In this document: positions 1-64,000 of the stretch, piece after piece
How positions within the stretch are numbered: position 1 is the first letter of the stretch
Layout: each line of letters starts with the position of its first letter
Assembly (NCBI GenBank): GCA_014686905.1
Contig: GCA_014686905.1_4093.1
Source of the DNA: a phage
Reading direction: 5' to 3' (one strand)
Length of the DNA stretch: 64,000 nucleotides
Notes under the pieces: generated by a model
Told to the model about the DNA's origin: nothing
What the model saw: the letters and a program-made list of their open reading frames with translations, nothing else
Databases searched by the model: none
Made by a program: the position numbers and the translations under genes

Positions 1-1
1 T

Positions 2-454
2 CGTGAACTCCCACGTGTATTTGGTGCTGTACAAAAACACGTTCAAGCACGTAAGCGTGTACGTGATTTCAAAATTAACAGTACTTATCTGTTAGGTTCA
101 GGTCATGTGACATTCTTTTACGACAAGTTGCTGTACTTACAGAAGCGTCATATCGATATTGTTAACGAATGTTTGCGTCGTGGTATGAAGATTCAAAACA
201 CTGAAGTAAACGACATTAGCGGCTTCCCTGCTGAGTTTTGTAATGACTACGTACCAACGGAGTCAGAGATTAAAATGTCTCGTGATCGTTTGATTGAGAA
301 GCTCCAGATGAAGCCTACGTGGTATAAGTTTACTGATGTTGAATGTCCACAGTACGTTAAAGATATGCAGAACGTAAGTAGTAAGAACGAATCTAGTACT
401 GATATGTTCGACGAAATTGAAGAACAAATCAAAGATGAAATGAATAATTATTAA
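2..454 (+). CDS. denV: Pyrimidine-dimer DNA glycosylase (T4 endonuclease V / DenV-like), 5'-partial, with acidic C-terminal extension
   Basis: Frame open from window edge; translation [43 protein letters not shown]...KPTWYKF matches remembered T4 DenV core almost residue for residue; extra acidic C-terminal tail of about 35 aa. Confidence 0.8.
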
Positions 455-492
455 AGGAAAGGGTTGACTTCGGTTACACAAAGGAACATAAC

Positions 493-687
493 ATGTTATT
501 AGTATATTCAAAGCGTTTCTGGATTTCTTTTATTGTACTATCGCTAATCGGCTTCGGTTTGAGTATACTCTTTTCGTGGGATGAATTGGGTACATGGTAT
601 TATGAAGTCCCGTGGTACATGAAGATAGCTCCTTGTTATGCGGCATTGTTCGTGTCATTCCTTATTGTTGTCTTCAGCGAGGATTAG
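493..687 (+). CDS. small hydrophobic (membrane) protein
   Basis: ORF with AGGA-like SD upstream; two hydrophobic segments. Confidence 0.45.
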   Translation: MLLVYSKRFWISFIVLSLIGFGLSILFSWDELGTWYYEVPWYMKIAPCYAALFVSFLIVVFSED

Positions 688-793
688 TTGATGTAGTATG
701 TGCTACACCAAAGTATTTGGATATTTTAGATATAAACATTGACACCTGTTCTATCTTTCTGTATTATGTACATCACCAAATGAGGAATACAAC

Positions 794-1153
794 ATGGCAT
801 CTTTAAGTGAAATCGCAGAATACAACCCACTAACAATCTCAACAATTCAACGTACAAAAACTTTTTATTTCCGTCCTGCTGATGGATGGAAACGTGGAAT
901 GAATGGTGACTATCGAGTACTGGAAGATTCACTAATCGAGCGTATCAACTCTGAACTACAGAAGTATGAAGGTGTTAAAGTTGTGCGTTCAACTTCTCGT
1001 TATTTTGAGTACTACATTGAGTCTTCAACTGTAAATGAAAACTCATCATTCTCGGTGGACAACACTGATATTCTTCGTAATGCTGTTGGTCTTTTATGCA
1101 GGATTGCAGAAGAAATTGGATTAACTATCACCACAATGAGTGAGTTAGAATAA
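794..1153 (+). CDS. hypothetical protein
   Basis: ORF with SD GAGGAA 6-8 nt upstream of ATG; followed by terminator hairpin. Confidence 0.55.
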   Translation: MASLSEIAEYNPLTISTIQRTKTFYFRPADGWKRGMNGDYRVLEDSLIERINSELQKYEGVKVVRSTSRYFEYYIESSTVNENSSFSVDNTDILRNAVGLLCRIAEEIGLTITTMSELE

Positions 1154-1156
1154 CAT

Positions 1157-1204
1157 AAAGGGTTGACTTCGGTCAGCCCTTTTTGCTATAATTATTTCAT
1201 CAAC
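1157..1204 (+). terminator. composite hairpin terminator plus promoter (GGGTTGAC-TTCG-GTCAGCCC, T-run, TATAAT); left copy of 48-bp direct repeat
   Basis: 8-bp stem with UUCG loop followed by TTTTT; TTGACT inside the stem lies 18 bp upstream of TATAAT. Confidence 0.6.
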
Positions 1205-1218
1205 ACAAGAGGTAACAA

Positions 1219-1455
1219 ATGAAACTATCTTTTATACGATTAGCTGAATTCTTCGGTACTGATGTAATTACTTTACAACAAATTGCAGATAATACTTCAT
1301 TAAGTACACAAGAAGTACTTGACTTAGATGTAATTCAGTGCGATAATACTTCCATCGATTTCAAAGAAGGTCTTGTCGAAAAAGATAAGATTAAAGCTAA
1401 GATTAATGGTGCTGGGCGGGTTCAGTACTGGAAAGGAGTATTAAGTAATGTTTGA
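1219..1455 (+). CDS. hypothetical protein (inside repeat-flanked cassette)
   Basis: ORF with SD AGAGG upstream; overlaps start of next ORF. Confidence 0.5.
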   Translation: MKLSFIRLAEFFGTDVITLQQIADNTSLSTQEVLDLDVIQCDNTSIDFKEGLVEKDKIKAKINGAGRVQYWKGVLSNV

Positions 1456-2566
1456 ACAGTATTATTTAAATGAAGATGGTGAAAAAGTTTATTTTCATGA
1501 AGAACTTGGTATGCGTTTTGAATGGATGAAGCCTGAAGATATAAAAAGGGTTTCAAAAGGACTCACTGCTAAGGATCATGTTGATGACATAGAAGCAAAA
1601 TTAAAAAACAAAGATATTGACAATATTACTATTATTGGATTATCAGTTAAATCATCACGTGAGTTTGGTAAAAACGGAAATAGTAATAACAATTTACTGA
1701 TTATGTATAATGGGGTATTGTATGATAATTATAAAATAACTGGTTTAAAAACAAAGCTTGAAAAAATAACAAACAATAAATTCAAGCCATCATTTACCTA
1801 TACAGATGAAAATTATTATTACTATGTAACCAAATTGGGTTCTCTTGAGGAAAGAGGATGCTATATATATGAAAATGAACATTTAGACAATGGGATAATG
1901 TCATATATTAAATTCACATATTCCGATGGATTTACACAACCACGAAGAATAAATGATATAATTACAAAAACATCAATGAACGTTAGATATTTTATAACAC
2001 CTGAAATGCGTGAAACAATTGCTAACACACGCTGTAATGAACTAGGATATACATTAAAAGAAGTTTACAAGAAATCAAATGGTCGTTATTATGTAAAATA
2101 TATATGTGATAAAGGACACGAGTGTAATCAAGACTATTATGCGTTTACTAGTAAACAAGCACAAAAGTGTGGATGCTGTTCCCAATTAGAAACACACTCA
2201 TTTGGTCATAATGATTGTAAAGAGTTTTTGAGAGGAATGTTTGTTACTGAAAGAGAGAAAACATTTCCTGATTTAAAAAATAAATCAAAACTTCCATATG
2301 ATTTTTATATTCGTGATATTAATACGTTATTTGAATATGATGGTAGTAATCACTTTGAAGAACGTGAATCAGGATGGGGAAACGGACTTATGAGGAAAAA
2401 ACACGATAAAATCAAAACAGAATACGCAATAAAAAATGGATATAACTTCATTCGTATTGCGTATTATGAAGACCATATTGGAGCATTGAAATCTTTCCTT
2501 AAACTCATTGAAGAGAATCCAGGAAAGCAAATCGTGCAGATCTATGGTGAAGTACAAATTATCTAA
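1448..2566 (+). CDS. putative homing-endonuclease-like protein with C-terminal PD-(D/E)XK (Vsr/DUF559-like) nuclease motif
   Basis: C-terminal PYDFYI...LFEYDGSNHF...GYNFIRI resembles the D...E(x)DG..H...G(x)(x)(x)R pattern of Vsr/DUF559-type nucleases; Cys/His cluster upstream; AT-rich. Confidence 0.5.
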   Translation: MFEQYYLNEDGEKVYFHEELGMRFEWMKPEDIKRVSKGLTAKDHVDDIEAKLKNKDIDNITIIGLSVKSSREFGKNGNSNNNLLIMYNGVLYDNYKITGLKTKLEKITNNKFKPSFTYTDENYYYYVTKLGSLEERGCYIYENEHLDNGIMSYIKFTYSDGFTQPRRINDIITKTSMNVRYFITPEMRETIANTRCNELGYTLKEVYKKSNGRYYVKYICDKGHECNQDYYAFTSKQAQKCGCCSQLETHSFGHNDCKEFLRGMFVTEREKTFPDLKNKSKLPYDFYIRDINTLFEYDGSNHFEERESGWGNGLMRKKHDKIKTEYAIKNGYNFIRIAYYEDHIGALKSFLKLIEENPGKQIVQIYGEVQII

Positions 2567-2570
2567 AACA

Positions 2571-2618
2571 AAAGGGTTGACTTCGGTCAGCCCTTTTTGC
2601 TATAATTATTTCATCAAC
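2571..2618 (+). terminator. composite hairpin terminator plus promoter; right copy of 48-bp direct repeat
   Basis: Identical to 1157-1204. Confidence 0.6.
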
Positions 2619-2634
2619 TGATGAGGATAACGAA

Positions 2635-3405
2635 ATGACCAGAGAAGCACGTAGCATTCAAATCCAGAAAAACTTCAACTCCATGATGGTTGCTCTTGAG
2701 TGTTTGCTCGACGATAGCAGTACTGTAAAAAGTATGGTTGTCAGTGGTGCTCCTGGTGTTGGTAAGACTTACACCCTGTCTAAACGCCTCCAGAAAGCTC
2801 ATGACGCAGCAGAATGGAACGTAGCTACTATCAGTGGTAAGATGACTACACTGGCTCTGTACGAAGTTCTGTACAAGAATCGTCACAGCACCAACGTGTT
2901 AGTACTGGATGATATGGACAGCATCTTTGATTCTGAAGACGGTATGAACCTGCTCAAAGCTGTTTTGGATAGTGGTAAGCGTACTGTATCTTATATGACT
3001 AGCTCTAAGTACTTGAGCACTAACGGCATTCCTAATAGCTTTGATTTTAATGGTCGCATCGTATTCATTACTAACAAAGATTTAGCGTTAGATGCTAAAG
3101 CTAAAACTAAAATGTCTGCTCATTATGCTGCTCTTATGTCTCGTTCTGTGTACGTGGATTTACAGATTCAGACTAAAAGTGATATCATGATTCATATTGA
3201 AAATGTAATGACTAAGACTAATATTCTTGCATCTAAAGGTGTTAACAGTAACGGCAGTAAAGCAATTCTGAACTGGATGTTAAAACATGAAGATAATCTT
3301 CGTGCACCATCCCTGCGTATGCCTTTGTTGATTTCAGCAGTATATAACAACAATCCGTATGATTGGGAAGAACAATGTGAAAACTTGTTCCTTGAGAAAA
3401 TCTAA
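2635..3405 (+). CDS. P-loop NTPase (AAA-like ATPase)
   Basis: Walker A GAPGVGKT and Walker B-like VLVLDDMD in translation. Confidence 0.7.
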   Translation: MTREARSIQIQKNFNSMMVALECLLDDSSTVKSMVVSGAPGVGKTYTLSKRLQKAHDAAEWNVATISGKMTTLALYEVLYKNRHSTNVLVLDDMDSIFDSEDGMNLLKAVLDSGKRTVSYMTSSKYLSTNGIPNSFDFNGRIVFITNKDLALDAKAKTKMSAHYAALMSRSVYVDLQIQTKSDIMIHIENVMTKTNILASKGVNSNGSKAILNWMLKHEDNLRAPSLRMPLLISAVYNNNPYDWEEQCENLFLEKI

Positions 3406-3472
3406 TTACATATGTTGACAGTACTACCATAGTGTAGTACTATAACTTAATATTCACCACCGGAGATACGAT

Positions 3473-3814
3473 ATGCTTGAGTTTTTTAATTCAGATACAA
3501 TGCTTGGTATCACGCTAATTTACATGTTTGTATTTTTGTGTTATCATTCAATTGTAATTAGTCTGTGGTATTTTAAAAGGAAAATTGTTTTTAAATTGTA
3601 TTCGGATGATAATGTAGTCTTAGTTTTATATAGTATTATCCAAGGTGGGTTTATTTTATTTGGTGTGATGACATATGCGATTTACATGTTACAAATTGAT
3701 AATACACCACACATTACACAATATCTTGTGTTTTCAGGTCTAATCGTGTGGTTGTTGGTGTGTAGCATATACTTTATTATTAAAGCTCGTGATAGAATTA
3801 AAGGGGATTTCTAA
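3473..3814 (+). CDS. small membrane protein, tandem paralog 1 of 8
   Basis: About 3 hydrophobic helices; WYFKRKIVFKLY motif; clear paralog of 3814-4152; stop/start overlap. Confidence 0.6.
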   Translation: MLEFFNSDTMLGITLIYMFVFLCYHSIVISLWYFKRKIVFKLYSDDNVVLVLYSIIQGGFILFGVMTYAIYMLQIDNTPHITQYLVFSGLIVWLLVCSIYFIIKARDRIKGDF

Positions 3815-4152
3815 TGTTAACATTCTTTAAGTCAGATACAATGCTTAGTATTACTTTGATTTATCTTTTTGGTTTTTTCTTTTATCATGCACTGGTTGTA
3901 GTACTATGGTATTTTAAAAAGAAAATTGTTTTTAAACTGTATCCAGTGAGGAATTCATCACTAGTTCTTTACACAATTGTTCAAGGTTTGTTTGCAATTG
4001 TTGGTCTTATGGCACACTTAATTTATTGTGCTAATCCTCACTTGAACTCAATCTCACAATATATTGTATTCTTTGGGTTGTTCATTTGGTTAGGTGTATA
4101 CTTAATCCATCTCATTATTCATGGTAGAGATAAAATTCGCGGAGACTTCTAA
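3814..4152 (+). CDS. small membrane protein, tandem paralog 2 of 8
   Basis: Near-identical architecture to 3473-3814 (MLxFFxSDTML...WYFKKKIVFKLY...RDxIxGDF). Confidence 0.6.
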   Translation: MLTFFKSDTMLSITLIYLFGFFFYHALVVVLWYFKKKIVFKLYPVRNSSLVLYTIVQGLFAIVGLMAHLIYCANPHLNSISQYIVFFGLFIWLGVYLIHLIIHGRDKIRGDF

Positions 4153-4499
4153 TGTTTGAAGCTTATCTTGAGTTTTTAAGGAGTAGTCCAGTTGCACATT
4201 CACTTGCAGGGATTATTCTAACAACTTATGTATCATTTTGGGTAGTTATGTTTCTAGGATGGTATTTTAAACGACAATTCTATAAACGTAATGGTGAAGA
4301 TTTTATGAATTCTGTCATTAATCAATCGTTGTTTGCATCAACATTGATTGCATGTATTGTAGCAACACTCACAGGAAAGGTACTACCAGCTTTTTCCGCA
4401 GTTTACGGCACACTTGGGATGATATGTTTAACTTTTATATTGACCATTAAAATTTGTTGTGTTATGATTGAACTTCGAAATAAGATACCGGAGGAATGA
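4152..4499 (+). CDS. small membrane protein, tandem paralog 3 of 8
   Basis: Hydrophobic; WYFKRQFYKR motif; ATGA overlap with neighbour. Confidence 0.55.
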   Translation: MFEAYLEFLRSSPVAHSLAGIILTTYVSFWVVMFLGWYFKRQFYKRNGEDFMNSVINQSLFASTLIACIVATLTGKVLPAFSAVYGTLGMICLTFILTIKICCVMIELRNKIPEE

Positions 4500-4834
4500 T
4501 GGAGTACTTTATTGATTTACTGCCGTGGTATATGAAAGTTAGTACCATGTACTATATTATTAGTGCTGGATTCTACTTTCTGATGTGGTTCTTTAAACGA
4601 CCAATTTCAGTATTCATCGCTGATAACATGCTGCAATTAAAATTACACGCATGGTTTGGTCTGGCGATGATTATGCCTATTATTCACTACTCAATGATTA
4701 GTAGAGGTTTCCGTTCTAATGGTGAACCAATTGTATTAGTATTCTATTGGGGTTCAACTATTGCATATGTAAGTTTGTTGTTGTTCCCAGTCGTTCATAA
4801 GTTACGTGCTAAAGTTCCTGATGCGAGGTACTAA
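4496..4834 (+). CDS. small membrane protein, tandem paralog 4 of 8
   Basis: Hydrophobic; WFFKRP motif; overlaps neighbours. Confidence 0.55.
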   Translation: MMEYFIDLLPWYMKVSTMYYIISAGFYFLMWFFKRPISVFIADNMLQLKLHAWFGLAMIMPIIHYSMISRGFRSNGEPIVLVFYWGSTIAYVSLLLFPVVHKLRAKVPDARY

Positions 4835-5148
4835 TGGATATAGTAACATTGATTTACACGTTGTATTCATTCTATTTCATTATGTGTTGGGTTGGATTTT
4901 TATTTGTACTCAAGATGTTTGATTATGTTGAAAAACAGATAAAAGAATTTTGTATTCCTTTTATCGGTTCAACCATTATTAGTGTTTCTTGTGTGTATTT
5001 TTTGGTTTTTGATCCACCAGATAACACTGCAATGATTGACTTGATGTTACTACCAACAACTGTTACTTTTTTATGTAGTCTGATGCCGCCGATTAGCCGT
5101 GGACTAACAGAATTTAGACGCAATCAAAAGCGTAAACGAGGGATGTAA
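4834..5148 (+). CDS. small membrane protein, tandem paralog 5 of 8
   Basis: Hydrophobic helices; same size class; abutting neighbours. Confidence 0.5.
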   Translation: MDIVTLIYTLYSFYFIMCWVGFLFVLKMFDYVEKQIKEFCIPFIGSTIISVSCVYFLVFDPPDNTAMIDLMLLPTTVTFLCSLMPPISRGLTEFRRNQKRKRGM

Positions 5149-5516
5149 TGGAAATTGCTCTTATTATCTTAACTGCTATGTTGTTTATTAGTACTGTGGT
5201 TATAATTGGTAAATTCTTTTGTGTATCATTTTTAGAAACGGTATACGATGAAATTGCTGATGATTATGAACTACAAGCCGGATTTTTCATTACGTATTGG
5301 CTTAGTTTATTTTGTCTAGTCATTGCTTGGATTTTACATATCTTTAAATGGGGTATGGTAGACGGTGATCCTATTATGGCAATTATTGTTCTAGTGTTTG
5401 GTATCCTTGGTGGTGCAGTGCATAATCTAATGGTTATCTGGCAAACTGTTCAATATGTTTTGGTTCCCTATTTCGAAAAGATGCACAGTACAATTAAAAA
5501 ACGTAAACGAGGTTAG
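5148..5516 (+). CDS. small membrane protein, tandem paralog 6 of 8
   Basis: Hydrophobic helices; basic C-terminus KKRKRG like neighbour. Confidence 0.5.
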   Translation: MEIALIILTAMLFISTVVIIGKFFCVSFLETVYDEIADDYELQAGFFITYWLSLFCLVIAWILHIFKWGMVDGDPIMAIIVLVFGILGGAVHNLMVIWQTVQYVLVPYFEKMHSTIKKRKRG

Positions 5517-5517
5517 T

Positions 5518-5880
5518 ATGAACGGGATAGAATTATCTTTCGTTGGTCAATTACTAGTAATGGCGTATACATTTATCTTCTCACTGAATGCATTCGTGTG
5601 CATTGGGAAGTACTTCCATAAGCGACCATTATCAAATATATATGATGTAATCCAAAAGAGATATAGTCCAGCATATACTGTGTTGGGTACAGTATTCAAT
5701 TTTGGTTTTATTGTATTAATAATTGGACTGTTCACATCCTCTTTGAATACAATAACCTTCGGTCTTATGATATGTTCATTGGTATTAGCCGTAATTATAT
5801 GTTGTTTAGTACTGCACCTTGTGGTACTATTGTATATAAAGATCTCTGAAATCCACCAACGTTTGGGTATGAGGAAATAA
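5518..5880 (+). CDS. small membrane protein, tandem paralog 7 of 8
   Basis: Start moved to ATG at 5518 (MNGIELSF) just after previous stop; hydrophobic. Confidence 0.5.
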   Translation: MNGIELSFVGQLLVMAYTFIFSLNAFVCIGKYFHKRPLSNIYDVIQKRYSPAYTVLGTVFNFGFIVLIIGLFTSSLNTITFGLMICSLVLAVIICCLVLHLVVLLYIKISEIHQRLGMRK

Positions 5881-5881
5881 T

Positions 5882-6253
5882 ATGAGTTACCGTGAGATAT
5901 TTTCCATTATTTCAATTATTATGTTCAGTACTGGAACACTGGTATGGTTATTATACTTCTTCTGTATTAATCCAGTGTATAATATGTTATGTAATATTAA
6001 ATCAAGTGCCGGATATATCACTTTTATGGTCTTTATGGGATATTATTGTCTAAGCATTTTAGGTGTTGTTTTGGTTGTTATATTTGATGTGGGACCAAAT
6101 AGTGATGGTATGGAAATACATGAATTAATAACCATGTTTGGATGTATGATACCAACAGCACTACTGTTTGTAGCTACTGGTAGTGGATTGATAAAATTAT
6201 ATAATTATTTAAAATCCATTCATAATTCCATTCATAATAAGCGTATGTCATAA
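5882..6253 (+). CDS. small membrane protein, tandem paralog 8 of 8
   Basis: Hydrophobic helices; followed by inverted repeat CCAGTACT...AGTACTGG. Confidence 0.5.
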   Translation: MSYREIFSIISIIMFSTGTLVWLLYFFCINPVYNMLCNIKSSAGYITFMVFMGYYCLSILGVVLVVIFDVGPNSDGMEIHELITMFGCMIPTALLFVATGSGLIKLYNYLKSIHNSIHNKRMS

Positions 6254-6294
6254 TAAAAATCCAGTACTATTAAGTACTGGATTAATAAGGAGTT

Positions 6295-6957
6295 ATGATG
6301 AAAACAAAATTAGGTTTGTTTTATAAAAATTATTTCGTTAAACAGCGTAAATTTATAAAAAAATATTTCTCTGGTGAGAAGTCTAGTCCTATAATTTTTA
6401 AAAGACCAAGTTATAATACTTACTTAGCTGGTGCTAAACAGTCTAAGAAATTTATTACTCTTTTAAATAAAAACAAAATTAAAGCTTCTTATGTTGAAAC
6501 GAGAAGAAACTCATCAATAACTCCTGGTGATTTTATTGAGTACGGATGTTTCAATATTAAGTACAATGATAATACATACTTTATGGATATTGATTGTAAT
6601 ACATCCAATCTTTTTAACATTGTAGTAAATCCATTAAAACAATATAATGTTTATGGTGATTCTATTATCAAATTAATCAAAAACAAAGATAGCTTTGATT
6701 TTGAAATAAATGTTTTAGATGATAATTTTGACGAAGTACCAGTAAACCCTGAAATCTGTGATATTTTAAACAGTTTAAAAGGTAGTACCTACAATATATC
6801 ATCTGATTTAATGTTTCAGTACTCATTAATCCATAAAGATATTGAAAAGTATATTGAATGCTCCAAAATTTTGAATTATCTTTACGATGAATTTAAAAAG
6901 AGTTCTAAAATAACTGCATACACTTTGTACAATATTCCTAAAATGGTGAATCTTTGA
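6295..6957 (+). CDS. hypothetical lysine-rich protein
   Basis: ORF with SD AAGGAG upstream; converges on the minus-strand array. Confidence 0.55.
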   Translation: MMKTKLGLFYKNYFVKQRKFIKKYFSGEKSSPIIFKRPSYNTYLAGAKQSKKFITLLNKNKIKASYVETRRNSSITPGDFIEYGCFNIKYNDNTYFMDIDCNTSNLFNIVVNPLKQYNVYGDSIIKLIKNKDSFDFEINVLDDNFDEVPVNPEICDILNSLKGSTYNISSDLMFQYSLIHKDIEKYIECSKILNYLYDEFKKSSKITAYTLYNIPKMVNL

Positions 6958-8090
6958 CAAATACAGTACTGGCAACTCCACCGTCTGTAATATATTGTCC
7001 AGTACTGTAAATTTGTATACCATCGGTTAAGTAAGTTCTGTATAAAGTTGCTGTAACATATACGTTATTCATATTCATCTCTATTGGTAGTACACATTTG
7101 GTATAGGCCGACACATCTGTTTGTGTACCTATACCCAATTGACCTGCGTTATCGCCTGTGTTATAACCAGTTGCGTAAACACCTAATGAAGTTATAATAT
7201 GATTAGAAAAATATGAATAACCCACACTGCTTCTTATTATATCACCTGGTGCTTGTGTTGTTTGTCTTAACGAAATATATGTTTGTGATGTAGAACCATT
7301 TGCTAACTGACCAAAGTACTGTCCACCACCATGATATGCAAATAATTTATTAGTACTATTATTACTTGCTATAGCAAAAGCGAAGTAACTTGAGTTTGTT
7401 GTATAATCTTTCACCGTATAGGTATTAGTTATTTGAGAACATAACGTGTACTTTGAATATAACGTCATGTCGGTTGTACCTACGCCTGATATTGCACCAG
7501 TATAATACAATCTCCCATCGGTTCCAATAAATCCTTGCATAAGAAAATTTGCCAGTATTTTGGATGGTGTTACTCCAGTAGGTACTGTTCCTTGTACAAA
7601 TGATGAAAGTGAATCGGTACTTCTACCATTTCCCAGTTGTCCATAACTACCATAACCAGTATTCCATATCGTGTTGTCTGTACATAATACGCTTAATGCA
7701 CCTGCACTAACTGCAATTTGTTTTATTGTTTTTCCTAGGGCTGTTATTCTATCAAACACTATCTTTGCAGAAGCCCACGTAGTAGACTTATCAGTTGATA
7801 AACCCAATGATGCACCATTCCCAGCGTACCACATCGTATTATCTTTCTTTTTTATTAAAGTTGACTCATACCCGCACCCATATATCTTCTACGTTTGTAT
7901 TGCATAAAACCCATTGGGTCTGTGTTATAATATTACCTATACCCATTTGCCCAAACTCTTGAGAGCCTCTACTGTATAGTGTCCCGTCTGACATAAGGGC
8001 AAAAACTGTCGTATCAGATGAAGATATTTTGGTAACAGTAGGGGGTAGGTTCTTTTTTGATGATGTGATAATTCTTCCAAAGGGTAGCAT
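6938..8090 (-). pseudogene. RCC1-like repeat paralog (MLPFGRI N-tag), interrupted by frameshift near 7866-7888
   Basis: N-terminal piece (MLPFGRI..., stop 7866-7868) and C-terminal piece (open from 7888) are in different frames and together match the length of intact paralogs; G-rich junction with a nearby A-run. Confidence 0.5.
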
Positions 8091-8162
8091 TGTATCCTCC
8101 AAATGTAAATCGTTATTATATTTAGGACAAAAAAATGCCAGTACAAGGCACTGGCATAAAAT

Positions 8163-9332
8163 CTAAGCAGAAGGCATATCCTTCATTTTAATAAATGAAA
8201 ATTGTGTACCAGTATTTGTGGTTTGATCAGTAAAATATGAATTACTACCAGCCCAGTACAATTCATTATTAACTATACAATATATAACAGAACTCGAACT
8301 CTGTGAATACACACGACTTATATTTGATGGTTCTACTCCAGTACTGAACTGAACCGAACCCAACTGTGAACTTGGTATCACATCAGTTGGTCTACCTAAA
8401 CCATTAACACCAGCCCCACCACCACATGTATATACCCCAGTACTATCAGTTGATATATTAACATAACCATTTCCGGCATTTTCAAATAGTATTTCACTGG
8501 GAACAACACCAAATCCAGTAAGATCTATTTTCCTGAATGTAGTGTAAACAGTAGAACCACCAACACCTCTTCCACCATAATCATTAGAACCAGCCATATA
8601 GATACTATATCCAGAACTTCCTAAACATAATAACTGTACGTTGTCATATAATATTTGCATAGATATAACGTTATCAGGAATACTCAATACCGTAAAAGTA
8701 GTTAAAGAAGAACTTCCAATATTACTACCAACCGATGTTCCACATCTGTAGTACTTACCGCCTTTTATATAATGGAACGATGAACCGCCTAACTTATGTG
8801 CTCCTATTGTACTTACCCCAGTATCTATAAGAATGGGAGATACAACTTTGTTATTAACACCTAACTCAGATCTACTGTTCATACCGAACCCATATAAACG
8901 ACCATCTAACATCAATATTAGTGTACTACCGGAAGTACCCGCTGACGTAAATTCTATATTCTTTATTTGCGACACGTCAATACCTACAAATAATGAAGTT
9001 ACTTCAGTCCAGTTAACATATGAACCACTAGCCCCAAAATATCCACCCATGTATAGACCTGCACAATATAATTTATTATCAACAGTCTTTATTAATGTAC
9101 CGGATACACACGCCCAAAAATCATCAACTTCATAGGGTACATGTACCCAACCACCTAATACATCACTAGCATCCCCTGTACCTAATTTATAGTTCGAACC
9201 AGAACCACGCATGTACATATTCCCTGTACTATAAAGTAATCCGACATGTAATTGACTACCATCCAATTTCTTTATTTCAGGAAGAGTTGGTTTAATATTT
9301 CCGTACTTTAACATTCTTCCAAAAGGTAACAT
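8163..9332 (-). CDS. RCC1-like repeat protein with conserved N-terminal tag MLPFGRMLKYGN
   Basis: Starts MLPFGRMLKYGNI after SD GGAGG; Gly/Ser/Thr/Asn-rich body with repeated GxxxxGQLG-type motifs. Confidence 0.7.
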   Translation of the reverse strand: MLPFGRMLKYGNIKPTLPEIKKLDGSQLHVGLLYSTGNMYMRGSGSNYKLGTGDASDVLGGWVHVPYEVDDFWACVSGTLIKTVDNKLYCAGLYMGGYFGASGSYVNWTEVTSLFVGIDVSQIKNIEFTSAGTSGSTLILMLDGRLYGFGMNSRSELGVNNKVVSPILIDTGVSTIGAHKLGGSSFHYIKGGKYYRCGTSVGSNIGSSSLTTFTVLSIPDNVISMQILYDNVQLLCLGSSGYSIYMAGSNDYGGRGVGGSTVYTTFRKIDLTGFGVVPSEILFENAGNGYVNISTDSTGVYTCGGGAGVNGLGRPTDVIPSSQLGSVQFSTGVEPSNISRVYSQSSSSVIYCIVNNELYWAGSNSYFTDQTTNTGTQFSFIKMKDMPSA

Positions 9333-9344
9333 AATTTTCTCCTT

Positions 9345-19905: not shown

Positions 19906-21054
19906 TCACTGCAAAAATGACATATCGACTTCGGTATAATTAAGAACGTTCTGTCCAGCAATACCTCCCATTACTACAATTGAAGCCCCACAATAATATA
20001 ACTTCGAAGTGTCAGTAAGTATAAGTGAACCAGATGGGGTGCGTACCAAATTACACGAAGTATTAAACGAAGTATATGAAGGGGTATAAGAGTACTGATT
20101 AATATTATTACCAACACCTAATTGACCAGACGAGTTGCTTCCAGATGCATAAAGTACTTCATCACCTTTAACTATATGTGACGCCATGTTACCAACACAA
20201 GTATATAAACTATAAACTCCTGAACTCAATAATGTTGGAGTTTTGTATTGTATATCTGTAGATGAAGAAGTACCACCTGTGCCAAATTCGTTCCCGTATT
20301 GTGCACCGAACTGTTTACCACATGCGTACAAATTATTATCTGATTTAATAAAAAATGTACTCTGATAACTTACATCAAAATCTATAACATCCGAAGCAAT
20401 CATCGTCACCCCAGTAATAGAAGTTTGATTACCTGTACCTAACTGATAGTAATAGTTAAAACCACAACCCCATAAAGTATTATCTTCTTTTAGGTATATG
20501 TTACCAACTGCCTTTTTAACCGAAGTTATAGTATCTACCCTTTTGAATGTGTTAAAAGAATTAATGTTTGTACCATCACCAAATGATGATAGGTTAGAGT
20601 TATTGTTAGCTCCACAACAATACAATGTACCATCGTTTGTTATCAAATTTACCTTCATATCATTAAAACTACTCATGTATTTTATATCAGAAACATTAAT
20701 ACCACCTGATGTTATCCACGTAGTACATTCCGTCCACAAAGTTTTTCTATCAGTTACACCAGTGAATGCCTTCGTGTTACCAGTGATAAAAACTTTTCCA
20801 GTACCTTTCTCTTCATACAATTGACAATCACTACTGTTATTTTCCAATAGAACTCGTTTAACATTCTCCGCACTAAGAATAAATTTACTCGACGAAACAC
20901 CTGTTCCAGTACCCCAATTCGTCGCAGAAGATGCATACAACTTATCAGTATAAGTATCATGAAGATACATGGAATCACTGGAATATATTTTAAAACGTCC
21001 ATCATCACCAGGGGCAATATTCCCGTACTTAATCATTCTAACAAAAGGTAACAT
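19906..21054 (-). CDS. RCC1-like repeat protein with N-terminal tag MLPFVRMIKYGN
   Basis: Start set to ATG at 21054; near-duplicate of 17503-18651. Confidence 0.7.
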   Translation of the reverse strand: MLPFVRMIKYGNIAPGDDGRFKIYSSDSMYLHDTYTDKLYASSATNWGTGTGVSSSKFILSAENVKRVLLENNSSDCQLYEEKGTGKVFITGNTKAFTGVTDRKTLWTECTTWITSGGINVSDIKYMSSFNDMKVNLITNDGTLYCCGANNNSNLSSFGDGTNINSFNTFKRVDTITSVKKAVGNIYLKEDNTLWGCGFNYYYQLGTGNQTSITGVTMIASDVIDFDVSYQSTFFIKSDNNLYACGKQFGAQYGNEFGTGGTSSSTDIQYKTPTLLSSGVYSLYTCVGNMASHIVKGDEVLYASGSNSSGQLGVGNNINQYSYTPSYTSFNTSCNLVRTPSGSLILTDTSKLYYCGASIVVMGGIAGQNVLNYTEVDMSFLQ

Positions 21055-21156
21055 ATTTCCCTCCTTATTCATTATATCATATTTACCCCATAAAGAAAAC
21101 CCTTGACATCCTTTCAGTACTGGTGTACTATAGAAGGAATATAAGGAGAACTACAC

Positions 21157-21384
21157 ATGACAAATACTCTTAAGCACTACCTCAATACTCTAAATGAACT
21201 AGAGTACGGGGAATTTCTCGCGGATAGTTCGTGGCTAATTGAGCTAAAAAATTATAATAGTCCAGGATGCACCCTTATGATGAACAATGCAATTGATACC
21301 CTCATTGTGAGTATTTTACACAGCAACATCTGCGGGGATAGCAATAAACAATTATCAAAAATCTTAGTACTGCTATCTATATGA
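21157..21384 (+). CDS. small protein, first gene of the family-1 array (divergent)
   Basis: SD AAGGAG upstream; TTGACA/-10-like promoter in the divergent intergenic region. Confidence 0.5.
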   Translation: MTNTLKHYLNTLNELEYGEFLADSSWLIELKNYNSPGCTLMMNNAIDTLIVSILHSNICGDSNKQLSKILVLLSI

Positions 21385-21584
21385 ACATTGAACAGTACTA
21401 CATCGATGCACTACCAACAAAAGGTCTACGAGAAAGCCTACTGTATACACAAAATACTTTTATACACTACAAACGTTGTCCTAAACTCCTGAACTCGTAC
21501 AGGAGTAATATCATAAGAAATGCTTTACAAGGGGCAGAAAGTATGCAATACTATTATATCCTTGCCCTTTTAATCGAGTACTAA
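21381..21584 (+). CDS. family-1 small paralog (C-terminal aromatic tail, LIYRY-like)
   Basis: ATGA overlap with neighbour; ends ...YYYILALLIEY. Confidence 0.5.
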   Translation: MNIEQYYIDALPTKGLRESLLYTQNTFIHYKRCPKLLNSYRSNIIRNALQGAESMQYYYILALLIEY

Positions 21585-21585
21585 T

Positions 21586-21795
21586 ATGAATACTGAACAT
21601 AAAGAATTCTACACCAAATACCTTAGCAACGAAGAACAATTGTTTCTAAGGAGTGTATCACCTGTAAGTACCAATACTCACTTCGGTAGAGATTGCTTTA
21701 ATAATTGTATACGTAGTACTCTAGAAGCAATCGAATGCAATAACAAAAATATTATGTACTCAGGTTTAATAGGACTAATCTACTTCTATGAATAA
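21586..21795 (+). CDS. family-1 small paralog
   Basis: MNTEHKEFYTKYLS... N-terminus, GLIGLIYFYE tail. Confidence 0.5.
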   Translation: MNTEHKEFYTKYLSNEEQLFLRSVSPVSTNTHFGRDCFNNCIRSTLEAIECNNKNIMYSGLIGLIYFYE

Positions 21796-21982
21796 TCATA
21801 AAGATTTCTATGGTAGTAAACTACACAAGCAAGACCAGCTATCATTCTCTTTAGCACCACCTATGAGAAAGGATAATCTATATTACAATTACGATTTCAG
21901 GATGGCGACACGTTATGCAATAGAACATCAGTTCCCTGAAACTAAGTACCGCTCTATCCTGAACCTCATCTTTAAGTTCTAA
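21788..21982 (+). CDS. family-1 small paralog
   Basis: MNNHKDFY start; tail ILNLIFKF. Confidence 0.5.
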   Translation: MNNHKDFYGSKLHKQDQLSFSLAPPMRKDNLYYNYDFRMATRYAIEHQFPETKYRSILNLIFKF

Positions 21983-22034
21983 AAGGTGCAACAGGAACCG
22001 AGTACTTTAATATAGTAAGGCTAATTACATTATA

Positions 22035-22220
22035 ATGAATCATATAAGCTACTACTACCAACAACTATCCGACAGAGACAAGTACAGTCACAACTCCCAT
22101 GTGTGGTACTACAAACGCGGCAGTATAAGAGACAAACAACATTACTTCTGTATTTCTATTAAAGAAGCACTGACAACTAAGTACACGTACCGAGCAGTAC
22201 TGAAACTTATTGAAATGTAA
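22035..22220 (+). CDS. family-1 small paralog
   Basis: Tail ...YTYRAVLKLIEM. Confidence 0.45.
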   Translation: MNHISYYYQQLSDRDKYSHNSHVWYYKRGSIRDKQHYFCISIKEALTTKYTYRAVLKLIEM

Positions 22221-22228
22221 GGAAGAAA

Positions 22229-22411
22229 ATGAACATAGAATTCTATTTAACTAAACTACAACACGCCGAAAGATTCAACTTCAATAAGTTCAATATTTTC
22301 TACAATTGCGGGAACAAAAAAGATAAACACACCTTCCTATATGTCGTCACAAGAGATGCACAAAACGAAAAGTACACATACAGAGAAGTAATGAAACTAA
22401 TCGCTATTTAA
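22229..22411 (+). CDS. family-1 small paralog
   Basis: Tail ...YTYREVMKLIAI; SD GGAAG. Confidence 0.45.
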   Translation: MNIEFYLTKLQHAERFNFNKFNIFYNCGNKKDKHTFLYVVTRDAQNEKYTYREVMKLIAI

Positions 22412-22419
22412 GGAATACT

Positions 22420-22599
22420 ATGCAACAATTCTATAGAGAACGTATAACCATAAAAGACCGTTTCATGTACGACACCTTCGTGAAGTACTACAAACTAGGA
22501 ACAAAAAGTACTAAAAATATTAATCTCAATAGCTGCATTTATGCTGTACTAACACAAGATAATCCCTACAGGGAAATCCTCGCCCTGGCATCTATATAA
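22420..22599 (+). CDS. family-1 small paralog (59 aa, below track cutoff)
   Basis: Hand-translated MQQFYRERITIKDRF...PYREILALASI; SD AAGGAA upstream. Confidence 0.4.
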   Translation: MQQFYRERITIKDRFMYDTFVKYYKLGTKSTKNINLNSCIYAVLTQDNPYREILALASI

Positions 22600-22609
22600 A
22601 GGAAACCAA

Positions 22610-23281
22610 ATGAAACTTAATGCACACAGCAAACAATACCTTAAGCACTTTAAGTACCTCAATAGTATTCAGGCAGAATCAGTTACATCTGCATATACGT
22701 ATCACCCGAATGTACTAAAGAAACGAAATAAAAAGGAAAAATCCAGTACAAATGGAGTTAACGTATCAAAGAACCTTGAATTGTACATGAAGAAAAATAA
22801 TATAGCTGTTCATTATATGAATATCTATAATACTGATTTAAAAGTATTGAGTACTAATACGAGCACAAAGGTACTAAAGAACGCATCCTTCATCATCAAT
22901 ATGCAGTTGGATAATACCCCGTGCACTTTAATGCTATACTTCGGGAATACATACTTCTTCGGGAATTGTAACACCTCCCACGATGTCAATACAGCACAAT
23001 TCCAAATGGGTGGCATATACAATATGGGTTCAAAAAAAGTACACGAGAATATGCACTTCTGGCAAGCACAACGTACAGAAGAAACTAAATCAATTGTAGA
23101 TTTCCTCAAAGAACTAGAACACAAAGAACTACAGGAAGAAGAACTATTCATGTACAGTACTGTAATCGATAATCCAGTACTCTATAAAAACGCGTACAAT
23201 CTGACAAAACATGTACAGGAAATTATCAGTACTAATAAGAAAATGCATCACCTCATTACGTATATTACAAACTATGTATAA
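22610..23281 (+). CDS. family-3-like protein (EEELFMYSTVIDNP motif) embedded in the family-1 array
   Basis: 223-aa ORF with SD AAGGAAAC; motif resembles the EEYFQxSLVxD signature of the 51.7-64 kb array. Confidence 0.55.
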   Translation: MKLNAHSKQYLKHFKYLNSIQAESVTSAYTYHPNVLKKRNKKEKSSTNGVNVSKNLELYMKKNNIAVHYMNIYNTDLKVLSTNTSTKVLKNASFIINMQLDNTPCTLMLYFGNTYFFGNCNTSHDVNTAQFQMGGIYNMGSKKVHENMHFWQAQRTEETKSIVDFLKELEHKELQEEELFMYSTVIDNPVLYKNAYNLTKHVQEIISTNKKMHHLITYITNYV

Positions 23282-23456
23282 AGAATACTACCAAGAACAT
23301 CTCCCAATGCATCTCCAACACCTTGTACCCAAAGAACCAATAGGAATAAAAGATCACGCAAAAATAATGTTCCAACAATGTACTAAGTACACGCTCATAT
23401 ACGATGATAATCCATATATGCTGTACTACGTAGTAATGCTAACATTCAGGTACTAA
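23274..23456 (+). CDS. family-1 small paralog
   Basis: Start moved to MYKEYYQEHLP; tail YYVVMLTFRY. Confidence 0.5.
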   Translation: MYKEYYQEHLPMHLQHLVPKEPIGIKDHAKIMFQQCTKYTLIYDDNPYMLYYVVMLTFRY

Positions 23457-23457
23457 T

Positions 23458-23637
23458 ATGCACAAACATAAAGAATTCTACCTCTCGTACCTTAATTCCG
23501 ATATAGTAACATCCAATACCTTCAGTACTAAAATTATCTATAATGAATTAATAAAAGAATGTATTAAAGGTGCTATTAACCCTAAAGATACGTATGACTT
23601 GTACTATGCAGTACTAACCCTTGTTTTCACGAAATAA
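23458..23637 (+). CDS. family-1 small paralog (59 aa)
   Basis: Hand-translated MHKHKEFYLSYL...LYYAVLTLVFTK. Confidence 0.45.
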   Translation: MHKHKEFYLSYLNSDIVTSNTFSTKIIYNELIKECIKGAINPKDTYDLYYAVLTLVFTK

Positions 23638-23645
23638 CACATAAT

Positions 23646-23837
23646 ATGAATAACCACAAAGAATACTACATAGAGAAACTCCCAATGTATCTCCAACACC
23701 TTGTACCAAACGTTGCATTGGGTATAGAAAAAAACTACGAAAAAGACTACTTCATTCAGTGCACTAAATCCTCGATATATATTGACGACTATAATCGAGT
23801 ACTGTATCACATCCTTTTACTAATATATAGGTACTAA
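23646..23837 (+). CDS. family-1 small paralog
   Basis: MNNHKEYYIEKLPMYLQHLVP...LLLIYRY. Confidence 0.5.
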   Translation: MNNHKEYYIEKLPMYLQHLVPNVALGIEKNYEKDYFIQCTKSSIYIDDYNRVLYHILLLIYRY

Positions 23838-23838
23838 T

Positions 23839-24021
23839 ATGCACAAAGAATACTACACACAATTTCTCCCCAGCATTTTTGAACACTACGCCAGATATAA
23901 AGTCCCTCTGGATAACGATTTGGCAGTACTGGGATTCAATAACTGCATAGAACGAAGTATAGAAAATAGTAGTAGTTATGACCAGCTATATAACACTATC
24001 CTACTTATATTCAGGTACTAA
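23839..24021 (+). CDS. family-1 small paralog
   Basis: MHKEYYTQFLP...ILLIFRY. Confidence 0.5.
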   Translation: MHKEYYTQFLPSIFEHYARYKVPLDNDLAVLGFNNCIERSIENSSSYDQLYNTILLIFRY

Positions 24022-24022
24022 C

Positions 24023-24211
24023 ATGCATAAAGAATACTACACAAAATATTTCCCAATGTACCTCAGAACTAATCTATTAGATAAACCTCGCGGTATCAAT
24101 GCACAAAATGATAAAGTGTATTTTACTATGTGCACTAAAGCATGTATACTAGATTTTGACAGCTACCATCGAGTACTGTATCATACCCTGTACCTAGCTT
24201 TCGTATTCTAA
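24023..24211 (+). CDS. family-1 small paralog
   Basis: Start moved to MHKEYYTKYFP; tail LYLAFVF. Confidence 0.5.
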   Translation: MHKEYYTKYFPMYLRTNLLDKPRGINAQNDKVYFTMCTKACILDFDSYHRVLYHTLYLAFVF

Positions 24212-24220
24212 GAGAACAAT

Positions 24221-24406
24221 ATGCATAAAGAATTCTACTTAAGCCACCTCGATCTAAACTCCCAAATGCTTATACCACAAATCCCAATAGATATCAAGGA
24301 TAAGAAAAATACCGAACAATTCATTTACCATACACAGTGTGCGATCACCCCAAATTACATTCCATATGAATTGTACTACATTCTCGCCCTAATATATAGG
24401 TACTAA
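24221..24406 (+). CDS. family-1 small paralog
   Basis: MHKEFYLSHL...ILALIYRY. Confidence 0.5.
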   Translation: MHKEFYLSHLDLNSQMLIPQIPIDIKDKKNTEQFIYHTQCAITPNYIPYELYYILALIYRY

Positions 24407-24407
24407 T

Positions 24408-24593
24408 ATGCATAGAGAATACTACACACAATTTGTTAAAGGGAACTACAAACATGCCGTACCCAGAACCCCTTTAAATTTTCATGACCCAAGTACTATA
24501 TTCTTGTTTAATGACGCAATACGTACAGTACTCAATACTAAAGATGAAGATGTGCAGTACGTATTCTTACTATTACTTATATACAGACACTAA
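24408..24593 (+). CDS. family-1 small paralog
   Basis: MHREYYTQFV...LLLLIYRH. Confidence 0.5.
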   Translation: MHREYYTQFVKGNYKHAVPRTPLNFHDPSTIFLFNDAIRTVLNTKDEDVQYVFLLLLIYRH

Positions 24594-24598
24594 CTAAT

Positions 24599-24808
24599 AT
24601 GAATAAAGAACATAAAGAATTCTACTCCAAATACATAAGCCCCTCAGAACAAATGTTTCTAAGGACTACACCACCTTTAAGTACTAATACATATTTCGGC
24701 AGAGTATGCTACAATAATTGTATTCAAATGACTTTAAACGCAAACGAAGATGATAACAGTACTAACCTGTACTCAGGTATCATAGGTATACTATTCCTGT
24801 ATGAATAA
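24599..24808 (+). CDS. family-1 small paralog
   Basis: MNKEHKEFYSKYIS...GILFLYE; near-duplicate of 21586-21795. Confidence 0.5.
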   Translation: MNKEHKEFYSKYISPSEQMFLRTTPPLSTNTYFGRVCYNNCIQMTLNANEDDNSTNLYSGIIGILFLYE

Positions 24809-24989
24809 TTACAAAGACTTCTATTTGAATACACTACCTACTGTACTTTCTCTAAGTGCTCAATGTAAAATCCCGCTGGATAATGCTTACGCCAGATATA
24901 GCTATTCCATAACTGTTAATCGATGTATAGAGAATCATTGCAGTACTAACCAGTACTATAACATAATCCTACTTATATTCAGGTACTAA
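24801..24989 (+). CDS. family-1 small paralog
   Basis: MNNYKDFY...IILLIFRY. Confidence 0.5.
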   Translation: MNNYKDFYLNTLPTVLSLSAQCKIPLDNAYARYSYSITVNRCIENHCSTNQYYNIILLIFRY

Positions 24990-24990
24990 T

Positions 24991-25173
24991 ATGAATAAAG
25001 AACATAAAGAATTCTATATACGAAAACTAACATTCGTCCCCGTAAGAATATATAAAGAATGCGACCCAAGATTATACCTATGGCACTTCAATGAGTGCAT
25101 AAAAGATTCTATATACCCTAAGAACTACAAAGAACAATTGTGCTCAGTACTAACACTAGTACTATCATATTAA
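24991..25173 (+). CDS. family-1 small paralog
   Basis: MNKEHKEFYIRKL...LTLVLSY. Confidence 0.5.
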   Translation: MNKEHKEFYIRKLTFVPVRIYKECDPRLYLWHFNECIKDSIYPKNYKEQLCSVLTLVLSY

Positions 25174-25188
25174 TTAATAGAGAATACT

Positions 25189-25380
25189 ATGTATAAAAAC
25201 TTCTATATAAGTAAACTAAAAGAAAATGAACAAGTATGGATTAGATCTATAATTCCACTGGCATTTAATAGATATGCATTTAACAGATGTACCGAGATTG
25301 CTATAGACCCTTATAATATTAAAGAGAATGTACAGTATAATCAGTACTACTATATCTTAATGCTTATATATAGGAAGTAA
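25189..25380 (+). CDS. family-1 small paralog
   Basis: MYKNFYISKL...ILMLIYRK. Confidence 0.5.
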   Translation: MYKNFYISKLKENEQVWIRSIIPLAFNRYAFNRCTEIAIDPYNIKENVQYNQYYYILMLIYRK

Positions 25381-26457
25381 TTAAACACAAGTAGACAGGG
25401 GAAGCTCCTAGTGAACAACCTTTATGTACAGGCGAATTGTTAAAATTCAGCCTGGACAAATGCGATCACTAGGATTCTCCCCAGGCTAAACCCCGTAATC
25501 ATAGGTAGTCATAAGTAATCATATATAAACATTTATATGAGCACCGTAGAATCACAGAATGATTATATATGATTCAGTACTGATTAGTATAGACAAGAAT
25601 GCTCAAGAATGCACGGGAAGGATTCAGTACTGATATGCCACTAAGTAGGCAGAGGAAGTCTGCCGTACTTTTTAGTTTCCAAGCTCCTTTTCCATTTTTC
25701 AAATTACATCAAATGTAATCAAAAGTAATCACGCAATGATTAGTACTGAATTATTACTTTCACCTTAATTTCAATTACCCCTTTACCCTTCGGGGTAAAA
25801 TTCAATTACCCCTTGAGGCTCCAGCAAAAAGTTGGTTAGTACTCCATCCTAAATCTCGATCCTAAAAATTTTGGAGTACCTATGAAATAAAAGTTGGATC
25901 TTCGAAAGTTGAAATTTACGTTGGGACGTTTATGATTTGTGGGATATAATGATGTTTGTAGTCGGGTAGTTCTCAAGAATATCAGTACTGAATAATGAAA
26001 GAAAGCTATTGACATTATGATTCAGTACTGTATAATGTTCTACATAGAGAGATGAGTTGCTGCGAACAATTCATTTACTCTATCTCCTGTCGTGAGACAG
26101 TACAGAAAAGATAGTTCCTCCTGTGGTGGTACATCTTTTTGAACCTCATATGAAAATCGTAATAACAGTACTGATATTAACAGAATGGTGTCAGTACTGA
26201 TTTTAATCTAAAGCATTATGCCACCAGCTTGTGCTGGTGGATTCCCTCTAACAGTATTCAGTACTACATGATGGTCTTCATCCTCCTAGGGTAACATAGT
26301 GAGGGCTATGATGGCAGTACTGAATACTCCCTTTCAAAAGATAGATCTATGGTATAGTACTGACGGATTTTGGGTGTAGTTACCCTGGATGGATTTTGGG
26401 CGTAGATATGTCTAGCCCTCCAGAAGTCTGGAAGTAAAGATGGCTATCCATCTAGAC

Positions 26458-26520
26458 GGCTAAACGGCTAGATGGCTGGATGGCTAGACGTTTGGACGGC
26501 TAAACGGCTAGATGGTTACA
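26458..26520. repeat. short tandem repeat unit ACGGCTAAACGGCTAGATGG (x2, with related GGCTGGATGGCTAGACG between)
   Basis: Direct reading of 26440-26545. Confidence 0.55.
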
Positions 26521-27161
26521 CGTCTGGAAGTATAGACGGCTAAATCAAAATTTTATTTTGTTTTTCCAATAGTTCCCCTACCGCGTGGGGATAGTTTCCC
26601 CGCAGTATCTGGCGTTAGATTTTTCTGAATCTGGAATCATTATCTTATAAACTGGGGGCAATGTCAACGACCTGGACGGATATTTTTAAAAATTTTTTCA
26701 GTACTGAATTTTGGGCGTAACTATGCACCCGGTGGGCTTGAGTCTTTCTCGACTTGATGGAACTATTATACAGTACTGGAAAAATAAAGCAATACCCTGG
26801 ATGAAAAAAGTTTTAATTAATTTGCTTGCCATCCTGGGCCGGACTATGGTACTATATTTCAGTACTGAGAAAGTGCGTTTACCTGCTAGGGTGCGGGAGT
26901 GTATCCTTTTTTTATATCTTGAATTTTGGACGGATCTTCCCACCCCCTGGGGTATCCGCTTTCTCGCGTCTATGTAGTAATTATACGCTTTTTCAGGATC
27001 AAGTCAATACCTAAAAACAAAATAATTGAAAATAATTTAACGCGTTTAAACGGCCCGTAACGCCCTGGAATGATTAGAATGGTGCAAATGTATAGCTTAG
27101 GTGTATTAATGCGTTAGAATGCGTCTGAGGCCGTTTTATGGGGTGTAGTAGTGATTTGGTT

Positions 27162-27252
27162 GATTCAGTACTGAATAATAGTACTCCTATATAGAAAGAT
27201 AGTTCCCCTGGATTGATTCAGTACTGAATAATAGTACTCCTATATAGAAAGA
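27162..27252. repeat. 38-bp direct repeat GATTCAGTACTGAATAATAGTACTCCTATATAGAAAGA (x2, 15-bp spacer)
   Basis: Identical copies at 27162-27199 and 27215-27252. Confidence 0.7.
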
Positions 27253-27283
27253 AAACTATTTTAAAAGTATTTGTAGAAAGTAC

Positions 27284-27311
27284 TTGCACCGTACTGATAA
27301 AAGCGTATAAT
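27284..27311 (+). promoter_or_regulatory. sigma70-like early-type promoter (TTGCAC, 16-bp spacer, TATAAT), representative of about 35 similar promoters in 27.3-45 kb
   Basis: TACTTGCA(A/C)...GCGTATAATGTTTTACATC recurs before most small genes in this region. Confidence 0.6.
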
Positions 27312-27325
27312 GTTTTACATCGAGA

Positions 27326-27342
27326 GCGGGAACACTTCCCGC
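27326..27342 (+). promoter_or_regulatory. conserved 5' leader stem-loop (GCGGGAA-CAC-TTCCCGC), representative of about 25 instances
   Basis: Stem-loop sits a few nt after the predicted start site (...TTTTACATC) and 10-20 nt before the SD; stem sequence varies between copies with compensatory changes. Confidence 0.55.
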
Positions 27343-27366
27343 TACACTTTAAGAGAGATTAATACG

Positions 27367-27729
27367 ATGGCAACTCAAATCACCAAAATTATTGCTAACC
27401 TGGTTAACTTCCGCGACGAGATGAAAGATCTTCCGGCGGCGACGGTTAAAACTCACATTGACGCATACCGCGAACTGATTAAAATGCTGCCGCTTAAGCG
27501 TGAACAATACGCCGCTACCGTGATGCTTGATGCGATGATCCATAAGATGATCGCCAGTGATTTGACGATGGTTTATCAGTATATGGGCGAAAATTTCGCG
27601 GTGTGTAGTAAGCCAGTACCAGGGATGGCAACAACTGAGGAATTGCACGGCTTAAACTTAAAACAAGATGCATGGGATAATATGCCTCGTTTCCTGGTAT
27701 GGGCTGACAGTGGCAAAATTTACAAATAA
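27367..27729 (+). CDS. hypothetical early protein
   Basis: Start moved to MATQITKI after SD AGAGAG (track ORF began inside promoter/leader). Confidence 0.6.
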   Translation: MATQITKIIANLVNFRDEMKDLPAATVKTHIDAYRELIKMLPLKREQYAATVMLDAMIHKMIASDLTMVYQYMGENFAVCSKPVPGMATTEELHGLNLKQDAWDNMPRFLVWADSGKIYK

Positions 27730-27824
27730 GTTTAATAAAGTACTTGCAAACTATGTTTAATGGCGTATAATGTTTTACATCAGGTGGGGAATAGTTCCCC
27801 ACTATATAAGAGGATTAAAAAAAA

Positions 27825-28064
27825 ATGGCTAAATCAAAAATGTTCTTAGGTCACAAAAACAAAACTCATTGGAATGTAAGCCTGTGGATTAATAACGATG
27901 AGGGATTGTATCGGTTGGCCCTGGACTTTATTGCCGCCAATACTAATCGCAATGATGCGGCCCGTCATATGATGTTATTTTTAGAACAGACTGGACAAGA
28001 TAAAACACCGGACGGATTCAAATATAGCACTACTGCGATCCGTGCGGCGATGGTTGGAATGTAA
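27825..28064 (+). CDS. hypothetical early protein
   Basis: Promoter plus leader hairpin GGTGGGGAATAGTTCCCCACT upstream; SD AGAGGA. Confidence 0.6.
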   Translation: MAKSKMFLGHKNKTHWNVSLWINNDEGLYRLALDFIAANTNRNDAARHMMLFLEQTGQDKTPDGFKYSTTAIRAAMVGM

Positions 28065-28150
28065 TAGAATTTATTTAAAGTACTATCATTTTTTTGCGAT
28101 AGTACTTTATAATAGTGTTTTATTCATACACCAACGATAAGGGCAACAGC

Positions 28151-28417
28151 ATGAATATTAAGTATTTTGCGACGCGTGAACAAGCTCGGATCGCCGCACG
28201 CCAGGACGGGGCAACGTTTAAAGATATGGGAGCGGGATCGGCAAGTGGTGAACGTTGGGCCATTGTAAAGCGTAGTACGGCCAGATCATTACAGTACTGG
28301 TTAGCGGCCTTAAAAAGTCCCGATAGTGTATCGCGTCGAGTGGTAGAAATAAAGCTCGACCGAAAGGGCAACCGCGTGACCGTGTACCGTACTAAAAAGA
28401 TTGCAGTACTTGAATAA
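28151..28417 (+). CDS. hypothetical early protein; paralog of 39568-39963
   Basis: MNIKYFATREQARIAARQDGATFKDMG...DRKGNRVTVYRTKK parallels MITKFYATREAARIVAREEGAAFKDMG...DRKGNRVTVYSKRR. Confidence 0.6.
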   Translation: MNIKYFATREQARIAARQDGATFKDMGAGSASGERWAIVKRSTARSLQYWLAALKSPDSVSRRVVEIKLDRKGNRVTVYRTKKIAVLE

Positions 28418-28504
28418 AAAGTACTTGCAAACTATGTTTAAAGGCGTATAATGTTTTACATCGAGAGCGGGAACTCTTCCCGCCTATAACCTGGAGTAAT
28501 AAAA

Positions 28505-28735
28505 ATGACTAATATGTATATGACTGAAGTTAAAACCGTAAAAGATACTACCACGAATAAAACTACTTACTTACAGCGGATCTGTGGTGTATGGCAACGT
28601 ATCAGCAAATCAAAGTACTTTAAATTAACATCATATGCAAACCGTTCTGATTCATTCAGTACTGAAATAAAAGGTAATAAAGTACACCAATACGGCACTT
28701 ATTATTATTACAGCCTGGACGCGATTGCAGTATAA
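28505..28735 (+). CDS. hypothetical early protein
   Basis: Promoter plus leader hairpin GCGGGAACTCTTCCCGCC upstream; SD GGAG. Confidence 0.55.
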   Translation: MTNMYMTEVKTVKDTTTNKTTYLQRICGVWQRISKSKYFKLTSYANRSDSFSTEIKGNKVHQYGTYYYYSLDAIAV

Positions 28736-28984
28736 GCAGTTTACAAATCTTTACAATTGCCGGTATTGACTTATTTTGTCAGTACTGGCATAATGTATTC
28801 ATTGGCAGATAAGCCGTAGCCCATAGGGTGCGGGAGTGTATCTATAGAAAAATTAGTTTAGTATAGTTACAATTGTGCACCCGGTGGGTTAGCTGTTGTC
28901 ATGGGGTATATTATGCCAGTACTTGATAATGCTGTCAATACTTTTTTTTACTATCCAGTACAGAAAACTATTTTTAAAAAGTAC

Positions 28985-29012
28985 TTGCAAACTATGTTTA
29001 AAGGCGTATAAT
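28985..29012 (+). promoter_or_regulatory. early-type promoter upstream of structured leader element
   Basis: TTGCAA, 16-bp spacer, TATAAT. Confidence 0.55.
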
Positions 29013-29018
29013 GTTTTA

Positions 29019-29096
29019 CATCAGGACGGGGAACGAAATAAGTAACTTCCCGTTAAGTAGCCCAGGAGTAAGGCACACGAAAAACTCCCCTGATAA
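29019..29096 (+). ncRNA. candidate small structured RNA / leader element between tandem promoters (copy 1)
   Basis: About 78 nt starting CAGGACGGGGAACG..., internal complementarity ACGGGGAA/TTCCCGT; near-identical copy at 38373-38450; no ORF. Confidence 0.3.
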
Positions 29097-29162
29097 AATA
29101 GTTTGACAAATGTTTTTAAAAGCGTATAATACTTACATCAACTACTGAATGAGGGTTATAAA

Positions 29163-29774
29163 ATGAAAACTATCACTACTACTACTTTCGTTATGGATTT
29201 TTCTGAATTGAACGCAGAACAAAAAACGTCAGCTATCGAACTGGTTCGGGAACGTGAAAAAAACTCAAACGACAATTATTTTTCTGAAAGTGAAATTGAA
29301 TACTATAAAGAAACAGTACTACCGGAATATGGCATTAATGACGCTGAAATACAATTCAGTGGTTTTTGGTCCCAGGGTGACGGTGCATCAATCAGTACTG
29401 ACCACGTTGACGCAGTGAAGTTTTTACGCAAGGTTAGAGCGTTAACTAAGTATCGCTCAATCCGTCACCTGCTGAATGAAGATGATTTGGCGATGAGTGT
29501 AAAGCGTTCTCACTCCCACTACTCGCATGAGAATACTGTAAGCGGGTACATTGAATCGGCTTACACTGATTTAACCGCAAAACAAGAAACGTTAGTTAAT
29601 GAGCTTGAGGAACTACTCACTGATACTATTCGTGAATTGTCCCGTAAGTTGTACCGTGATTTAGAGAATGCATATGAGGATCAATTCACTACTGAAAACA
29701 TTACGGCACTGATTGAGGGTAACGAATATCAATTCAATGTTATTGATGGCGTAGTAGAATCAATCGAATATTAA
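29163..29774 (+). CDS. hypothetical acidic protein
   Basis: 203-aa ORF; SD GAGGG; second promoter TTGACA...TATAAT at about 29103-29130. Confidence 0.65.
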   Translation: MKTITTTTFVMDFSELNAEQKTSAIELVREREKNSNDNYFSESEIEYYKETVLPEYGINDAEIQFSGFWSQGDGASISTDHVDAVKFLRKVRALTKYRSIRHLLNEDDLAMSVKRSHSHYSHENTVSGYIESAYTDLTAKQETLVNELEELLTDTIRELSRKLYRDLENAYEDQFTTENITALIEGNEYQFNVIDGVVESIEY

Positions 29775-29866
29775 TTCAAAAAGTACTGGACACTAAGCAA
29801 TAAAGGCGTATAATACTTTATATCGAGAGCGGGAATAGTTCCCGCTACTAATGAGGAATACTACAA

Positions 29867-30031
29867 ATGAATACTTTTACCTTCGCTCAATTGAACGCCC
29901 TGGATGTATTGTCTGATGCTTTGCGGGATGCAACTGAAAGCGGTTTATTTGACAATGTTGACATTCACCCTGATGTAATTAATAATTTTTGTGATGCTAT
30001 CGCAGAAGTACTGGAAGATCTAAAAAAATAA
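29867..30031 (+). CDS. hypothetical small protein (54 aa)
   Basis: Promoter plus leader hairpin GCGGGAATAGTTCCCGC then SD GAGGAA; hand-translated. Confidence 0.45.
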   Translation: MNTFTFAQLNALDVLSDALRDATESGLFDNVDIHPDVINNFCDAIAEVLEDLKK

Positions 30032-30119
30032 TAGAAAGTACTTGCAATTAGTTTTTAGTACTGTATAATAGTTTACATAGAGGGGAGAAATGGTTCTCCC
30101 TGGTAATGAGGAAAATAAA

Positions 30120-30341
30120 ATGGCTAATATCACTACTCTTTCTCAACTGGAAGCACTGGTTAAATCTATGCGGGAACATGCAGACAATATCGGCGTAAAA
30201 GATCCAGCCGTTTGCTTCTGCGACGAAATGAATGATGATACACTGGTAATAGCAGAAGTACAAGATATTTCTAACTATTCATCGCGTTACACTGGCGGCG
30301 TAGCAAATAAAGGTGACTTCTGTTTATACCTTACCAAATAA
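30120..30341 (+). CDS. hypothetical early protein
   Basis: Start moved to MANITTLSQ after SD GAGGAA; leader hairpin upstream. Confidence 0.55.
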   Translation: MANITTLSQLEALVKSMREHADNIGVKDPAVCFCDEMNDDTLVIAEVQDISNYSSRYTGGVANKGDFCLYLTK

Positions 30342-30346
30342 CAACG

Positions 30347-30376
30347 CGGGGAGATAATAACTCCCCGTTACTTTTT
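30347..30376 (+). terminator. intrinsic terminator-like hairpin
   Basis: CGGGGAG-ATAATAA-CTCCCCG followed by T-rich tract. Confidence 0.5.
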
Positions 30377-30585
30377 CAGTACTGAATCATTTAATAGACG
30401 GATCTCGGCACCCTGTGGGTTAGTGACTGTATCGTCTTTATGTAGTAATTATGCCAGTACTGGATGCAGTTGTCAACAATTATTTTTCAAATACTTTTTA
30501 TTAAAATACTTGCTATTAGTTTTTAAACGCGTATAATGTTTTGCATAGGGGGAGCGGTTCCCCCTGGTAACTAAGGAATAAGAAA

Positions 30586-30819
30586 ATGCTTGAACAAATC
30601 AAATCAACGTCTGCTAATGTAACGGGAACGGTATCACACTTTATTGGTGATGAATCGCGGGGCGTTCCCTATTGTGCTGTACATGTAAACACTGAGGGTA
30701 ACTACTGGTTTACGGTTTACGGATCATATTCATTTGGACGGCCAGGGCATCAAAAAATTCTGGATAAAGTACAACCAACGGGTAAAAATATCACTGCCGA
30801 AATGTTTTATAAAAACTAA
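30586..30819 (+). CDS. hypothetical early protein
   Basis: Promoter, leader hairpin GGGGGAGCGGTTCCCCC, SD AAGGAA. Confidence 0.6.
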   Translation: MLEQIKSTSANVTGTVSHFIGDESRGVPYCAVHVNTEGNYWFTVYGSYSFGRPGHQKILDKVQPTGKNITAEMFYKN

Positions 30820-30906
30820 TAAAATACTTGATAATAGTTTTTAGTACTGTATAATATTTTACATAGCACGGGGGAGCGGTTCCCCCTGGTAACTAAGGAT
30901 AATCAA

Positions 30907-31206
30907 ATGAAAATTGCAATCATCGCCCTGGCTTTATCTGTTTCCTCTTTCTCTGTTAATGCGTCGTTAGATGTACCTAGTGAAAAATTCATTCAGTGCA
31001 CCGTAGCGATGACCGATGAAAGTACTGGCGAGATTGTTTTAAAGGATTTAGAGATCCAGCCAGAAGCATTTAAAAACGGCCCGTTCCATGAAGAAGACGA
31101 AAACGGTAGCACAACAATTTATTATGATGCAAGTACTAAACGCGGTTCGGTCACTGTAATGGATACAGAGAAAGTAACACACACAGGAGTAATTAACTGT
31201 TTATAA
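30907..31206 (+). CDS. secreted/periplasmic small protein (signal peptide)
   Basis: N-terminus MKIAIIALALSVSSFSVNA-SLD has n/h/c regions and AxA-like cleavage site. Confidence 0.6.
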   Translation: MKIAIIALALSVSSFSVNASLDVPSEKFIQCTVAMTDESTGEIVLKDLEIQPEAFKNGPFHEEDENGSTTIYYDASTKRGSVTVMDTEKVTHTGVINCL

Positions 31207-31212
31207 ATCACT

Positions 31213-31240
31213 AGCCCACTCATACAGTGGGCTTTTTTAT
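31213..31240 (+). terminator. intrinsic terminator
   Basis: AGCCCACT-CATAC-AGTGGGCT followed by TTTTTT. Confidence 0.7.
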
Positions 31241-31434
31241 TTTTGTAGTACTGCATACTTTGAAAATAGTTTTAAGAAAGTAGTTGACATTACCGCAGAA
31301 AAGCGTAGAATGTATTACATCAAGACGGGGAGCACTAAGTAGACCGCCAGTAAGTCGAACGAAAAACTGGACACGTCGAGAAAACTTTGATACACTATCT
31401 AACGTAAACTAAACTTTAATTGAGGAATTATATA

Positions 31435-31917
31435 ATGGCTAATGTAAAATCATTCATCAAAGCACTGGTAGCAAATGAAACTAACGTAGCGGCAGAGATC
31501 CTGGCAGAACTGGATAACGATACCATGAAAGCAGTACGCAACAATTTTAACATTGCGTACAGTGAAGCTAAAGAACTGCAAGCCAAAAAGGTAGCAGAAC
31601 TGGAAGAACAGAAAAAAGCCCGTGAAGCAGAACTACAAGCAACAATTGAAAGTATCCAGTCGGCGGTGTCTGGATTGGATCTGGAAGTGGTTGTTGAAAT
31701 GGCACATAAAGCCCTGGCGGTTAAGTACGGTGAAGATAAGCCGGAATCTAAGCCTAAAAAATGGATTCAGGAACGCGTAGCGGTAGTACTTGATAACGGT
31801 GAAGAACATTTGATTCCTGTACGCGGTAACTGCATTGCGGTAGTACTGGACGCTATCAAAGAAAGCGGTATGACTCGCGAGGAATGGATCGAAGCTCATC
31901 GCAAAGTTGAAGCATAA
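31435..31917 (+). CDS. hypothetical protein (Lys/Glu/Ala-rich, probably helical)
   Basis: Start moved to MANVKSF after SD GAGGAA; long 5' leader. Confidence 0.6.
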   Translation: MANVKSFIKALVANETNVAAEILAELDNDTMKAVRNNFNIAYSEAKELQAKKVAELEEQKKAREAELQATIESIQSAVSGLDLEVVVEMAHKALAVKYGEDKPESKPKKWIQERVAVVLDNGEEHLIPVRGNCIAVVLDAIKESGMTREEWIEAHRKVEA

Positions 31918-31937
31918 CAATTAAAGTACTGAATCAA

Positions 31938-31966
31938 TAGCCCACCTTAAACAGTGGGCTTTTTTG
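31938..31966 (+). terminator. intrinsic terminator
   Basis: AGCCCACC-TTAAA-CAGTGGGCT followed by TTTTTT. Confidence 0.65.
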
Positions 31967-32201
31967 TGTCTATAGTATTCCAGTCCACTAGCACCGCCTA
32001 GAATCGATTCTAACGCATTAAACTGATTATCTGATACATCGCCCTAGCTGGTGGCGTTAAGGTCGTTAGAAAGCGATTGAGAGTGTTTAAAGTATTTTGC
32101 AAAAAGTAATAAAAAGTACTTGCATGATTAAGAGATTAGCGTATAATGTTTTACATCGAAAGGGGAAACGGTTCTCCTTCCAAATCAAAGGAATCAAAAC
32201 A

Positions 32202-32429
32202 ATGGCTATTATCATTACTCGCGTATCTGGTACTACTGGCAATTCTTCTACTGTTGCAGTCATTACTAACAAGGCAGGTGCGGAATTGCAAAATGCAATG
32301 AATACCTGGGCCGTTAATGAGTTCGGTCAGTGGGCAAGTGTAGCATACATTGAAACCTATCAAGTGCCGACCATTAGTTTAACGGATCTTGGTGTGGAAC
32401 GTATCCTTTGCTTGGATGAATTAAATTAA
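32202..32429 (+). CDS. hypothetical early protein
   Basis: Start moved to MAIIITRVSG after SD AAGGAA; promoter plus leader hairpin upstream. Confidence 0.55.
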   Translation: MAIIITRVSGTTGNSSTVAVITNKAGAELQNAMNTWAVNEFGQWASVAYIETYQVPTISLTDLGVERILCLDELN

Positions 32430-32514
32430 AAAAGTACTTGCAAAGTAAATCGAATAAAGTATAATACATTACATCAAGGGGAGAAATGATTCTCCCCACT
32501 ACAAGGAAACTAAT

Positions 32515-32658
32515 ATGAAAACTTGTCAATGTGGTAAAAAATCTATTACTGGTTTAAAGCGGGGCGTTGCTCTTTGCCAGTACCATTATAATTTACAAGT
32601 ATGGGGTAAAGAATGGGCCGACCAGGTGGAAGCAATTAAGAAAGCAAAAAGTAAGTAA
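32515..32658 (+). CDS. small Cys-containing protein (47 aa)
   Basis: Promoter plus leader hairpin GGGGAGAAATGATTCTCCCC; SD AAGGAA; hand-translated. Confidence 0.4.
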   Translation: MKTCQCGKKSITGLKRGVALCQYHYNLQVWGKEWADQVEAIKKAKSK

Positions 32659-32670
32659 AAATATTATCAC

Positions 32671-32708
32671 AGTACTATTGACATAGTTTGATAGTACTGG
32701 CATAATAG
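32671..32708 (+). promoter_or_regulatory. promoter module class 2 with flanking inverted repeat (AGTACTAT-TGACATAGTTTG-ATAGTACT, CATAAT), copy 1 of 3
   Basis: TTGACA, 17-bp spacer, CATAAT; near-identical modules at 35408-35446 and 43114-43150. Confidence 0.55.
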
Positions 32709-32747
32709 ATTTTATCAAGACAACATATTAATTTAAGGAATACTAAA

Positions 32748-33071
32748 ATGGCTAAAACTATCATTAACACCGTTTCCCTGGCTGCAATCCGTGCAATCAA
32801 TGTTGACGGTAAACGTTGGACTGATTCATATGGCAATACTTATCATTCTTGTCATGTAAGCGTCGAACTGGATAACGGTTTGAATGTTCTGGCGGTTGAA
32901 TCATTTACTTATGGCTATGAAGATGCATATCAACAAACGGCGTTAGATCTATTAAAGGAATCAGTAGACGGGCTTAATACTGATGAAACCTCCCTTACTC
33001 GTTTGTGCAATGATCTTAATATCCCGTTGCATTGTACTGTACAGAATGTTAAACGCAAAAAAGATCTTTAA
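32748..33071 (+). CDS. hypothetical protein; paralog of 39149-39472
   Basis: Shared motifs RWTDSxGNTYHSC, TFTYGY, VKRKKD. Confidence 0.65.
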   Translation: MAKTIINTVSLAAIRAINVDGKRWTDSYGNTYHSCHVSVELDNGLNVLAVESFTYGYEDAYQQTALDLLKESVDGLNTDETSLTRLCNDLNIPLHCTVQNVKRKKDL

Positions 33072-33151
33072 TTAGCTTTACTTTATGCAGATACTTTGAT
33101 ATAGTGTCTGCATAGGGGAAAGAAATTAAATTAACTTAAGAGGATCGTATA

Positions 33152-33421
33152 ATGAAAAATATCAGTACTTTAATCGATGCAGGTACACATGTTCGGCGGT
33201 CTATGGTTGCAACCAGTACTACAAAACAAGTAGCGAGCGGTTATCTTGTATTTGTGCACGATGGTAAACTCCTGGAACGTTCAATCAATTTTGATGTTAA
33301 AAACAATTGCCGTTTTATTATCTTTAAGCGTGAACAATATAAAATTGATTTACCAGCAAAGCCCATTAGCGGGGCGTACAACGTGCAATCATTGTTTGAG
33401 CGTCAACCTTACACCTATTAA
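33152..33421 (+). CDS. hypothetical early protein
   Basis: SD AAGAGGA upstream. Confidence 0.55.
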   Translation: MKNISTLIDAGTHVRRSMVATSTTKQVASGYLVFVHDGKLLERSINFDVKNNCRFIIFKREQYKIDLPAKPISGAYNVQSLFERQPYTY

Positions 33422-33472
33422 TCAAAACATCGTTAGCGGTCGATTTAGGCCGCTTGTATTGGGGATTATACC

Positions 33473-33643
33473 ATGAACGTTAATCAAGTACTGAATGAGA
33501 TCGAAAGCATCATTAAACCAATGAAACGCATTGATGCTATGTTAACACCGGAAGAATGCCGCCTTTATGAGCGTTACAGTGTGGAACAAGCCCAGGAAAT
33601 GGCCCGTATCCGTCCGGTTGCCAGTACTGATAAGGCGGCGTAA
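33473..33643 (+). CDS. hypothetical small protein (56 aa)
   Basis: Hand-translated; stop overlaps next start (TAATATG). Confidence 0.45.
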   Translation: MNVNQVLNEIESIIKPMKRIDAMLTPEECRLYERYSVEQAQEMARIRPVASTDKAA

Positions 33644-33644
33644 T

Positions 33645-33854
33645 ATGCTTACTGTACAGGATAAGATCGACATCTTAAAGGTTAATATGTATGTGATTGA
33701 TGCCGTACCTGGTAAAGTATTTGCATACGATGATTCTAATCGCAGTCCGTTTTATTGCAGTCATGTAGTTGGATACGTGCCGTTGGCGTATGTTATAGAA
33801 AGAGTGGTTGATGCAGCATACAAACATTTTTTAGAAAATAATACTTGCAATTAG
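33645..33854 (+). CDS. hypothetical small protein
   Basis: Start moved to MLTVQDKIDIL; translationally coupled to upstream ORF. Confidence 0.5.
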   Translation: MLTVQDKIDILKVNMYVIDAVPGKVFAYDDSNRSPFYCSHVVGYVPLAYVIERVVDAAYKHFLENNTCN

Positions 33855-33924
33855 TTTTCAGTACTGTATAATGATTTACATCGAGAGCGGGAATAGTTCC
33901 CGCCTCACTTTTAAGGAATATGAA

Positions 33925-34071
33925 ATGAAAGCATCAAAAAAGAGTAATACTAAGAAAGCATGTTCACCTTTCGCTGGGGTATTCCCTTTACGTTTCGTTG
34001 ATGAAGTGGTTTCCTACCCGCCTGGCCTTACTCCTGAGATGGTAGAAAGTTTGCGTAAATCTAAAAAATAG
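33925..34071 (+). CDS. hypothetical small basic protein (48 aa)
   Basis: Start moved to MKASKKSN after leader hairpin and SD AAGGAA. Confidence 0.45.
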   Translation: MKASKKSNTKKACSPFAGVFPLRFVDEVVSYPPGLTPEMVESLRKSKK

Positions 34072-34152
34072 TACTTGCAATTAGTTTTTAAACGCGTATA
34101 ATGTTTTACATGAAGGGGAGAAATGATTCTCCCCAATAACAGGAGAAACAAA

Positions 34153-34305
34153 ATGAAACAATATAATGCTCGGTTTGATGTTACTATCGGTAACGGCAAA
34201 GGTCAATTCTCTTTCAGTACTCGCAAAAGTTATACAGAAAACTTCCTGCGTAATTGTGCACTGACCGCCGCTCAAATTAAACATTATTTTCAGGCTAAAA
34301 AATGA
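34153..34305 (+). CDS. hypothetical small protein (50 aa)
   Basis: Start moved to MKQYNARFD after SD AGGAGA; leader hairpin upstream. Confidence 0.45.
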   Translation: MKQYNARFDVTIGNGKGQFSFSTRKSYTENFLRNCALTAAQIKHYFQAKK

Positions 34306-34391
34306 AATCATTTGCTTACTATAGTTCTGCGGTGATCGGTGCATTGATCGCGGCGTTGTTAGTAACCTATCTATTCTTTATGGTGATTTAA
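34302..34391 (+). CDS. tiny membrane peptide (29 aa)
   Basis: ATGA overlap with upstream stop; single hydrophobic helix. Confidence 0.35.
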   Translation: MKSFAYYSSAVIGALIAALLVTYLFFMVI

Positions 34392-34535
34392 ATGAATCCA
34401 ACAGGCTTAAATTATAAAAGTTGTTCGGCGTTTACGAAAGCAAATAAAGCGAATGCACGTAAAGCGAAAGTACAGGAGTACATCAAGCAAGGCATGACGC
34501 GAAAGGCGGCGATTCTAAAAGCTAAAAATAAATGA
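34392..34535 (+). CDS. small basic protein (47 aa)
   Basis: Abuts previous stop; Lys/Ala-rich. Confidence 0.4.
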   Translation: MNPTGLNYKSCSAFTKANKANARKAKVQEYIKQGMTRKAAILKAKNK

Positions 34536-34537
34536 AA

Positions 34538-34575
34538 AAAGTGGTTGACTCCGGTCAGCCATTTTGCTATTATAT
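34538..34575 (+). terminator. composite hairpin terminator plus promoter (TGGTTGAC-TCCG-GTCAGCCA, TTTTGC, TATTAT)
   Basis: Same architecture as 1157-1204; recurs at 38211, 41480, 43738. Confidence 0.55.
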
Positions 34576-34599
34576 ATTCATTGAGAGATAGCTCACTAG

Positions 34600-34624
34600 C
34601 CCACAGGGTGCATAAGTGTATCTA
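34600..34624 (+). promoter_or_regulatory. conserved intergenic motif CCCACAGGGTGCATAAGTGTATCT
   Basis: Near-identical motif at 38269-38292, 41542-41565, 43797-43820; related copies near 36270 and 28810; reverse-orientation core near 30410 and 26727. Confidence 0.5.
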
Positions 34625-34745
34625 TTATATAAGTATTGAGTACTGAAAACTATTTTTAAAAAGTACTTGCAAACTATCTCAATAAGCGTATAATGTTTTA
34701 CATCGAAAGGGGAAACGGTTTCCCCTGGTAATAAGGAAACAAATC

Positions 34746-35087
34746 ATGACTATCTCAATTGCTCAATCTAACTTTGAAAATGAAATCATCGCCCAGGCAC
34801 TGCGTTTAAATGATGGTCGGGCCGAAATTAATTACGGTTTCAATTCAGGCGGTTGCGAAAACTATCAGTACTTTGTAACGGCTGATGGCGGTGTCCTGGG
34901 TATCAATACAGTTATTGTAAACATCCAAAAAATTAATTTCAATGATCCAGACGATAGCCAGTTTTACATCACTGGCGTAGACGTGAACTATGAGGATGAC
35001 TCACTAACTGATGATCACACTGGCGAGCGGTTAGAAAGTGCATACGGTGAAGATGATTATCAGTCCGGTCCAGAAGATTTCGAATAA
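34746..35087 (+). CDS. hypothetical acidic protein
   Basis: Promoter plus leader hairpin AGGGGAAACGGTTTCCCCT; SD AAGGAAAC. Confidence 0.6.
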   Translation: MTISIAQSNFENEIIAQALRLNDGRAEINYGFNSGGCENYQYFVTADGGVLGINTVIVNIQKINFNDPDDSQFYITGVDVNYEDDSLTDDHTGERLESAYGEDDYQSGPEDFE

Positions 35088-35182
35088 TATAAAAAATAGT
35101 TTGACAATAGATTATAGTACTGTATAATAGTTTACATCAAGGGGAGAAAAACTTCTCCCCACTAACAGAGAGAGAAAACAAA

Positions 35183-35395
35183 ATGGCTAATATCCGGTCG
35201 AAATTAAAAAATGCAAAACAAGTTTTATTTTCAGATCATGAATACTTTAATAAAGATATTACAGGAGTTACAAGTATCAAGGAAGTAAAAGAAAAAACCG
35301 GCGTTTTGTGTGATGTGCGATTAGTTGGAACATTTGGGAATAACGTGCTATATCGCTGCGGTGATTACAATTTTACACTGACTATCATTAACTAA
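35183..35395 (+). CDS. hypothetical early protein
   Basis: TTGACA promoter, leader hairpin GGGGAGAAAAACTTCTCCCC, SD AGAGAGAGAA. Confidence 0.55.
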   Translation: MANIRSKLKNAKQVLFSDHEYFNKDITGVTSIKEVKEKTGVLCDVRLVGTFGNNVLYRCGDYNFTLTIIN

Positions 35396-35407
35396 AAATA
35401 TTATCAC

Positions 35408-35446
35408 AGTACTATTGACATAGTTTGATAGTACTGACATAATAAC
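35408..35446 (+). promoter_or_regulatory. promoter module class 2 with flanking inverted repeat, copy 2 of 3
   Basis: AGTACTATTGACATAGTTTGATAGTACTGACATAATAAC. Confidence 0.55.
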
Positions 35447-35478
35447 TTTTATCAACTACACTACTAAGGAATTAAAAA

Positions 35479-35658
35479 ATGGCTATCATCGCAAAAACTG
35501 AAATCGTTGGTCTGGATTCTATCATCATGACGTTTGAAGATCAAAAAGGTATGTATGTAGTTTCCTATGGTGATTATGTTCGGGAGTATGAAACGGTAGA
35601 CGAAGCCTTTGAAAGTTATATTCGCCAGGTGAATAAAGCATACGATGACTACCGCTAA
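35479..35658 (+). CDS. hypothetical small protein (59 aa)
   Basis: SD AAGGAA; hand-translated MAIIAKTEIVGLDS... Confidence 0.45.
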   Translation: MAIIAKTEIVGLDSIIMTFEDQKGMYVVSYGDYVREYETVDEAFESYIRQVNKAYDDYR

Positions 35659-35757
35659 AATATATTACCAGTACTATTAAATCTATTGACAACGTTTGAT
35701 AGTACTGTATAATAAGTTTTATAAACAGTAGTTAACTTAACCTAAGAGAGAAACAAA

Positions 35758-35901
35758 ATGATCGCACTGGATTCATTCATCGACGCAGTACTGGCAAAAA
35801 CTGGCGAGGATCTGACCGCAGAACAATACGCGATGATCGAGCAATGTCAGCAAAACGGTAAATCGGTGAAAGATACTGTTAAGATTATCCGCAAGATGTA
35901 A
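35758..35901 (+). CDS. hypothetical small protein (47 aa)
   Basis: SD AAGAGAGAAAC; followed by hairpin. Confidence 0.45.
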   Translation: MIALDSFIDAVLAKTGEDLTAEQYAMIEQCQQNGKSVKDTVKIIRKM

Positions 35902-35907
35902 TATTAT

Positions 35908-35936
35908 AGCCCACTGGTTAACGCTGGTGGGCTTTA
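35908..35936 (+). terminator. terminator-like hairpin
   Basis: AGCCCAC-TGGTTAACGCTG-GTGGGCT, weak T tract. Confidence 0.45.
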
Positions 35937-36006
35937 ATCATTTACCCTATACAATGCCAGTACTAAACCGTTTATCTCATTAGAATGCGTTACAGGACGT
36001 TTAACA

Positions 36007-36204
36007 ATGATTAGCATGAAATCAGTACAAAAACAAATAGAAACATTATCAAAAATTAAACGTAAACAATACTCCTTAGAATATACAATCAATGGTAACT
36101 ATCATCTAATGAAAGAAAATAATTTTATAGTCATTGATGAATCATTGCAAATCATTAGTATAGTACTGAAAGCATTAATCAATGACAGAAAAAAATTAAA
36201 ATAA
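36007..36204 (+). CDS. hypothetical small protein
   Basis: 65-aa ORF; weak SD. Confidence 0.45.
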   Translation: MISMKSVQKQIETLSKIKRKQYSLEYTINGNYHLMKENNFIVIDESLQIISIVLKALINDRKKLK

Positions 36205-36295
36205 TTGTTGACATACAATGCCAGTACTGGCATAATACTTACATCAAGACGAGAACGTCACCAACCCATAGGGTGCACAAATGTAACTATATAAT

Positions 36296-36375
36296 ATCGA
36301 TCAATAAATGATCAAAAAAGTACTGGATCAATTTAGCATAAGGCGTATAATTCTGATCAATTCTTGATCAAAGGC
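36296..36375. repeat. cluster of five GATCAA (three as TGATCAA) repeats within 73 bp, overlapping a TATAAT box
   Basis: GATCAA at 36299, 36310, 36326, 36355, 36366. Confidence 0.55.
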
Positions 36376-36532
36376 AATAAACGTAGTTGAAATTATATAG
36401 AAAGTACAAAGGCGTTACCATTCGTGGTAATGCTGGGGAATATGTAGTATCATACGGTTTGAATAAAATCAGTACTAGTAGTATAATCGTAGCATTGCAG
36501 TACTATAGTATTTTTATAATGAGGTTAAAATA

Positions 36533-36790
36533 ATGGCTGTAGGATTTGCGAAGGACGGGGCCGAACAAGACGAGATTAACGCAGTGATTCAGGCCGCCGT
36601 AAACCACGCTAGAAAGCAAATTAACGCACAAATAGAATCACTGGTACATTGCCTCGACTGCGGCGATATAATCCCTGAGAAACGACGCCAGGCCGTTAAG
36701 GGATGTAAGTACTGCATAACTTGCCAGGAGGATCATGATAGTACTTTTAAACGTCCCCCGCGTAATTGTTGGCATAGATCTATGAGATAA
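36533..36790 (+). CDS. DksA/TraR-family C4 zinc-finger protein
   Basis: CLDCGDIIPEKRRQAVKGCKYCITC: two CxxC pairs with typical spacing, small size. Confidence 0.65.
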   Translation: MAVGFAKDGAEQDEINAVIQAAVNHARKQINAQIESLVHCLDCGDIIPEKRRQAVKGCKYCITCQEDHDSTFKRPPRNCWHRSMR

Positions 36791-36853
36791 AAAGTATTGA
36801 CAGTACTGAAAGATAGTGTATAATATTTTATATCTTAACTGAGGATTGAAATC

Positions 36854-37210
36854 ATGGGAATACAACATATCACGCGTACTACTGACAATGGCGAGATCAC
36901 TGGCTATCAAGTACAGGGCAAAGTAGCACAATTGCAGTACTGGTTTGTTAAACGTGGAATCATTGCACCGGATCTTGATTATGACCGTGTAGCGTTTATT
37001 GATTCTCTTTATGTTGATCCTGATAGTCGGGGCAATGGTGAAGGTAACGAATTAATGAATGCCTTTATTGATGCCGCCGATGATTCAGATTGTATCATTT
37101 TAGAATGCGATACAGGAGAAGATAACGCCTTCAATCTTAAAGAATGGTACGAAGGTTTCGGATTCGAGGTACTGATCGATAGTGAATATCCTATCATGAT
37201 TTTATCATAG
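36854..37210 (+). CDS. putative GNAT-type acetyltransferase-like protein
   Basis: LYVDPDSRGNGEGNELMNAF resembles the GNAT acetyl-CoA-binding loop; weak. Confidence 0.4.
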   Translation: MGIQHITRTTDNGEITGYQVQGKVAQLQYWFVKRGIIAPDLDYDRVAFIDSLYVDPDSRGNGEGNELMNAFIDAADDSDCIILECDTGEDNAFNLKEWYEGFGFEVLIDSEYPIMILS

Positions 37211-37288
37211 TACTTGCATTTAGTTTTCAGTACTGTTATAGTACTTACATCAAGGGGAAACATCTTCCCCTACTAAGAGGAAATAAAA

Positions 37289-37477
37289 ATGGAAAACTTA
37301 TCAAGTATTTTAGTACAAGATGATTTCGGTAATCCTGGAAGTGCTATCATTGTTCGGGGTAATAAAGCAACGTTTGTTATTGCTGGTGGACCTGTACAGC
37401 GTAGCATTAAAAATAATGCTGTTACCATTAATAATGTACGCTATCGCTTAGATAAAGAATTGATTCATAAACTTTAA
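37289..37477 (+). CDS. hypothetical early protein
   Basis: Promoter, leader hairpin GGGGAAACATCTTCCCC, SD AGAGGAAA. Confidence 0.55.
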   Translation: MENLSSILVQDDFGNPGSAIIVRGNKATFVIAGGPVQRSIKNNAVTINNVRYRLDKELIHKL

Positions 37478-37561
37478 AAAGTATTTGACAATAGATTATA
37501 GTACTGTATAATAAGTTACATGAAGGGGTGAAATGATTCTCCCCACTAAGAGGAAAGAAAA

Positions 37562-37774
37562 ATGCAAGGTCAACTAATCGTTCGTAAATGGTCTGATACT
37601 AACGAAAAACCGTGGGATGTACAATACATCGGACCGGATGGGGTATCACGTTATCAGCCTGGCGTAACGCATAGTACTGAGCAATTCGCAAACGCTCACC
37701 GCGAACGCCTGTTAGAATCCATGAAACAGGGATTCTGTGAAAAATTCATTCAAGATCATTGGCTGAAAGATTAA
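37562..37774 (+). CDS. hypothetical early protein
   Basis: TTGACA promoter, leader hairpin, SD AGAGGAAAG. Confidence 0.55.
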   Translation: MQGQLIVRKWSDTNEKPWDVQYIGPDGVSRYQPGVTHSTEQFANAHRERLLESMKQGFCEKFIQDHWLKD

Positions 37775-37791
37775 TATAAGGAGTACAGCTT

Positions 37792-37884
37792 ATGCAAATG
37801 AATCCGATGATTATTGTTTTAGCTGTACTTATGATCATTCATGCAATAGTAGAAGTATTAACGCAATCAGGAGTAATAAAATGA
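37792..37884 (+). CDS. tiny membrane peptide (30 aa)
   Basis: SD AAGGAG; single hydrophobic helix. Confidence 0.35.
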   Translation: MQMNPMIIVLAVLMIIHAIVEVLTQSGVIK

Positions 37885-38054
37885 TTCAAGTAGAATTATC
37901 AGTACTGAAAGATCTGTTTTATCGGTTAGGTACTACTGGCGAGTATCCTAAAAGTGATACCGCAAAACTTTTTGTATCACTCGACTTATGGCAACGCGAA
38001 CAATTAGTAATGTCCTGGCGTAAAGGTAAAGCAGATAGCGAGGTGAAAGCATGA
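37881..38054 (+). CDS. hypothetical small protein (57 aa)
   Basis: ATGA overlap with upstream peptide. Confidence 0.45.
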   Translation: MIQVELSVLKDLFYRLGTTGEYPKSDTAKLFVSLDLWQREQLVMSWRKGKADSEVKA

Positions 38055-38200
38055 AAGAATTCTTATTCGAAGTAGTGTTTCAAGGTGTCGGTAGTAACCA
38101 ACTGATTCGCTCAAGTGGTTACAATGTTAACCAGGCATGGAATAACATTAAACAAATGTACCCGAACGCTATCACCTATCGCAACCCGAAACAAGTTTAA
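38051..38200 (+). CDS. hypothetical small protein (49 aa)
   Basis: ATGA overlap; followed by composite terminator element. Confidence 0.45.
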   Translation: MKEFLFEVVFQGVGSNQLIRSSGYNVNQAWNNIKQMYPNAITYRNPKQV

Positions 38201-38210
38201 AAATAATTGA

Positions 38211-38250
38211 AAAAGGGATTGACTCCGGTCAGTCCCTTTGCTATTATATA
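38211..38250 (+). terminator. composite hairpin terminator plus promoter (GGGATTGAC-TCCG-GTCAGTCCC, TATTAT)
   Basis: Same architecture as 1157-1204. Confidence 0.55.
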
Positions 38251-38372
38251 CGCATAGAAACAAATCAGCCCACAGGGTGCATAAATGTATCTATTGTTTG
38301 CTGGTGGCTAGTACTGAAAACTATTTTTAAAAAAGTACTTGCATTGTACTTAGAATCAAGTATAATGTTTTA

Positions 38373-38450
38373 CATCAGGACGGGGAACGAAACAAGTAAC
38401 CCCGTTAAGTAGTCCAGGAGTAAGACATAAGAAAACCTCCCCTGATAAAA
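38373..38450 (+). ncRNA. candidate small structured RNA / leader element between tandem promoters (copy 2)
   Basis: Near-identical to 29019-29096; bracketed by two promoters. Confidence 0.3.
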
Positions 38451-38515
38451 TAGTTTGACAATAGAAAGTAAACGAGTATAATACTTACATCAACCACTGA
38501 TAAGGAAACATTAAA

Positions 38516-38791
38516 ATGCGGATTCTACTGACAGCTAACGAAATCGAACAAGTACTGACTACTAACCTGGAAGACTGGAAACGTGAAGCAGATATCCAGG
38601 CGGTTCAACGGCTTAACGATGAGTTAACGCCGGATGACTTAAGCAAGATTGTAGATCCTCAATTCTACGAAGATATCCACGACACCGCGTTAAGCGTCGA
38701 GGATGTACTAGATAAGCACTACATTGATATTGATTTGCAGGTTTACGGTCGTAAAAACTTTATCACTATTCACGACATTTACAATAATTAA
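38516..38791 (+). CDS. hypothetical acidic protein
   Basis: SD AAGGAAAC; 91-aa ORF. Confidence 0.6.
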   Translation: MRILLTANEIEQVLTTNLEDWKREADIQAVQRLNDELTPDDLSKIVDPQFYEDIHDTALSVEDVLDKHYIDIDLQVYGRKNFITIHDIYNN

Positions 38792-38877
38792 GTATTGACA
38801 AAGTATCTTAGTACTGTATAATAGTTTACATCGAGAGGGGGAATGGTTCCCCTCCTAACAAAGAGAGAGAAATAAAA

Positions 38878-39060
38878 ATGGCTAAATGCACTATCTGTAA
38901 GAAAGAAATCGTATTAGTTCCAAGTGCCCGTGAACGTGCCGCTCGGTTCGGTGGCAAACCGTCAGACTATACAAAAATGTTTACTGTCCATGCAGCTTGC
39001 CAGGTAGCAAAACGTTCACAAGAAAGCGTAGAATTAATGCGTAAACTTTCCAAAAAATAA
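38878..39060 (+). CDS. hypothetical small basic protein
   Basis: TTGACA promoter, leader hairpin GAGGGGGAATGGTTCCCCTCC, SD AGAGAGAGA. Confidence 0.55.
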   Translation: MAKCTICKKEIVLVPSARERAARFGGKPSDYTKMFTVHAACQVAKRSQESVELMRKLSKK

Positions 39061-39148
39061 GTATTGACAAAGTATCTTAGTACTGTATAATAGTTTACAT
39101 CAAGTGAGGGGAAACGGTTCCCCTCCTAACAAAGAGAGAGAAATAAAA

Positions 39149-39472
39149 ATGGCTATGATCCTTGCCCAGAAAGTAGAACTGAAAATTGTAACCTCCTTTG
39201 ACATTAAAGTTAATCGGTGGACTGATTCACACGGCAATACTTACCACTCTTGCTACGTGTCTGCGTTAATTGGTGATCGTTGGGAAGACCTGGGACATGA
39301 AACCTTTACATACGGTTACGGCACACAAGGCGAATACACGGGCTTGGAGATCATTAAAGAAACCGTTATAGGTTTCAACCCGAAAGAAAAAGTTATTCAC
39401 CGCATCGAAAAAGAGATTAACAAAGAAATAACAGTTCGATACAACGATGTAAAACGTAAGAAAGACATGTAA
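39149..39472 (+). CDS. hypothetical protein; paralog of 32748-33071
   Basis: Start moved to MAMILAQK; shared RWTDSHGNTYHSC...TFTYGY...VKRKKD; promoter plus leader duplicated from the 38878 unit. Confidence 0.65.
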   Translation: MAMILAQKVELKIVTSFDIKVNRWTDSHGNTYHSCYVSALIGDRWEDLGHETFTYGYGTQGEYTGLEIIKETVIGFNPKEKVIHRIEKEINKEITVRYNDVKRKKDM

Positions 39473-39567
39473 TAGAATCCATTTAAAGTACTATTTGACA
39501 TTGCCCAGATAGTACTTTATAATAGACTCTAACTTGTAGTACTAACTCAACTAATAGGATGTATACC

Positions 39568-39963
39568 ATGATTACTAAATTCTACGCTACCCGTGAAGCT
39601 GCCCGTATTGTTGCACGCGAGGAAGGAGCAGCATTTAAAGACATGGGCAAAGATGCACCGAAAGGTCAACGCTGGGCCGTACAGTTCAAAGAAATCTCTG
39701 ATATCGTGAATTCACCGGAGCCAGTACTAACAGCAGCAGAACTAAAACGAGCGGATTTACTGGCGGCAGTACTTAACGCACAAGATGAATTTATCGCTGA
39801 TTCTGATATCAAAGTACAGACAAACCATACCGCTTGGACTCACGCGGATCACCTGGCAAACCTTAAGCGTCCAAGTGAACTGGTACGCAACCAGAAAGAG
39901 ATCCGACACGACCGTAAGGGTAATCGTGTAACAGTATACAGTAAACGCCGCCAGGTTATCTAA
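39568..39963 (+). CDS. hypothetical protein; paralog of 28151-28417
   Basis: MITKFYATREAARIV...DRKGNRVTVYSKRR. Confidence 0.6.
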   Translation: MITKFYATREAARIVAREEGAAFKDMGKDAPKGQRWAVQFKEISDIVNSPEPVLTAAELKRADLLAAVLNAQDEFIADSDIKVQTNHTAWTHADHLANLKRPSELVRNQKEIRHDRKGNRVTVYSKRRQVI

Positions 39964-39985
39964 TAACTTGCAGTACTAACAACAC

Positions 39986-40010
39986 GGCGGGATCAGTTCC
40001 CGCCTTTTTT
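39986..40010 (+). terminator. intrinsic terminator
   Basis: GGCGGGA-TCAGT-TCCCGCC followed by TTTTTT. Confidence 0.7.
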
Positions 40011-40025
40011 ATAGGATAAACTAAA

Positions 40026-40280
40026 ATGATTAAGGTACAACTATCTAAAGATAATATCTTGCGGGTACACTATAAAGCACCACAGAGAATCATCACAAAG
40101 GCCGTACAGCTTGCTAATGAGTTTATTAATGGTAACCTATTACCAAGGAAGTTAAGCAACGGAAAACTGCGTGTAATCGATGTAGACACTAACAACAGAA
40201 TAGTAATAGAGAACACAGGAAAGATAAACCTTTATGAACATCAACAATATAATAAGAAAATAAAACTAATATCACGTTGA
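40026..40280 (+). CDS. hypothetical protein
   Basis: 84-aa ORF; SD-like AGGATAAAC. Confidence 0.5.
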   Translation: MIKVQLSKDNILRVHYKAPQRIITKAVQLANEFINGNLLPRKLSNGKLRVIDVDTNNRIVIENTGKINLYEHQQYNKKIKLISR

Positions 40281-40333
40281 CAGTACTCAATTGTTTTAGT
40301 ATTATGTACACATACCAACACGGGAGAAACAAA

Positions 40334-40552
40334 ATGAAATTATCTAAAATCGAAAAGAAAACTATTGATGAAGCAGTTAAGCACGGTTATACCTTTCGTA
40401 ATGATTCACATTTTACCAATTTTCAACAAGGCCAAAGGACTATTAAAAAACTAATTGACAAAGGTTTATTAGTTAAAGTAGATAACGGTAACGGCATTGA
40501 GTATCAGCCAACCCAAGACGCATTATCTTTAAAGAAATATGCAATTATCTAA
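40334..40552 (+). CDS. hypothetical protein
   Basis: Start moved to MKLSKIEKK after SD GGGAGAAAC; promoter TTGACAGTACTCAATTGTTTTAGTATTATGTACA duplicated before next gene. Confidence 0.5.
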   Translation: MKLSKIEKKTIDEAVKHGYTFRNDSHFTNFQQGQRTIKKLIDKGLLVKVDNGNGIEYQPTQDALSLKKYAII

Positions 40553-40609
40553 TTGACAGTACTCAAATGTTTTAGTACTATATGTACATACCAACACGGG
40601 GGAAACAAA

Positions 40610-40852
40610 ATGATTACTTTAGAAAAACGTATCAAAGAAACTACATCGCTGGTGGAACTGTTAACAGTACTGAAATGTAAAACAACACCATTCAGCACGC
40701 CGGACTTTATTAATATGGTTGATGTTAATGGTCGCTATCGTATCACGGTCGAACAAGGAGCGGCGAAAGTATTCAGTACTAAAAACACTAAGGAAGTGAT
40801 CCACGCCGTTAATGTTAAAAAAGTAGTTGCAATTGATAGTAAAGTACTGTAA
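40610..40852 (+). CDS. hypothetical protein
   Basis: Start moved to MITLEKRIKE after SD GGGGGAAAC; duplicated promoter block. Confidence 0.5.
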   Translation: MITLEKRIKETTSLVELLTVLKCKTTPFSTPDFINMVDVNGRYRITVEQGAAKVFSTKNTKEVIHAVNVKKVVAIDSKVL

Positions 40853-40883
40853 TATAGTTTCATTAACTCAAGGAGAACATGCA

Positions 40884-41468
40884 ATGCGTAATTATACTAA
40901 ATTCATCCGTACCCTGTCAGAAATGGAAACTAACAAAGAGATCCTTTCAGCTTGTCGGTTAGCTGGACTGGAGATCATCGGGGCGGGATCTTCCCGTATA
41001 GTTTTCGCTTTAAATGATCGGTTAGTGATTAAGGTCGCCAATTGTGATGCGGGTGTAGAACAAAATGAAACTGAATGTAAGGTATGGAATTTTTTAGACT
41101 ATGACCGCCCTCAATTGAAACAGTACTTTGCTAAAGTGCATATGCATTTAAGCGATCCTGATAATATGTTTATCGTTATGGATCGGTTGAGTACTGCAAG
41201 CAAAGGCAGTGTAAAGCACGTTAACGCGTGCAACGAATTAAAGTACAATATTAAACGTAATGCAATTGAACGCCAGCACCGCTTTGCTGATGCACTACAA
41301 CACGTTGATGATACACTGTCAACACTAACGATAAGAGATATCAGAAAACAGAATATCGGCCAGGATCGCAACGGCCTTATTAAAGTACTTGATTACGGTT
41401 TAACCCGCAATATCTGGAATCAGTACTATAAAAAGCGGGATGTAAAAGCCGTAACTATAACACGATAA
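40884..41468 (+). CDS. minimal protein-kinase-like protein
   Basis: Gly-rich loop IIGAGSSRIVF, VIKVA (VAIK-like Lys), catalytic-loop-like RDIRKQN, DFG-like DYG, in kinase order. Confidence 0.55.
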   Translation: MRNYTKFIRTLSEMETNKEILSACRLAGLEIIGAGSSRIVFALNDRLVIKVANCDAGVEQNETECKVWNFLDYDRPQLKQYFAKVHMHLSDPDNMFIVMDRLSTASKGSVKHVNACNELKYNIKRNAIERQHRFADALQHVDDTLSTLTIRDIRKQNIGQDRNGLIKVLDYGLTRNIWNQYYKKRDVKAVTITR

Positions 41469-41479
41469 AAAAGATTAAA

Positions 41480-41517
41480 AAAGGGATTGACTTCGGTCAG
41501 TCCCTTTGCTATTATAT
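41480..41517 (+). terminator. composite hairpin terminator plus promoter
   Basis: GGGATTGAC-TTCG-GTCAGTCCC, TTTGC, TATTAT. Confidence 0.55.
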
Positions 41518-41691
41518 ATTCATTGAGAGATAGCTCACTGACCCACAGGGTGCATAAATGTATCTATTATATAAGTATTCAGTACTGAAAACTATTTTTA
41601 AAAAAGTACTTGCATTGTACTTAGAATCAAGTATAATGTTTTATATCGAGAGGGGGAAATGGTTCTCCCTCAAAGAATAAGGAATAAAATC

Positions 41692-41913
41692 ATGACTACA
41701 ATGACTTGCATTTACGCTTCCAATCTTCTGAATGATGCGGCCTTTAATGTTGATTCAGAATATCAATGTTATCGGGATGAAAATAAAAAAGTTTTTGTAG
41801 TTGATAATAATGGTTTCCATATTGAATTACAATCCGGTTTCACTGGTGTTGATGGTAAATCAGTATGGGGCGTACAGGATGATAACGGTACATATCATTT
41901 TAAACGTAATTAA
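41692..41913 (+). CDS. hypothetical early protein
   Basis: Start moved to MTTMTCIYAS after SD AAGGAA; leader hairpin AGGGGGAAATGGTTCTCCCT. Confidence 0.55.
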   Translation: MTTMTCIYASNLLNDAAFNVDSEYQCYRDENKKVFVVDNNGFHIELQSGFTGVDGKSVWGVQDDNGTYHFKRN

Positions 41914-41997
41914 GTATTGACAAAGTATCTTAGTACTGTATAATAGTTTACATCAAGGGGAGAATAGTTCTCCCCGATACTAAAAGGAAACAAAATT

Positions 41998-42270
41998 ATG
42001 TCCAGCTACTCCGCTACTATGATCATTAAAGATATGAACGGTAATCCTACTTCTGCTGGTGGATCATTTGGAAACATTAATTTAGATGGTCGGTTATCCA
42101 TGCAATCAGCCATCGATGCAGCGAAAGAAGTTTTTAAGAATGAATGTACTGTTAGTAAGCTGGATTATATGGGATTCGCTATCGAGAAAACTAATCGTTT
42201 TGTGAACTACAAAAATCCACTGATGATTGATACTAACCTGAAAGCTAACGAAGTGGGGTACTTATTATGA
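41998..42270 (+). CDS. hypothetical early protein
   Basis: TTGACA promoter, leader hairpin GGGGAGAATAGTTCTCCCC, SD AAGGAAAC. Confidence 0.6.
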   Translation: MSSYSATMIIKDMNGNPTSAGGSFGNINLDGRLSMQSAIDAAKEVFKNECTVSKLDYMGFAIEKTNRFVNYKNPLMIDTNLKANEVGYLL

Positions 42271-42458
42271 CAGTAGAAGAAGTTAAAAAAGTACTGGCAG
42301 TACTACGCTATCATAATCATTGCAAGGTGAAGAATGATCCTGATTATGTTGATTCATCCCTGGAGGAAGACACATTAAACGCAATAAGCCATATGCAAAC
42401 ATTAGCAAAGCGTATGACCGAAAAGAATAGACCGGACTATATCGGAAATAAAATTTAA
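42267..42458 (+). CDS. hypothetical small protein
   Basis: ATGA overlap with upstream gene. Confidence 0.5.
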   Translation: MTVEEVKKVLAVLRYHNHCKVKNDPDYVDSSLEEDTLNAISHMQTLAKRMTEKNRPDYIGNKI

Positions 42459-42544
42459 AAAGTACTTGCATTGTAGTTAGATTAACGTATAATGTTTTAC
42501 ATAGAGCGGGGGAATAGTTCTCCCGCCAGTCCAGGAGATACACC

Positions 42545-42808
42545 ATGAACACTATCGAAATCACTATCAATGCACACGTATACGACAACGTAGTACTGCA
42601 AACTACTATGACCGCTAATGATACCAGTACTTTGCGGAATACTGTTATTAGTGCCGTATGTGCCGCTATCGGTGATGTCGCCCTGGAAAATGCAGAACAC
42701 ATCAACGACGGTTTCACTATGTGCAAACGTGATAACGCAAAACATATCATCGTAGAAGGTTACGGCGGTGTAGAATATAATCTTTATATGAAAAAAGTAC
42801 TTGCATAA
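42545..42808 (+). CDS. hypothetical early protein
   Basis: Promoter, leader hairpin GCGGGGGAATAGTTCTCCCGCC, SD AGGAGA. Confidence 0.6.
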   Translation: MNTIEITINAHVYDNVVLQTTMTANDTSTLRNTVISAVCAAIGDVALENAEHINDGFTMCKRDNAKHIIVEGYGGVEYNLYMKKVLA

Positions 42809-42875
42809 TAACTAAAACAAAGTATAATGTTTTGCATAGGGGGAGATATCCTCCCCCACTAAAAGGAGTAATAAA

Positions 42876-43100
42876 ATGGCTAACTTTGATGAACTGATGC
42901 GGGAAGTAGCTAACCTGGCAGAAGAGAAAAAATCATTCGATTCTATCTATAACACCGCTCACCGTGATTCAGTACTGGCATGTACTCAGGATCAAAAAGA
43001 TGAACTAATCGCCACATATCATGAAGCATGGAAGTACTACCGCCAATGGGAGAAAGAAGAAAGCGAGTCTACCATCAACGGCATCAATAATCTAATCTAA
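42876..43100 (+). CDS. hypothetical early protein
   Basis: Promoter, leader hairpin GGGGGAGATATCCTCCCCC, SD AAGGAG. Confidence 0.6.
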   Translation: MANFDELMREVANLAEEKKSFDSIYNTAHRDSVLACTQDQKDELIATYHEAWKYYRQWEKEESESTINGINNLI

Positions 43101-43113
43101 AAGTTTTATTTCA

Positions 43114-43150
43114 GTACTATTGACATAGCTTGATAGTACTGATGTAATAA
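43114..43150 (+). promoter_or_regulatory. promoter module class 2 with flanking inverted repeat, copy 3 of 3
   Basis: AGTACTATTGACATAGCTTGATAGTACTGATGTAATAAC. Confidence 0.55.
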
Positions 43151-43176
43151 CTTTACTAACTACAAGGGGAAACATA

Positions 43177-43434
43177 ATGGAACAGTTCACACAATATCGG
43201 GTAAATCCTCAAGCTATGGCCTACGTAGAAGACCATAAAACGTTACCAGTACTAACACCAATTAAAGGCCATATCTATCGTGCAATGTCATGGAATACGG
43301 CCCAGGATGGATATACTACCGCTGGCGTGGGTATGTATTGCGGGAATGGTGAATGGTTTGATCCAAATAATCCGGTAGCCATTGACAGTACTGAAAAAAT
43401 GAAATGGGCCGACTACATCGAAGATATTTCATAA
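43177..43434 (+). CDS. hypothetical early protein
   Basis: SD AAGGGGAAAC; 85-aa ORF. Confidence 0.55.
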   Translation: MEQFTQYRVNPQAMAYVEDHKTLPVLTPIKGHIYRAMSWNTAQDGYTTAGVGMYCGNGEWFDPNNPVAIDSTEKMKWADYIEDIS

Positions 43435-43523
43435 AACTATTTGACAGTACTAACCAGTAATGTATAATGTTTTACATAGAGCGGGGGAATAGTTCTCCCG
43501 CCAATAGTTTGGAGTAAAACATT

Positions 43524-43724
43524 ATGTCTATCGCTATCGCCCTGGTTGAAGTACTGAAAGAAGCTAAAGCCAACCTTATCGATGTACAGATTAAGGAATT
43601 GCAAAATGGTTTAATCGGCTGTACTTGTACCGCTGGTGGAGCGGCAGACTATCGGGAATTCGAATCACTTGAATCGATGGTCCGTTATCTTACCATGATC
43701 GTAGAAGATTGGAGAATCATCTAA
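43524..43724 (+). CDS. hypothetical small protein
   Basis: Promoter, leader hairpin, SD GGAG. Confidence 0.55.
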   Translation: MSIAIALVEVLKEAKANLIDVQIKELQNGLIGCTCTAGGAADYREFESLESMVRYLTMIVEDWRII

Positions 43725-43737
43725 CAAAAAAGAATAA

Positions 43738-43777
43738 AAAAAGGGATTGACTCCGGTCAGTCCCTTTGCTATTATAT
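43738..43777 (+). terminator. composite hairpin terminator plus promoter
   Basis: GGGATTGAC-TCCG-GTCAGTCCC, TTTGC, TATTAT. Confidence 0.55.
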
Positions 43778-43969
43778 ACGCATAGACAAAAACTAGCCCA
43801 CTGGGTGCAGGAGTGTATCTAAAATATATAGTTAATAACGGTGAGTAACTATCTGCTGGTGGGGTGAAAACTATTAATAAAAAAGTATTGACAAAGTATA
43901 TCAGTACTGCAATAATGTATCTCGTAGGGCGGCAATGGTGCGACGGCCCACAAAGTTAGGAGATTCAAA

Positions 43970-44302
43970 ATGAGTACTTCAATCGCTATCGTTAAAGCTT
44001 TCATCCGTACCAATGTTTCATCTGTATTCATCGACGGTCTGGATCGGGAAGTAGAATACTCAATCATTATCGCACAGACTGCAAACGGTGCTCGGTATAT
44101 CCTTAATGATAGTGAAGCAAATCACTACTACTTCACTAAAGCCACTGGCTTTAAACGCATCGATGCTGATGTAGTATACGCTAAGATGAATAAGCTGGTA
44201 GACAAGATTAACGCGAAAGGTACTATCGATTTACAGTACTGGAACGAAACCTATCCAGAATATGGATCTCACCGTTACCTGAATCCAGGTATTAAAATGT
44301 AA
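43970..44302 (+). CDS. hypothetical early protein
   Basis: TTGACA promoter; SD AGGAGA. Confidence 0.6.
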   Translation: MSTSIAIVKAFIRTNVSSVFIDGLDREVEYSIIIAQTANGARYILNDSEANHYYFTKATGFKRIDADVVYAKMNKLVDKINAKGTIDLQYWNETYPEYGSHRYLNPGIKM

Positions 44303-44391
44303 AAAGTACTTGCATAGTACTTAGAATCAAGTATAATGTTTTACATAGAGAGGGGGAAATGGTTCTCCCTCCTAAATTAAGGAGTTTTATC

Positions 44392-44793
44392 ATGACCTTC
44401 TCAATCAATTCCTTCGCTGACGTTTTAGTACTGGCTCGGACTTTTGGTAAAGATGCACTGGAGTACGCTGTAAGTAATGGTACTATCCAACCGGAACAGT
44501 GCCGCATCATTGGAAACTGCAAACGTTGGGCGGTATCCAATACTATTGCACTGGAAAACTTCCACGATGGCAACAATGAATATTCTGTTGATGTAGTATT
44601 CGAAGCCGTTGATCTCGGCGGTATCTATAATACTAACCTGAATGATGTGCGTATCGTTCGCACGGGGTTCGGTGCTTATGATGTATCTATCCGTGAAGCT
44701 ATGGACACCGGATACATTAGCAAGGACTTACTTGCTCACATCATGCAGCTGTGTACGGAACGTAACGAAGCACGCACTATCTTAGGACTGTAA
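44392..44793 (+). CDS. hypothetical early protein
   Basis: Start moved to MTFSINSFADV after SD AAGGAG; promoter and leader hairpin duplicated from the 41692 unit. Confidence 0.6.
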   Translation: MTFSINSFADVLVLARTFGKDALEYAVSNGTIQPEQCRIIGNCKRWAVSNTIALENFHDGNNEYSVDVVFEAVDLGGIYNTNLNDVRIVRTGFGAYDVSIREAMDTGYISKDLLAHIMQLCTERNEARTILGL

Positions 44794-44817
44794 GCGTTAC
44801 ACATCACCAAACATCAT

Positions 44818-44840
44818 AGGCCGCCTTGTAGCGGCCTTAA
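44818..44840 (+). terminator. terminator-like hairpin
   Basis: AGGCCGC-CTTGTA-GCGGCCT; no clear T tract. Confidence 0.4.
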
Positions 44841-44861
44841 CTATATCAGGAGTACATACAC

Positions 44862-45071
44862 ATGATCTATACAGTATACAGCGTTCTAGGCACTATTGCA
44901 GGCGTACATGATAACGTCGATAGTGCTATGCGTACAGTACTGCAACAGGTTCCACTAAAGCCTAAGACCATTAAGCAGATGACAGCACGACTAACCAGGG
45001 CGACCGATGGCGTGGAAGTATGGCAGGACTACGGGGATACACAGATAATCGTTAGCGTAACGAAGGATTAA
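44862..45071 (+). CDS. hypothetical small protein
   Basis: SD AGGAG upstream; 69-aa ORF. Confidence 0.5.
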   Translation: MIYTVYSVLGTIAGVHDNVDSAMRTVLQQVPLKPKTIKQMTARLTRATDGVEVWQDYGDTQIIVSVTKD

Positions 45072-45098
45072 TGCGTAAAGGGATCTAGTACTGATTCA

Positions 45099-45166
45099 GA
45101 AAAAAGTCAAGGCGTTTTTAAAATTATGCGTTAAAAAAATGCATAGGTAATCCCTTGACTTTTTTG
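45099..45166. repeat. long inverted repeat (GAAAAAAGTCAAGG ... CCTTGACTTTTTTG) at boundary between early region and family-2 array
   Basis: 14-bp arms separated by about 40 bp; flanked by repeated AATGCGTA(A/G)GGG. Confidence 0.5.
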
Positions 45167-45320
45167 AAATAAAAGGGATTGGACTATGGCAAAATGCGTA
45201 GGGGGCTAAAGGGCGGGTAACCTTAGCGACTTCGATAAAGGGGTATTACGAATAAAATGTTATTGACTTTTTATATGAATCGTATAAAATATGATCGATA
45301 ATAATTTTAAGGGAGTCCCT

Positions 45321-45518
45321 ATGCGTATTTTAACTAAAGAACAGCACCACGAAAGACTTATCAATAACATGGCTATGATAATGTATAAGTCCCATGACCG
45401 TGGTATTGCCTATAAGCGTGAATTAATTATGGCACTATTCATTGGAACTAACTTTCAGGAAAGGTATGTCAACGATTGGATTTGGTATTTAATTGAAGAT
45501 ATAACGAGTAAACTATGA
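45321..45518 (+). CDS. family-2 small paralog (LGTNYQ motif), first of array
   Basis: Start set to MRILTKEQ after SD AAGGGAG; promoter-like TTGACT...TATAAAAT upstream; motif FIGTNFQERYV. Confidence 0.55.
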   Translation: MRILTKEQHHERLINNMAMIMYKSHDRGIAYKRELIMALFIGTNFQERYVNDWIWYLIEDITSKL

Positions 45519-45715
45519 AAATGCGTATTTTAAATAAAGAAGAATATCAATCACTGTTACGTAAAAACTTCACAAAGATTTATAATACAGACACACACGT
45601 AGAACGAATGGAGTTATACCTTTTGATTACATTGGGAACAAACTATCAGGGTAGATGGGTGTGGCAATATATGGATACATTGAAAAATAAAATATTGTCC
45701 ACGAGGAAACAATGA
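45515..45715 (+). CDS. family-2 small paralog
   Basis: ATGA overlap; motif LGTNYQGRWV. Confidence 0.55.
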   Translation: MKMRILNKEEYQSLLRKNFTKIYNTDTHVERMELYLLITLGTNYQGRWVWQYMDTLKNKILSTRKQ

Positions 45716-45921
45716 AAACTATAACACGAACCCAATCATACGGTCTTATCTTGAAATACATGGACTTAATGGTGGATATCAGCAAAGACCTGCCTAAAAC
45801 TGAAATTGAAGTTGCAAGAGCAGAGATCCGCATGTTGGCTGTACTGAACACAAACCATCAGGAAGATTATGTTGAAGAATGGATTCGATTTTTAATTCAA
45901 GATATAAAGAGTAAATTATGA
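45712..45921 (+). CDS. family-2 small paralog
   Basis: ATGA overlap; motif LNTNHQEDYV. Confidence 0.55.
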   Translation: MKTITRTQSYGLILKYMDLMVDISKDLPKTEIEVARAEIRMLAVLNTNHQEDYVEEWIRFLIQDIKSKL

Positions 45922-46133
45922 TTATTATAGAAAACTCATATCAATATACTGAACGCATCGCTGCCAGACAACTTGAAATCCTCATAATATACGAAGAGAC
46001 TTCTGATTTAAACTTAGCCGAGGTATTGGAAAATGAAATACTTTTGGGTGCATTCTTGGGAACAGACTATCAGGAGTATTATGAGGAAAAGTATTTGTCA
46101 TCTCTTGAGAAATACATCAGGAGTAAATTATGA
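45918..46133 (+). CDS. family-2 small paralog
   Basis: ATGA overlap; motif LGTDYQEYY. Confidence 0.55.
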   Translation: MIIIENSYQYTERIAARQLEILIIYEETSDLNLAEVLENEILLGAFLGTDYQEYYEEKYLSSLEKYIRSKL

Positions 46134-46342
46134 TTATATTAACACCTGAAGAATATAAGAAACGTTTTAATTCTGTCCAGACTGAAATATTACTTATATA
46201 CCTTTCAAATGCAGACCTTAACTTATCAAGGGCAATGGAGAAGGATTTACTTATGGGTGCATTTTTGGATACAGACTTTCAGGTGTATTATGTAGGGGAA
46301 TACTTAATTGCACTCCAGAATTACATTAGGAGTAAACTATGA
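46130..46342 (+). CDS. family-2 small paralog
   Basis: ATGA overlap; motif LDTDFQVYYV. Confidence 0.55.
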   Translation: MIILTPEEYKKRFNSVQTEILLIYLSNADLNLSRAMEKDLLMGAFLDTDFQVYYVGEYLIALQNYIRSKL

Positions 46343-46566
46343 AACATTTAAGTAATATTGAGAAGATGAGAATTATCATTGATGCATTAAACAAATACGA
46401 TACCCTTTTACAAATAAAAGGTTTAACTCGATTGGAACACAAGATAAACACCACCGATGTACGCATGTTGGCTGTACTGGGGACGAACTTTCAGGAAGAG
46501 TATGTTGTTGCACACATAGTTGCACTCACTAATTACATAATGGACAAATGTAATGAACATCATTAA
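46339..46566 (+). CDS. family-2 small paralog
   Basis: ATGA overlap; motif LGTNFQEEYV. Confidence 0.55.
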   Translation: MKHLSNIEKMRIIIDALNKYDTLLQIKGLTRLEHKINTTDVRMLAVLGTNFQEEYVVAHIVALTNYIMDKCNEHH

Positions 46567-46777
46567 TAACTTTGAATACGAGGCCCGTGCTAAGAGTGCC
46601 AGAAAAAAAGAGAACACCATTTACTTCACTATGATGTACTTACAATGGACTGAAATTGAAGAAAAGGTTGCTGAAGTTTGGATGTTGGAATTCATGGGGA
46701 CGCAGTATCAGAATAGGTTTGCGGGTGAGTATATCAATGTTCTTATGAAACAAATAGAAAGAAAGGAAAAGAACTAA
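46553..46777 (+). CDS. family-2 small paralog
   Basis: Motif MGTQYQNRF. Confidence 0.55.
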   Translation: MNIINNFEYEARAKSARKKENTIYFTMMYLQWTEIEEKVAEVWMLEFMGTQYQNRFAGEYINVLMKQIERKEKN

Positions 46778-46935
46778 TGGTTTTCATTAACATATCTGAC
46801 CAACTCGATACTAAACTAGAAGTCGAGCAGAGTGAGGGATGGATGCTGTACTTTCTTGGAACTTCTCATCAGAATTTTTATATCCATGAACACATAGTTG
46901 CACTCAAGAATTACATTATGGACAAATGCAAATGA
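46777..46935 (+). CDS. family-2 small paralog (52 aa, below track cutoff)
   Basis: Hand-translated; motif FLGTSHQNFY. Confidence 0.45.
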   Translation: MVFINISDQLDTKLEVEQSEGWMLYFLGTSHQNFYIHEHIVALKNYIMDKCK

Positions 46936-47189
46936 AATACTTAACACAAGATGAATATTCACTTAGAATTCGAAAGCTCACCCCAGAAGCAAGAGTAATC
47001 TACGATGACCCCACCCTTACATGGAACCAAATGCGAGCTAAAGTTAATGAGCTATGGTTGCTGTACTTTATGGGGACTCAATATCAAGATAAGTTTTGCA
47101 AAGAATTTGTCGATCAATTAATGAATGTTATACAGGATAAACTAGATGAATATTGGCTCGCAAAACATGAAGACTTTATCAGGAGTTGA
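46926..47189 (+). CDS. family-2 small paralog
   Basis: Motif MGTQYQDKF. Confidence 0.55.
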   Translation: MQMKYLTQDEYSLRIRKLTPEARVIYDDPTLTWNQMRAKVNELWLLYFMGTQYQDKFCKEFVDQLMNVIQDKLDEYWLAKHEDFIRS

Positions 47190-47418
47190 GTATCAAACTG
47201 CCCTCTTCTCTCTTATTAACACCCTTAGAAAAAACAATGCATTACATGGTGCACCTGAAGTGGATGTTATCAACGGTGATGTTTATCTTATGAAATTCAT
47301 TGGAACAAACTATCAAGATCTGTTCATTCAACGATACTTGGCATCATTAAGAAACCAAATCCAATATAAAACCCAGAGAGCCAAAAAAGAATGGAATAAA
47401 CAATGCGACAAAGACTAA
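47146..47418 (+). CDS. family-2 small paralog
   Basis: Motif IGTNYQDLF; start uncertain. Confidence 0.5.
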   Translation: MNIGSQNMKTLSGVEYQTALFSLINTLRKNNALHGAPEVDVINGDVYLMKFIGTNYQDLFIQRYLASLRNQIQYKTQRAKKEWNKQCDKD

Positions 47419-47651
47419 ATCACAAAATGTATTGTAAACTATTGCAGACACTGGCACAGAAACACTATGACACGGTATCTGAAATATTACCCTATGATAT
47501 CATGCGTTTACTTCACTGTGAGGCCGAGATGCTTGTACTGATGACAGGCACTGATAAAACAGCAATCGCCAGATCGATAGAGCAATATATTGATGCACAC
47601 TGCCAACACATGAGAACCGAAATCTGGAGGAAAGAGAATGATAATTCTTAA
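47403..47651 (+). CDS. family-2 small paralog (divergent motif MTGTDKT)
   Basis: Same size and position in array; weaker motif. Confidence 0.45.
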   Translation: MRQRLNHKMYCKLLQTLAQKHYDTVSEILPYDIMRLLHCEAEMLVLMTGTDKTAIARSIEQYIDAHCQHMRTEIWRKENDNS

Positions 47652-47853
47652 TGAGTATCAGTATCATTGGAGGTTACAAACTATCAAATCAAAAGTGTAT
47701 AGTATTGTGTTAAACAAATCTATTGCACAAGAGGACAAATGTGTTATAATAGCTGAAATGAAGTTGGGTGTATTCGTAGGGACAAACTATCAAAACATCT
47801 ACACTGACGTATTATTAAGTTCCTTACGTAACAAGGTGGTATCCAAAATATGA
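47638..47853 (+). CDS. family-2 small paralog
   Basis: Motif VGTNYQNIY. Confidence 0.55.
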   Translation: MIILNEYQYHWRLQTIKSKVYSIVLNKSIAQEDKCVIIAEMKLGVFVGTNYQNIYTDVLLSSLRNKVVSKI

Positions 47854-48068
47854 GAAATTTACAAGGCTTTGAATACATCAGACTCCTGAAAACATGTGGA
47901 AGCAGAAGGAGAATGATATCAAGCGATAAGAGCATCCAAGCTAACCTTAAGCACGCACTAGTAACTGAACTCTATGTAGGTGCACTCTTAGGCACAAACT
48001 ATCAACAAATGTATGTAGATCTATGGATTGACGCTCTACAGAAAGAGGTTAAAAGTAAATGCAAATGA
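47850..48068 (+). CDS. family-2 small paralog
   Basis: Motif LGTNYQQMYV. Confidence 0.55.
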   Translation: MRNLQGFEYIRLLKTCGSRRRMISSDKSIQANLKHALVTELYVGALLGTNYQQMYVDLWIDALQKEVKSKCK

Positions 48069-48277
48069 TTAATTTAAGTAAAGACGAATTTTATGTTATA
48101 CTGGCGAAAACTTATCCAGCACGTAAGGCCGTTTATGATAGTCACATTATTGAACCCTCAAAGAAGTTGATTTTAGTAAATGAGATAAAGATGCTTTCAG
48201 TCTTAGGAACAAACTATCAAGAGAATGCTGTACTGATGTTAATTGATGCCCTCCAGCGAGAGGTTAAACGTAAATGA
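48059..48277 (+). CDS. family-2 small paralog
   Basis: Motif LGTNYQENAV. Confidence 0.55.
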   Translation: MQMINLSKDEFYVILAKTYPARKAVYDSHIIEPSKKLILVNEIKMLSVLGTNYQENAVLMLIDALQREVKRK

Positions 48278-48504
48278 AAATGATTCATTTAACTTACCAT
48301 GAATATCAAAAACGTTTAAATGCATCCAGAGATATAAGGATTCAAATATTCAATAACAAAAGATTGAAGCCTGATATCAGAAAAATCAAAATTATAGAAG
48401 CAGAGTTATGCAACTTTCTAGGGACCAACTATCAGGCAGGTAAGGTAAAAAACTATCTTAGAGAACTAATGAATAGTATTGAAAATAAATGTAAGGGTAA
48501 TTAA
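48274..48504 (+). CDS. family-2 small paralog
   Basis: Motif LGTNYQAGKV. Confidence 0.55.
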   Translation: MKMIHLTYHEYQKRLNASRDIRIQIFNNKRLKPDIRKIKIIEAELCNFLGTNYQAGKVKNYLRELMNSIENKCKGN

Positions 48505-48745
48505 CATGAAAATGATTAAATTATCTCAAGCAAAATATAAAGAACGCCTGGTGAAAATTGCACCTGGACTTAATGAAATCCATCACGGAGAAGTCATTAA
48601 ACACGGAAATAAGATGATTAAGAAACTTGAGTTAAAGGTGGGTGCATTCATAGGAACAAACTATCAGGAGTATTATGTAGATGAATACATAATCGCACTT
48701 AAGAGATACATTGGAAGAAAACTATATCTACAAACTAAAGAATAG
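48479..48745 (+). CDS. family-2 small paralog
   Basis: Motif IGTNYQEYYV; true start probably an internal ATG near 48506. Confidence 0.5.
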   Translation: MKINVRVINMKMIKLSQAKYKERLVKIAPGLNEIHHGEVIKHGNKMIKKLELKVGAFIGTNYQEYYVDEYIIALKRYIGRKLYLQTKE

Positions 48746-48747
48746 TA

Positions 48748-49038
48748 TTGAAAATAAATGTGAGGTTGATGAACATGCAAATGATCAATTTAAGTAAAGA
48801 TGAATATACCGAGCGTATGACAAAAATTACGCACAAACGTAATACAATCTATCACAACCCAGAAATTCAACACAGTAAGAAAATGATTATGATGCGTGAG
48901 TTAAAGATGGGTGTATTCTTAGGAACAAACTATCAAGATACAGAAGTAAATCGCTTAATCGCGGAGTTACTACTGGAAATCAGAGGTAAGCTGTACTTTC
49001 ATCAAATGACCCAACCACTGAGGTGTACTAAGAAATGA
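48748..49038 (+). CDS. family-2 small paralog
   Basis: Motif LGTNYQDTEV; true start probably internal. Confidence 0.5.
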   Translation: MKINVRLMNMQMINLSKDEYTERMTKITHKRNTIYHNPEIQHSKKMIMMRELKMGVFLGTNYQDTEVNRLIAELLLEIRGKLYFHQMTQPLRCTKK

Positions 49039-49250
49039 TCAACATCACATTGCAAGAAAGATTCATCCGAATCAACTATGCAATTACCAAATTAGATGCT
49101 ACTATAGGATTCCAAAGTCTACCATACAAAACCAGATTGTTATTAGAGTGTGAAGCTAAGTTGGGTGTACTGTTAGGGACGCAACACCAACAACGATATG
49201 TGGAAATCTGGATTGACCTTTTAACCCAAAATATATATGAGAGAATGTAA
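49035..49250 (+). CDS. family-2 small paralog
   Basis: Motif LGTQHQQRYV. Confidence 0.55.
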   Translation: MINITLQERFIRINYAITKLDATIGFQSLPYKTRLLLECEAKLGVLLGTQHQQRYVEIWIDLLTQNIYERM

Positions 49251-49481
49251 ATGCAAAATGAAATGATATACTTAACGAATGAAGAATTTCAAGAGAAGAT
49301 GTTAAAAACCAAAAACATTACTCTTAAGTTCGTTCCAAATCAATCAATATCTGAAGTATCTGCAAATGTATTGTTTCAGAAGCTACCATACGTTCTTGGA
49401 ACTGATAAACAAGAATTTATGGTTCAAAATATGATTGAACATCTTATAATGAGTATTAAGGAAAAAGTTAATGCAAAATGA
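49251..49481 (+). CDS. family-2 small paralog
   Basis: Motif LGTDKQEFMV. Confidence 0.55.
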   Translation: MQNEMIYLTNEEFQEKMLKTKNITLKFVPNQSISEVSANVLFQKLPYVLGTDKQEFMVQNMIEHLIMSIKEKVNAK

Positions 49482-49725
49482 AATGATATACTTAACCTAT
49501 AATGAATACGTCGAGAGATTAGTTCGTGCCAAGAGATATACCAATAAACGTCCAATTGACCTAAACCAAACCCCAGCAGAAAGGAGTGCAGAAGTATTAT
49601 TCCAATCACTACCATATCTTCTGGGAACTGATAGACAAGAGGAATATGTTGCACGTATGATTAGATATCTTAAAATCACTATTAAGGAAAAAGTAAATGC
49701 AAATGAAATACTTAACAGACGATGA
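49471..49725 (+). CDS. family-2 small paralog
   Basis: Motif LGTDRQEEYV; N-terminus MQNEMIYLT duplicated from previous gene. Confidence 0.55.
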   Translation: MQNEMIYLTYNEYVERLVRAKRYTNKRPIDLNQTPAERSAEVLFQSLPYLLGTDRQEEYVARMIRYLKITIKEKVNANEILNRR

Positions 49726-49948
49726 GTTAAAAGAACGACTAATTAAATCAAGAAAACATACAAATCAACTTCCAAACGACACAAACAAGTCTCCAGCGGA
49801 AAGGAGTGCAGAAGTTTTATACATTCAACTCATGTACTTTCTTGGCACTGACAGACAAGAGTATTACATTGAAAGTATGCTTCGATATCTTAAATTCTCT
49901 ATAAAGGAAAAGATACATGATCAAGTATTTAAAAATCCTAACAGTTAA
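49697..49948 (+). CDS. family-2 small paralog
   Basis: Motif LGTDRQEYYI. Confidence 0.55.
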   Translation: MQMKYLTDDELKERLIKSRKHTNQLPNDTNKSPAERSAEVLYIQLMYFLGTDRQEYYIESMLRYLKFSIKEKIHDQVFKNPNS

Positions 49949-50159
49949 TGAATATCATAAGATTGTAATGAAAACTAATAGTGATTACGCTAAAAAATCA
50001 AACCCAAAGTACATACTGGAACACACATTTGAAGAACGTCAATTAGCTTTAGTTGAAGCAAAACTTCTTGCACTATTAGGAACAAACTATCAGGAAGAAT
50101 ACAATAGAAAACTAATATACCTTTTAACTAAACATATAAGAAAAAGAAAAAATGCATGA
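49917..50159 (+). CDS. family-2 small paralog
   Basis: Motif LGTNYQEEYN. Confidence 0.55.
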   Translation: MIKYLKILTVNEYHKIVMKTNSDYAKKSNPKYILEHTFEERQLALVEAKLLALLGTNYQEEYNRKLIYLLTKHIRKRKNA

Positions 50160-50386
50160 AACACTTGACAGATGATGAACATGGGCTTATAGTAATGGAT
50201 GTAATCAACATCGAATACAAAAAGTTGATACGCTATCGTTGTTATGAAGATAAGCAACTCGTTCTAGCAGAACAGAAGTTGTTTCGACTCTTAAACACAA
50301 ACTACCAAGCACAATACGAAGAATCGTATATGTACCTTTTGGCGAGGAAAGCAAAAAGAGATTATGAAAATTTTAAGCAAAGGTGA
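50156..50386 (+). CDS. family-2 small paralog
   Basis: Motif LNTNYQAQYEE. Confidence 0.55.
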   Translation: MKHLTDDEHGLIVMDVINIEYKKLIRYRCYEDKQLVLAEQKLFRLLNTNYQAQYEESYMYLLARKAKRDYENFKQR

Positions 50387-50585
50387 TTCAGTAATATTAC
50401 TTATAGAGAGTTCAAGTAAATTCTTAAACATAACACTGTCTGATATAGATGAAGATGACAAAGAAGTACTGAGAGCAGATTTAAGAGTACTGTTACATAT
50501 CGGAACAAACCTACAAGAAGAATATGTAGAGTGCTACATCAATGAACTTAAAGAATCAGTACTGAGAAAATGCAAATGCAAATGA
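50364..50585 (+). CDS. family-2 small paralog
   Basis: Motif IGTNLQEEYV. Confidence 0.55.
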   Translation: MKILSKGDSVILLIESSSKFLNITLSDIDEDDKEVLRADLRVLLHIGTNLQEEYVECYINELKESVLRKCKCK

Positions 50586-50803
50586 AAATCATTACCGATG
50601 TAGAATACCTAACAATCATAAATGGACTGTTTTTGAAGCTCTTCGTCATTAACACATCAGATATACCAGATATGGATAAAATTATTAAGAGAAATGAAGT
50701 CTATGTTCTAGCTACCCTTGGAACGAACTATCAAGAACACGACATTAAAGATTATATTAATACACTTAAACGAGCTATTGAACTAAAATGCCAAAACCAC
50801 TAG
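50570..50803 (+). CDS. family-2 small paralog
   Basis: Motif LGTNYQEHDI. Confidence 0.55.
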   Translation: MQMQMKIITDVEYLTIINGLFLKLFVINTSDIPDMDKIIKRNEVYVLATLGTNYQEHDIKDYINTLKRAIELKCQNH

Positions 50804-51003
50804 GAACAGCAGAATACATTGAACTCATGGGATTACACTTCTCATCCTTTCAGAAACTTATGCGAGAATCAAAGAATGATTTAGAATATACCATCAGAGG
50901 TTCCGATTTAAGAATGCTTCTCACCCTAGACACAGATTCCCAAGAGCGATTTGTCAATGAGCATATTAGAGCACTTTTAATGGAAATTAAAAGTAAACTA
51001 TGA
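50788..51003 (+). CDS. family-2 small paralog
   Basis: Motif LDTDSQERFV. Confidence 0.55.
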   Translation: MPKPLGTAEYIELMGLHFSSFQKLMRESKNDLEYTIRGSDLRMLLTLDTDSQERFVNEHIRALLMEIKSKL

Positions 51004-51215
51004 AGATAATATCAAACCAAGAGTACTTGGCACTATTCAGGAAGAATAATCACAAATATATGGCACTTGATTCAAGAACTGATATAAGTGAACTTGAAAA
51101 AAATCTTTTGCGTTCAGATATGATAGTACTGACACTCTTAGGAACACAGCATCAAGAGAGAACTGTTAATTCACACATAGGTATTCTTATACAGATTGTA
51201 CAGGAAAAGATATGA
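51000..51215 (+). CDS. family-2 small paralog
   Basis: Motif LGTQHQERTV. Confidence 0.55.
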   Translation: MKIISNQEYLALFRKNNHKYMALDSRTDISELEKNLLRSDMIVLTLLGTQHQERTVNSHIGILIQIVQEKI

Positions 51216-51433
51216 GAATCATATCACAACAAGATATTCTTAAGTTCACAAGGGTTCATGCATCTGAATTTGATGCTATATTATCAAAAAGTTACAATGA
51301 CCCTTATACACAAGATGTACATTACAGTGAATTATGGATGTATATACTTTTAGGTACAAATAAGCAAGAGCAAGCCGTACAGAAGTATTTGACAGCTTTA
51401 CGTGATGCTACAGCTAATGGAGTATGTGTTTAA
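51212..51433 (+). CDS. family-2 small paralog
   Basis: Motif LGTNKQEQAV. Confidence 0.55.
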   Translation: MRIISQQDILKFTRVHASEFDAILSKSYNDPYTQDVHYSELWMYILLGTNKQEQAVQKYLTALRDATANGVCV

Positions 51434-51677
51434 TATGAAAGTACTGACAGAACTAGAAATGTATCATAGATTTAATAAGTACTATCATTTACTTAAGCCT
51501 ATACAGAGGATTAAATGTCCATTTGAAGAGAAACAGGTTTTAATCTATGAGCACAAGTTCTTTGTATCATTAGGTACAGATCAACAAGAGTACTATTTGA
51601 CGTTGTACTTGATTACATTAATAGATTTAATTCACTATAAAACCAAACAAGCTAATAAAGAGAAATATGAAAACTAA
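51402..51677 (+). CDS. family-2 small paralog
   Basis: Motif LGTDQQEYYL. Confidence 0.55.
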   Translation: MMLQLMEYVFNMKVLTELEMYHRFNKYYHLLKPIQRIKCPFEEKQVLIYEHKFFVSLGTDQQEYYLTLYLITLIDLIHYKTKQANKEKYEN

Positions 51678-52011
51678 TATACAACTCAAGGTATATAAAT
51701 CATTTGAACATACATATATCAAAAGTAGTCTATGTAGAGATGTAATGGATTACAAGGGTAAGCCATTCACAATTACCTATGATTCTTATGTTAGTGATTT
51801 ATATATATCATTTGTTAATTACGAAAATAAAATATACAAGCACGTTGATATTAAAGATTTAAGTACTTTATCACCAGAGGAATACTTTCAGGAATCATTA
51901 GTATGGGATTTAGAGTTTCCTATGCCATTAGTACATAAGATGATAGTACTAATGAAAGAATCTAAACAGGAGCCTAATGGTGATTATGAAGAACACACAG
52001 TTGAGTATTAA
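51667..52011 (+). CDS. family-3 paralog (EEYFQxSLVxD motif)
   Basis: Motif SPEEYFQESLVWDLEFPMPLV. Confidence 0.55.
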   Translation: MKTNIQLKVYKSFEHTYIKSSLCRDVMDYKGKPFTITYDSYVSDLYISFVNYENKIYKHVDIKDLSTLSPEEYFQESLVWDLEFPMPLVHKMIVLMKESKQEPNGDYEEHTVEY

Positions 52012-52381
52012 AAGTACTGATAATACTAAGAGTTATACAAGCTCAAGTACTGTGACAATCGAAGTGAATTCTATTAATGCTGGTAATGCAGTAGATAAGT
52101 TCTTTATTGCTCAAGGGTACAGGAAAGATATTCATCAATATTGTTCAGTATATGGGGAGTACAATAGTACTGAAGATATAATTTATTGGTCAACACATCA
52201 AGATTATATAACTAAAATTGGCGTTCCAGATGTTAGTACTTTATCTGAAGAAGAATACTTTCAGTACAGCTTAGTACATGATGTACCTATACCTTTAGGG
52301 TTAATCAAGGGTATGCAGGAAGAGGTTCATAAGCTTAAATCCATGAGTTCAGGTACTTTCATTAGAACAGTGCAATACTAG
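51977..52381 (+). CDS. family-3 paralog
   Basis: Motif SEEEYFQYSLVHDVPIPLG. Confidence 0.55.
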   Translation: MVIMKNTQLSIKSTDNTKSYTSSSTVTIEVNSINAGNAVDKFFIAQGYRKDIHQYCSVYGEYNSTEDIIYWSTHQDYITKIGVPDVSTLSEEEYFQYSLVHDVPIPLGLIKGMQEEVHKLKSMSSGTFIRTVQY

Positions 52382-52440
52382 CTTGACAGTACTTTTCATT
52401 ACTGATATAGTACACTAACGTTAATCATAGGGTAAAAATT

Positions 52441-52686
52441 ATGTTAAATTTTTTAAATTTCCTTATCGTTTTGTGTATTGTTCTTGGGATTGCACCATTT
52501 GTATTGTATTTCATGGATTCAGATGAAATGCAGAAGATGAATTGCACAAGGACAGGACAGAGTAGAGAAGAGACGATTCTTATGCCTGTTACGGTTATTG
52601 TTAACAACATGCCCATTACAAACATGGTCCCTACCCTAACGACAACGTACCAGTACTCTTGTGCTGACGGTGAGAGGTGGAGATGA
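52441..52686 (+). CDS. small membrane protein
   Basis: N-terminal hydrophobic helix; promoter-like TTGACA...TATAGT at about 52383-52412. Confidence 0.5.
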   Translation: MLNFLNFLIVLCIVLGIAPFVLYFMDSDEMQKMNCTRTGQSREETILMPVTVIVNNMPITNMVPTLTTTYQYSCADGERWR

Positions 52687-53003
52687 AATTTAATATAGCA
52701 AAAACATCGAGTATATGTATTTTTGGTTATGCTGATGAGTTAGGTGATATTGACATTCTTTTGTACAAAAAGGATGGTGTTATGCATTTCAAGTACCAGG
52801 ATGAAGAGGCAGACAATTATCCTTTACCTAATTTAGTACAAATGCAGGAAGATGAATTATTCCAGTACAGCTTAGTATACGACATTGATATTTGCACGAT
52901 GCCAGTACTAATTAGTATTCAAAAAGTGATGCTCGATATGTATGATAAGCTAATACAAGGTACATCAGGGAGAATCATTGAAATCGATATACAAGACAAT
53001 TAA
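52677..53003 (+). CDS. family-3 paralog
   Basis: Motif EDELFQYSLVYDIDICTMPVL. Confidence 0.55.
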   Translation: MEMKFNIAKTSSICIFGYADELGDIDILLYKKDGVMHFKYQDEEADNYPLPNLVQMQEDELFQYSLVYDIDICTMPVLISIQKVMLDMYDKLIQGTSGRIIEIDIQDN

Positions 53004-53196
53004 TCAAGAATGGAAGACCCAAAAGTACAGGGAATTCAACAGGAATTTTACAAAAGATGCATTGAATTTAAAAACAACAGAGTTTGATATGTTTATTTTT
53101 CTTGGAACACGTTCACAAGAACAATTTGTTCATTATTATATAAATTCGTTGCGAACGGAGATAGTATGCAAAACACAGGGTATTATAAAAAGGTAA
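52978..53196 (+). CDS. family-2 small paralog (interleaved with family 3)
   Basis: Motif LGTRSQEQFV. Confidence 0.5.
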   Translation: MKSIYKTINQEWKTQKYREFNRNFTKDALNLKTTEFDMFIFLGTRSQEQFVHYYINSLRTEIVCKTQGIIKR

Positions 53197-53432
53197 ACCA
53201 ATATTTGTACGCTACAAAGTACAGGGATTTTTGTTTAAAGGGTGGTGATGAAGATTTTTCTTTGCGATTATCAGAATTTAATCTGTTATTTTATCTTGGT
53301 ACAAAAGAACAAGAAGAAATGGCACAGAAATTTATCAAGCACCTTTTACAAAAAATTAATATGCAAATTTTGATGCTTAAGTTACAGAATGAGATAAATG
53401 AATATGAATCCAGAAATAGTTCAGGATCTTAA
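53166..53432 (+). CDS. family-2 small paralog (interleaved with family 3)
   Basis: Motif LGTKEQEEMA. Confidence 0.5.
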   Translation: MQNTGYYKKVNQYLYATKYRDFCLKGGDEDFSLRLSEFNLLFYLGTKEQEEMAQKFIKHLLQKINMQILMLKLQNEINEYESRNSSGS

Positions 53433-53790
53433 AAAAGTAATATTTCTTTTGAATACCAGAAGTGAATTGTATACAGAGTTAAAAGAGATTAATGCATTTT
53501 ATCAGAATTTTGTAATCCAAGAGATCAGTGATTTAATTACAGATGCATTATTTGAATTATCGGAGAAATACAAAGGTTCAGAGTTCAGTGTTAAGAATGT
53601 TATTCGTCCAAGTGCAAGGAAAATTATATTATCACATTTTACATTTGACAATAAAGATTTATTCAGTCATAATCCAAGTACAGCTTTATATTTTATTCCT
53701 GATTCAGACAAAAATCATCCTATTCATTACGGATGGATTTTGTCATATATAGTACAAGGAAAGGAGTATCCTATTAAATGGAAAGATTAG
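53398..53790 (+). CDS. hypothetical protein
   Basis: 130-aa ORF overlapping neighbours; no family motif seen. Confidence 0.45.
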   Translation: MNMNPEIVQDLKKVIFLLNTRSELYTELKEINAFYQNFVIQEISDLITDALFELSEKYKGSEFSVKNVIRPSARKIILSHFTFDNKDLFSHNPSTALYFIPDSDKNHPIHYGWILSYIVQGKEYPIKWKD

Positions 53791-53939
53791 GGCGATTAGA
53801 TTATTACACAATTAATACAAATTATTTGTTGCGTAATATAAAATCCGATTACAAAATATGGATAAAGAACAGAGATAGCATGTGTTATGAATTTTATTTA
53901 GATTATGCTATCAAACGATTTTTAAGAGAAGAACATTAA
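53778..53939 (+). CDS. hypothetical small protein (53 aa)
   Basis: Hand-translated; SD AAGGAG 10 nt upstream; low confidence. Confidence 0.3.
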   Translation: MERLGRLDYYTINTNYLLRNIKSDYKIWIKNRDSMCYEFYLDYAIKRFLREEH

Positions 53940-54142
53940 TGCAAAAGATTAATACGATAACATTAAATGCATTACAGGATTCATTATTAGATAGTATTAA
54001 GATGTATTACAATATACATTTGAAGGGTGGTATTGATAATTACGATTATTATTTGAGTTTAATTACATTTGAGCACCTTTCAGTACAGGACAGGATTTTA
54101 CATCCTACAAATCCTAGGTATCCATCGATAGGTAAATTATGA
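53939..54142 (+). CDS. hypothetical small protein
   Basis: 67-aa ORF abutting neighbours. Confidence 0.45.
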   Translation: MQKINTITLNALQDSLLDSIKMYYNIHLKGGIDNYDYYLSLITFEHLSVQDRILHPTNPRYPSIGKL

Positions 54143-54687
54143 ATGAGATAGAGTTATTAGCACACAAGATAAGTACAATAATGCTTATCCTCAATAACAA
54201 CCATCCTATATCGCATATAGATGGAATCCTGAGTCAGAGGACAGGTGGTAGTTTATATTTGTCCATAAACGCAGATATCGCAAGGAAATACATTGATATT
54301 GATGTTGAAATCGAATATGATACAACGGGGATTGTTGATGTAGGTGCATTAATCAGTTCAAATCCAGTATCAGCATCCCCATTGACCAAAGATGTTAGTA
54401 CAGGATTCGAAGGATATTTGTGGTACAATACCAATGATGATTATTTTATATATCAGCATTCCAATACAAATTATGATGAAGACAAATTTCAGTTCATAGA
54501 CCCTTATGATGAAGCTGGCGTATTCCAACAATCATTAATCACAAAACCGCATGAGATGATGTATCTAATGTTATTCAGTACAATGCATTTGAATCCATTA
54601 ATTAAAGGTTTAAAATTTTATATTCAATTAAATTTAGTCCATGTAGTTTATGATTTATTAATGCAAGGATATAGTTATGAAGTATAA
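54139..54687 (+). CDS. family-3 paralog
   Basis: Motif DEAGVFQQSLITKPHEMMYLMLF. Confidence 0.55.
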   Translation: MNEIELLAHKISTIMLILNNNHPISHIDGILSQRTGGSLYLSINADIARKYIDIDVEIEYDTTGIVDVGALISSNPVSASPLTKDVSTGFEGYLWYNTNDDYFIYQHSNTNYDEDKFQFIDPYDEAGVFQQSLITKPHEMMYLMLFSTMHLNPLIKGLKFYIQLNLVHVVYDLLMQGYSYEV

Positions 54688-54988
54688 AATGATGTATACC
54701 CCAGATATGATTTATGTTGAATTAGAAGATGATGACGATGGGTGGAATTTGATTTATTCAAGAAGTTCAGGTTGGTACATGGCACATTTAAATGATTCGA
54801 TAGTTACAGATTATTTTGTAGATTTCAATACATTATCCGATGAAGAATTGTTCCAACAGCAATTAGTGATTGACACGGGTGGTTATGATGTCTTATTATT
54901 AAAAAAGATACAGAAAGCTGTTATTGATTTTAAGCCCATGATATGGCAAAGGAAATATTATGACCTCGAAGTACCGTACCAGCAATGA
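54677..54988 (+). CDS. family-3 paralog
   Basis: Motif SDEELFQQQLVIDTGGYDVLLL. Confidence 0.55.
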   Translation: MKYKMMYTPDMIYVELEDDDDGWNLIYSRSSGWYMAHLNDSIVTDYFVDFNTLSDEELFQQQLVIDTGGYDVLLLKKIQKAVIDFKPMIWQRKYYDLEVPYQQ

Positions 54989-55526
54989 AATTCAGTACAC
55001 CTACGCTAATGCAATCCTTATGGGACAAAAGTTAGCTTGTATTGTTGCAGCCTTATATAATGCCCAGAAATATCACAAGCGTCATTTCCACAAATGTATT
55101 GGTATTATTCCATCGAAGTACAATACATATATTGCGTGCACGAGTCATTTTGATAAACGATTCAATACACCTGATACCCCAAATTCCCGTAGTGTTATTA
55201 GTCTTTTGGATTTCGCACCTGGTGCTGTTATTGGAAAGAATGATTTAGAGTACGCATGGTATAATAAAAATGCCCCATTAGTAATGGTAACATATGATAA
55301 AGAAACGAACAAAACAATAGAGTACAATACATATAAATCAGAGGAAGAATTTTTCCAAGGTTCAATGCTTGTACCAGTGCGTTTGTTATTTTATAATGTC
55401 ATAATGAGTACAGTACACAATAGTCCATTACACAAGAATCACAAAATTAATTTCAATTTTTGTGCTTATGCGATTGATGGTGTGTATGAGTGTTTAATGG
55501 AGGTATTGAGTTATGAAGCTGAATAA
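54960..55526 (+). CDS. family-3 paralog
   Basis: Motif EEEFFQGSMLVPVRLL. Confidence 0.55.
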   Translation: MTSKYRTSNEIQYTYANAILMGQKLACIVAALYNAQKYHKRHFHKCIGIIPSKYNTYIACTSHFDKRFNTPDTPNSRSVISLLDFAPGAVIGKNDLEYAWYNKNAPLVMVTYDKETNKTIEYNTYKSEEEFFQGSMLVPVRLLFYNVIMSTVHNSPLHKNHKINFNFCAYAIDGVYECLMEVLSYEAE

Positions 55527-55854
55527 TACATTTGATATTAATAAGTTAAGAGAATGGTTTTATAGTATTGAAATTGAAGCCATCCCGTATCATAGATATG
55601 AACAATATAATTTAACCAGTATTGATATCAGTGAGTTGTACGCGTATTATCAAAGTGCATTAGAGATGCATAAGTTATTTTTGAGTACAGATTTTGTTCT
55701 AAATTACAATTTTGAGGAATTTAAAAATTATAATTTAGTACAGAAATATGTAGTAGCAAAGTACATGTACCTTCAAGGAATTACAAGTATAGTGGAATTC
55801 AATACAGTCCTTGCTTTAGTTGAGGTAATTTTATGCAGTACATGTATGATTTAG
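55513..55854 (+). CDS. hypothetical protein
   Basis: 113-aa ORF overlapping neighbours; no clear family motif. Confidence 0.45.
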   Translation: MKLNNTFDINKLREWFYSIEIEAIPYHRYEQYNLTSIDISELYAYYQSALEMHKLFLSTDFVLNYNFEEFKNYNLVQKYVVAKYMYLQGITSIVEFNTVLALVEVILCSTCMI

Positions 55855-56339
55855 AGTTCAGCTTAGATGCTGCATTTAAATATGTTCACAAGATAGAAAC
55901 AATATACAGTACATTATGTGCAATAAAATCAGTAACAGAAGAGCTTGATGTTGGTGAAAAATATCAGGTATGGAATAATACATTTTTAAATAAAGAACGT
56001 TGCTCTACGGGGTTTAATATTTTAACATTTAATCCCAGCAATTGTTACCCAGAGAAGCATGAACGTTATCCGAATGACGACATGTGGTTTGAGTACAAAG
56101 AAGATTGTGATATGTCGTTCATTGAAGTTCCTGATGATTTTAATGCACAAGATTTAACAGACGAGTGGTGGTTCCAGCAGAATTTAGTCCACGATGATAT
56201 TGATTTATTTTTTTATGTAGTATTTAAAATGCTTTATCACAACAATATAGTACAAGATAGTGTGTTTTTTTCATGTCTATATATTGATGATTTGTACAAT
56301 GAAATTCAAATCAACATGCCCAGCACGCCTGTATCGTAA
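55833..56339 (+). CDS. family-3 paralog
   Basis: Motif TDEWWFQQNLVHDDIDLF. Confidence 0.55.
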   Translation: MQYMYDLEFSLDAAFKYVHKIETIYSTLCAIKSVTEELDVGEKYQVWNNTFLNKERCSTGFNILTFNPSNCYPEKHERYPNDDMWFEYKEDCDMSFIEVPDDFNAQDLTDEWWFQQNLVHDDIDLFFYVVFKMLYHNNIVQDSVFFSCLYIDDLYNEIQINMPSTPVS

Positions 56340-56421
56340 GATATGGGCTTTTTTCGTTTTGGTATTGACAAAGAAGTGCAAAGCTGTTATCATGTGTAAT
56401 CATTTTAAAGGAGAACATATA

Positions 56422-56934
56422 GTGAGTTTCATAATCCCAAGTACATACGAAGATGCATCAAGTGCAGTTCATAAGATTCATTATATTTTTAATTTAATTA
56501 TTAGATCTGCAAAAATTAAAATGTATGCACCTCTTGTGACAAATAATCGAAATGAAGAAATTTTTATTAGCACAGACAAAATTATTTTTCCATATTTCAA
56601 TGAAGATAGATTGTGGTTCATACATTTAGCTGCATTACAAAAATATAAGATGTCAATTCGTAATAATTTGGTTATACCGTTATATCATCCAGATATTGGA
56701 GAGGATGAGTATTTTCAGTACAGTACAGTACATCGCCATGAAGATATCTTTGTTGCTATGCTTATTGCTAAATTGAACACCGTTGATTTGGAGTACCACA
56801 AATACAATAATAAATCATGTAAGATCATAATCCCTGCATTCATAGCTCTTTATGATTATGTGGTGCATAACAAAAAAGATGATACATATGCTTTCAATGA
56901 AGAGTATTTGGATTTTTTTAAGGATAACATATGA
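56422..56934 (+). CDS. family-3 paralog
   Basis: Motif EDEYFQYSTVHRHEDIF; start tentatively GTG at 56422 after SD AAGGAGAAC. Confidence 0.5.
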   Translation: MSFIIPSTYEDASSAVHKIHYIFNLIIRSAKIKMYAPLVTNNRNEEIFISTDKIIFPYFNEDRLWFIHLAALQKYKMSIRNNLVIPLYHPDIGEDEYFQYSTVHRHEDIFVAMLIAKLNTVDLEYHKYNNKSCKIIIPAFIALYDYVVHNKKDDTYAFNEEYLDFFKDNI

Positions 56935-57470
56935 GCAGTACAACAGTATCAAAAGTACAGAAAGCAATGTCATTCAATGAAATTGGTACATTTAAAGATA
57001 AGATCATTGATTGCCTTGAATACATGATTTGTAGTAATATCGAAAGTATCGAGATATTTAACAAGACAAATCGCTCTTACCATATGATGTACATTGCAAA
57101 CAATAATGGTATCATTCCATTTATTTCGGATAGTACAATATGGTACGCATGTGATACGAAAAAATACACAGCAGGTTCGTATAGCTTAGGGTCACATACG
57201 GAATTGATTATTCCTGAGCATTGTATGCAAGAAGAAGAATATTTTCAAATGCAATGTATACATTCACCATTAGTGTTGTTTAGTTTATATATTATACCTT
57301 ATATCACCAAATGTGTTCATGAGAATAAAGCTCCGTGGAATCATGAATTTGTATCGTTGAAGTTATTGTATAATGTATTAGTAGAATATTATGATTACAG
57401 GCACAATGGTACAATCAGTGATGTATGGGATTTTGAATCGCTAAGGGTGAAAACATACACAGGTGAATGA
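56931..57470 (+). CDS. family-3 paralog
   Basis: Motif QEEEYFQMQCIHSPLVLF. Confidence 0.55.
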   Translation: MSSTTVSKVQKAMSFNEIGTFKDKIIDCLEYMICSNIESIEIFNKTNRSYHMMYIANNNGIIPFISDSTIWYACDTKKYTAGSYSLGSHTELIIPEHCMQEEEYFQMQCIHSPLVLFSLYIIPYITKCVHENKAPWNHEFVSLKLLYNVLVEYYDYRHNGTISDVWDFESLRVKTYTGE

Positions 57471-58086
57471 TATGACCAGAATTAAAATGTATGATTTGAT
57501 GCTGTACAGTAAAATTGCCATTCCAGTGCTTAATAAAGTGCTGGATGCATTCATTGCCAAATACCCTGAGAATTCAGTGTTATGTATTCCATTTAGTGTT
57601 CCAGATAAAGATGATATATTCCAAGTGAATGTCAGTACACGTGGTATTACATTGCAGCAGAAATATATGGATACGGAATATTATGGAATAAAGTTGGATT
57701 CAGTACAGGGTTCTAAATCAGCCTATGATTTTTTTGTTCCTAATAACATCGAGTCATGGGAAACAAACATTTCAAAGAAAGATGAAAATGATGTTCCTAT
57801 TAGTGGTGTGTTCAACAATAAAGTTTTTTATTATTACGAAACCGACAAATTCCCTGAAGAGTTATATTACAATTCAGAAATGAATGAAGATGTAGATGCA
57901 TTCATGTTTCAATTATCGTTAGTACATGATATCATTGATGTTCAAGAGTTAAGAGCAGAAATCAATTTAGCTAAAGAGTTATCGGACATGCTCCCACCGT
58001 TTAGTATGCTTTTTTGTGAAGGAGGTTATTTTTCAAAAGAAGTGTTTGAACATTTCGTAGATGTTGTAAAAGGGTTGGATATATAG
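57463..58086 (+). CDS. family-3 paralog
   Basis: Motif DVDAFMFQLSLVHDIIDV. Confidence 0.55.
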   Translation: MNDMTRIKMYDLMLYSKIAIPVLNKVLDAFIAKYPENSVLCIPFSVPDKDDIFQVNVSTRGITLQQKYMDTEYYGIKLDSVQGSKSAYDFFVPNNIESWETNISKKDENDVPISGVFNNKVFYYYETDKFPEELYYNSEMNEDVDAFMFQLSLVHDIIDVQELRAEINLAKELSDMLPPFSMLFCEGGYFSKEVFEHFVDVVKGLDI

Positions 58087-58087
58087 T

Positions 58088-58282
58088 ATGCTTATAATTG
58101 ATATTAAACAAAAATACCGTAAGTTTGATTGGTTCACCGATAGTTTCCAGCTTGAATTATTACATATGAATATCAGTGAAACATTATGTGCAGAAACACA
58201 AGATGAATTTGATGATAGAGTGATGAACATAGTAATGCTTTCTTGCTTTAAACATTTTGGTTATTTTTTCGGACAGAATTGA
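58088..58282 (+). CDS. hypothetical small protein
   Basis: 64-aa ORF between family-3 members. Confidence 0.4.
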   Translation: MLIIDIKQKYRKFDWFTDSFQLELLHMNISETLCAETQDEFDDRVMNIVMLSCFKHFGYFFGQN

Positions 58283-58290
58283 GGTAAAAA

Positions 58291-58806
58291 ATGCATCAAC
58301 ACAAGCATCATTCATATGATTTTGCAATTAACATTATGAAGTTCATTCGAGCGTTGGAGGATGGGAAGCTTAGTCATAAGTACACCAAAGTGGGTGACAA
58401 TTGGTTCAGAAATGATTCCGAGTTCAGTTGTCATAAAATCGTGTATAGTAATCAGTACAGTGCCAATTACCTACAAGATGTAGTGATGTGTTTTGAATAC
58501 GTGTTGCAGTTCAGGGGTTCAATCCAAGATGAGTTGATGGAGCACATGTACATCCGATACCTTCCAATGCTCAAAGATGAAAATGTATTATTAAATTCAA
58601 TATACCAACGAGTTCGTGAAATTGAGTGCAGGGATATATTAGATACAGAAGAATCGTATTTCCAGCAATCCCTGATTTATGCACCTGATTTATTACAGGT
58701 ACATAATTTGTTTAATACATTACGTCAAAACATCAGTACAGACATATTTTTGTCATTATCGGATTATGATACATTTGTCAAAGATTTAGAGGAAATAGGT
58801 TTATGA
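58291..58806 (+). CDS. family-3 paralog
   Basis: Motif TEESYFQQSLIYAPDLLQV. Confidence 0.55.
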   Translation: MHQHKHHSYDFAINIMKFIRALEDGKLSHKYTKVGDNWFRNDSEFSCHKIVYSNQYSANYLQDVVMCFEYVLQFRGSIQDELMEHMYIRYLPMLKDENVLLNSIYQRVREIECRDILDTEESYFQQSLIYAPDLLQVHNLFNTLRQNISTDIFLSLSDYDTFVKDLEEIGL

Positions 58807-59144
58807 GTCGATTTTCGGTTTGTGTGGTAAACATAAAAAGTGATGGTAGTTTAATTGAATTAGATGTATATGATGATGATAATGCATATGGTATTAAAGT
58901 ACAGGATAATGATGTGCAGTTCAGTTCAAGAACAAATTTTGAAAATCCAGTCCAAGTTCCTAATTTCATAGAAGATGAAGCAGCACGTTTCCAATACGAA
59001 ACGGCCTTTGATAATGTACATATGCATATTATTATGCAACAAAGTTTAGTTCAATTAGTTCCTTTGTTCAGACAAAATATATATGTACATGAAGTGTCGA
59101 TTAATGGCATTCAAAGTTCCGTATTGTTCGATACAAATATGTAA
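58803..59144 (+). CDS. family-3 paralog
   Basis: Motif DEAARFQYETAFDNVHMHI. Confidence 0.5.
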   Translation: MSRFSVCVVNIKSDGSLIELDVYDDDNAYGIKVQDNDVQFSSRTNFENPVQVPNFIEDEAARFQYETAFDNVHMHIIMQQSLVQLVPLFRQNIYVHEVSINGIQSSVLFDTNM

Positions 59145-59154
59145 GGAAAGTACA

Positions 59155-59706
59155 ATGAGTTCAATGAGTTTATTAGATACATTAGAAAAAGACAGAAGTG
59201 CAATTAAGCGTTTAAAAGAGCAAGTACAAAAGATTGTATACAACGTTGATAAGTTTGAAGTCCCAGGAAGATTTGGTGATATTTCCCATACGGAGATCAA
59301 ATCCCTTAAGTCAGATTTGTTGATTAAAAATAAAAATGGGTTGATTTTAGTTTTGAGTTCAGATATGATGGGGGCAACACATAGTTATAATGCAGTATCG
59401 GTGCGTTCAGAGTGTGAAGGTATATATCTATCACAGGGTTTCAATAGCGAGACACAGGTTTGTTTTTGTGATGCAGTACATGACCCTATGAAGTTCACGA
59501 GAAGTGAAGCCCAAGCGTTATTAGAGCTATCAGACGAGAGTTTGTTTCAGTACAGTACAATGTATGACAATGATAAGCTTCGTTGTATGTACGCTGTAAA
59601 GCATTATACACAGGAGTTTTCTGGATTTGCATACCTTTTAGTTAGAACCAATACCAGATATATTGATATGTTAGAAGATTACATCGATAAAGTTGTTAAT
59701 GTATGA
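59155..59706 (+). CDS. family-3 paralog
   Basis: Start moved to MSSMSLLDT after SD AAGGAAAG; motif SDESLFQYSTMYDNDKL. Confidence 0.55.
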   Translation: MSSMSLLDTLEKDRSAIKRLKEQVQKIVYNVDKFEVPGRFGDISHTEIKSLKSDLLIKNKNGLILVLSSDMMGATHSYNAVSVRSECEGIYLSQGFNSETQVCFCDAVHDPMKFTRSEAQALLELSDESLFQYSTMYDNDKLRCMYAVKHYTQEFSGFAYLLVRTNTRYIDMLEDYIDKVVNV

Positions 59707-59896
59707 TGTATTATTATGTGATGGGATAATGCTGATGAAAGAGTTATTTGAAGATCAGTTCAATACATATGTGGATAATATTCTTTATTCCAGCCGTGCT
59801 AGTCAACGAGGAAATCGTGCTTACAATATAGATTACCTATTAGTGGTGCTGAGTTCACAGTACACCTACGCTGTACAGAGGACATATTATGAATAA
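59693..59896 (+). CDS. hypothetical small protein
   Basis: 67-aa ORF overlapping neighbours. Confidence 0.4.
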   Translation: MLMYDVLLCDGIMLMKELFEDQFNTYVDNILYSSRASQRGNRAYNIDYLLVVLSSQYTYAVQRTYYE

Positions 59897-60092
59897 TTTT
59901 AGAGATGTTGCTAAGGAGAAGTTCAAGTGCAGTTTAGATTTTGGGTTAAATGATTTTCTGACATGCACAATGTACAGGAATGATGATTATGAGCAATCCG
60001 TAATTTCGTTGCACAGATATTTCGAAATAATTTACGCAAGATATCTTAGAAGGTTAGAGGGAATAGGGGATTGGAATTATGATTACGTTTGA
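59889..60092 (+). CDS. hypothetical small protein
   Basis: 67-aa ORF overlapping neighbours. Confidence 0.4.
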   Translation: MNNFRDVAKEKFKCSLDFGLNDFLTCTMYRNDDYEQSVISLHRYFEIIYARYLRRLEGIGDWNYDYV

Positions 60093-60303
60093 AGAGCCGG
60101 AAGTGGCATATTGCTTTAGTGTGAAAGGTTTTGAATTCATGATGGATTCTATTTTGAAGGATACATATTTGGTTCAGATTGCAGTTGCAGATAATACAGA
60201 TAATGCATTACAGCGAGTATTGAATATATACGAGAGGACGAGTCGAAGGCTTTGTGCAATGAAAAGGATTGAAGAAATCAAGGTTTCTAGGCTGAATAAA
60301 TAG
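60079..60303 (+). CDS. hypothetical small protein
   Basis: 74-aa ORF; followed by GC-rich island. Confidence 0.4.
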   Translation: MITFEEPEVAYCFSVKGFEFMMDSILKDTYLVQIAVADNTDNALQRVLNIYERTSRRLCAMKRIEEIKVSRLNK

Positions 60304-60500
60304 AGACGTTTCATTTTGACAGGCCGCAGGGGGGGTCAAAAAAATTTCCGCTGAAAAACATGCTAAGGTATATGTTTAATATAAAGTTTTATATTGTGTT
60401 TTTCAGAGTACAGTTCATGTTTCCTGAAACAAAAAATACCCCGCCGCCGAACGTTCTCCTTATATTGGGGTTTACCTTATTAATTATAGTAGAGATTAAG

Positions 60501-60878
60501 ATGGAAATAAAATATAATGAATTTTGTGCAAGGACATGGATGTACACTGGTGAGTTAGTTACGCACTCTAACTTATACAAGGGTGATTTAAACTACGCTA
60601 GGGACAAGATTTTAAAGTACTGGAATGCTGACTTTTATTTGATGGATTTTAGTACTGGGTTTAGGGGTAAAGCAACCGAGATGTTGGACTATACAGTACT
60701 TGATGATGCTGCACTGTTTCAGGCGGCATTAGTATTTGATAAGAAGTACATCTGTACATTAGAAGAGATGATTGAATTACAGCGTAGAATTAAATGTATT
60801 CACAGGGAATGTATAGATATCTGGTGCAGTACTGGTGAAGATGATTTTTGTAATCATTTCAATCTAGGGGAAGTGTGA
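60501..60878 (+). CDS. family-3 paralog
   Basis: Start moved to MEIKYNEF (track ORF ran through upstream non-coding DNA); motif DDAALFQAALVFDKKYICT. Confidence 0.55.
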   Translation: MEIKYNEFCARTWMYTGELVTHSNLYKGDLNYARDKILKYWNADFYLMDFSTGFRGKATEMLDYTVLDDAALFQAALVFDKKYICTLEEMIELQRRIKCIHRECIDIWCSTGEDDFCNHFNLGEV

Positions 60879-61039
60879 TGGAATTTGATTTTTTAATATC
60901 AGTACATTCTTTTAAGCACAGTTATCAGTACTTTTGTAATTTAAACAAAGGTGATTTGATTATGGATACAGATACAGAGGCTGTATACAGTTCTAATATT
61001 CTGTACAAATTCAGTACTAATCTGAAGGAGATTTTATGA
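60878..61039 (+). CDS. truncated N-terminal duplicate of the 61407-61763 family-3 gene (53 aa)
   Basis: MEFDFLISVHSFKHSYQYFCNLNKGDL nearly identical to the N-terminus of the 61407 gene, then diverges to a stop. Confidence 0.4.
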   Translation: MEFDFLISVHSFKHSYQYFCNLNKGDLIMDTDTEAVYSSNILYKFSTNLKEIL

Positions 61040-61407
61040 AAAAAGAAATTAGAATTCAATTCGGTATGAGGAAAAAAGAGGTCATCTGTACACTGAATCA
61101 TGCGGTCGTGGAAAGCCTTGGTGGTGCATTACAAAAATTCTCCCATTTTGTTCTTGTACTATATGAAAATGGGTCTTTTAAAATCTTCACATATGATGAT
61201 TCAAAAAATTACCGTAATGATTTTGTAAATCTGACAGTACTGTCAGAAGAGGAATTCTTTCAGGAAAGTACTGTCTGGAATTTACCAGGAGCACCAATTG
61301 AATACGTCCGTGCTACACAGGCAGAAATGATCAAAGTAATGCAGAACTATCCAGAAGATTATATGACTAAGTTTCCTGAATCTATTTATGTAGAGGTTGA
61401 GTACTGA
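61036..61407 (+). CDS. family-3 paralog
   Basis: Motif SEEEFFQESTVWNLPG. Confidence 0.55.
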   Translation: MKKEIRIQFGMRKKEVICTLNHAVVESLGGALQKFSHFVLVLYENGSFKIFTYDDSKNYRNDFVNLTVLSEEEFFQESTVWNLPGAPIEYVRATQAEMIKVMQNYPEDYMTKFPESIYVEVEY

Positions 61408-61763
61408 TGGAATTTGATTTTTTAATATCAGTACATACTTTCAAGCACAGTTATCAGTACTTTTGTAATTTAAACAAAGGTGATTTAATGCACAGTGCAA
61501 ATGAGTATATTCATTACACTCAGGGTAAATTTACATTCATTGATTACAGTTCATTACAGTATCCACACCAAGATATGCCGGACTATACATTAATGGATAC
61601 CGCAGAACTATTCCAAGAATCATTAGTATTTGATAAGAAGTACTTGTGTACATTTGAAGAAGTTATTGCAATACAAAATGAAATGAAAGAGTATGCTGCT
61701 TTGCATAAACCCAATGCAAGTATTAATCAAGAATACAAATTCAATTTAGGAATTCAAGAATGA
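61407..61763 (+). CDS. family-3 paralog
   Basis: Motif DTAELFQESLVFDKKYLCTFEE. Confidence 0.55.
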   Translation: MEFDFLISVHTFKHSYQYFCNLNKGDLMHSANEYIHYTQGKFTFIDYSSLQYPHQDMPDYTLMDTAELFQESLVFDKKYLCTFEEVIAIQNEMKEYAALHKPNASINQEYKFNLGIQE

Positions 61764-62119
61764 CATATGATTATTCTATGTACTATTATAAGTTACCTAA
61801 AGGATGGGACTTGTGCTGTAATCTTATTAAGGGCGACTCGGAACATGAGTTGAGTTTATATATGCATTACAAAGATTCTTGTTTTAAATTTATTCATGTA
61901 TCACATGACGACTATGACTATGAATCTGAGAGTCTTATAGATTATACAGTACTGGACGATGGTGAACTATTTCAGGCTGCATTAGTGTTTGATAAGAATA
62001 AGTACTCCTGTACATTTGAAGAAATGGTTTCTTTGCAAAATGAAATGAAGAGATTTGAAAAAGAAAACGTATTTAATCCATCCCCATCAAGAACGAATAA
62101 TTATTATTTCAATATATGA
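61760..62119 (+). CDS. family-3 paralog
   Basis: Motif DDGELFQAALVFDKNKYSCTFEE. Confidence 0.55.
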   Translation: MTYDYSMYYYKLPKGWDLCCNLIKGDSEHELSLYMHYKDSCFKFIHVSHDDYDYESESLIDYTVLDDGELFQAALVFDKNKYSCTFEEMVSLQNEMKRFEKENVFNPSPSRTNNYYFNI

Positions 62120-62128
62120 GATTATAAA

Positions 62129-62599
62129 ATGACATTACAGAGTTCATTGGAAAAAGCAAAGAAGATTCATGAGTACATGAATATGGCAAAAGAAGGTTCA
62201 GTTTACGGTGTTTTCAAAGACACAAGTACTCAATATTATGTACCGGATAACCTCCTTTATAATGACTGCTCAGATACAGAAACGTGCATACTAGATACCG
62301 ACCCTAATGATTATGAATGCTTCATTAATATGCATAATGAGTACATGGTCTATATTAATGATACAGATACCATCAACAGTACTGACAGCGATTCCAATGA
62401 CATTATAATTCCGAGTGAAGTACTGGAAGGTCCGTGGGATAGTGAAGAGTATTACTTCCAACAAAGTACTGTATATGATAATGAAGTACTTGATGTTATT
62501 ATAATTATGTGGTACTTTAAAAGTATTGGTTCTGGGAACTTCTATTTCGATTACAAATACGTAAAGAAAACTGTAGATAACGGTATTAACAGGGGTTGA
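62129..62599 (+). CDS. family-3 paralog (subfamily with GPWDSEEYYFQQ)
   Basis: Motif LEGPWDSEEYYFQQSTVYDNEVLDVIIIMWYFKS. Confidence 0.6.
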   Translation: MTLQSSLEKAKKIHEYMNMAKEGSVYGVFKDTSTQYYVPDNLLYNDCSDTETCILDTDPNDYECFINMHNEYMVYINDTDTINSTDSDSNDIIIPSEVLEGPWDSEEYYFQQSTVYDNEVLDVIIIMWYFKSIGSGNFYFDYKYVKKTVDNGINRG

Positions 62600-62600
62600 A

Positions 62601-63071
62601 ATGAGTTTAGAAAGAGCATTAGAGATTGCGAAGTTAATTGATTTATGCAGCAAAGAAATTGTAGCAAATTGTCTTAATGGATATCTATTCAAGGAAGGTA
62701 AATCATATTGTCGAATGAGATACGATGACAGTAGTGAGTACATTCACATGTATGAAGAAAACTTAGATTCTTCTGAAACAACACTCAATGGGTGTGATGT
62801 TAATTTGGAAGATAATTACATGTACTTCTGTCGTGATGCTGATATTTTAATACAAGATTCTGACATTATATCTGGTGCAGCAGAGAAACATCTTCCGTAT
62901 TCAGTACTGGATAATGACTGGGGAAGTGAAGAGTACTACTTCCAGCAGAATACTATCTACGAGGAAGATGTACTTGACAAGCTTGTCATTCTGTGGTACT
63001 TTAATAATACAGATTGTCCTAGCTTCTATTTGGACTTGGATCTACTACGAGTTATTAAAGAGGATATATGA
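62601..63071 (+). CDS. family-3 paralog (GPWDSEEYYFQQ subfamily)
   Basis: Motif DNDWGSEEYYFQQNTIYEEDVLDKLVILWYFNN. Confidence 0.6.
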   Translation: MSLERALEIAKLIDLCSKEIVANCLNGYLFKEGKSYCRMRYDDSSEYIHMYEENLDSSETTLNGCDVNLEDNYMYFCRDADILIQDSDIISGAAEKHLPYSVLDNDWGSEEYYFQQNTIYEEDVLDKLVILWYFNNTDCPSFYLDLDLLRVIKEDI

Positions 63072-63511
63072 GTTTAGCAAGTGCACTTGAACTAGCACAC
63101 AGAATACATCACTTCCACGATAACATAAAAAGTGGGTTCTATGGTGATAAAGTAAGTGCATTTGGTGATGAGTATTATCTATCAGGTATAAAGACATACT
63201 CTGATGATATTTTACTTATGGGACAGGATAAAGACAATACTATACAGTACTCTTCATGTAGTCAATATACTAATTTTTTTGTATATATTCCAGGTACTAA
63301 GATTACTTTTGACACAACAAATACACCTGTTGACTTCGGGGTACTTGATGGCCCGTGGGGTACTGAAGAGTATTACTTCCAACAGAGTCTCATTTTTAAC
63401 CAAGAAATTCTTGATTCCTTGGTTGTGTTGTGGTACTTTAAGGAATTGAATTTTGAACCATTCTTTCTTGACTGGGGAGCATGTGAATATTTAAGTACAG
63501 GGGATTTGTAA
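63068..63511 (+). CDS. family-3 paralog (GPWDSEEYYFQQ subfamily)
   Basis: Motif LDGPWGTEEYYFQQSLIFNQEILDSLVVLWYFKE. Confidence 0.6.
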   Translation: MSLASALELAHRIHHFHDNIKSGFYGDKVSAFGDEYYLSGIKTYSDDILLMGQDKDNTIQYSSCSQYTNFFVYIPGTKITFDTTNTPVDFGVLDGPWGTEEYYFQQSLIFNQEILDSLVVLWYFKELNFEPFFLDWGACEYLSTGDL

Positions 63512-63999
63512 TGTCATTACAAAGTGCATTGAAAGAAGCAAAGAAGATTCATGAGTACATGATTATGGTACAGGAAGGTTCAGTACCAGGTGTATATAAA
63601 ACATCTGATACTGAATTTTTTGTAAAAGACCGTGACGATTATGACGAGTCCGAGATATGTGCAGAAACATTAGTACTGCACACTGATACTGGTGACAGTG
63701 ATAACTGTGAATATCATATGTACAATCAGTACATTAGTTATTGCCGTAATGAAGATATTACCATCTACAACACAGATAGTGATGCTGATGACACTATCAT
63801 TCCTTATTCAGTACTGGAAGGACCGTGGGATAGTGAAGAATATTACTTCCAGAATAGTACGTTGTACAATGAAGAAGAATTAGATGTTATTGTAATTATG
63901 TGGTATTTCAAAAGTATTGACTCCAGTAGTTTCTATTTTGATTATGAATATGTAGAGAATACTGTAGGAGAAGGTAATGTCATTACAAAGTGCTCTTGA
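63511..63999 (+). CDS. family-3 paralog (GPWDSEEYYFQQ subfamily)
   Basis: Motif LEGPWDSEEYYFQNSTLYNEEELDVIVIMWYFKS; close to 62129-62599. Confidence 0.6.
   Translation: MSLQSALKEAKKIHEYMIMVQEGSVPGVYKTSDTEFFVKDRDDYDESEICAETLVLHTDTGDSDNCEYHMYNQYISYCRNEDITIYNTDSDADDTIIPYSVLEGPWDSEEYYFQNSTLYNEEELDVIVIMWYFKSIDSSSFYFDYEYVENTVGEGNVITKCS

Positions 64000-64000: not shown

Follow-up and report, generated by a model that had tools for sequence, protein, structure and literature searches.

An Asteriusvirus jumbo phage carries, in the non-coding edge of its direct terminal repeat (DTR), an array of contiguous 8-bp units, and at the level of sequence these units are met boxes (canonical AGACGTCT), the sites bound by MetJ, the methionine repressor of the host. 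The array lies in a window of 64,000 nucleotides (the whole stretch of DNA analysed, contig GCA_014686905.1_4093.1). Among close relatives its length varies by whole units, and arrays of the same box family recur inside the terminal repeats of two other phage lineages. Textbook MetJ operators have two to five boxes before methionine genes, and arrays of 13 to 28 boxes in the terminal repeats of virulent phages are undescribed in the literature found. That literature mentions neither MetJ nor met boxes in phages, and the array goes undescribed in the papers on fEgEco12, CBB, XbC2, Sharanji, AhSzq-1, Asteriusvirus and T5. The met-box unit is already known, whereas the length of the array, its carrier and its position are new. 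The explanation we place first is that holo-MetJ polymerises on the array, so that a host repressor would be recruited at the genome ends; we regard this proposal as evenly poised between true and false.

Results

A single array of 17 contiguous units

The first-pass annotation had described two full copies of a tandem repeat with related partial units between and beside them. The repeat is real and far above chance: the 20-mer ACGGCTAAACGGCTAGATGG occurs at 26456-26475 (its start had been given 2 bp off) and again at 26496-26515, an offset of exactly 40 bp, and the related GGCTGGATGGCTAGACG is indeed situated between the two copies. Its unit and extent had been misjudged, however. The true period is 8 bp, and 17 units with the consensus AGAYGKCT follow one another with zero spacers over 26406-26545. 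The repeats proposed as flanks also exist, as copies of TCTGGAAGT at 26427-26435 and 26523-26531, but at an offset of 96 bp (12 x 8) they are, like both 20-mers, in-phase members of one array and not separate flanks. Tandem Repeats Finder reports the array with period 8 and 11.4 copies, and its additional periods of 32 and 40 are multiples of 8. In the register and with the per-box threshold introduced in the next section, the array is laid out as follows.

26406..26545, no strand assigned: whole array, 17 units, of which 15/17 pass the published per-box threshold; 115 bits in total
26438..26541, no strand assigned: array core, 13 uninterrupted boxes, 97.8 bits, including both 20-mers
Units 1-9 (met-box register, 26406-26541; lower case, below the per-box threshold): ATATGTCT agccctcc AGAAGTCT ggaagtaa AGATGGCT ATCCATCT AGACGGCT AAACGGCT AGATGGCT
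Units 10-17 (met-box register; all at or above the per-box threshold): GGATGGCT AGACGTTT GGACGGCT AAACGGCT AGATGGTT ACACGTCT GGAAGTAT AGACGGCT

The units are heterogeneous rather than identical. Two-unit matches to RRAYGKYT number seven in the 64-kb window, all of them within the array, against 0.03 expected. Over 15 array units the identity to AGACGTCT is 89/120, compared with 49 at the second-best site of the window; 200 shuffles gave no more than 55. The local rise in GC content that had been noticed earlier is borne out (0.46 against ~0.33-0.36 in the flanks), which makes the array a GC-rich island in a 35% GC genome. In addition, a single strand of the array folds better than shuffled sequences (z = -3.65).

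The unit matches the MetJ met box

A shift of four bases turns the unit into AGACGGCT, AAACGGCT, AGATGGCT and similar octamers, which is the met-box register. A met-box array consists of at least two contiguous 8-bp boxes like AGACGTCT without spacers, and here 17 units stand in phase. Scores come from the information matrix that Augustus and Spicer published for MetJ in 2011 (PMC3228920, Table 3), together with their thresholds: no box may fall below 1/4 of the consensus bits, and the whole site has to total the consensus bits (12.58) or more. In the 64-kb window this matrix finds one large site, the 13 contiguous boxes of the core, which pass both thresholds with 3.8-10.7 bits each; the sole other match is a 2-box site of 14.3 bits. 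The operators of metJ/B, metA, metF, metR/E, metN, metC and metK in E. coli K-12 score 15-31 bits with 2-4 boxes under the same matrix, and the array is therefore a longer and higher-scoring match than any E. coli operator scored.

Two further comparisons point in the same direction, and none of the three was trained on this window. A reverse scan of 22.4 kb of E. coli K-12 on both strands, with a matrix made from phage units only (7 phage groups), placed the seven known MetJ operator regions at ranks 1-7 (24.9-11.3 bits), followed by 6.7 bits at rank 8. The frequency matrices of phage units and natural met boxes correlate with r = 0.90 in register, compared with -0.28 to 0.02 in the seven other registers. 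The likeness extends to individual operators: GGACGGCTAAACGGCTAGATG of the window and GGACGTCTAAACGGATAGATG of the metF operator are identical at 19/21 positions. Base preferences agree at seven of the eight box positions. The exception is position 6, with G 51% and T 48% in phage units against T 87% and G 10% in natural boxes (KL 0.80 bits). Because G is over-represented there, the phage unit is asymmetric, and this excess could point to a different binder.

An operator would overlap a promoter and repress a gene of methionine or S-adenosylmethionine (SAM) synthesis. No methionine gene was found near the array, and the promoter-like sites lie ~95 and ~400 bp away, none overlapping it. Without promoter overlap or a met gene to control, the array does not qualify as a conventional operator.

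The array lies at the edge of the terminal repeat

The window comes from an Asteriusvirus jumbo phage, and the block around the array is 95-98% identical to coliphages PBECO4, 121Q, G17 and phAPEC6. Alignment with vB_Ec-M-J, whose DTR is annotated at 1-21525, places the DTR between 25644 on the left and 45222/45223 on the right, and hence the window contains one complete DTR. The record of fEgEco12, whose termini were determined by PhageTerm and restriction digests (DTR 20,993 bp), begins at the same point as the left boundary of the DTR in the window. The array is situated 762-901 bp inside this left edge, which is the physical left end of virion DNA, and it is found at ~690-1050 in related records that begin at the physical genome end. 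The non-coding setting claimed at first reading holds, as the array falls within an ORF-poor block. The features of this region are listed below.

25381..27309, no strand assigned: ORF-poor block; contains the DTR boundary, the array, promoters, hairpins and 12 CAGTACTG palindromes
25498..25531, + strand: repeats of the GTAATCA type, period 10 bp, to the left of the terminal cut; candidate terminase recognition element, outside the array
25644..45222, + strand: DTR, 19.6 kb, from the alignment with vB_Ec-M-J
25708..25731, + strand: the same GTAATCA repeats, period 10 bp, at 64-87 bp into the DTR
26009..26036, + strand: predicted sigma-70 promoter, perfect consensus TTGACA-16-TATAAT (12/12, consensus match only); aims right at the array, ~400 bp upstream of it
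26220..26240, no strand assigned: hairpin GCCACCAGC-ttgt-GCTGGTGG, Chi on both strands; 577 bp from the left end, ~170 bp before the array
26562..26586, + strand: TTTTCCAATAGTTCCCCTACCGCGT, a conserved box that adjoins the array on its downstream side; also retained in Eneladusvirus (BF, fHe-Yen9-04)
26639..26667, - strand: promoter-like site TTGACA-17-GATAAT (11/12, consensus match only); aims left at the array, ~95 bp off

The two predicted promoters, 26009..26036 (+) and 26639..26667 (-), would make transcription converge on the array. One of the CAGTACTG palindromes sits in the spacer of the rightward promoter, and the TTTTCCAATAGTTCCCCTACCGCGT box, judged by eye, is also kept in Mimasvirus. 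A terminase site is expected at or adjoining the cleavage, and the cut at 25644 is separated from the array by the distance given above. The GTAATCA repeats that flank the cut are better candidates for a terminase site than the array, although a packaging protein, one of the ligands named in the first-pass annotation, might still bind the array. At the equivalent of 25708..25731, vB_Ec-M-J has one additional 10-bp GTAATCA unit.

Other readings of the region were discarded. A structured RNA at the array was rejected, since an Rfam search of 24.5-28.5 kb with permissive thresholds gave one chance-level match only, outside the array; no tRNA was found. Likewise, the order of end, then Chi, then array proved not to be general, being true of Asteriusvirus, XbC2 and PR1 and false of CBB, BF, Pontus and PGT2. 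As it stands, the array is the first assignable element of the large non-coding DTR edge in Rak2-like jumbo phages.

Conservation among jumbo phages

Comparison of copy number between related phages had been proposed as a check on the repeat, and the array is present in every relative checked. Within Asteriusvirus the arrays differ by whole 8-bp units only, from 12 to 24, and their boxes stay MetJ-compatible. The unit counts are as follows.

SHEFM2K: 12
G17: 16
This window: 17
vB_Ec-M-J: 18
121Q: 19
UE-S1: 19
EJP2: 24

An array ~650-900 bp from the DTR start is also found in Mimasvirus, namely XbC2 (PhageTerm DTR of 17,581 bp) and CBB (DTR of 22,456 bp), and in Eneladusvirus (BF and pEa_SNUABM_12), where it is embedded among syntenic conserved non-coding boxes. 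Position and MetJ-compatible bases are thus kept across three jumbo genera with ~23-29% genome similarity. This conservation agrees with the earlier description of a repeated element, probably of a protein-binding type, in the non-coding block.

Arrays in unrelated phages

Searches seeded with the array added two groups to its range. One consists of T5-like Demerecviridae that fall outside the subfamily of T5 (PR1, PSTCR5, Thalassavirus, pVp-1, JSF10/12, AhSzq-1 and PVo5), the other of the T7-like Ermolevavirus phages PGT2 and phiKT. Box counts in these groups are given below.

PR1 (Priunavirus): 9
PGT2: 9
Thalassavirus Pontus: 15
Shenzhenvirus AhSzq-1: 28

At the loci compared, the jumbo block shows no DNA similarity to the T5-like and T7-like carriers beyond the array and has no ORFs in common with them. 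Position is nevertheless shared, for the array lies inside the terminal repeat wherever termini are known, in all three lineages. For example, the LTR of PR1 spans 1-10461 and its array ~9620-9691, which is 770-840 bp from the inner end of the LTR, and in PGT2 the array occupies 38-109 of a DTR of 260 bp (0.6% of the genome). The chance that all three arrays landed in a DTR at random is ~0.056 x 0.09 x 0.006, by our own rough estimate and with non-coding DNA being concentrated there.

Outside phages, a search of 72,556 plasmids and 5,426 E. coli genomes did not find the array. Viral contigs yielded true met-box arrays along with perfect 8-bp microsatellites unrelated to them. In bacterial genomes, a scan returned, at the least, many 8-bp tandem repeats that belong to the unit family of the array, in Gemmatimonadales, Anaerolineae, actinomycetes and other taxa without MetJ; among the bacterial matches listed, most are near-perfect microsatellites in GC-rich DNA, intergenic beside ordinary metabolic or housekeeping genes. 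Such repeats can therefore arise and persist without MetJ.

Hosts and candidate binders

Which protein could read this array? MetJ is confined to Enterobacterales, Pasteurellales, Vibrionales, Aeromonadales and Alteromonadales (PMC3228920). The metJ gene is present in E. coli, so the host encodes MetJ, and 95/96 array-bearing phage records have hosts in MetJ-bearing orders. The exception is XbC2, which was isolated on Xanthomonas vesicatoria, from an order without MetJ, yet has a good array. XaC1, a more distant Rak2-like phage also isolated on Xanthomonas, has a similar left end, and the array is absent from its first 40 kb. The host correlation is statistically weak, because the three lineages amount to only 3-4 independent events.

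A phage-encoded MetJ was rejected after a tblastn search of 50,697 phage records, in which only three host-DNA or mislabelled records matched. A binder encoded near the array was set aside as well: Pfam and PHROG scans found no ribbon-helix-helix (RHH), MetJ or Arc family among 72 small ORFs at 21-47 kb, in and beside the DTR. The matches that these scans did return were DUF7249, ParE-like, GNAT and a weak kinase only. Host MetJ-SAM is favoured because one shared host factor is simpler than three phage proteins of identical specificity.

Discussion

Proposed recruitment of a host repressor at the phage genome ends

Binding of MetJ in vivo, together with everything downstream of it, is a step that we infer. 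In an enterobacterial cell the host RHH repressor MetJ, loaded with S-adenosylmethionine, would bind one dimer per box, and the dimers would polymerise cooperatively along ~140 bp, in the way known from met operators with their 2-5 boxes. Each copy of the DTR would thereby bear a long protein-coated segment. Our first preference for its role would be a cis-acting nucleoprotein block or architectural element linked to terminal-repeat biology, a role ranked first in view of the link between array and DTR in each lineage. Such a roadblock could stall RNA polymerase arriving from two converging promoters, or RecBCD, or DNA translocation, and it would have parallels in the injection-stop repeat block of T5 and the paused-polymerase signal of the T7 concatemer junction. 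As a second preference, multiplying genomes with two arrays each might act as a MetJ sink, by which methionine and SAM synthesis would be derepressed. If MetJ does bind, the phage would exploit a metabolite-sensing host repressor by cis DNA only. As a counterpoint to the MetJ reading, E. coli is also infected by T5 and phages close to it, which lack an array of this kind.

A wider proposal is that three unrelated virulent lineages with DTRs (the Rak2-like jumbo myoviruses, the non-T5 Demerecviridae and the T7-like Ermolevavirus) independently placed MetJ 'super-operators' in their terminal repeats, as a building block of an end complex or as a sponge. We consider this conceivable but lean against it. 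If it were true, the nucleoprotein complex in T5 relatives would be part of the long-sought injection-stop signal, or a DNA sponge would turn on methionine and SAM synthesis, and in either case host takeover would proceed through non-coding DNA alone.

Alternative explanations

The array might instead be read by a phage-encoded protein, likeliest another RHH protein or a similar small dimer, the met-box likeness then being shared RHH geometry and the product a centromere- or plug-like complex in the terminal repeat that could, for instance, hold or stall DNA during ejection or packaging. Other RHH proteins, ParG and omega among them, likewise polymerise on DNA repeated every 7-8 bp, and the phage units depart from natural met boxes in their surplus of G at position 6 and in their strand asymmetry. 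XbC2 retains its array though isolated on a genus without MetJ, a location always inside terminal repeats would suit a phage-specific cis function, and the RHH screen covered 21-47 kb of the window, from a ~350-kb genome most of which lies outside it. Against this stand the lack of any RHH, Arc or MetJ family among the 72 ORFs in or next to the DTR and of a MetJ homologue in the phage records searched. Furthermore, the jumbo, T5-like and T7-like phages share only the array, which would require binders of identical specificity in three unrelated lineages, and the restriction of hosts to MetJ-bearing orders would be left unexplained. We consider a phage binder unlikely. The chances appear poorer still for a cis signal in DNA-end transactions that needs no sequence-specific repressor, be it a recognition or pause site for terminase or packaging or an injection stop of the T5 type, and that would act through DNA structure (the units are quasi-palindromic) or through the packaging or ejection machinery. 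Location in the DTR in all three lineages, even in the 260-bp DTR of PGT2, speaks for it, as do the single-strand folding score and the arrays of PR1, Pontus and AhSzq-1, which lie directly left of a sequence like the T5 7.9% nick/DRD. However, the Asteriusvirus cut lies 760 bp off, flanked by 10-bp repeats of its own; one and the same 8-mer would hardly be expected to serve terminases as unrelated as those of T5-like, T7-like and Rak2-like phages; and homologues of T5 A1/A2 were not found in the window. Cruciform potential is modest, because the mixed G/T at position 6 weakens the palindrome.

Marginally less credible again is a neutral 8-bp minisatellite, expanded by slippage in non-coding DNA and functionless. 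Whole-unit variation in copy number among close relatives speaks for it, similar 8-bp repeats occur in ordinary intergenic DNA of many MetJ-less bacteria among the matches listed, and perfect microsatellites of a similar kind occur in other viral contigs. Nonetheless, the units of the array are heterogeneous, its position and MetJ-compatible bases are kept in jumbo genera as distant as the three compared here, and it recurs in the DTRs of unrelated phages. It also stands out as a GC-rich island and is missing from the plasmids and E. coli genomes scanned. The first-pass annotation had proposed the iterons of a replication origin, at which an initiator binds repeats and opens adjacent AT-rich DNA; this we think very improbable. 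GC skew does turn from negative to positive at ~26 kb, within the block, although genes lie on the + strand on both sides (21.2-25.4 kb and from 27.3 kb); this signal is ambiguous, because the unique region and the DTR meet at the point of the switch, which may reflect that junction only. A strong predicted promoter upstream and an AT-rich run of ~30 bp directly downstream (26542-26572) would also fit an origin. Yet the units have an 8-bp period without spacers, whereas iterons are repeats of 17-22 bp in helical phase; no DnaA box occurs at 21322-37736, and hence none within 4 kb; and no initiator-like ORF or replication family was found among the 72 ORFs. Moreover, in T5-like phages the array lies in first-step-transfer DNA, whereas the origins of T5 are mid-genome. 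The combination of repeat size and phasing with an initiator gene, DnaA boxes and an AT-rich element that marks iterons is thus not seen here.

Comparison with known systems

The closest known counterparts are the MetJ operators themselves, which share with the array the 8-bp unit, the contiguous tandem layout and CTAG at box junctions. They differ in number, with 2-5 boxes in E. coli against 13-17 in the array (up to 28 in AhSzq-1), in base usage, since G is as common as T at position 6 of the array, and in setting: E. coli operators sit upstream of metA, metBL/metJ, metC, metE/metR, metF, metK and metNIQ, whereas the array is found in the terminal repeat of a virulent phage with no link to a methionine gene. 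Plasmid and phage origin iterons are likewise direct repeats of a protein-binding type in non-coding DNA, but the array has contiguous 8-bp units without helical phasing, and neither a rep gene nor DnaA boxes were found with it.

RHH proteins are known to coat centromere arrays, such as the 7-bp heptads of omega of pSM19035, the boxes every 8 bp of ParG/parH of TP228, and ParR/parC. These share with the phage array many contiguous short units, on each of which an RHH dimer sits (or, in the phage, would sit) in a cooperative helical coating. The unit sequence of the phage array matches MetJ and not omega, ParG or ParR, and RHH centromeres have adjacent genes for the RHH protein and a partition NTPase, neither of which appeared in the Pfam scan of 72 ORFs. 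Titration loci provide another model. The E. coli locus datA titrates DnaA. Like datA and synthetic decoy arrays (PMC3322331), the phage array would be a cluster of sites that sequesters a regulator and does not control an adjacent gene; unlike them, it is carried by an invading virus and would be aimed at a metabolic repressor of the host, in a titration role that is hypothetical.

Among terminal regions, that of T7 offers a conceptual likeness. Dunn and Studier in 1983 and Zhang and Studier in 2004 are said to have described the SRL/SRR short repeats of T7 and a polymerase pause site at the concatemer junction. A transcription complex stalled in the repeat is a processing signal in T7. Shared with the phage array would be short tandem-like repeats at or in the DTR and an idea near to a protein roadblock; the T7 unit differs (CCTAAAG-type), and no host repressor is known to be implicated in T7.

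T5 is the most instructive comparison. To our knowledge, two-step injection has not been described for Rak2-like phages. In T5, the DRC/palindrome block (Repeat Region 3) is a candidate injection-stop signal, iss (Davison, bioRxiv 10.1101/866236; T5 record AY587007). The jumbo array and Repeat Region 3 are both non-coding, repeat-dense and a few hundred bp from a terminal-repeat boundary, but the jumbo block is without DnaA boxes, unlike the T5 region with its paired DnaA boxes. A T5-type injection stop combines paired DnaA boxes with A1/A2 in the repeat; besides the lack of DnaA boxes in the block, no match was found between T5 ORFs from 1-12 kb and the window ORFs, A1/A2 included. T5-like carriers place the array just inside the inner boundary of the repeat, as in PR1; the array of the window is at the edge of a DTR that may or may not be the end to enter first. 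The T5 repeats at the equivalent position were also tried as Fur boxes and dropped, having 14-15/19 matches, within the shuffle range; had they fitted, the Fur-box idea would have meant 'interchangeable host-repressor arrays' as a general rule. T5 itself has no met-box array by the MetJ matrix. In its relatives, the array of PR1 is found between a pair or cluster of DnaA boxes and a site like the T5 7.9% nick, those of Pontus and AhSzq-1 abut a T5 nick/DRD-like sequence, and in all three the array takes the slot that holds the DRC/palindrome block in T5. The array is a concrete candidate for the occupant of the injection-stop region in T5 relatives, a question that dates from the 1980s.

Boundaries of the terminal repeat

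Both ends of the 19.6-kb direct terminal repeat (DTR) lie within the window, at 25644 and 45222/45223, and the window therefore comes from an assembly that either collapsed the repeat or attached it to the unique region's end. Between 6 and 26 kb, GC skew is negative, and from 26 kb onwards it is positive; because plus-strand gene orientation begins already at 21.2 kb, ahead of this change, the skew matches the DTR edge and not gene orientation. GTAATCA-type repeats with a 10-bp period flank the cut site at 25644, differ by one unit in the related phage vB_Ec-M-J, and are a plausible candidate for the terminase recognition element. Further into the ORF-poor block, three non-coding boxes are found in the same order in Asteriusvirus, Mimasvirus, and Eneladusvirus.

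Non-coding features and Chi sites of the window
14508 and 14763, minus strand: Chi
25498-25531: GTAATCA-type repeats, one side of the cut site
25708-25731: GTAATCA-type repeats, other side of the cut site
25838-25881: conserved box 1, inverted repeat AGTACTCCA...TGGAGTACT
26009-26036: predicted promoter, a perfect consensus match, with a copy of CAGTACTG in its spacer
26166-26199: hairpin whose arms are two copies of CAGTACTG
26221, minus strand: Chi, 577 bp from the physical left end
26233, 32047, 35923, 37382, 38300, 40648, 42055, 43632 and 43855, plus strand: Chi
26562-26586: conserved box 2, TTTTCCAATAGTTCCCCTACCGCGT
26920-26984: conserved box 3, 65-bp element with a CCCCCTGGGG hairpin

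Chi sites and RecBCD

Chi (GCTGGTGG) occurs 12 times in the window against an expectation of 0.55. The nine plus-strand copies within the DTR are oriented to suit RecBCD entry from the physical right end, and the minus-strand copy closest to the left end has the orientation that suits entry there. The DTR looks built to survive RecBCD.

Overrepresented and depleted short motifs

The palindromic octamer CAGTACTG, frequently seen in the longer form TTCAGTACTGAA, is present in 54 copies across the window (0.75 expected), 12 of them within 25575-27226. Copies are located both in intergenic gaps and within ORFs, and the motif could be an operator bound by a phage regulator, part of a promoter, or a target for modification. 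CTAG is scarce, with 90 copies in the whole window where base composition predicts approximately 207; the 140-bp met-box-like array contains five of the 90.

Repeated gene families

On the minus strand, approximately 11 consecutive ORFs between 8163 and 21072, alike in size at 380-440 aa each, are probably paralogues; their surroundings are otherwise plus-strand. Multi-copy families also occur among the small ORFs of 21157-47418, and among the 72 ORFs scanned, 12 match phrog_11711 and eight match phrog_4148. Intergenic gaps inside the DTR measure approximately 80-100 bp, and genes are tightly packed beyond approximately 45.9 kb.

Comparison with bacterial repeats and phage PR1

Among the matches listed, many Gemmatimonadales, Anaerolineae, and actinomycete genomes (contigs L078-L157) have dispersed intergenic 8-bp tandem repeats, for example at L129 7228-7323 and L125 4323-4378, with sequences including GGACGGCT, GGATGGCT, and AGACGGCT; in these matches, the repeats frequently lie at contig ends, beside ordinary metabolic genes. 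In the T5-like Providencia phage PR1 (locus L062, 2880-3100), the met-box array is flanked directly by a DnaA-box pair, TGTGGATAA, and by a nick-like sequence, CCCTCTGCGC, that matches the T5 7.9% nick site. In PR1, two host DNA-binding proteins thus have predicted sites next to each other in the candidate injection-stop region.

Follow-up and report, generated by a model that had tools for sequence, protein, structure and literature searches.

The window analysed here, a 64-kb stretch of phage DNA, is by its sequence from a 121Q/PBECO4-type jumbo coliphage (Asteriusvirus) with E. coli as the host (PMC13070987). It contains one copy of a direct terminal repeat (DTR), whose boundaries were inferred by alignment and are approximate: position 27000 corresponds to position 1376 of OQ718158 (vB_Ec-M-J), in which positions 1–21525 are annotated as 'Direct Terminal Repeats', the end of that DTR extrapolates to ~45222, and the G17 record ends at the equivalent of position 45223. 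A cassette array, in which promoters are followed by leader hairpins, is confined to the DTR and to the + strand (Table 1). The genes behind the cassettes are small and mostly ORFan; the few recognisable products, namely a DksA/TraR zinc finger, a GNAT acetyltransferase and a weak kinase-like match, would fit with host takeover. Along the array there is a strong promoter each ~500–700 bp, and canonical terminators between the genes are few.

Units were located by regular expression and fold listing, and a covariance model was then built from the copies. The two approaches agreed. The array of promoter, hairpin, SD and ATG units reported in a preliminary description is real. The covariance model returned 22 full-scoring units and a 23rd with a degenerate −10 box (cassette 14), giving 23 near-identical cassettes with promoter and leader hairpin. 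The 'about 25' units first announced are reached only if two long-form units are added, in which each promoter (−10 at 29007 and 38361) is followed by a structure of ~75 nt. About six promoters are hairpin-less (−10 at 29125, 35708, 36819, 38477 and 39518, and a degenerate one at 31306). Neither the covariance model nor the listing found cassettes outside 27,284–44,392 or on the − strand of the 64-kb window.

Table 1 Terminal repeat, cassettes and related promoters in the window. Hairpins are written as 5′ arm-loop-3′ arm.
Feature	Position	Strand	−35	−10	Predicted start	Hairpin or structured leader	ATG	dG	Remarks
DTR	~25625..45222	+							~20 kb; carries entire cassette array; one copy in window; boundaries inferred, approximate
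Cassette 1	27284..27369	+	TTGCAC	27306	27319	27325-27343 (AGCGGGAA-CAC-TTCCCGCT)	27367	-12.5	
Cassette 2	27744..27827	+		27766	27779	27783-27803 (GGTGGGGAA-TAG-TTCCCCACT)	27825	-14.2	
Cassette 3	28425..28507	+		28447	28460	28467-28483 (GCGGGAA-CTC-TTCCCGC)	28505	-12.0	
Long-form unit A	28985..29165	+		29007	29020	29020-29094 (~75 nt)		-19.3	z -1.2; 29.6 bits
Long-form unit A, second promoter	within 28985..29165	+	29103	29125			29163		hairpin-less
Cassette 4	29787..29869	+	TGGACA	29809	29822	29828-29846 (AGCGGGAA-TAG-TTCCCGCT)	29867	-13.2	
Cassette 5	30042..30122	+		30064	30077	30082-30101 (GGGGAGAA-ATGG-TTCTCCCT)	30120	-11.8	
Cassette 6	30510..30588	+		30532	30545	30546-30566 (TAGGGGGA-GCGGT-TCCCCCTG)	30586	-13.6	
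Cassette 7	30828..30909	+		30850	30863	30870-30886 (GGGGGA-GCGGT-TCCCCC)	30907	-13.8	
Cassette 8	32120..32204	+		32142	32155	32160-32179 (AAGGGGAA-ACGG-TTCTCCTT)	32202	-8.2	one G.U
Cassette 9	32438..32517	+		32460	32473	32478-32497 (GGGGAGAA-ATGA-TTCTCCCC)	32515	-13.9	z -2.97
Cassette 10	33845..33922	+		33867	33880	33887-33903 (GCGGGAA-TAG-TTCCCGC)	33920	-15.3	
Cassette 11	34075..34155	+		34097	34110	34115-34134 (GGGGAGAA-ATGA-TTCTCCCC)	34153	-13.9	
Cassette 12	34667..34748	+		34689	34702	34708-34726 (AGGGGAAA-CGG-TTTCCCCT)	34746	-10.9	
Cassette 13	35101..35185	+	TTGACA	35123	35136	35141-35160 (GGGGAGAA-AAAC-TTCTCCCC)	35183	-14.1	
Hairpin-less early promoter	35686..35760	+	TTGACA	35708 (TATAAT)		unstructured 37-nt leader	35758	0.0	16-nt spacer; similar ones with -10 at 36819, 39518
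Cassette 14	37214..37291	+	TTGCAT 37214	37236 (TTATAG, degenerate)	37249	37253-37271 (AGGGGAA-ACATC-TTCCCCT)	37289	-10.6	19.8 bits
Cassette 15	37485..37564	+		37507	37520	37525-37544 (GGGGTGAA-ATGA-TTCTCCCC)	37562	-9.5	
Long-form unit B	38339..38518	+		38361	38374	38374-38446		-19.1	z -2.0; 25.9 bits
Long-form unit B, second promoter	within 38339..38518	+	38455	38477			38516		hairpin-less
Cassette 16	38795..38880	+		38817	38830	38835-38854 (GAGGGGGA-ATGG-TTCCCCTC)	38878	-12.9	
Cassette 17	39064..39151	+		39086	39099	39106-39125 (GAGGGGAA-ACGG-TTCCCCTC)	39149	-14.5	
Cassette 18	41610..41694	+		41632	41645	41650-41671 (GAGGGGGAA-ATGG-TTCTCCCTC)	41692	-14.2	
Cassette 19	41917..42000	+		41939	41952	41957-41975 (GGGGAGAA-TAG-TTCTCCCC)	41998	-13.2	
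Cassette 20	42466..42547	+		42488	42501	42506-42526 (GCGGGGGAA-TAG-TTCTCCCGC)	42545	-14.4	
Cassette 21	42801..42878	+		42823	42836	42839-42857 (GGGGGAG-ATATC-CTCCCCC)	42876	-15.0	
Cassette 22	43441..43526	+		43463	43476	43481-43501 (GCGGGGGAA-TAG-TTCTCCCGC)	43524	-14.4	
Cassette 23	44310..44394	+		44332	44345	44350-44371 (GAGGGGGAA-ATGG-TTCTCCCTC)	44392	-15.9	

The cassette promoter has an A-rich/AGTACT upstream element. Its −35 box is TTGCAA or TTGACA and its −10 box TATAAT, with a spacer between them and a 7-nt discriminator after the −10; the spacer measures 16 nt in every canonical unit, and the 17 bp also allowed for in the preliminary description was not found. Such a promoter can be classed as near-consensus sigma-70 of the T7 A1 type, and is predicted to be strong and host-type. 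Transcription is predicted, on the model of T7 A1, to begin with the A in ATC, ATA or ATG, followed by a G-rich hairpin of 6–9 bp that ends at +21 to +30. Between hairpin and ATG lies an A-rich, unstructured stretch of 13–23 nt with a strong SD, for a total leader of 38–50 nt, and the position of the hairpin relative to the predicted start is fixed in 23/23 window copies. The cassettes share their promoter geometry and first transcribed bases (ATCGAGAG) with T7 A1, whose start site is annotated at the A of that sequence and whose transcript likewise opens with a stable 5′ structure (z −4.0). Because promoter and first transcribed bases match those of T7 A1, the hairpin is very probably part of the 5′ leader of the cassette's own early mRNA, as had been proposed. 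At the predicted 5′ end 1–6 nt are unpaired (median 4, usually 3–5), and no selection for pairing of this extreme end was seen, 5′ tail/3′ flank pairing being no better than in swapped controls. The sequence after the stem is A-rich, its first 8 nt containing 1.5 T on average, and a terminator scan flagged 1/23 units (cassette 10 only), which makes an intrinsic terminator unlikely by sequence.

Short strong hairpins (≥7 bp, ≥4 GC, loop 3–5) numbered 33 on the + strand compared to 2.9 ± 2.3 in shuffles, and 20 of the 33 begin 10–30 nt past a cassette −10 box. A chance origin of the array is excluded by this excess and by the coupling to −10 boxes. The stem sequences quoted in the preliminary description were correct, as was its observation that stems differ between copies while pairing is preserved: for 20 distinct window hairpins, the arms folded with their own partners at −12.09 kcal/mol and with permuted partners at −9.03 ± 0.43 kcal/mol, with 0/5000 permutations as good. 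With five sources (the window and four related loci), which gave 52 distinct hairpins, these values were −11.62 and −8.86 ± 0.24, respectively. Column-by-column covariation in the model-fitted alignment gave 87.3% paired cells versus 84.7% in shuffles (0/500) and 40 double-change cells versus 19 (0/500), but the count was about as good with the partner slid by +1; since G and C runs can slip and the shifted register scores alike, it is not decisive.

Double changes of at least five or six kinds leave the pairing intact. The same stem position shows C:G, U:A, A:U and G:C, GAA/UUC alternates with GAG/CUC, and G and C runs are shortened together, both being one base shorter in a compensatory manner in an ortholog. 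On the sense strand the hairpins have 25 G.U pairs, and this strand folds better than the antisense strand in 25/35 informative cases. Cassette 15 has a U.U mismatch that is absent from its orthologs (dG −9.5 vs −13.9). Selection of the stem-loop as an RNA structure is therefore supported by arm covariation, sense-strand G.U pairs, paired run shortening and retention in another jumbo-phage genus. The constant architecture of the 23 cassettes is not independent evidence, because all of them are homologous. The 5′ arm is nearly always purine (G-C 229 : C-G 11; A-U 136 : U-A 5), almost always reads GGGG(A/G)(A/G)A and is never flipped, so the stems cannot vary freely and are subject to sequence constraint or recent common descent besides structure. 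A purely structural role gives no account of this strong purine/pyrimidine polarity. The loops vary freely (TAG, CGG, CAC, ATGG, ATGA, AAAC, ATATC).

Elements of this kind have been described, which the preliminary description did not recognise: PeSL cassettes combine a promoter, a G(n)...C(n) stem-loop and an SD in ORFan-rich regions of T4-like phages, and a recombination role has been proposed for them (PMC2839356, PMC4122927). By sequence comparison, we regard the window cassettes as a positional variant of PeSL and not as a new element type. In RB49/phi1 PeSL, the closest known kind, the same GGGG...CCCC hairpin lies between −35 and −10, whereas here it lies in the leader; PST and nt-1 resemble RB49 in having it before or inside the promoter, unlike the window cassettes (PMC4122927). 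The RB49 PeSL211/210 stem-loop (GGGGAT-CACGT-ATCCCC) has no U-tract. It cut lacZ expression about as strongly as rrnB T1, which its authors read as termination or attenuation, and this is the one experimental result for the hairpin type (PMC2839356). Read in that way, the experiment counts against a leader-element function.

The same design, with the hairpin at an equal position after the start, is shared by Munch, a jumbo phage of Salmonella, and by further jumbo-phage contigs, and hairpin stability is kept in two genera whose flanking DNA is no longer alignable. Among orthologous genes that are 91–100% identical in the 5′ coding sequence, the hairpin differs in type or is missing; 121Q orthologs of hairpin-bearing genes have leaders that are degenerate or lack the hairpin, and the opposite case was also found. 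Much of the copy-to-copy difference comes from whole-cassette swapping and not from gene-specific compensatory evolution, so that the earlier interpretation of stem variation as compensatory change holds for the co-varying arms but not for much of the diversity. Homology breakpoints fell inside cassettes in 30/55 cases, although cassettes make up 16% of the region (p = 6e-11), and copies of cassette plus gene are also present in the Vequintavirinae phage A5-4, from an unrelated phage subfamily. Individual genes can do without the hairpin, because about six array promoters and some orthologs lack it.

We propose, with a probability of about 0.5, that these are modular PeSL-type early-gene expression cassettes in which the hairpin is a self-contained leader element acting on the transcript that contains it. 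The hairpin would keep the A-rich ribosome-binding region from pairing with upstream sequence, equally in RNA from the cassette's own promoter and in read-through from the previous cassette, and would to a modest extent delay decay that proceeds from the 5′ side. The stabilising 5′ cap suggested in the preliminary description has poor geometry, and the case for a classical end-protecting role is weak because of the free 5′ nucleotides, the lack of selected 5′-end pairing and the reported bypass of simple/orthogonal stem-loops by scanning RNase E (PMC9943677). A nuclease target or a pause or antitermination signal, also suggested there, is conceivable.

The stem-loop might instead, though we think this rather unlikely, be an attenuator, terminator or 3′-end barrier against polymerases or transcripts from upstream cassettes, with a partial stop at each cassette limiting read-through build-up and shielding the upstream message at its 3′ end. 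Such a function has been proposed for PeSL stem-loops. In its favour are the lacZ result (PMC2839356) and the sequence family, which the window hairpins share with that of RB49; the few canonical terminators in the array would agree with such a role, and the ARNOLD annotation in the G17 record calls one such leader hairpin a terminator. However, a hairpin past the cassette's own start would also cut the cassette's own output, the RB49, PST and nt-1 hairpins are placed differently (PMC4122927), and the tails are A-rich and poor in T, with only cassette 10 agreeing with a simple terminator definition.

The conserved stem sequence, its core kept across genera and its limitation to a single gene class, defined by timing and position, would suit a recognition tag on early RNAs, read by a phage-encoded or virion-delivered protein such as a translational repressor, a RegB-like endonuclease or an RNA polymerase-modifying factor for coordinated shut-off or processing of the early class. 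We consider this improbable, as the loops, which in small hairpins are usually the surface that proteins read, vary freely, several early promoters in the array have no hairpin, and no candidate protein emerged. Common descent, or a preference for purine-rich initial transcribed sequences, can also produce the arm polarity.

Even less probable is an action of the inverted repeat as DNA, either as a site for a recombination or DNA-binding protein or as an operator just past the start that switches early promoters off, a reading to which the breakpoint concentration and cassette swapping lend themselves and for which a GGGG...CCCC-binding recombination protein has been raised as a possibility (PMC2839356). 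The mirrored arm changes, and oppositions that are G.T and not A.C, indicate a folded strand of sense polarity and not two independent half-sites. General homologous recombination across the ~100-bp conserved cassette suffices for the breakpoints, and stems of 6–9 bp are short for cruciform extrusion. That the hairpin is a functionless relic of cassette duplication and homogenisation by recombination is very improbable, since the different pairing-preserving double changes and the stability retained in two genera despite unalignable flanks speak against it, even though all cassettes are homologous and the hairpin can be lost or degenerate in individual genes (units at 31306 and 37507).

If the hairpin is a leader element as proposed, a gene dropped behind a cassette would be expressed independently of its context, because its ribosome-binding region would be shielded and 5′-side decay slowed. 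The conserved ~100-bp cassette would also provide homology for the exchange of gene modules.

Roughly 30 promoters, all with TATAAT and a −35-like hexamer 16–18 nt upstream, were found in the plus-strand array (Table), and 22 of the predicted leaders folded into one hairpin each, at −8 to −16 kcal/mol. A covariance model trained on these 22 hairpin units (R1) recovered them with scores of 47–63 bits, and the rest of the 64 kb, both strands included, contained nothing comparable. R1 additionally detected a unit with a degenerate −10 box, a decayed unit and two weaker long-form units; units are named here by the coordinate of the −10 box. A plain count of strong, short hairpins gave 33 for the plus strand, compared to 2.9 ± 2.3 in shuffled sequence, and 20 of the 33 began 10–30 nt downstream of a listed −10 box. 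Hence, the array of promoters and stem-loops reported in the preliminary description is real and strongly non-random; its count of about 25 units is now 23 plus the two long-form units, and its spacer of 16–17 bp is narrowed to 16 nt. About six array promoters lacked a hairpin, with short or unstructured leaders, and some of them were of a distinct 'ACTTAC-ATCAAC' type. The two long-form units have longer structured leaders (AUCAGGACGGGGAAC…CUCCCCUGAU) of about −19 kcal/mol (z-scores of −1.2 and −2.0), each driven by a standard cassette promoter and directly followed by a second, hairpin-less promoter; these leaders could be small RNAs or tandem-promoter leaders.

The promoters of all 22 full-scoring units consisted of TTGACA or TTGCAA, 16 nt and TATAAT, with A-runs upstream, the 23rd unit being the one with the degenerate −10. 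The upstream part was A-rich and usually contained AGTACT, which either overlapped the −35 hexamer (AAAGTAC-TTGCAA) or abutted the −10 box (TAGTACTG-TATAAT). After TATAAT came a 7-nt discriminator, GTTTTAC or AGTTTAC, then ATC, ATA or ATG, and often GAGAG. The T7 A1 promoter has the same layout, GAGTATTGACT…GATACT followed by TACAGCC and ATCGAGAGGGA, and matches the cassettes in its −35 context (AGTATTGAC), in its 7-nt discriminator and in the bases that are transcribed first (ATCGAGAGGG). As the T7 A1 start is annotated at that A in the RefSeq record, the cassette +1 was taken, by analogy, to be the A eight nt after TATAAT. Relative to this putative +1, the window units have 1–6 unpaired nt at the 5′ end (median 4), the hairpin begins at about +2/+10 and ends at +21 to +30, and 13–23 A-rich nt containing an SD separate it from the ATG, for a leader length of 38–50 nt. 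Stems were 6–9 bp long, with a mean ΔG of −13.1 kcal/mol. T7 A1 RNA likewise folds stably, from +2, and both T7 A1 and the array lie at the early-gene end of the genome. However, the T7 A1 5′ structure is larger and of different sequence, and T7 has three such promoters in tandem before one long early operon, whereas the cassettes stand one per gene.

The hairpins share a stem core, GGGGAA/UUCCCC, whose surroundings vary between units: the pair below the G run is C:G, U:A, A:U or G:C, and the loop-proximal pairs are GAA/UUC, GAAA/UUUC, GAGAA/UUCUC or GAG/CUC. A column-wise covariation count on the R1-fitted alignment exceeded that of shuffles (0/500), but was ambiguous, with a +1 slide being about equally good, because the G and C runs slip. 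An alignment-free arm-swap test was used in its place, in which each 5′ half was folded with its own 3′ half and with the 3′ halves of other units. For the 20 distinct hairpins of the window, own halves gave a mean of −12.09 kcal/mol and swapped halves −9.03 ± 0.43 kcal/mol (0/5000); for 52 distinct hairpins from the window and four related loci, these numbers were −11.62 and −8.86 ± 0.24 kcal/mol (0/5000). Across 48 distinct hairpins there were 25 G·U pairs, and the better fold was that of the sense strand in 25 cases and that of the reverse complement in 10, with 13 ties. One ortholog series displayed joint shortening of the G run and the C run, and window unit 37507 had a private U·U mismatch. 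The selected RNA structure that the preliminary description had proposed was thus largely right, given a clear arm-swap result and a bias to the sense strand. The arms were also strongly polar (G-C 229 vs C-G 11; A-U 136 vs U-A 5), indicating that sequence or common descent constrains the stems besides pairing.

By megablast, window positions 27,000–45,000 matched 176 phage records, nearly all of them Escherichia jumbo phages of ~350–385 kb in the genus Asteriusvirus, including 121Q, PBECO4, G17 and fEgEco12; the best match was vB_Ec-M-J at 94% identity. The counterpart in vB_Ec-M-J, positions 1,376–17,815, lies within an annotated 'Direct Terminal Repeats' feature (1–21,525). Direct terminal repeats (DTRs) of ~20–21 kb were called by PhageTerm in Sharanji (PMC11895373) and confirmed with PhageTerm and restriction mapping in fEgEco12 (PMC13070987). 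Extrapolation of the alignments places the predicted DTR of the window around the whole array. Genes left of it are on the minus strand and those within it on the plus strand, and the GC skew changes sign near its left end. The array region is conserved only patchily among Asteriusvirus genomes. Seven of the 10 larger products downstream of cassettes had no Pfam match; the recognizable products were a DksA/TraR zinc finger, a GNAT acetyltransferase and a weak kinase-like match. Matches to the GNAT protein by tblastn were confined to Asteriusvirus and to single phages of Shigella and Klebsiella, and this route did not reach RaK2/GAP32-type phages. No tRNAs were found in the window, and no curated RNA family matched anywhere in it (Rfam 15, gathering score). 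The left end of the predicted DTR carries promoters and a cassette-type hairpin of its own, and gene style shifts just beyond the right end (Table).

Table. Positions of the cassette array, the predicted terminal repeat and other repeated or structured elements in the window
Feature	Position	Strand	Remarks
Paralogous MLPF gene series	~10,500–21,100	−	Products start MLPF(G/A/T/V)RM…KYGN
Stretch at left end of DTR	25,400–27,300		~1.7 kb without convincing ORF
Predicted DTR	about 25,625–45,222	+	Extrapolated from alignments
Sign change of GC skew	~26 kb		
Consensus promoter	26,009–26,036	+	Predicted transcript opens with 40-nt hairpin; first 87 nt −24.3 kcal/mol; promoter and leader conserved in vB_Ec-M-J and 121Q
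Cassette-type hairpin	26,585		No promoter
Divergent promoter	27,007–26,980	−	Within the stretch without convincing ORF
Promoter array	27.3–44.4 kb	+	
Long leader	29,020–29,094	+	−10 at 29007
Decayed unit	31306		
Hairpin passing terminator scan	33887–33903		
~130-nt repeat	34,525–34,700; 38,199–38,372; 41,467–41,643; 43,727–43,900	+	Related hairpins at 1,161 and 2,575
Unit with degenerate −10	37236		
Long leader	38,374–38,446	+	−10 at 38361
Small ORFs beyond right end of DTR	45,291–47,189	+	Overlapping stop/start codons, operon-like, no cassettes

The closest described system is the promoter-early stem-loop (PeSL) cassette of T4-type phages, which combines a strong sigma-70 promoter downstream of an AT-rich region, a stem-loop of the form G(n)-loop-C(n) that includes G·T pairs, and an SD with its ATG, is dense in ORFan-rich hyperplastic regions and is located at indel breakpoints; recombination at PeSLs yields mini-circles, and the stem-loop was terminator-like in a lacZ test (PMC2839356, PMC4122927). 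PeSLs have been described in RB49/phi1, PST/T4 and nt-1/KVP40 (Arbiol et al. 2010, PMC2839356; Comeau et al. 2014, PMC4122927). The window cassettes have in common with them a sigma-70 early promoter close to consensus and preceded by AT-rich sequence, the adjacent stable polyG…polyC stem-loop with some G·T pairs, an SD and start codon leading into a small gene that is usually an ORFan, the intergenic position and dense repetition in a hyperplastic early region, and the link with indels and replacements among closely related genomes. Direct inspection of RB49 cassettes (TTGACA-GGGGATCGGTGATCCCC-TATAAT) showed the same kind of hairpin within the promoter spacer, and its GGGGAG…CTCCCC and GGGGAT…ATCCCC hairpins belong to the same sequence family as those of the window; R1 had no match in 49 kb of RB49. 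The cassettes differ in where the stem-loop lies: between −35 and −10 in RB49, upstream of the promoter in PST and nt-1, and in the window always after the predicted start, never upstream of or within its own promoter or just before its start. A stem-loop outside its own transcript, as in RB49, PST and nt-1, can terminate upstream RNA, whereas the window hairpin would be part of the cassette's own mRNA. The setting differs as well, the array being within a direct terminal repeat of Rak2-like jumbo phages. Judged by these sequence features, the array probably belongs to the PeSL kind of early cassette, in a new host lineage and with the stem-loop shifted into the leader. The Asteriusvirus and Rak2-like papers that could be searched (121Q/PBECO4, RaK2, phAPEC6, Sharanji, fEgEco12, CBB, EJP2) gave no description of leader hairpins; for CBB only RpoD-like promoters with UP-like elements were reported. 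A search for transcriptomes of these phages likewise found none.

Cassettes and genes were compared between the window and vB_Ec-M-J, 121Q, G17, Munch and A5-4, using orthologs with 75–100% identity over the first 90 coding nt. Leaders were identical in 18 of 69 ortholog pairs, and many others differed only in loop or tail bases. Several orthologous genes stood behind a different hairpin type, as for unit 33867 (GCGGGAA/TTCCCGC vs GGGGAGAA/TTCTCCCC) and for unit 42488 (GCGGGGGAA/…CCCGC vs GAGGGGGAA/…CCCCTC), the latter with 100% identical coding sequence. For units 32142 and 30850 the ortholog leaders were hairpin-less or decayed, and unit 38477 showed the reverse direction. Homology-block ends in BLAST comparisons with three relatives fell inside cassettes in 30 of 55 cases, with cassettes making up 16% of the region (binomial p = 6e-11), a statistic partly inflated because the cassettes are paralogous and pull block ends into themselves. 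Despite this caveat, the conclusion holds that cassettes delimit the modules in which genes are exchanged.

The distribution of the family was determined by blastn with one cassette and by a pattern scan of IMG/VR followed by R1. Asteriusvirus records listed by blastn had 9–32 copies per genome; weaker full-length matches occurred in the Salmonella jumbo phages Munch, 7t3, SE_PL and PHA46, single full-length matches in E. coli phages of ~140–150 kb including A5-4 (Vequintavirinae), and matches limited to the promoter part in Eneladusvirus phages. Munch has the same two promoter types, and its hairpins are mostly ATA-GGGGGAA-ACATC-TTCCCCC, starting at +4. The same arrays were present on IMG/VR contigs of 109–366 kb, and the remaining single pattern matches were rejected as cassettes by R1. 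Overall, the family was confined to jumbo contigs of ~310–370 kb, one 109-kb contig and a few copies in the ~140–150-kb E. coli phages. Three jumbo-type cassettes lie at positions 12,000–16,450 of A5-4, an unrelated Vequintavirinae phage of ~145 kb, one of them before a gene whose first 90 nt share 81% identity with those of the gene at 32,515 in the window, which suggests that modules of cassette and gene have been transferred between phage families.

The terminal repeats of SPO1 and T5 also hold many small early genes with very strong host-type promoters and ribosome sites. These host-takeover/pre-early modules resemble the window array in the long terminal repeat and the small genes of unknown function; the lineages are unrelated, and we know of no conserved leader hairpin reported for them.

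We infer that the hairpin exerts its effect at the RNA level, on the transcript that carries it. In the reading we prefer, to which we give about even odds, it would be a self-contained leader element that keeps the ribosome-binding stretch free of upstream pairing, in the cassette's own transcripts as well as in read-through transcripts, and may provide some protection from the 5′ side; together these would give uniform expression of any gene behind a cassette. The classical form of such protection is found in the ompA 5′ UTR and the T7 gene 10 leader (GGGAGACC...GGUUUCCC), where a stabilizer hairpin begins no more than about 2 nt from the 5′ end. The cassettes resemble these in having a short GC-rich stem-loop near the 5′ end and an open ribosome-binding region downstream, but, counted from the predicted start, usually leave 3–5 nt free, without a sign of selection to pair them: the 5′ tail paired with the sequence 3′ of the hairpin at −1.67 kcal/mol, as in swapped controls (−1.67 kcal/mol). 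For 105 distinct units from the window and related jumbo loci, the predicted start left 0–1 free nt in 19, 3 in 34 and 4–6 in 52. RNase E, moreover, is reported to bypass orthogonal stem-loops while scanning (PMC9943677), which likewise counts against the 5′ cap hairpin initially proposed.

That the hairpin is instead an attenuator or a 3′ barrier is credible but rather unlikely. An intrinsic (Rho-independent) terminator, which has a U-tract directly behind a GC-rich hairpin, was rejected, since the 8 nt 3′ of the stem contained a mean of 1.5 T and a single hairpin passed a terminator scan. One leader hairpin is labelled as an ARNOLD terminator in the G17 GenBank record. The tails are A-rich, and a terminator in this position would cut the output of its own promoter; yet the RB49 stem-loop that was tested also lacks a U-tract, which keeps attenuation in play despite the non-terminator sequence. 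Quite unlikely is a specific tag, whose conserved G-rich purine arm, constant in orientation, would be read by a phage factor; this factor could be a repressor or nuclease that binds RNA, or a modifier of RNA polymerase loaded from the nascent transcript. If true, the whole gene class of the terminal repeat would be switched off or on together, and the tag would mark integron-like cassettes moving among Asteriusvirus, Munch-like jumbo phages and Vequintavirinae. Of the known antitermination RNAs, lambda nut boxB is read through a conserved loop and HK022 put consists of two specific stem-loops; both are small RNA structures just downstream of early promoters, as are the cassette hairpins, but the cassette loops vary freely on one simple stem, and lambda-N-type and put-type antiterminators were rejected on these grounds. 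A CsrA-type site was rejected as well, with no GGA in the loops. Finally, a DNA-level signal is very improbable, and a relic hardly credible.

Other repeated elements were observed in the window. The AGTACT palindrome occurs 255 times against ~21 expected (11.8×) and is densest within the DTR (25,600–45,223; 126 copies, 19.8×, 6.4 per kb, in all three codon phases), where the cassettes include it too (AAAGTAC-TTGCA; TAGTACTG-TATAAT). Its excess was likewise ~17–21× in the early regions of vB_Ec-M-J, 121Q, G17, Munch and two IMG/VR jumbo contigs, and was absent in A5-4 (0.9×) and RB49 (0 vs 15.7 expected). A literature search for 'AGTACT' together with 'jumbo' found no paper; the palindrome may be a site that a phage protein binds or modifies. 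The ~130-nt repeat contains a 12-bp hairpin, AAAGGGA-TTGACT-CCGG-TCAGTCCCTTT, that includes a −35 hexamer and is followed by GC-TATTAT, which by its sequence would be a terminator/promoter composite of the RB49 PeSL type. It continues with a conserved ORF-less stretch (…AGCCCACAGGGTGCATAAGTGTATCTA…) into the next cassette, and may represent a small RNA or another class of promoter. Most genes of the MLPF series have a terminator-like hairpin (GCCAGTAC-nnn-GTACTGGC) and its T-run upstream, and between hairpin and gene lie a T4-late-promoter-like ATTAAATATAG-TATAAT and a strong SD; this upstream element is probably a different, late-type repeated cassette.

That the same hairpin occupies the promoter spacer of RB49 cassettes but the leader of the window cassettes amounts to a natural experiment: the hairpin's position should matter if it is a terminator, and should matter differently if it serves RNA stability or translation or is a recombination site. 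The cassettes are compact, strong and apparently context-independent expression units that could be of use in engineering. For the jumbo coliphages, which are widely isolated for therapy, the array defines an early/host-takeover regulon of about 30 promoters confined to the DTR, which the genome papers searched do not mention. It also carries over from T4-like phages to Rak2-like jumbo phages the PeSL idea, in which conserved cassettes are the joints where small accessory genes are shuffled, and modules of cassette and gene are also common to an unrelated phage subfamily.

Follow-up and report, generated by a model that had tools for sequence, protein, structure and literature searches.

A covarying, pseudoknotted early-leader RNA element in Asteriusvirus-type jumbo coliphages and its probable homolog between promoters A1 and A2 of phage T7

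The comparisons reported here suggest that the early region of an Asteriusvirus-type jumbo coliphage harbors three copies of a non-coding element whose RNA structure is maintained by selection, and it is very probable, on sequence evidence alone, that this structure is homologous to the spacer between early promoters A1 and A2 of phage T7. Considered as a whole, with identity and mechanism taken together, the best explanation found is that of a conserved, pseudoknotted early-leader RNA acting on the host polymerase, a reading to which we would grant even chances. The initial annotation had put forward a structured non-coding RNA, small or cis-regulatory, transcribed from a promoter of its own, and this proposal is supported by compensatory changes in every helix and by the persistence of the structure in unrelated phage lineages; the annotation had overlooked the pseudoknot and how widely the element occurs, T7 included.

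The window (the whole 64,000-nt stretch of phage DNA analyzed here) is of the Asteriusvirus type (PBECO4/121Q), and over 700 bases at the element it shares 97-99.6% identity with the PBECO4/121Q/G17 group of Escherichia jumbo phages, which have genomes of 350-380 kb. Between 26 and 45 kb the window contains an array of small genes on the + strand. A scan with the pattern TTG(ACA/CAA)-16/17-TATAAT-N5-ACAT identified 24 consensus early promoters in the window, of which about 19 are followed by a simple G-rich 5' stem-loop (e.g. GAGAGCGGGAA..UUCCCGC) and then by a Shine-Dalgarno sequence and ATG, and many of these early units are divided by terminator-like hairpins. Early cassettes from positions 26000-45000, consisting of small genes with their promoter and 5' stem-loop, recur in shuffled order and with 68-92% nucleotide identity in the rV5-like phages A73 and A7_1 and in the phi92-like phages muut and outra (L029-L032), a similarity which, as far as sequence can tell, points to three phage families drawing their early cassettes from one mobile pool. 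No tRNA or tmRNA genes were detected in the window by ARAGORN.

The three copies of the element all lie on the + strand; copies A and B are full length and copy C is shorter. The initial annotation had reported a duplicated element at 29019-29096 and 38373-38450, and both copies are present at these places: a 25-nt element pattern matches only at 29022 and 38376 in the window, with no matches in 100 shuffles. A covariance model of the core produces three strong matches in the 64 kb (29053-29092, 31335-31374 and 38405-38444; E about 1e-11, 51-54 bits), and the next-best match, at 14 bits (2742-2784 on the - strand), falls in what appears to be coding sequence, a designation with no ORF call behind it, and was dismissed as due to chance.

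Copy A (29020-29094; core model 54.1 bits) is preceded by a first promoter at 28985-29012 (promoter P1; -35 TTGCAA at 28985-28990, -10 TATAAT at 29007-29012), which has an A/T-rich, UP-like stretch upstream and a start site at about 29018-29020. The minimum free energy (MFE) fold of this copy is a three-way junction. Its helix P1 pairs AUCAGG (29020-25) with CCUGAU (29089-94), hairpin P2 occupies 29026-29053 and is followed by a joining strand J, UAAGUA, at 29054-59, the pseudoknot helix S1 pairs GCC (29060-62) with GGC (29072-74), and helix P3 pairs GGAG (29065-68) with CUCC (29085-88), with an A-rich loop at 29075-84. A second promoter, a perfect TTGACA-16-TATAAT at 29103-29130, drives the gene at 29163-29774 (203 aa, phrog_5162, unknown function, without a Pfam match). 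Copy B (38374-38446; 51.2 bits) has the same layout, with promoter P1 at 38339-38366 (TTGCAT at 38339-44, 16-nt spacer, TATAAT at 38361-66), helix P1 at 38374-79 and 38441-46, P2 at 38380-38405, UAAGUAG at 38406-12, S1 formed by GUC (38412-14) and GAC (38424-26), P3 by GGAG (38417-20) and CUCC (38437-40), and a second perfect TTGACA-16-TATAAT promoter at 38455-38482 that drives the gene at 38516-38791 (91 aa, phrog_14947). The claim that the element lies between a promoter of its own and a second complete promoter thus holds for copies A and B, in both of which it ends 8 nt ahead of the second promoter. A longer leader said to begin at 31320 is indeed related, and constitutes a true third copy, but it is a short form that lacks the P2 hairpin. 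This copy C (31324-31377; 51.7 bits) follows a TTGACA-16-TAGAAT promoter at 31284-31311 and comprises an outer helix of GACG (31324-27) and CGUC (31374-77), UAAGUAG at 31336-42, S1 formed by GAC (31342-44) and GUC (31354-56), and P3 formed by CCAG (31347-50) and CUGG (31367-70). Behind it come a degenerate promoter-like stretch, the gene at 31435-31917 (160 aa, phrog_27871, unknown function) and a terminator at 31939-31960.

Relative to its sigma70-type early start site, the element begins at +3 in copies A and B and at +7 in copy C. It contains no ORF, as had been noted, and a coding role can be ruled out, with stop codons and frame-breaking indels of 2-4 nt between copies disrupting all frames. 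The proteins encoded behind the three copies share no family, have no Pfam match and belong only to PHROGs of unknown function, and the upstream flanks of copies A and B show no homology beyond the promoter. No intrinsic terminator was found in the interval from the element to the promoter or gene that follows; hence, as transcribed, the element is the 5' end of a longer RNA. Tandem Repeats Finder reported no tandem repeat in 28700-29400, and the three copies lie 2-9 kb apart.

Other non-coding features were observed in the same region. A second repeated element, GCCCAYNGGGTGC-NNNANTGTATC, is present in seven copies, against 0.01 expected by chance, at 28819-28842, 34599-34622, 36264-36287, 38268-38291, 41541-41564 and 43796-43819 on the + strand and at 28866-28889 on the - strand, and copies of it are found ahead of the first promoter of both element copy A and element copy B, at a distance of 100-200 nt. 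A repeated 12-bp hairpin, AAAGGGATTGACTCCGGTCAGTCCCTTT, at 34538-34565, 38212-38239, 41480-41507 and 43740-43767 (with weaker instances at 1161 and 2575), is terminator-like and also carries a TTGACT -35 box with TATTAT 17 nt on, and may be a composite terminator/promoter of the PeSL kind. Upstream of copy A, positions 28736-28985 form an unusually long gene-free stretch (about 250 nt), which holds a TTGACT-17-CATAAT promoter-like site (28766-28794) and inverted GCCCAYNGGGTGC copies.

The core of the element spans 40 nt and can be written UAAGUAG-N-C-[stem]-UAAG-N'-C-NNANGAAAAN-[stem]. In window-type copies, single-sequence folding yields a three-way junction of P1 (AUCAGG/CCUGAU), the P2 hairpin and P3 (GGAG/CUCC). 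Two internal complementarities had been put forward in the initial annotation. The first holds, as ACGGGGAA and UUCCCGU form hairpin P2. The second survives in part: CCUGAU pairs with the 5' AUCAGG in the outer helix P1, and the pairing assigned to CAGGAG contributes the inner helix P3 only through GGAG/CUCC. The annotation had further proposed a covariance comparison of the copies and had taken the lack of a discrete transcript, with the element a mere leftover of a duplicated promoter-leader that shows no structural conservation, as grounds for rejection; this comparison supports P1, P3 and S1, and such a leftover is excluded. Across 29 distinct cores, 96% of the pair cells hold standard pairs, and the covariation score is 0.50, compared to 0.15±0.03 in shuffles, none of which (0/500) reaches 0.50; when the partners are slid out of register, pairing in the same alignment falls to 17-41%. 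S1 is a 3-bp pseudoknot in which G-N-C of GUAG-N-C pairs with G-N'-C of UAAG-N'-C, and its middle pair takes all four Watson-Crick forms (AU 17, UA 6, CG 4, GC 1, with one exception). An unbiased mutual-information scan ranked this S1 pair first and the P3 pairs next. P3 pairs switch between CG and GC and between UA and AU, giving the forms GGAG/CUCC, GGUG/CACC, CCAG/CUGG, GCCUG/CAGGC and GCUUG/CAAGC, and the outer helix, which RNAalifold independently predicts together with P3, is rebuilt from one lineage to another (AUCAGG/CCUGAU, GCGGC/GUCGC, CAACGAA/UUCGUUG and AUCGAA/UUCGGU, as well as five T7-type forms: GUCAA/UUGAC, GUCGGU/ACCGAC, GAUUAG/CUAAUC, GUCAUC/GAUGAC and GUGAA/UUCAC).

The remaining helix is variable. 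In the window copies it is a plain hairpin, P2, which survives sequence change, with a G.U pair in 121Q and other inner stems in two EJP2 copies. In T7-type sequences an extra helix, with forms that include CCGG/CCGG, CCAG/CUGG, CCAC/GUGG, CGGG/CCCG and GCUG/CGGC, encloses the 5' strand of the outer helix and thereby makes a second pseudoknot. Over the four helices of 20 T7-type sequences, 11 of 17 pairs are changed on both sides, versus 3.0±1.3 in shuffles. G.U pairs occur 11 times at one P3 position, in the 121Q P2 and in two further homologs (L079, L085), and since these would be C.A mismatches on the opposite strand, the structure is that of the + strand (sense) RNA. The unpaired UAAGUAG and UAAG and the A-rich strand (A-N-GAAAA), of which GAAAA lies in the strand crossing S1, are almost invariant. 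For most homologs the patterns used for retrieval fixed UAAGUAG, UAAG and GAAAA, so that their invariance is partly by construction; the unpaired core is kept, however, in seven homologs whose retrieval did not depend on the full pattern (BLAST found six and a relaxed pattern one) and in one found by the model only, with UGAGUAG, GAAGUAG and GAACAA as the only variants among them. The CMSTMSU copies were left out, as they come from an unverified record with homopolymer errors.

A search of related phages, also proposed in the initial annotation, recovered the element in 45 phage records (BLAST, 81-nt query). Most are Asteriusvirus, and eight belong to unrelated rV5-like or phi92-like phages of about 145 kb: the rV5-like (Vequintavirinae) carriers A73, W70, A7_1 and A5-4 and the phi92-like (Justusliebigvirus) carriers muut, outra and EmilieFrey, seven phages in all, with muut recorded twice. 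These carriers present the same promoter-element-promoter order with different genes behind it, and only muut has the gene found downstream of copy B, with 92% identity over 530 nt spanning element, promoter and gene. More distant copies were recovered by means of pattern scans made from the bases common to A, B and C, and are located in a 366-kb metagenomic phage (L046/L051), in three short contigs (L041, L064, L068) and in about 35 Autographiviridae contigs, including phiA1122 and T7. A 281-nt phiA1122 A1-A2 query spanning the T7-type element matched 523 phage records by BLAST, the weakest of which are the Asteriusvirus copy-C loci; the named hosts in the output summary of that search are all enterobacterial. 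Among the matches listed for a relaxed pattern scan of IMG/VR, most are due to chance, and at least one new true member (L119) emerged after filtering for S1 and P3. Two candidates with perfect pairing (L097, L135) were set aside, as they appear to be coding sequence.

Across carrier lineages the flanks are not alignable. All copies of the element are in the sense orientation and start 2-40 nt from the start site; the core motif is found as far as 55 nt in, and 0-20 nt separate the end of the element from the next -35 box. Behind the promoter-plus-element module, at least six genes without relation to one another are found, and all of them have a complete promoter of their own. We place a little short of even chances a broader reading, in which the binding is inferred: the element would be an undescribed class of phage RNA, found even in T7 and made first in infection, that specifically binds a conserved host machine or a defence protein, either as an RNA-only modifier of E. 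coli RNA polymerase unrelated to put or as an anti-defence decoy, and it would have passed horizontally between four or more phage groups that are not related to one another. In Asteriusvirus assemblies that apparently start at the genome end, copy A was observed about 3.4-3.8 kb from the left end; in vB_Ec-M-J (OQ718158, 3726-3806), the only record to annotate the direct terminal repeat, copy A lies inside that repeat. Copy A is thus near the presumed leading genome end, as is the A1-A3 region in T7.

In T7, the element is found at nt ~536-593, between early promoters A1 (start 498) and A2 (start 626), with the core at 551-587. Its first base is at +39, with a separate hairpin on the 5' side, and the -35 hexamer of A2 forms the 3' strand of its outer helix. 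In EcoDS1, the match likewise lies between the first two annotated host-RNAP promoters. RNase III cuts the T7 A1 leader off the mRNA at R0.3, so that in T7 the element is unlikely to influence how stable the downstream message is or how it is translated. The start of the T7 A1 transcript itself (L087, 498-535), AUCGAGAGGGAC..UCCC, was seen to resemble the 5' leader hairpins of the window, ACAUCGAGAG(C/G)GGGAA..UUCCC (leaders at 27320, 28461 and 38831), and a promoter-leader design may be common to the window and T7. Two of the short contigs present an additional signal: in L064 (5430-5500) and L068 (4150-4215), a consensus boxA (GCTCTTTAACAA or GCTCTTTAAAAA) is located 15-20 nt behind the element, and the order of element, boxA, conserved GU-rich GTGATAGTCCACC stretch and first gene is the layout of an rrn-like leader. 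In T7-like phages, boxA is found 150-430 nt downstream of the element, and near the window, rV5-like and phi92-like copies no boxA was found.

No catalogued RNA family was found to match the element. Rfam 15 yields no match at the gathering score anywhere in the 64-kb window, only noise of 8-14 bits around copy A at E<=10, and nothing relevant at E<=1 for six homologous loci that include T7-like ones. BLAST searches with the window and T7 versions gave no match in 5,426 complete E. coli genomes, and a BLAST search of PLSDB plasmids returned only noise at E=5. A strict pattern applied to one genome per species had a single match, in an archaeal MAG, with neither P3 pairing nor promoter context. 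BLAST is blind to similarity at the motif level, and the negative result for bacteria and plasmids is accordingly weak. A full-text search of the literature, including the literal DNA and RNA sequences of the T7 core, turned up no account of the motif, but older T7 papers available only by subscription were outside its scope. As the evidence stands, the element represents a new RNA family of an already known general type, the phage early-leader RNAs, and a prior mention cannot be excluded.

Each copy would then be a transcription unit that has no gene and specifies a compact, pseudoknotted RNA of 55-75 nt, and the RNA family would sit at the 5' end of sigma70-dependent early transcripts in phages of enterobacteria. 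In the fold shown by covariation, the outer helix P1 closes the element, the inner helix P3 stacks on P1, and S1 joins the strand ahead of P3 to the P3 loop. The host RNA polymerase would make this RNA from the first of the two tandem promoters within seconds of infection. Since the unpaired bases are near-invariant, we infer specific recognition of a host component conserved in enterobacteria, and the enterobacterial host is the only evident common partner of the carrier phages. As a tentative proposal, inferred by analogy, without experimental evidence and less likely than not, the RNA may act co-transcriptionally on its own elongation complex: it would fold upon leaving the polymerase and act on that same complex, in the manner of HK022 put or of a nut/rrn boxB-boxA leader, and polymerases from the first promoter would subsequently elongate, pause and terminate unlike those from the second. 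Such a role is favored by the constant promoter-proximal sense position of the element and the absence of a terminator, and by its location 15-20 nt ahead of boxA in L064 and L068, which is the place of boxB in rrn leaders. The boxA found further downstream in T7-like phages and the precedent of put also speak for it. Several observations count against it. The window, rV5-like and phi92-like copies lack a nearby boxA, and neither fold nor sequence is related to put. With purified components, T7 transcription initiated at A1 ends at the early terminator TE, and this speaks against a strong antitermination of intrinsic terminators by RNA alone. Most copies, furthermore, are followed immediately by a complete promoter, so that the downstream gene is independent of polymerases from the first promoter, an arrangement that fits a stand-alone RNA at least as well, and the presence of three copies per genome is also compatible with a dosage effect.

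That alternative, in which the first promoter serves solely to produce a stand-alone early RNA acting in trans as a decoy, sponge or inhibitor of a host protein, is in our judgment unlikely, action on the polymerase being placed slightly ahead of it. The RNA could be released by processing, at R0.3 by RNase III in T7 and at an A/U-rich stretch behind the outer helix in the window, and a defence nuclease that binds RNA, a type III toxin for example, would be one candidate target. The portable promoter-plus-element module, found before at least six unrelated genes with their own promoters, would be expected of such an RNA, as would its three copies per Asteriusvirus genome, its sporadic occurrence in rV5-like and phi92-like phages (eight records) and its movement with the shuffled pool of early-gene cassettes. 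The near-invariance of the unpaired bases and the outer helix, which from transcript position +3 buries the 5' end as in stable RNAs, point the same way, as does the cleavage that parts the T7 A1 leader from the mRNA. Phage pseudo-ToxI provides a precedent for RNA mimicry (PMC3475682), and there is a general likeness to type III antitoxin pseudoknots with their conserved adenosine stretch (PMC12283969). Nevertheless, the element has neither a terminator nor a defined 3' end, no discrete transcript has been shown, there is no tandem repeat and no adjoining toxin-like gene, and no bacterial or plasmid counterpart was found by BLAST or by the strict pattern in one genome per species, although this last negative is weak.

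The conserved structure admits other readings that we consider considerably less probable. A small H-type pseudoknot with an A-rich third strand, highly conserved unpaired bases and covariation would also suit a ligand-sensing, riboswitch-like aptamer, in which pseudoknot and A-rich strand bind a small molecule and control the first-promoter transcript; aptamers of the preQ1-I and SAM-II classes are built along the same general lines. We deem it very improbable: no expression platform is apparent, as there is no terminator and no conserved sequestering of a ribosome-binding site (the Shine-Dalgarno-like AGGAG of the window P3 is replaced by GCCUG or GCCAG in other copies), the genes that follow are unrelated and have no known function, and no Rfam aptamer matches even at E<=10. 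A generic 5' structure without a specific partner, stabilizing the early mRNA or preventing backtracking of the first polymerase upon its encounter with one bound to the second promoter, is nearly as improbable. It would agree with the simple G-rich 5' stem-loops that follow about 19 of the 24 early promoters of the window and with the termination of the element 0-20 nt before the next -35 box, but any stable hairpin would suffice for such a purpose, yet the pseudoknot and some 20 unpaired bases are kept from jumbo phages to T7, and in T7 the element, at +39 behind a separate hairpin and in a leader that RNase III removes, would leave the mRNAs unprotected. Least credible of all is a neutral promoter-leader cassette, left behind after deletion of a gene by PeSL-type recombination that joins repeated early promoters, or a signal acting at the DNA level. 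The early region is built from repeated promoter/stem-loop cassettes that are shuffled between phage families, and T4-type phages are documented to lose sequence between tandem cassettes by PeSL-mediated deletion (PMC4122927). A remnant, however, would decay rather than covary, and this reading is therefore contradicted by the compensatory changes in all helices, the strand-specific G.U pairs and the retention of the core where the flanks fail to align.

If the proposed identity is true, the T7 A1 early leader, which is among the most-used DNA in molecular biology, encodes an overlooked, conserved double-pseudoknot RNA, and 350-kb jumbo coliphages carry three copies of the same RNA. Small non-coding cassettes would also be shown to be mobile among Autographiviridae, Asteriusvirus, Vequintavirinae and Stephanstirmvirinae. 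Depending on its mode of action, the RNA would be the second case, with a structure of its own, in which bacterial RNA polymerase is controlled by RNA alone, or else a new counter-defence based on RNA, and its presence in T7 makes it directly testable with simple genetics and in vitro transcription.

Compared with known systems, the element shares with preQ1-I and SAM-II aptamers a similar size, a pseudoknot topology and an A-rich strand, but it lacks an Rfam match, an expression platform and an association with metabolic genes; it differs from Hfq-type trans-acting sRNAs in that the unit has no Rho-independent terminator with a U-tail of its own. With type III antitoxins (ToxI, CptI, TenpI) and phage pseudo-ToxI it has in common a short H-type pseudoknot with a conserved A-stretch, which is a resemblance only, and a strong promoter, and a phage-encoded mimic is a known form of counter-defence; unlike these antitoxins, it has no tandem direct repeats of 34-45 nt, no adjoining ToxN/AbiQ-type toxin gene and no bacterial homolog that could be found. 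The early region of the window, with its 24 promoters, most of them bearing 5' stem-loops, and with cassettes shared with other phages, fits the PeSL-type design of T4-type phages, in which repeated early promoter/stem-loop units flank small variable ORFs and mediate shuffling, but PeSLs are simple hairpins without conserved loops, whereas the element is a covarying pseudoknot also present in T7-group phages. The rrn and lambdoid nut leaders (boxB plus boxA) are approached by the L064, L068 and T7-like elements, which lie upstream of a consensus boxA in an untranslated early leader; the window, rV5-like and phi92-like copies have no boxA, and the element is far more elaborate and conserved than boxB. 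The put RNAs of HK022 (putL and putR) are cis-acting antiterminators that suppress termination and pausing by way of the beta' zinc-binding domain. HK022 put is an RNA of about 70 nt located just after PL, which binds the polymerase (PMC9378689). Run across the whole HK022 genome, the core model reached at most 10.3 bits (E 0.5), with no significant match, positions relative to PL and PR not being considered, and the two differ in fold, put consisting of two long stem-loops with a triplex and the element of a closed pseudoknot core. The likeness between them lies in a length of about 70 nt, a sense-strand position directly after a phage early sigma70 promoter, a multi-helix fold with tertiary contacts and a presumed independence from any phage protein, and the element, like put, would act on the polymerase that transcribes it.

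Follow-up and report, generated by a model that had tools for sequence, protein, structure and literature searches.

Among the closest described systems are the stoperators of mycobacteriophages L5 and Bxb1, i.e. repressor sites that are reportedly scattered throughout the phage genome as well as present at the early promoter; they are said to be asymmetric words of 13 bp, found in about 30 copies per 50-kb genome in temperate phages whose repressor is known. The palindrome HIP1 (GCGATCGC), iterated many times over in cyanobacteria, is chromosomal and is linked to CGATCG/GATC methyltransferases. Chi, KOPS and DNA-uptake words are asymmetric and strand-biased genome-wide, and T4-type phages are said to carry mobile early-promoter cassettes, termed PeSL. 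The RaK2-like jumbo phages (121Q, PBECO4, RaK2, GAP32, CBB and many therapy candidates) are known mostly as gene lists. An earlier note on DNA from one such phage had drawn attention to three look-alike promoters that share an inverted repeat. The larger finding, as it appears from the sequences compared here, is a clade-wide iterated palindrome, AGTACT, that is built into early promoters, together with a zone that carries a polar variant of this word.

The window, i.e. the whole 64,000-nucleotide stretch of phage DNA analysed here, is 90-99% identical to the Asteriusvirus jumbo coliphages 121Q, PBECO4, slurp01, Turkey5 and phAPEC6, and is by its sequence that of an Asteriusvirus-type (121Q/PBECO4-like) jumbo coliphage. 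For phage fEgEco12 the genome ends have been mapped experimentally, giving a direct terminal repeat (DTR) of 20,993 bp (PMC13070987). Position 1 of fEgEco12 aligns to position 25,644 of the window and the end of its DTR to approximately position 45,230, and it is by this homology that the coordinates of the terminal repeat in the window are set (Table 1). The authors who described CBB took the terminal repeat, by inference, to be the early region. In the window, small genes follow one another on its + strand at intervals of about 300 bp, it has 39 sigma70-like promoters, and all three look-alike promoter modules fall inside its ~20 kb. Gene calls are our own crude open reading frame (ORF) calls, and expected counts were obtained from base composition or from dinucleotide shuffles. 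Shortly before the right terminal repeat, the - strand at 8163-21072 holds about 11 paralogous genes of ~380-400 codons each, whose fEgEco12 counterparts bear the annotation 'chromosome condensation regulator / DNA condensation protein'.

The Chi sequence of E. coli (GCTGGTGG) occurs 12 times in the window against ~0.4 expected (roughly estimated by hand from the base composition). The + strand has nine copies, all of them inside the terminal repeat (26233, 32047, 35923, 37382, 38300, 40648, 42055, 43632 and 43855), and the - strand has three (14508, 14763 and 26221); the + strand is likewise favoured in CBB (7:2 in its repeat) and in RaK2 (8:1 in its early region). Oriented in this way, Chi would affect RecBCD that enters at the right end of the genome.

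Table 1. Coordinates in the 64,000-nucleotide window of the promoter modules, the terminal repeat, the iterated word and its two gaps.
Feature	Position	Strand	Details
DTR early region	25644..45230	+	Homology to fEgEco12 1-20,993; 125 AGTACT; 39 sigma70-like promoters
Promoter module, copy 1	32655..32725	+	AGTACT 32671-32676; -35 TTGACA 32678-32683; AGTACT 32693-32698; extended -10 TGG+CATAAT 32699-32706; predicted for ORF 32748-33071
Promoter module, copy 2	35392..35462	+	AGTACT 35408-35413; TTGACA 35415-35420; AGTACT 35430-35435; CATAAT 35438-35443; predicted for ORF 35479-35658
Promoter module, copy 3, degenerate	43097..43160	+	AGTACT 43113-43118; TTGACA 43120-43125; AGTACT 43135-43140; -10 TGTAAT 43143-43148; upstream of ORF 43177-43434
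Double-AGTACT pair 22 bp apart, then TATAAT	28079..28113	+	-35 weak
Double-AGTACT early promoter (predicted)	30037..30069	+	AGTAC-TTGCAA (shared T); site spacing 20 bp; TATAAT adjoins second AGTACT 30057-30062
Double-AGTACT pair 20 bp apart	37209..37245	+	AGTAC-TTGCAT ... AGTACTGTTATAGT; -10 weaker
Double-AGTACT early promoter (predicted)	39487..39523	+	AGTACT 39487-39492; TTGACA 39495-39500; AGTACT 39511-39516; TATAAT 39518-39523
Iterated palindrome (C)AGTACT(G)	1..64000		255 copies vs 20.8 expected; three frames, genes of both orientations
AGTACT-free island 1	45100..51000	+	Starts at DTR/unique junction; TGTACT 11 times, AGTACA once on + strand
AGTACT-free island 2	53010..60350	+	40 (C)AGTACA(G) on + strand vs 2.6 expected; 0 TGTACT; 0 GTACT vs 6.9 expected; all frames

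The earlier note had described three near-identical modules with a -10 of the form G(G/A)CATAATA, beginning at positions 32671, 35408 and 43114. The first two starts are exact and these copies match the 37-nt pattern without mismatch (32671-32707 and 35408-35444), but the third begins at 43113 and departs from the pattern at two positions (43113-43149), both of them in its -10, which reads GATGTAATA (TGTAAT); no match to the pattern is expected in shuffled sequence. Because this -10 lacks the usual A at position 2, copy 3 is probably a weaker promoter than copies 1 and 2. In copy 1, AGTACT is followed by a single A, TTGACA, a 17-nt spacer that includes the second AGTACT, TGG, and CATAAT at 32701-32706. 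Copies 1 and 2 score 11/12 against the sigma70 hexamers, with a 17-nt spacer and TGn; the module has -35 (TTGACA-like) and -10 (TATAAT-like) elements at the 16-18 nt separation of sigma70-type promoters, and a Shine-Dalgarno sequence (AAGGA/GGGGA) and ATG follow 40-50 nt downstream. The modules are predicted sigma70-type early promoters for host RNA polymerase.

When the modules were aligned with their flanks, as the earlier note had advised, ~60 nt proved to be common to them (TAAAAATATTATCACAGTACTATTGACATAGTTTGATAGTACTGACATAATAACTTTTATCAA) and the sequences diverged beyond. The ORFs on their 3' side (107, 59 and 85 aa) are mutually unrelated and carry the PHROGs label 'unknown function'. A 71-nt version of the module is present in all Asteriusvirus records with 97-100% identity, in 3-4 places per genome copy. 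The three sites are copies of a ~60-bp sigma70-type cassette (A/T-rich upstream sequence, TTGACA, 17-nt spacer, TGn-CATAAT) duplicated before unrelated small early genes. None of the three contains a stem-loop. Terminator/promoter hybrids are found elsewhere in the window (34538-34573, 38212-38247, 41480-41515, 43740-43775, ~1150-1190 and ~2565-2605), in which a 12-bp GC-rich stem-loop (AAAGGGATTGACTCCGGTCAGTCCCTTT) provides, by its loop-side arm, a TTGACT -35 for a TATTAT/TATAAT -10.

The inverted repeat that was said to embrace the -35 and the spacer does bracket both, and consists of two full AGTACT palindromes 22 bp apart; the first is separated from the -35 by 1 nt and the second from the -10 by 2 nt, such that each module presents a dyad site overlapping the core promoter. 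This placement extends well beyond the three copies. In the terminal repeat, AGTACT lies inside the core of about 27 of the 39 sigma70-like promoters: it begins 7-8 nt ahead of the -10 in 16 of the 39, directly follows TTGAC (TTGAC-AGTACT) in 4, and abuts or overlaps the -35 (AGTAC-TTGCAA, AGTACT-A-TTGACA) in ~11. Strong consensus promoters without any AGTACT are nevertheless present in the terminal repeat, at 29103 and 38455. Promoters with two AGTACT sites 20-24 bp apart number 5-7 in the window, and pairs at this distance are ~5 times commoner than the local density of the word predicts. The double bracket recurs in the CBB DTR (n=15) and in the RaK2 early region (n=16), where it is the dominant early form and where the other bases of the spacer have diverged; altogether there are 36 double-site promoters over three genera, in which the sites are kept while neighbouring bases vary.

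The double bracket is a conserved and general feature of early promoters in the clade and is probably functional, because it has been kept in CBB and RaK2 while the rest of the spacer diverged. Since early promoters of three genera are usually built in this way, the three look-alike modules are simply one recently duplicated cassette and not a special subclass. The earlier note was, in part, right: the repeat is conserved and operator-like in its arrangement, recurring in early promoters of CBB and RaK2 whose spacers are otherwise different, but its scope was drawn too narrowly. The proposed separately regulated subclass of three dissolves into the ~27 of 39 promoters with AGTACT in the core, 5-7 of them with the double bracket, and the inverted repeat, held to be peculiar to that subclass, is largely a general feature, because AGTACT is general in promoters and present genome-wide.

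Nor is AGTACT a half-site, as the earlier note had supposed: it is its own reverse complement, i.e. a complete palindrome, with CAGTACTG as the optimum. It is likewise not specific to promoters, since the window has 255 copies and 350 kb of fEgEco12 have 946 (118 expected). AGTACT is the most over-represented hexamer of the window (11.7-fold, the next palindrome reaching 2.3-fold), and the octamer CAGTACTG is found 53 times against 0.55 expected in the window and 213 times against 3.7, i.e. 57-fold, in fEgEco12. In the latter genome the hexamer reaches 6-8/kb in the terminal repeat, compared with ~2.5/kb in the remainder, to which the structural genes belong. Non-coding DNA is richer than coding DNA both in the window (10.4/kb vs 3.8/kb) and in its DTR (11.5/kb vs 3.9/kb); nevertheless ~60% of the copies are intragenic, in both orientations and with no promoter hexamers near, and the sites in the window fall in all three reading frames (62/57/39) of genes of both orientations. 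Codon or amino-acid bias was rejected as the source of the excess because the sites occupy all frames, both gene orientations and non-coding DNA. Enrichment driven by repair was also set aside, given that one-mismatch neighbours (e.g. AGTATT) are not depleted. What remains is a many-fold excess, of the kind seen with HIP1, that extends over all frames of coding DNA and over non-coding DNA alike.

The flanks of the word in the window are symmetric, 45% of the copies being preceded by C and 47% followed by G, as would be expected for a dimer on a palindrome, and G at -1 is reduced to 7%. G before or C after AGTACT is disfavoured in all lineages sampled (the window, RaK2, GAP32, CBB, Yen9-04 and Munch); GAGTACTC is found 0-1 times per sample (0 in the window), CAGTACTG and AAGTACTT are common, and CBB leans to A/T flanks more than Asteriusvirus does. 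The spacing of AGTACT is more even than random (coefficient of variation, CV, 0.885 vs 0.998 +/- 0.038), the largest gap being 1,976 bp where ~2,956 bp is expected and empty 1-kb windows being half as many as expected. Beyond the promoter pairs at 20-24 bp, no helical phasing or cooperative array of sites was detected.

Comparison between phages indicates that the word is maintained. Between the window and fEgEco12 (92% identity), 143 of 160 AGTACT sites are intact (89%), against 77% of flanking hexamers (P = 4e-5), which points to purifying selection and to slower evolution of AGTACT than of its flanks. Across six orthologous genes from four genera (59-80% protein identity) the density is held at ~2-3/kb, some positions being common to 3-4 genera and many having turned over. 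AGTACT is the top hexamer, at 6-7 times expectation, in fEgEco12, RaK2, GAP32, CBB, fHe-Yen9-04 (Yersinia) and Munch (Salmonella), and the RaK2-like clade of enterobacterial jumbo phages holds it at ~1 per 370 bp. The signal is absent from the Pseudomonas relative PA5oct, where the region at 100-130 kb has only a mild excess of CTGCAG/TCTGCA (~5-6-fold, 14 sites in 30 kb), too mild for CTGCAG to be accepted as a counterpart palindrome. It is also absent from the Vequintavirinae coliphage W70 outside one 2-kb patch (14-16 kb of the locus); this patch has 7 of the 8 AGTACT in 30 kb as well as a copy of the module at 83% identity, which suggests a block of early genes transferred from an Asteriusvirus-like phage. 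One 50-kb sample of E. coli K-12 has 3 AGTACT against 11.6 expected. The openly searchable literature, which leaves aside subscription-only papers such as that on the GAP32 genome, contains no mention linking AGTACT to these phages, and yielded no transcriptome or binding study of the clade; the word is absent from the papers that describe the genomes of CBB, RaK2, Sharanji and fEgEco12.

On this basis we read AGTACT as the operator of a putative AGTACT-binding factor, which would shut off early promoters and mark the genome as a whole. We would give this reading a probability of roughly 0.4. We infer protein binding, repression by that binding and a purpose for the genome-wide copies in the following terms. 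The sequence (C)AGTACT(G) would be recognised as a symmetric duplex site, most simply by a symmetric dimer encoded by the phage; a bound pair, with one site at the upstream edge of the -35 and the other at ~ -20 to -14, would occlude the -35 hexamer and the spacer, thereby excluding sigma70 holoenzyme, and early genes would be switched off upon build-up of the factor. The same factor, at the thousand or so evenly spread intragenic copies, would mark, coat or organise phage DNA as distinct from host DNA, in which the word is rare. It counts against this reading that a repressor of roadblock type, given the 2-3 sites in each kb of the late genes, would need to be bypassed or to be absent late in infection.

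The earlier note had suggested that a repressor be sought among the small proteins of the region, and that search, by Pfam, PHROGs, the PDB and fold comparison, yielded no cognate DNA-binding protein. Pfam found no DNA-binding domain in 48 ORFs of the terminal repeat, only a DksA/TraR zinc finger, GNAT, kinase and ParE-like matches, and PHROGs returned only 'unknown function' for the annotated 'regulators' and the three genes downstream of the modules. CBB encodes HTH_37 and PrlF-like proteins, for which no homologue is detectable in fEgEco12. Two early proteins conserved in three genera were considered. That encoded at 33152-33421 gave a mediocre beta-sheet model with no fold match. That encoded at 40026-40280 was rejected as the binder, as it is a ParE/YafQ-like toxin domain protein (PF24732). 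The gene at 40026-40280 is conserved in RaK2 (67%) and CBB (43%), and its product could possibly be a host shut-off ribonuclease.

A symmetric dimer leaves one observation unaccounted for, namely the strict strand polarity of AGTACA in island 2. AGTACT is missing from two stretches of the window (Table 1), and fEgEco12 carries the same two islands and no others. Island 2 has 43 AGTAC on the + strand, all but three continuing as AGTACA, with the same C/G flanks as the palindrome, and includes pentameric (AGTAC)n runs at 56717-56732 and 59549-59559. The corresponding region of fEgEco12 (29.0-37.6 kb) is 79% identical and half of its sites have moved, yet it has 46 AGTACA, no TGTACT and no AGTACT; because the polarity has been kept despite 21% divergence and site turnover, it appears to be maintained by selection. 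The bias runs ~35 kb past island 2, although the word is palindromic genome-wide. The opposite polarity of island 1 is weaker evidence, because several of its 11 TGTACT lie at homologous codons of paralogues. Strict islands are confined to Asteriusvirus; CBB has none and RaK2 only a 75:27 bias towards AGTACA. The island genes gave no Pfam hits, and a search for origin-like repeats between the islands produced nothing convincing. A tandem array of ~25 paralogous genes of ~70 codons (phrog_4148; period ~212-220 bp, with overlapping stops and starts) occupies 45291-51677; it starts exactly at the junction of the terminal repeat with unique DNA and is AGTACT-free to ~51.0 kb.

The main rival explanation, which we retain because the symmetric dimer fails to account for the polarity of island 2, is that the true word is oriented or single-stranded, 5'-CAGTAC-3', the palindrome merely supplying it on both strands to a directional reader such as a translocating enzyme, e.g. 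as a Chi-like site for a helicase-nuclease of the RecBCD type, a KOPS-like translocase site or a primase site, with the promoter positions being secondary; in a Chi-like role it would spare phage DNA while host DNA is degraded. Such a reader would explain why the polarity in island 2 spans all frames and survives in fEgEco12, and why AGTACA shares the flanks of the palindrome and forms pentamer runs. It also accords with the even spacing and short maximum gaps of AGTACT, with its highest density in the terminal repeat beside the DNA ends and with a density at least ~45 times that in sampled host DNA, and the enrichment and orientation of genuine E. coli Chi in the terminal repeat would imply that end-processing enzymes matter to the phage. 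However, it leaves the fixed placement by -35 and -10 in three genera unexplained, the symmetric flanks and the 57-fold excess of the octamer fit duplex recognition better, the polarity of island 1 stems partly from paralogous codons, the strict islands are restricted to Asteriusvirus, and no cognate enzyme was identified; we regard this explanation as unlikely. A composite is somewhat less doubtful, in which the thousand or so even copies of the CAGTACTG word would form a genome-wide self-tag, read by a putative phage factor that silences the DTR early promoters and distinguishes or organises phage DNA, whilst the polar zone beside the terminal repeat would betray that this reader, or a second one, works directionally.

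Returning to the operator reading, its placement evidence could also be taken to mean that AGTACT is intrinsic to the promoter, i.e. that RNA polymerase itself contacts it, as a spacer element or one akin to the proximal UP element, or that an activator or sigma appropriator encoded by the phage does so, and that it raises early transcription. The upstream copy does lie at the proximal UP subsite with an A-tract ahead (AAAAGTACT-TTGACA), and the TG of AGTACTGG-CATAAT is a canonical extended -10. This proposal is nonetheless improbable in view of the ~60% of copies that are intragenic, in both orientations and away from promoter hexamers; moreover, the TG is out of extended -10 register in the class with 16-nt spacers, and the strong promoters at 29103 and 38455 manage without the word.

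Slightly less probable still is a site for a conserved enterobacterial protein, such as the nucleoid-occlusion factor SlmA, that the phage recruits or titrates. The motif is common to phages of Escherichia, Klebsiella, Cronobacter, Pectobacterium, Yersinia and Salmonella and missing from the Pseudomonas relative, which favours a host factor. The SlmA-binding sequence GTGAGTACTCAC has AGTACT as its core, but on each side of it three particular bases, G, T and a purine, are required (PMC3020112). These GTR/YAC flanks are absent at the phage sites and even disfavoured: G is found at -1 in only 7% of copies, GAGTACTC does not occur in the window, and there is one near-match to the SlmA sequence against 0.6 expected, and SlmA sites were rejected accordingly. 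We know of no other host factor with an AGTACT site. A resemblance to a LexA half-site (TACTGTAT) was dismissed on inspection for want of a matching second half.

That a DNA-modifying enzyme of the phage acts on AGTACT, the abundance of the word arising through modification-linked repair or selection, is suggested by analogy with HIP1, for which this was proposed, and strand-specific modification of a hemi-site AGTACA could account for the polarity. A methylation motif is unlikely, however: the only methyltransferases found are Dam-family and short C5 enzymes, none matching AGTACT, and near-cognates such as AGTATT are not depleted, which argues against a repair drive. Methylation of RaK2 DNA has been reported at Dam and CpG sites only (PMC3622015), and AGTACT contains neither; we rate the modification reading as very improbable. 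The same grade applies to the version of the earlier note, i.e. a distinct co-regulated subclass with a dedicated dimeric repressor on AGTACT half-sites of a 30-bp inverted repeat, which draws on the near-identity of the three copies and on an extended form, AGTACTAT/ATAGTACT, that lengthens the symmetry by 2 nt and is found also in RaK2 (10800 and 12016 of the locus compared) and W70, but founders on the generality of the bracket among early promoters, at 20-24 bp spacings and with differing inner sequences, on the genome-wide presence of the hexamer and on the explanation of near-identity by cassette duplication.

For the RaK2-like clade, a word of 6-8 bp that recurs about once per 370 bp over several genera, and that most early promoters carry in their core, gives a concrete point of entry. 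Its existence predicts a specific DNA-binding or reading activity that should be isolable with an oligonucleotide (a CAGTACTG duplex, with CAGTCCTG as its control counterpart). Early shut-off can be probed simply by mutating the word, which also serves as a sequence signature for recognising the clade and its transferred pieces.

Among known systems, two-operator repression of the lambda or LexA type shares with the double bracket the placing of palindromes about two helical turns apart over the -35 and spacer; unlike those operators, the AGTACT sites are of 6-8 bp each, with about a thousand copies elsewhere, and their repressor is putative. The PeSL cassettes similarly place near-identical early promoters before unrelated small genes in a hyperplastic early region, but the three modules are free of the stem-loop, and PeSL-like terminator/promoter hybrids are found elsewhere in the window. 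As with Chi, KOPS and DNA-uptake sequences, density and even coverage appear to be selected whilst individual sites turn over, there is a strong contrast between self and other DNA, and the island 2 variant is polar; AGTACT, unlike these words, is palindromic except in the two islands, and its reader is putative. With HIP1 it shares a many-fold excess of a short palindrome, in coding DNA in all frames, as a trait conserved across related genomes, and differs in being phage-borne, in having no matching methyltransferase and in its fixed promoter positions. Compared with the stoperators, it is a palindrome of 6-8 bp and not an asymmetric word held in one orientation relative to transcription, is present in ~950 copies per 350 kb of a lytic jumbo phage, falls inside genes without regard to frame and has only a putative binder; nevertheless, in both cases one short word would furnish the promoter operator as well as many dispersed copies, and the variant copies of island 2, the only oriented ones, recall the stoperator orientation rule.

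Follow-up and report, generated by a model that had tools for sequence, protein, structure and literature searches.

The locus at nt 34538–34624 of the sequence analysed here (a 64,000-nt stretch of phage DNA, hereafter the window) carries in succession a terminator-like hairpin with an embedded -35 box, a TATTAT box and a conserved motif. When the sequence alone was read, these were taken as one composite module, present six times and followed in four cases by the motif, which was considered a candidate binding site for a transcription factor or a processing site. The locus therefore raises the question of whether hairpin, promoter and motif belong together, whether the motif operates as DNA or as RNA, and what it may do.

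The window comprises the early region and the direct terminal repeat (DTR) of an Asteriusvirus (Rak2-like) jumbo coliphage, the nearest relative being fEgEco12. By megablast, nt 33000–39000 are 91–96% identical to Asteriusvirus (121Q/PBECO4/Rak2-like) jumbo coliphages, and the 401 nt around the module at 34538 are 99.3% identical to fEgEco12. The termini of the latter phage have been verified experimentally, with direct terminal repeats of 20,993 bp (PMC13070987), and a comparison of coordinates places the physical left end at about nt 25,622 of the window and the DTR, the pre-early region of the phage, at about nt 25,622–46,040 (about 21 kb). In fEgEco12 the first 1,688 nt of the genome are non-coding, and the annotated genes of the repeat all lie on the plus strand. 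Pfam searches with 20 ORFs of the repeat region returned only DksA/TraR, GNAT and a weak kinase match, and no RNA-related domain. Rak2-like jumbo phages are candidates for phage therapy, and their terminal repeats of about 20 kb consist almost wholly of small genes of unknown role. Rak2-like relatives transcribe with the host RNA polymerase (PMC5259590), on which PA5oct likewise depends (PMC7318152). Phage CBB has both sigma70-type and T4-late-type promoters, with UP-like elements accompanying early promoters in or near the terminal repeat (PMC5259590).

The fusions of a hairpin with a -35 box are six in number, as first counted: TTGAC-N4-GTCA occurs exactly six times in the window (nt 1163, 2577, 34545, 38219, 41487 and 43747), compared to 0.71 times in shuffled sequences. 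A hairpin scan recovered terminator-like 12-pair hairpins at 34538, 38212, 41480 and 43740, each followed by TTTGCTATTAT, and these four right-hand hairpins are overlapped by promoters of the form TTGACT-17-TATTAT (34545–73, 38219–47, 41487–515 and 43747–75), each scoring 10/12 and flagged for a TG before the -10 box. The units are as follows, those with a downstream RNA element being labelled P1.

34538–34573, plus strand: PeSL-type terminator/promoter P1, with the hairpin AAAGTGGTTGAC-TCCG-GTCAGCCATTTT at 34538–34565, the -35 box TTGACT (34545–50) within the stem, and the -10 box TATTAT at 34568–73.
38210–38247, plus strand: PeSL-type terminator/promoter P1 (hairpin and promoter scans).
41477–41515, plus strand: PeSL-type terminator/promoter P1 (hairpin and promoter scans).
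43736–43775, plus strand: PeSL-type terminator/promoter P1 (hairpin and promoter scans).
1157–1192, plus strand: PeSL-type terminator/promoter without RNA element, with a Shine-Dalgarno site and ATG directly 3'.
2571–2606, plus strand: PeSL-type terminator/promoter without RNA element, with a Shine-Dalgarno site and ATG directly 3'.

Judged by its sequence, the hairpin with its embedded -35 box is a PeSL-type terminator/promoter cassette, of a kind already described in T4-like phages. In the PeSL (promoter-early stem-loop) units of T4-type phages a strong sigma70 promoter is joined to a terminator stem-loop, which may extend over the -35 box; the units recur between small ORFans and have been implicated in cassette shuffling (PMC2839356, PMC4122927). 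The likeness extends to the near-consensus sigma70 early promoter joined to a terminator-like stem-loop, to its repetition among small ORFans in plastic early regions, and to the stem itself, as the A3-4G3-loop-C3T3-4 of the phage nt-1 PeSL (PMC2839356, PMC4122927) resembles the AAAGGG...CCCTTT of the window hairpins. The proposal that termination and initiation share one element fits both the sequence and the published class, in which the stem-loop may overlap the -35 box, and may be kept as a prediction. At the 3' side, published PeSLs terminate in the Shine-Dalgarno sequence and start codon of the small gene behind them, as do the window copies at 1157 and 2571. Unlike them, the other four of the six window copies are followed by a structured RNA module and a second promoter (P2), and RNA modules are also found behind promoters without a stem-loop.

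The motif occurs well above chance. The degenerate 24-mer has six matches against 0.00 expected, four of them without mismatch (34600, 38269, 41542 and 43797) and two with 2–3 mismatches (28820 and 36265), while its 12-nt core, CCCACNGGGTGC, has nine matches on the two strands when up to one mismatch is allowed, against 0.14 expected. The reverse-orientation copies claimed near 26727 and 30410 were located at 26725–36 and 30408–19, and a further reverse core match, beyond the two originally named, lies at 28877–88. With a covariance model (CM) the count rises to 11 copies in the window (7 on the plus and 4 on the minus strand), all within the DTR of about 21 kb. The CM contributed a diverged minus-strand copy at 26924–26972, and gave no hit in the 43 kb of window sequence that flank the DTR. 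The view of the motif as a fixed part of the hairpin-promoter does not hold, as it is missing at 1163 and 2577, and at least five copies follow ordinary promoters; hairpin-promoter and motif are therefore separable parts. Each copy belongs to a module of about 50 nt, made up of a 5' hairpin (hp1), a linker of about 4 nt and an invariant R-CCC-ANA-GGGUGC, whose GGGU has a possible partner on either side (mini-hairpin M upstream, hairpin hp2 downstream). The copies and their promoters are listed below.

34579–34627, plus strand: RNA element copy (CM 60.3 bits, E 3e-12), with predicted start A34580, hp1 TGAG-AGATAG-CTCA (34582–95), linker CTAG, CCCACA (34600–05), hp2 GGGTGCA-TAAG-TGTATCT (34606–23), and an alternative mini-hairpin M, G34599-CCC-ACA-GGG-T34609.
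38253–38296, plus strand: RNA element copy (CM 36.9 bits), with a degenerate hp1 stem and the A-rich loop sequence retained.
41521–41569, plus strand: RNA element copy (CM 61.4 bits).
43781–43824, plus strand: RNA element copy (CM 32 bits).
36208–36292, plus strand: ordinary promoter TTGACA-17-CATAAT (36208–36) and RNA element (36244–92; hp1 GACG-AGAA-CGTC).
28766–28847, plus strand: promoter (28766–94) and RNA element (28800–47), plus member of a convergent pair.
28861–28938, minus strand: promoter (28938–28910) and RNA element (28898–28861), minus member of the same pair, the two motif starts being 68 nt apart.
30347–30476, minus strand: stand-alone antisense unit without ORF, predicted RNA of about 105 nt, comprising a promoter (30476–30448), the element (30440–30392), CAGTACTG and an intrinsic terminator (30367–30347).
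26709–26790, minus strand: leftward promoter and RNA element (26757–26709), in the non-coding left-terminal 1.7 kb.
26667–26639, leftward: P2-like promoter beyond the element at 26709.
26924–27007, minus strand: leftward promoter (27007–26980) and diverged element (26972–26924), minus member of a second convergent pair.
26826–26914, plus strand: degenerate copy (element about 26860–26914), partner of the copy at 26924–72; carries CCTGCTAGGGTGCGGGAGTGTATCC.

The position of the module relative to its promoter is conserved. Of the two findings that would have spoken against the observation, a motif no commoner than by chance and a variable spacing to promoters, neither was therefore made. In the window, every copy begins 1–2 nt past the predicted start of a near-consensus sigma70 promoter. 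Over 60 copies from six phages, a conserved A lies 7–9 nt after the -10 hexamer in 58, and is exactly the seventh nucleotide in 45; the upstream promoter scores at least 9/12 in 54. With the conserved A at a fixed distance from the -10 box, the element would form the 5' end of the predicted primary transcript. The second promoter claimed for the four right-hand motif copies was found after each of them.

34667–34694, plus strand: P2, TTGCAA-16-TATAAT, with an UP-like A/T tract and flanking AGTACT; downstream lie a 5' hairpin GGGGAAACGGTTTCCCC (34709–25), a Shine-Dalgarno site and ATG at 34746.
38339–38366, plus strand: P2 after the motif copy at 38269.
41610–41637, plus strand: P2 after the motif copy at 41542.
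43888–43916, plus strand: P2 after the motif copy at 43797.

Repeat analysis showed the P2 at 34667 to be one member of a standard early cassette present in 27 copies, which consists of AAAGTACTTGCAA-N16-TATAAT, ACATCGAG, a G+C-rich 5' hairpin, a Shine-Dalgarno site and a small ORF. These cassettes form a head-to-tail array with few terminators. All 27 have the same promoter and the same initial transcribed 'ACAUCGAG' as P1 and its element, which carry this promoter and initial transcribed sequence but have neither a Shine-Dalgarno site nor an ORF. P1 with its element thus looks like a cassette that has an RNA as its cargo.

The comparison of copies gives a detailed picture of the fold. The linker is (C/U)U(A/G)R, usually CUAA or CUAG. 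Hairpin hp1 starts at +3 and has a stem of 4–5 bp and a purine-rich loop (GAGAAA, GCGAAA, AGAACAA or AGAUAA); its stems vary yet remain paired (TGAG/CTCA, GACG/CGTC, AGTC/GACT, GGC/GCC, CCAC/GTGG, TCCA/TGGA, GGAG/CTCC, CGAA/TTCG), with more than 15 different stem sequences counted by eye. Over 74 copies from eight phage loci, counted partly in CM-fitted alignments, which lean towards the model, all four hp1 pairs change on both sides, in 27–32 of about 65 cells each, and use UA, AU, GC and CG. In hp1, 93% of cells are paired, and in hp2 89%, compared to 31–52% in slid controls, and the hp1 covariation score was reached by no column shuffle. Hairpin hp2 is formed by GGGUGC(A) with a downstream (U)GYRYCY, giving a stem of 5–7 bp with three G-U pairs in the consensus. 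Its variation is one-sided, so that the column-shuffle control is uninformative for it, but the 3' arm shows 53 transitions and 7 transversions, against 55 and 48 in the unpaired loop columns (Fisher p = 3e-6), and these transitions leave the 3' arm able to pair with the invariant GGGUG (G-U/G-C and U-A/U-G). Pairing likewise survives the few substitutions seen in the 5' arm, namely G2>A and G4>A, both opposite U, and C5>U, opposite A or G.

A second pairing involves the same bases. The mini-hairpin M (R-CCC-ANA-GGG-U) is the consensus given by RNAalifold itself, and 98% of its cells are paired; the invariant U3 faces a purine at position -7 in 68/73 copies, CCU..AGG double changes are seen twice independently, and the variant CCC-UAUA-GGG of Yersinia and Serratia alters only the length of the loop. 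As M and hp2 both require GGGU, they are mutually exclusive. Their constrained energies are similar (mean -5.0 kcal/mol for M, -4.6 for hp2), and differ by no more than 1.5 kcal/mol in 29/57 copies. Because both pairings are independently supported, the core is described here as a bistable segment and neither fold is chosen. Single-sequence folds of the module are not unusually stable (z = -0.4 to -1.8). The consensus of the sequence after hp2 is AUWAUWUAWW; a -10-like TANNNT immediately follows hp2 in 36 of 57 copies, and AGTACT lies within 40 nt of it in 37 of 57.

These data bear directly on the proposed binding site for a transcription factor; such a duplex-DNA operator would be recognised independently of strand and would usually show dyad or direct-repeat symmetry. 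Dyad symmetry is absent from the motif, which in every copy lies in the sense strand of the predicted transcript, near position +21, and variation in its 3' half keeps RNA G-U pairing on that strand only; these three features do not support a binding site on duplex DNA. Since G-U pairs become A-C mismatches on the opposite strand, and since orientation is locked to the promoter, the element appears to act at the RNA level rather than as a duplex-DNA operator, and the 24-mer is most likely the core of a small folded RNA rather than a DNA switch. A processing site, the other early suggestion, is an RNA-level idea and is possible. That the module is a real RNA structure, under selection across the Rak2-like clade, is well supported by the comparative sequence data.

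The distribution of the module is narrow. Its 41-nt core was found in 68 records, all of them Rak2-like jumbo phages, with hosts in eight genera (Escherichia, Klebsiella, Salmonella, Erwinia, Yersinia, Serratia, Cronobacter and Pectobacterium); beyond these, it matched by chance at 19 sites of 17 nt within genes of Bacteroides phages. Where a record contains the two terminal repeats, the core is found in 8–10 places, compared to 4–5 in the others, about a twofold difference. The CM returned 74 hits in eight phage loci; it gave 10 hits in the fEgEco12 repeat, and none in 225 kb of unrelated contigs that had given chance matches. An IMG/VR search with CCCAYNGGGTG-N11-TCTAT gave 30 loci, which were rejected as chance matches, being without promoter context and none scoring with the CM. 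The element is mostly unannotated, with 'none' in most of the rows listed and otherwise a terminal-repeat feature or 'hypothetical protein'. Rfam 15 gave no hits in the whole window at gathering thresholds, and in a scan of nt 34520–34760 by E-value no family covered the module, the nearest being a minus-strand snoRNA (E = 4.2, far below threshold). A tRNA/tmRNA search also found none. A blastn search of the module against 5,426 E. coli genomes gave no match, and thus no host or prophage homologue at a sensitivity to which seed matches of about 12 nt are invisible. A full-text literature search for the 12-mer returned only unrelated primer-type hits. Judged by Rfam 15, the annotation of phage records and the literature that could be searched, the RNA module appears to be undescribed.

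Copies fall into three classes of genomic context. In class A (about 30 copies) the module lies in sense orientation and is followed by 30–60 nt of A/T-rich sequence, a strong P2 and then a gene. Class B consists of 11 convergent pairs (about 22 copies), in which units of promoter and element face each other; their motif starts are mostly 68 nt apart, and the other pairs, at 79–90 nt, include those nearest the left end in Yersinia phage fHe-Yen9-03 and Serratia phage BF. In fHe-Yen9-03, BF and CBB the first convergent pair precedes all annotated genes and stands at the left end of the record. Class C comprises about 7 antisense singles, in which the element is followed by CAGUACUG and then an intrinsic terminator or hairpin, with no ORF; nt 30476–30347 of the window is an example. 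About half of all copies have no gene of their own, being convergent pairs or antisense singles with a terminator, and 3–4 are located in the non-coding 1.7 kb with which the genome begins. A Fur box is present between convergent copies in other genera; it is absent from the window, and was set aside. The convergent pairs, the restriction to the terminal repeat, the covarying 5' hairpin and the alternative CCC/GGG pairing had all escaped the sequence-only reading.

The interpretation preferred here, plausible but held tentatively, is that the RNA itself may be the product, a gene-less RNA cassette that offers a docking site for a partner. Promoter and module together would be a gene-less version of the standard early cassette, i.e. 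an RNA gene, and its RNA would be made in large amounts straight after DNA entry, from 10–11 copies per repeat and about 20 per virion genome. The combination of an invariant 12-mer and a freely covarying hairpin, with constant spacing between them, is what marks a docking site, and these 12 nt could be bound by a host or phage protein. High copy number and promoter strength suggest that the many copies would either titrate the partner or mark the transcripts that bear the module, and alternation between M and hp2 would set the exposure of the docking site. The gene-less convergent and antisense copies, and those in the non-coding left end, are in favour of an RNA gene; in the related phage PA5oct the terminal repeat is transcribed early and two abundant ncRNAs arise there (PMC7318152). 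Start sites, RNA ends and abundance are predicted values for the module. Most sense copies, on the other hand, have no terminator of their own and so must read into P2 and the genes beyond, with which a role in cis is equally compatible. Nor did a candidate partner protein emerge from the search of the window for arginine-rich, N-like proteins or from Pfam with the 20 repeat-region ORFs.

Such a cis role is the basis of the main rival, which we regard as unlikely: a leader that modifies the RNA polymerase transcribing it, with or without a factor, in the manner of put or nut sites, so that polymerases started at P1 resist pausing and termination at the early PeSL terminators and those started at P2 do not. 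The put RNA of HK022 is, like the module, a two-stem-loop RNA at the start of early sigma70 transcripts, made by host RNA polymerase and with a -10-like element nearby (PMC9378689); it suppresses pausing and termination by binding the zinc-binding domain of the beta' subunit (PMC9378689). The two hairpins of the module, about 50 nt beginning at +3 of an early sigma70 transcript in sense orientation, match this arrangement, putL being about 70 nt with two stem-loops just downstream of PL (PMC9378689). The four right-hand copies stand directly after a terminator and head units of 2–4 kb that run to the next terminator, and the -10-like TANNNT found after hp2 (36/57) recalls the sigma-dependent pause element proposed for putL. 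However, put RNAs, of about 70 nt with a triplex and bulges, occur twice per genome at operon heads (PMC9378689), whereas the module is about 50 nt, has another conserved sequence, is present 10–11 times per repeat and is often gene-less or convergent. About half of the copies have no downstream gene to serve, and with a strong P2 after every sense copy, and nearly every gene having its own promoter, the need for read-through is not obvious.

What recalls the nut sites of lambda and rrn is a small hairpin whose purine-rich loop is GNRA-like and, 3' of it, a conserved single-stranded box, both near a promoter. The boxA of nut is CGCUCUUA or UGCUCUUUAACAA, while the box of the module is CUAACCCACA followed by GGGUGC; its linker and box read (C/U)U(A/G)R-CCCANA, and no boxA-like sequence was found. 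The boxB loop is a GNRA-like pentaloop; those of the module are purine-rich hexa- and heptaloops (GAGAAA, GCGAAA, AGAACAA). The window encodes no arginine-rich, N-like protein: an N-terminal arginine-rich motif was found in none of its ORFs, and the only ORF to have 5 or more Arg within 15 residues has them at the C-terminus. Also comparable are ncRNA001 and ncRNA002 of the distantly related PA5oct, which are abundant non-coding transcripts of the early terminal repeat of a related jumbo phage (PMC7318152), but these are 236 and 451 nt (PMC7318152), compared to about 50 nt for the module, and they are not homologous to it; the CM finds no copy in the 16 kb that contains them.

Another explanation, which seems quite improbable, is that the module is a 5' stabiliser, a processing signal, or both, whereby the 5'-terminal hairpin shields P1 transcripts from decay that depends on the 5' end, and RNase E cuts in the A/U-rich stretch past hp2, to free the module or to determine the half-life of the mRNA. 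The start of hp1 only 2 nt from the predicted 5' end and the AUWAUWUAWW after hp2 are in keeping with this, and all 27 standard cassettes (27/27) begin with a 5' hairpin, which makes such hairpins a general design feature. A stem alone would suffice for stabilisation, however, so that the invariant 12 nt shared by eight genera, the fixed 4-nt linker and the alternative pairings are left unexplained, and gene-less copies have no message to stabilise.

A leader attenuator, in which hp2 is a weak terminator or pause hairpin, M the antiterminator and the choice is set by a factor bound to hp1 and M, is very unlikely in spite of the mutually exclusive pairings of nearly equal predicted energy. The degenerate plus copy has hp2 (26888–26914) followed by T7, recovered in the terminator scan as a genuine terminator-like hairpin, and in CBB the copy at 14859 has U5 after hp2. 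Within the window, this copy at 26888–26914 is the only one that combines a G+C-rich hairpin with a U-tract as in an intrinsic terminator; most copies have alternating A/U after hp2 instead of a U-tract, and the stem is weak (about -4 to -6 kcal/mol). A purely DNA-level element (an operator, a PeSL-type recombination hotspot or a promoter-primed replication origin, with an RNA structure that has no role) can be largely set aside, for although the modules are repeated at 60–90% identity within the repeat, lie near homology breakpoints of related phages, are followed by A/T-rich DNA at each copy and, as convergent pairs, form inverted repeats of 12–16 bp with a fixed 68-nt offset near the genome end, the G-U-rich pairing and transition-only variation make sense only in sense-strand RNA, dyad symmetry is lacking, orientation and distance are locked to the transcription start, and covarying conservation across genera with only about 25–30% ANI argues against simple homogenisation.

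The reading of the module as an RNA gene can be taken one step further, to a claim that is rather doubtful at present: that it may represent a new class of phage regulatory RNA, acting on the host within the first minutes of infection. It could be a leader that reprograms RNA polymerase, independently of protein or assisted by a factor, and so an analogue of put at 10 or more promoters, some of them antisense; alternatively, its many copies could serve as a decoy by which a host RNA-binding protein or a defence nuclease is neutralised. In either case the invariant 12-mer would be exposed or hidden by a bistable CCC/GGGU/YRYCY switch. A structured RNA that is conserved, multi-copy and made from the DNA that is transcribed first would be a new player in host take-over or the control of early transcription, and as one invariant 12-mer is present in all copies, a single probe (against CCCACAGGGUGC) or antisense oligomer would reach every one of them.

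Several other candidates for the motif were considered and rejected. The stretch CATAAATG might be read as a T4-late promoter, but corresponds to the variable loop of hp2 (GGAGA, CGAGA, AUAAA). The same variability speaks against a promoter for a single-subunit RNA polymerase, and the literature on this clade describes use of the host enzyme (PMC5259590, PMC7318152). A site for CsrA (GGA) or RegB (GGAG) in the hp2 loop is present in only about half of the copies. The triloop is ANA, with ACA in 30 and AUA in 19 of 57 copies, and so is not a MazF ACA site. A mini-ORF, starting from the Shine-Dalgarno-like GGGUG and A/GUG, has no conserved start codon (position 12 is G in 31/57), and a pairing of the hp1 loop with the hp2 arm (AGAUA:UAUCU) is possible only with loops of the AGAUA type, roughly 7 of about 57 by eye.

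With these units the idea of the PeSL cassette is extended to a new phage clade, and to cassettes with an RNA in place of an ORF as cargo. Recombination or gene conversion between cassettes may account for part of the high identity that copies show within a genome. Among related phages, breakpoints of alignment and homology fall near modules.

A standard early cassette is present in 27 copies between nt 25991 and 44396 (e.g. 34657-34753). In it, AAAGTACTTGCAA-N16-TATAAT is followed by ACATCGAG, then by a 5' hairpin rich in G+C, and finally by a small ORF with a Shine-Dalgarno site in front of it. The hairpin stems differ in sequence between copies (GGGGAAAC.., AGCGGGAA.., GGGGAGAA..). With this layout, nearly every early mRNA would be predicted to carry a stable hairpin at its 5' end.

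The whole window contains 255 copies of the palindrome AGTACT (20.8 expected), with a density of 6.2 per kb in the ~21-kb direct terminal repeat and 2.2-3.5 per kb outside it, relative to an expectation of 0.32 per kb. Examples are found at nt 34639-44, 34662-67 and 36223-28. It is often fused with the -35 (AGTACTTGCAA), and the promoter spacer is another frequent location (CCAGTACTGGCATAAT). AGTACT is a candidate target of a phage protein that binds or modifies DNA.

Chi sites (GCTGGTGG) number 12 in the window (0.55 expected); nine are on the plus strand, all of them within the terminal repeat:

26233-40, 32047, 35923, 37382, 38300, 40648, 42055, 43632, 43855: Chi, plus strand
26221-28, 14508, 14763: Chi, minus strand

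These sites may shield the genome ends from RecBCD. The sites at 26221-28 (minus) and 26233-40 (plus) form a back-to-back pair, separated from the physical left end by about 600 nt. In fEgEco12, the ~1.7 kb directly after this end is non-coding, and the corresponding region (nt ~25622-27310) contains leftward promoters, 3-4 copies of the RNA element (the structured module predicted at the start of early transcripts), the Chi pair, and a hairpin, CAGTACTG...CAGTACTG, at 26166-26199.

Some RNA-element copies present an A/GUG from the loop of the downstream hairpin (hp2), 5 nt 3' of an SD-like GGGUG. The resulting mini-ORFs have 3-8 codons (MYLLYKY*, MYLLFAGG*), with one 40-codon case at 41558, and the start codon is not conserved among the RNA-element copies:

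34617-34640, 38279-38305, 41558-41680: mini-ORFs starting in the hp2 loop

Pfam matches among the pre-early ORFs were to a DksA/TraR C4 zinc finger (E = 1e-10), a GNAT acetyltransferase and, weakly, a protein kinase (E = 2e-3), for which the fEgEco12 annotation gives Ser/Thr kinase:

36533-36790, 36854-37210, 40827-41468: pre-early ORFs with Pfam matches

The products of these ORFs may modify RNAP or RNases of the host.

A Fur box with three or fewer mismatches was not found in the E. coli phage window. Fur-box-like palindromes do occur in the spacer separating convergent RNA-element copies in four other phages:

~2000-2020: Salmonella phage PHA46 (locus L035)
~13505-25: RaK2 (L001)
~335-355: Yersinia phage (L002)
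~1025-45: Serratia phage BF (L034)

Counted by eye, two examples, GATAATGATAATCATTTAC and GAGAATGATAATGATTCTC, agree with the Fur consensus at 17/19 and 16/19 positions, respectively.
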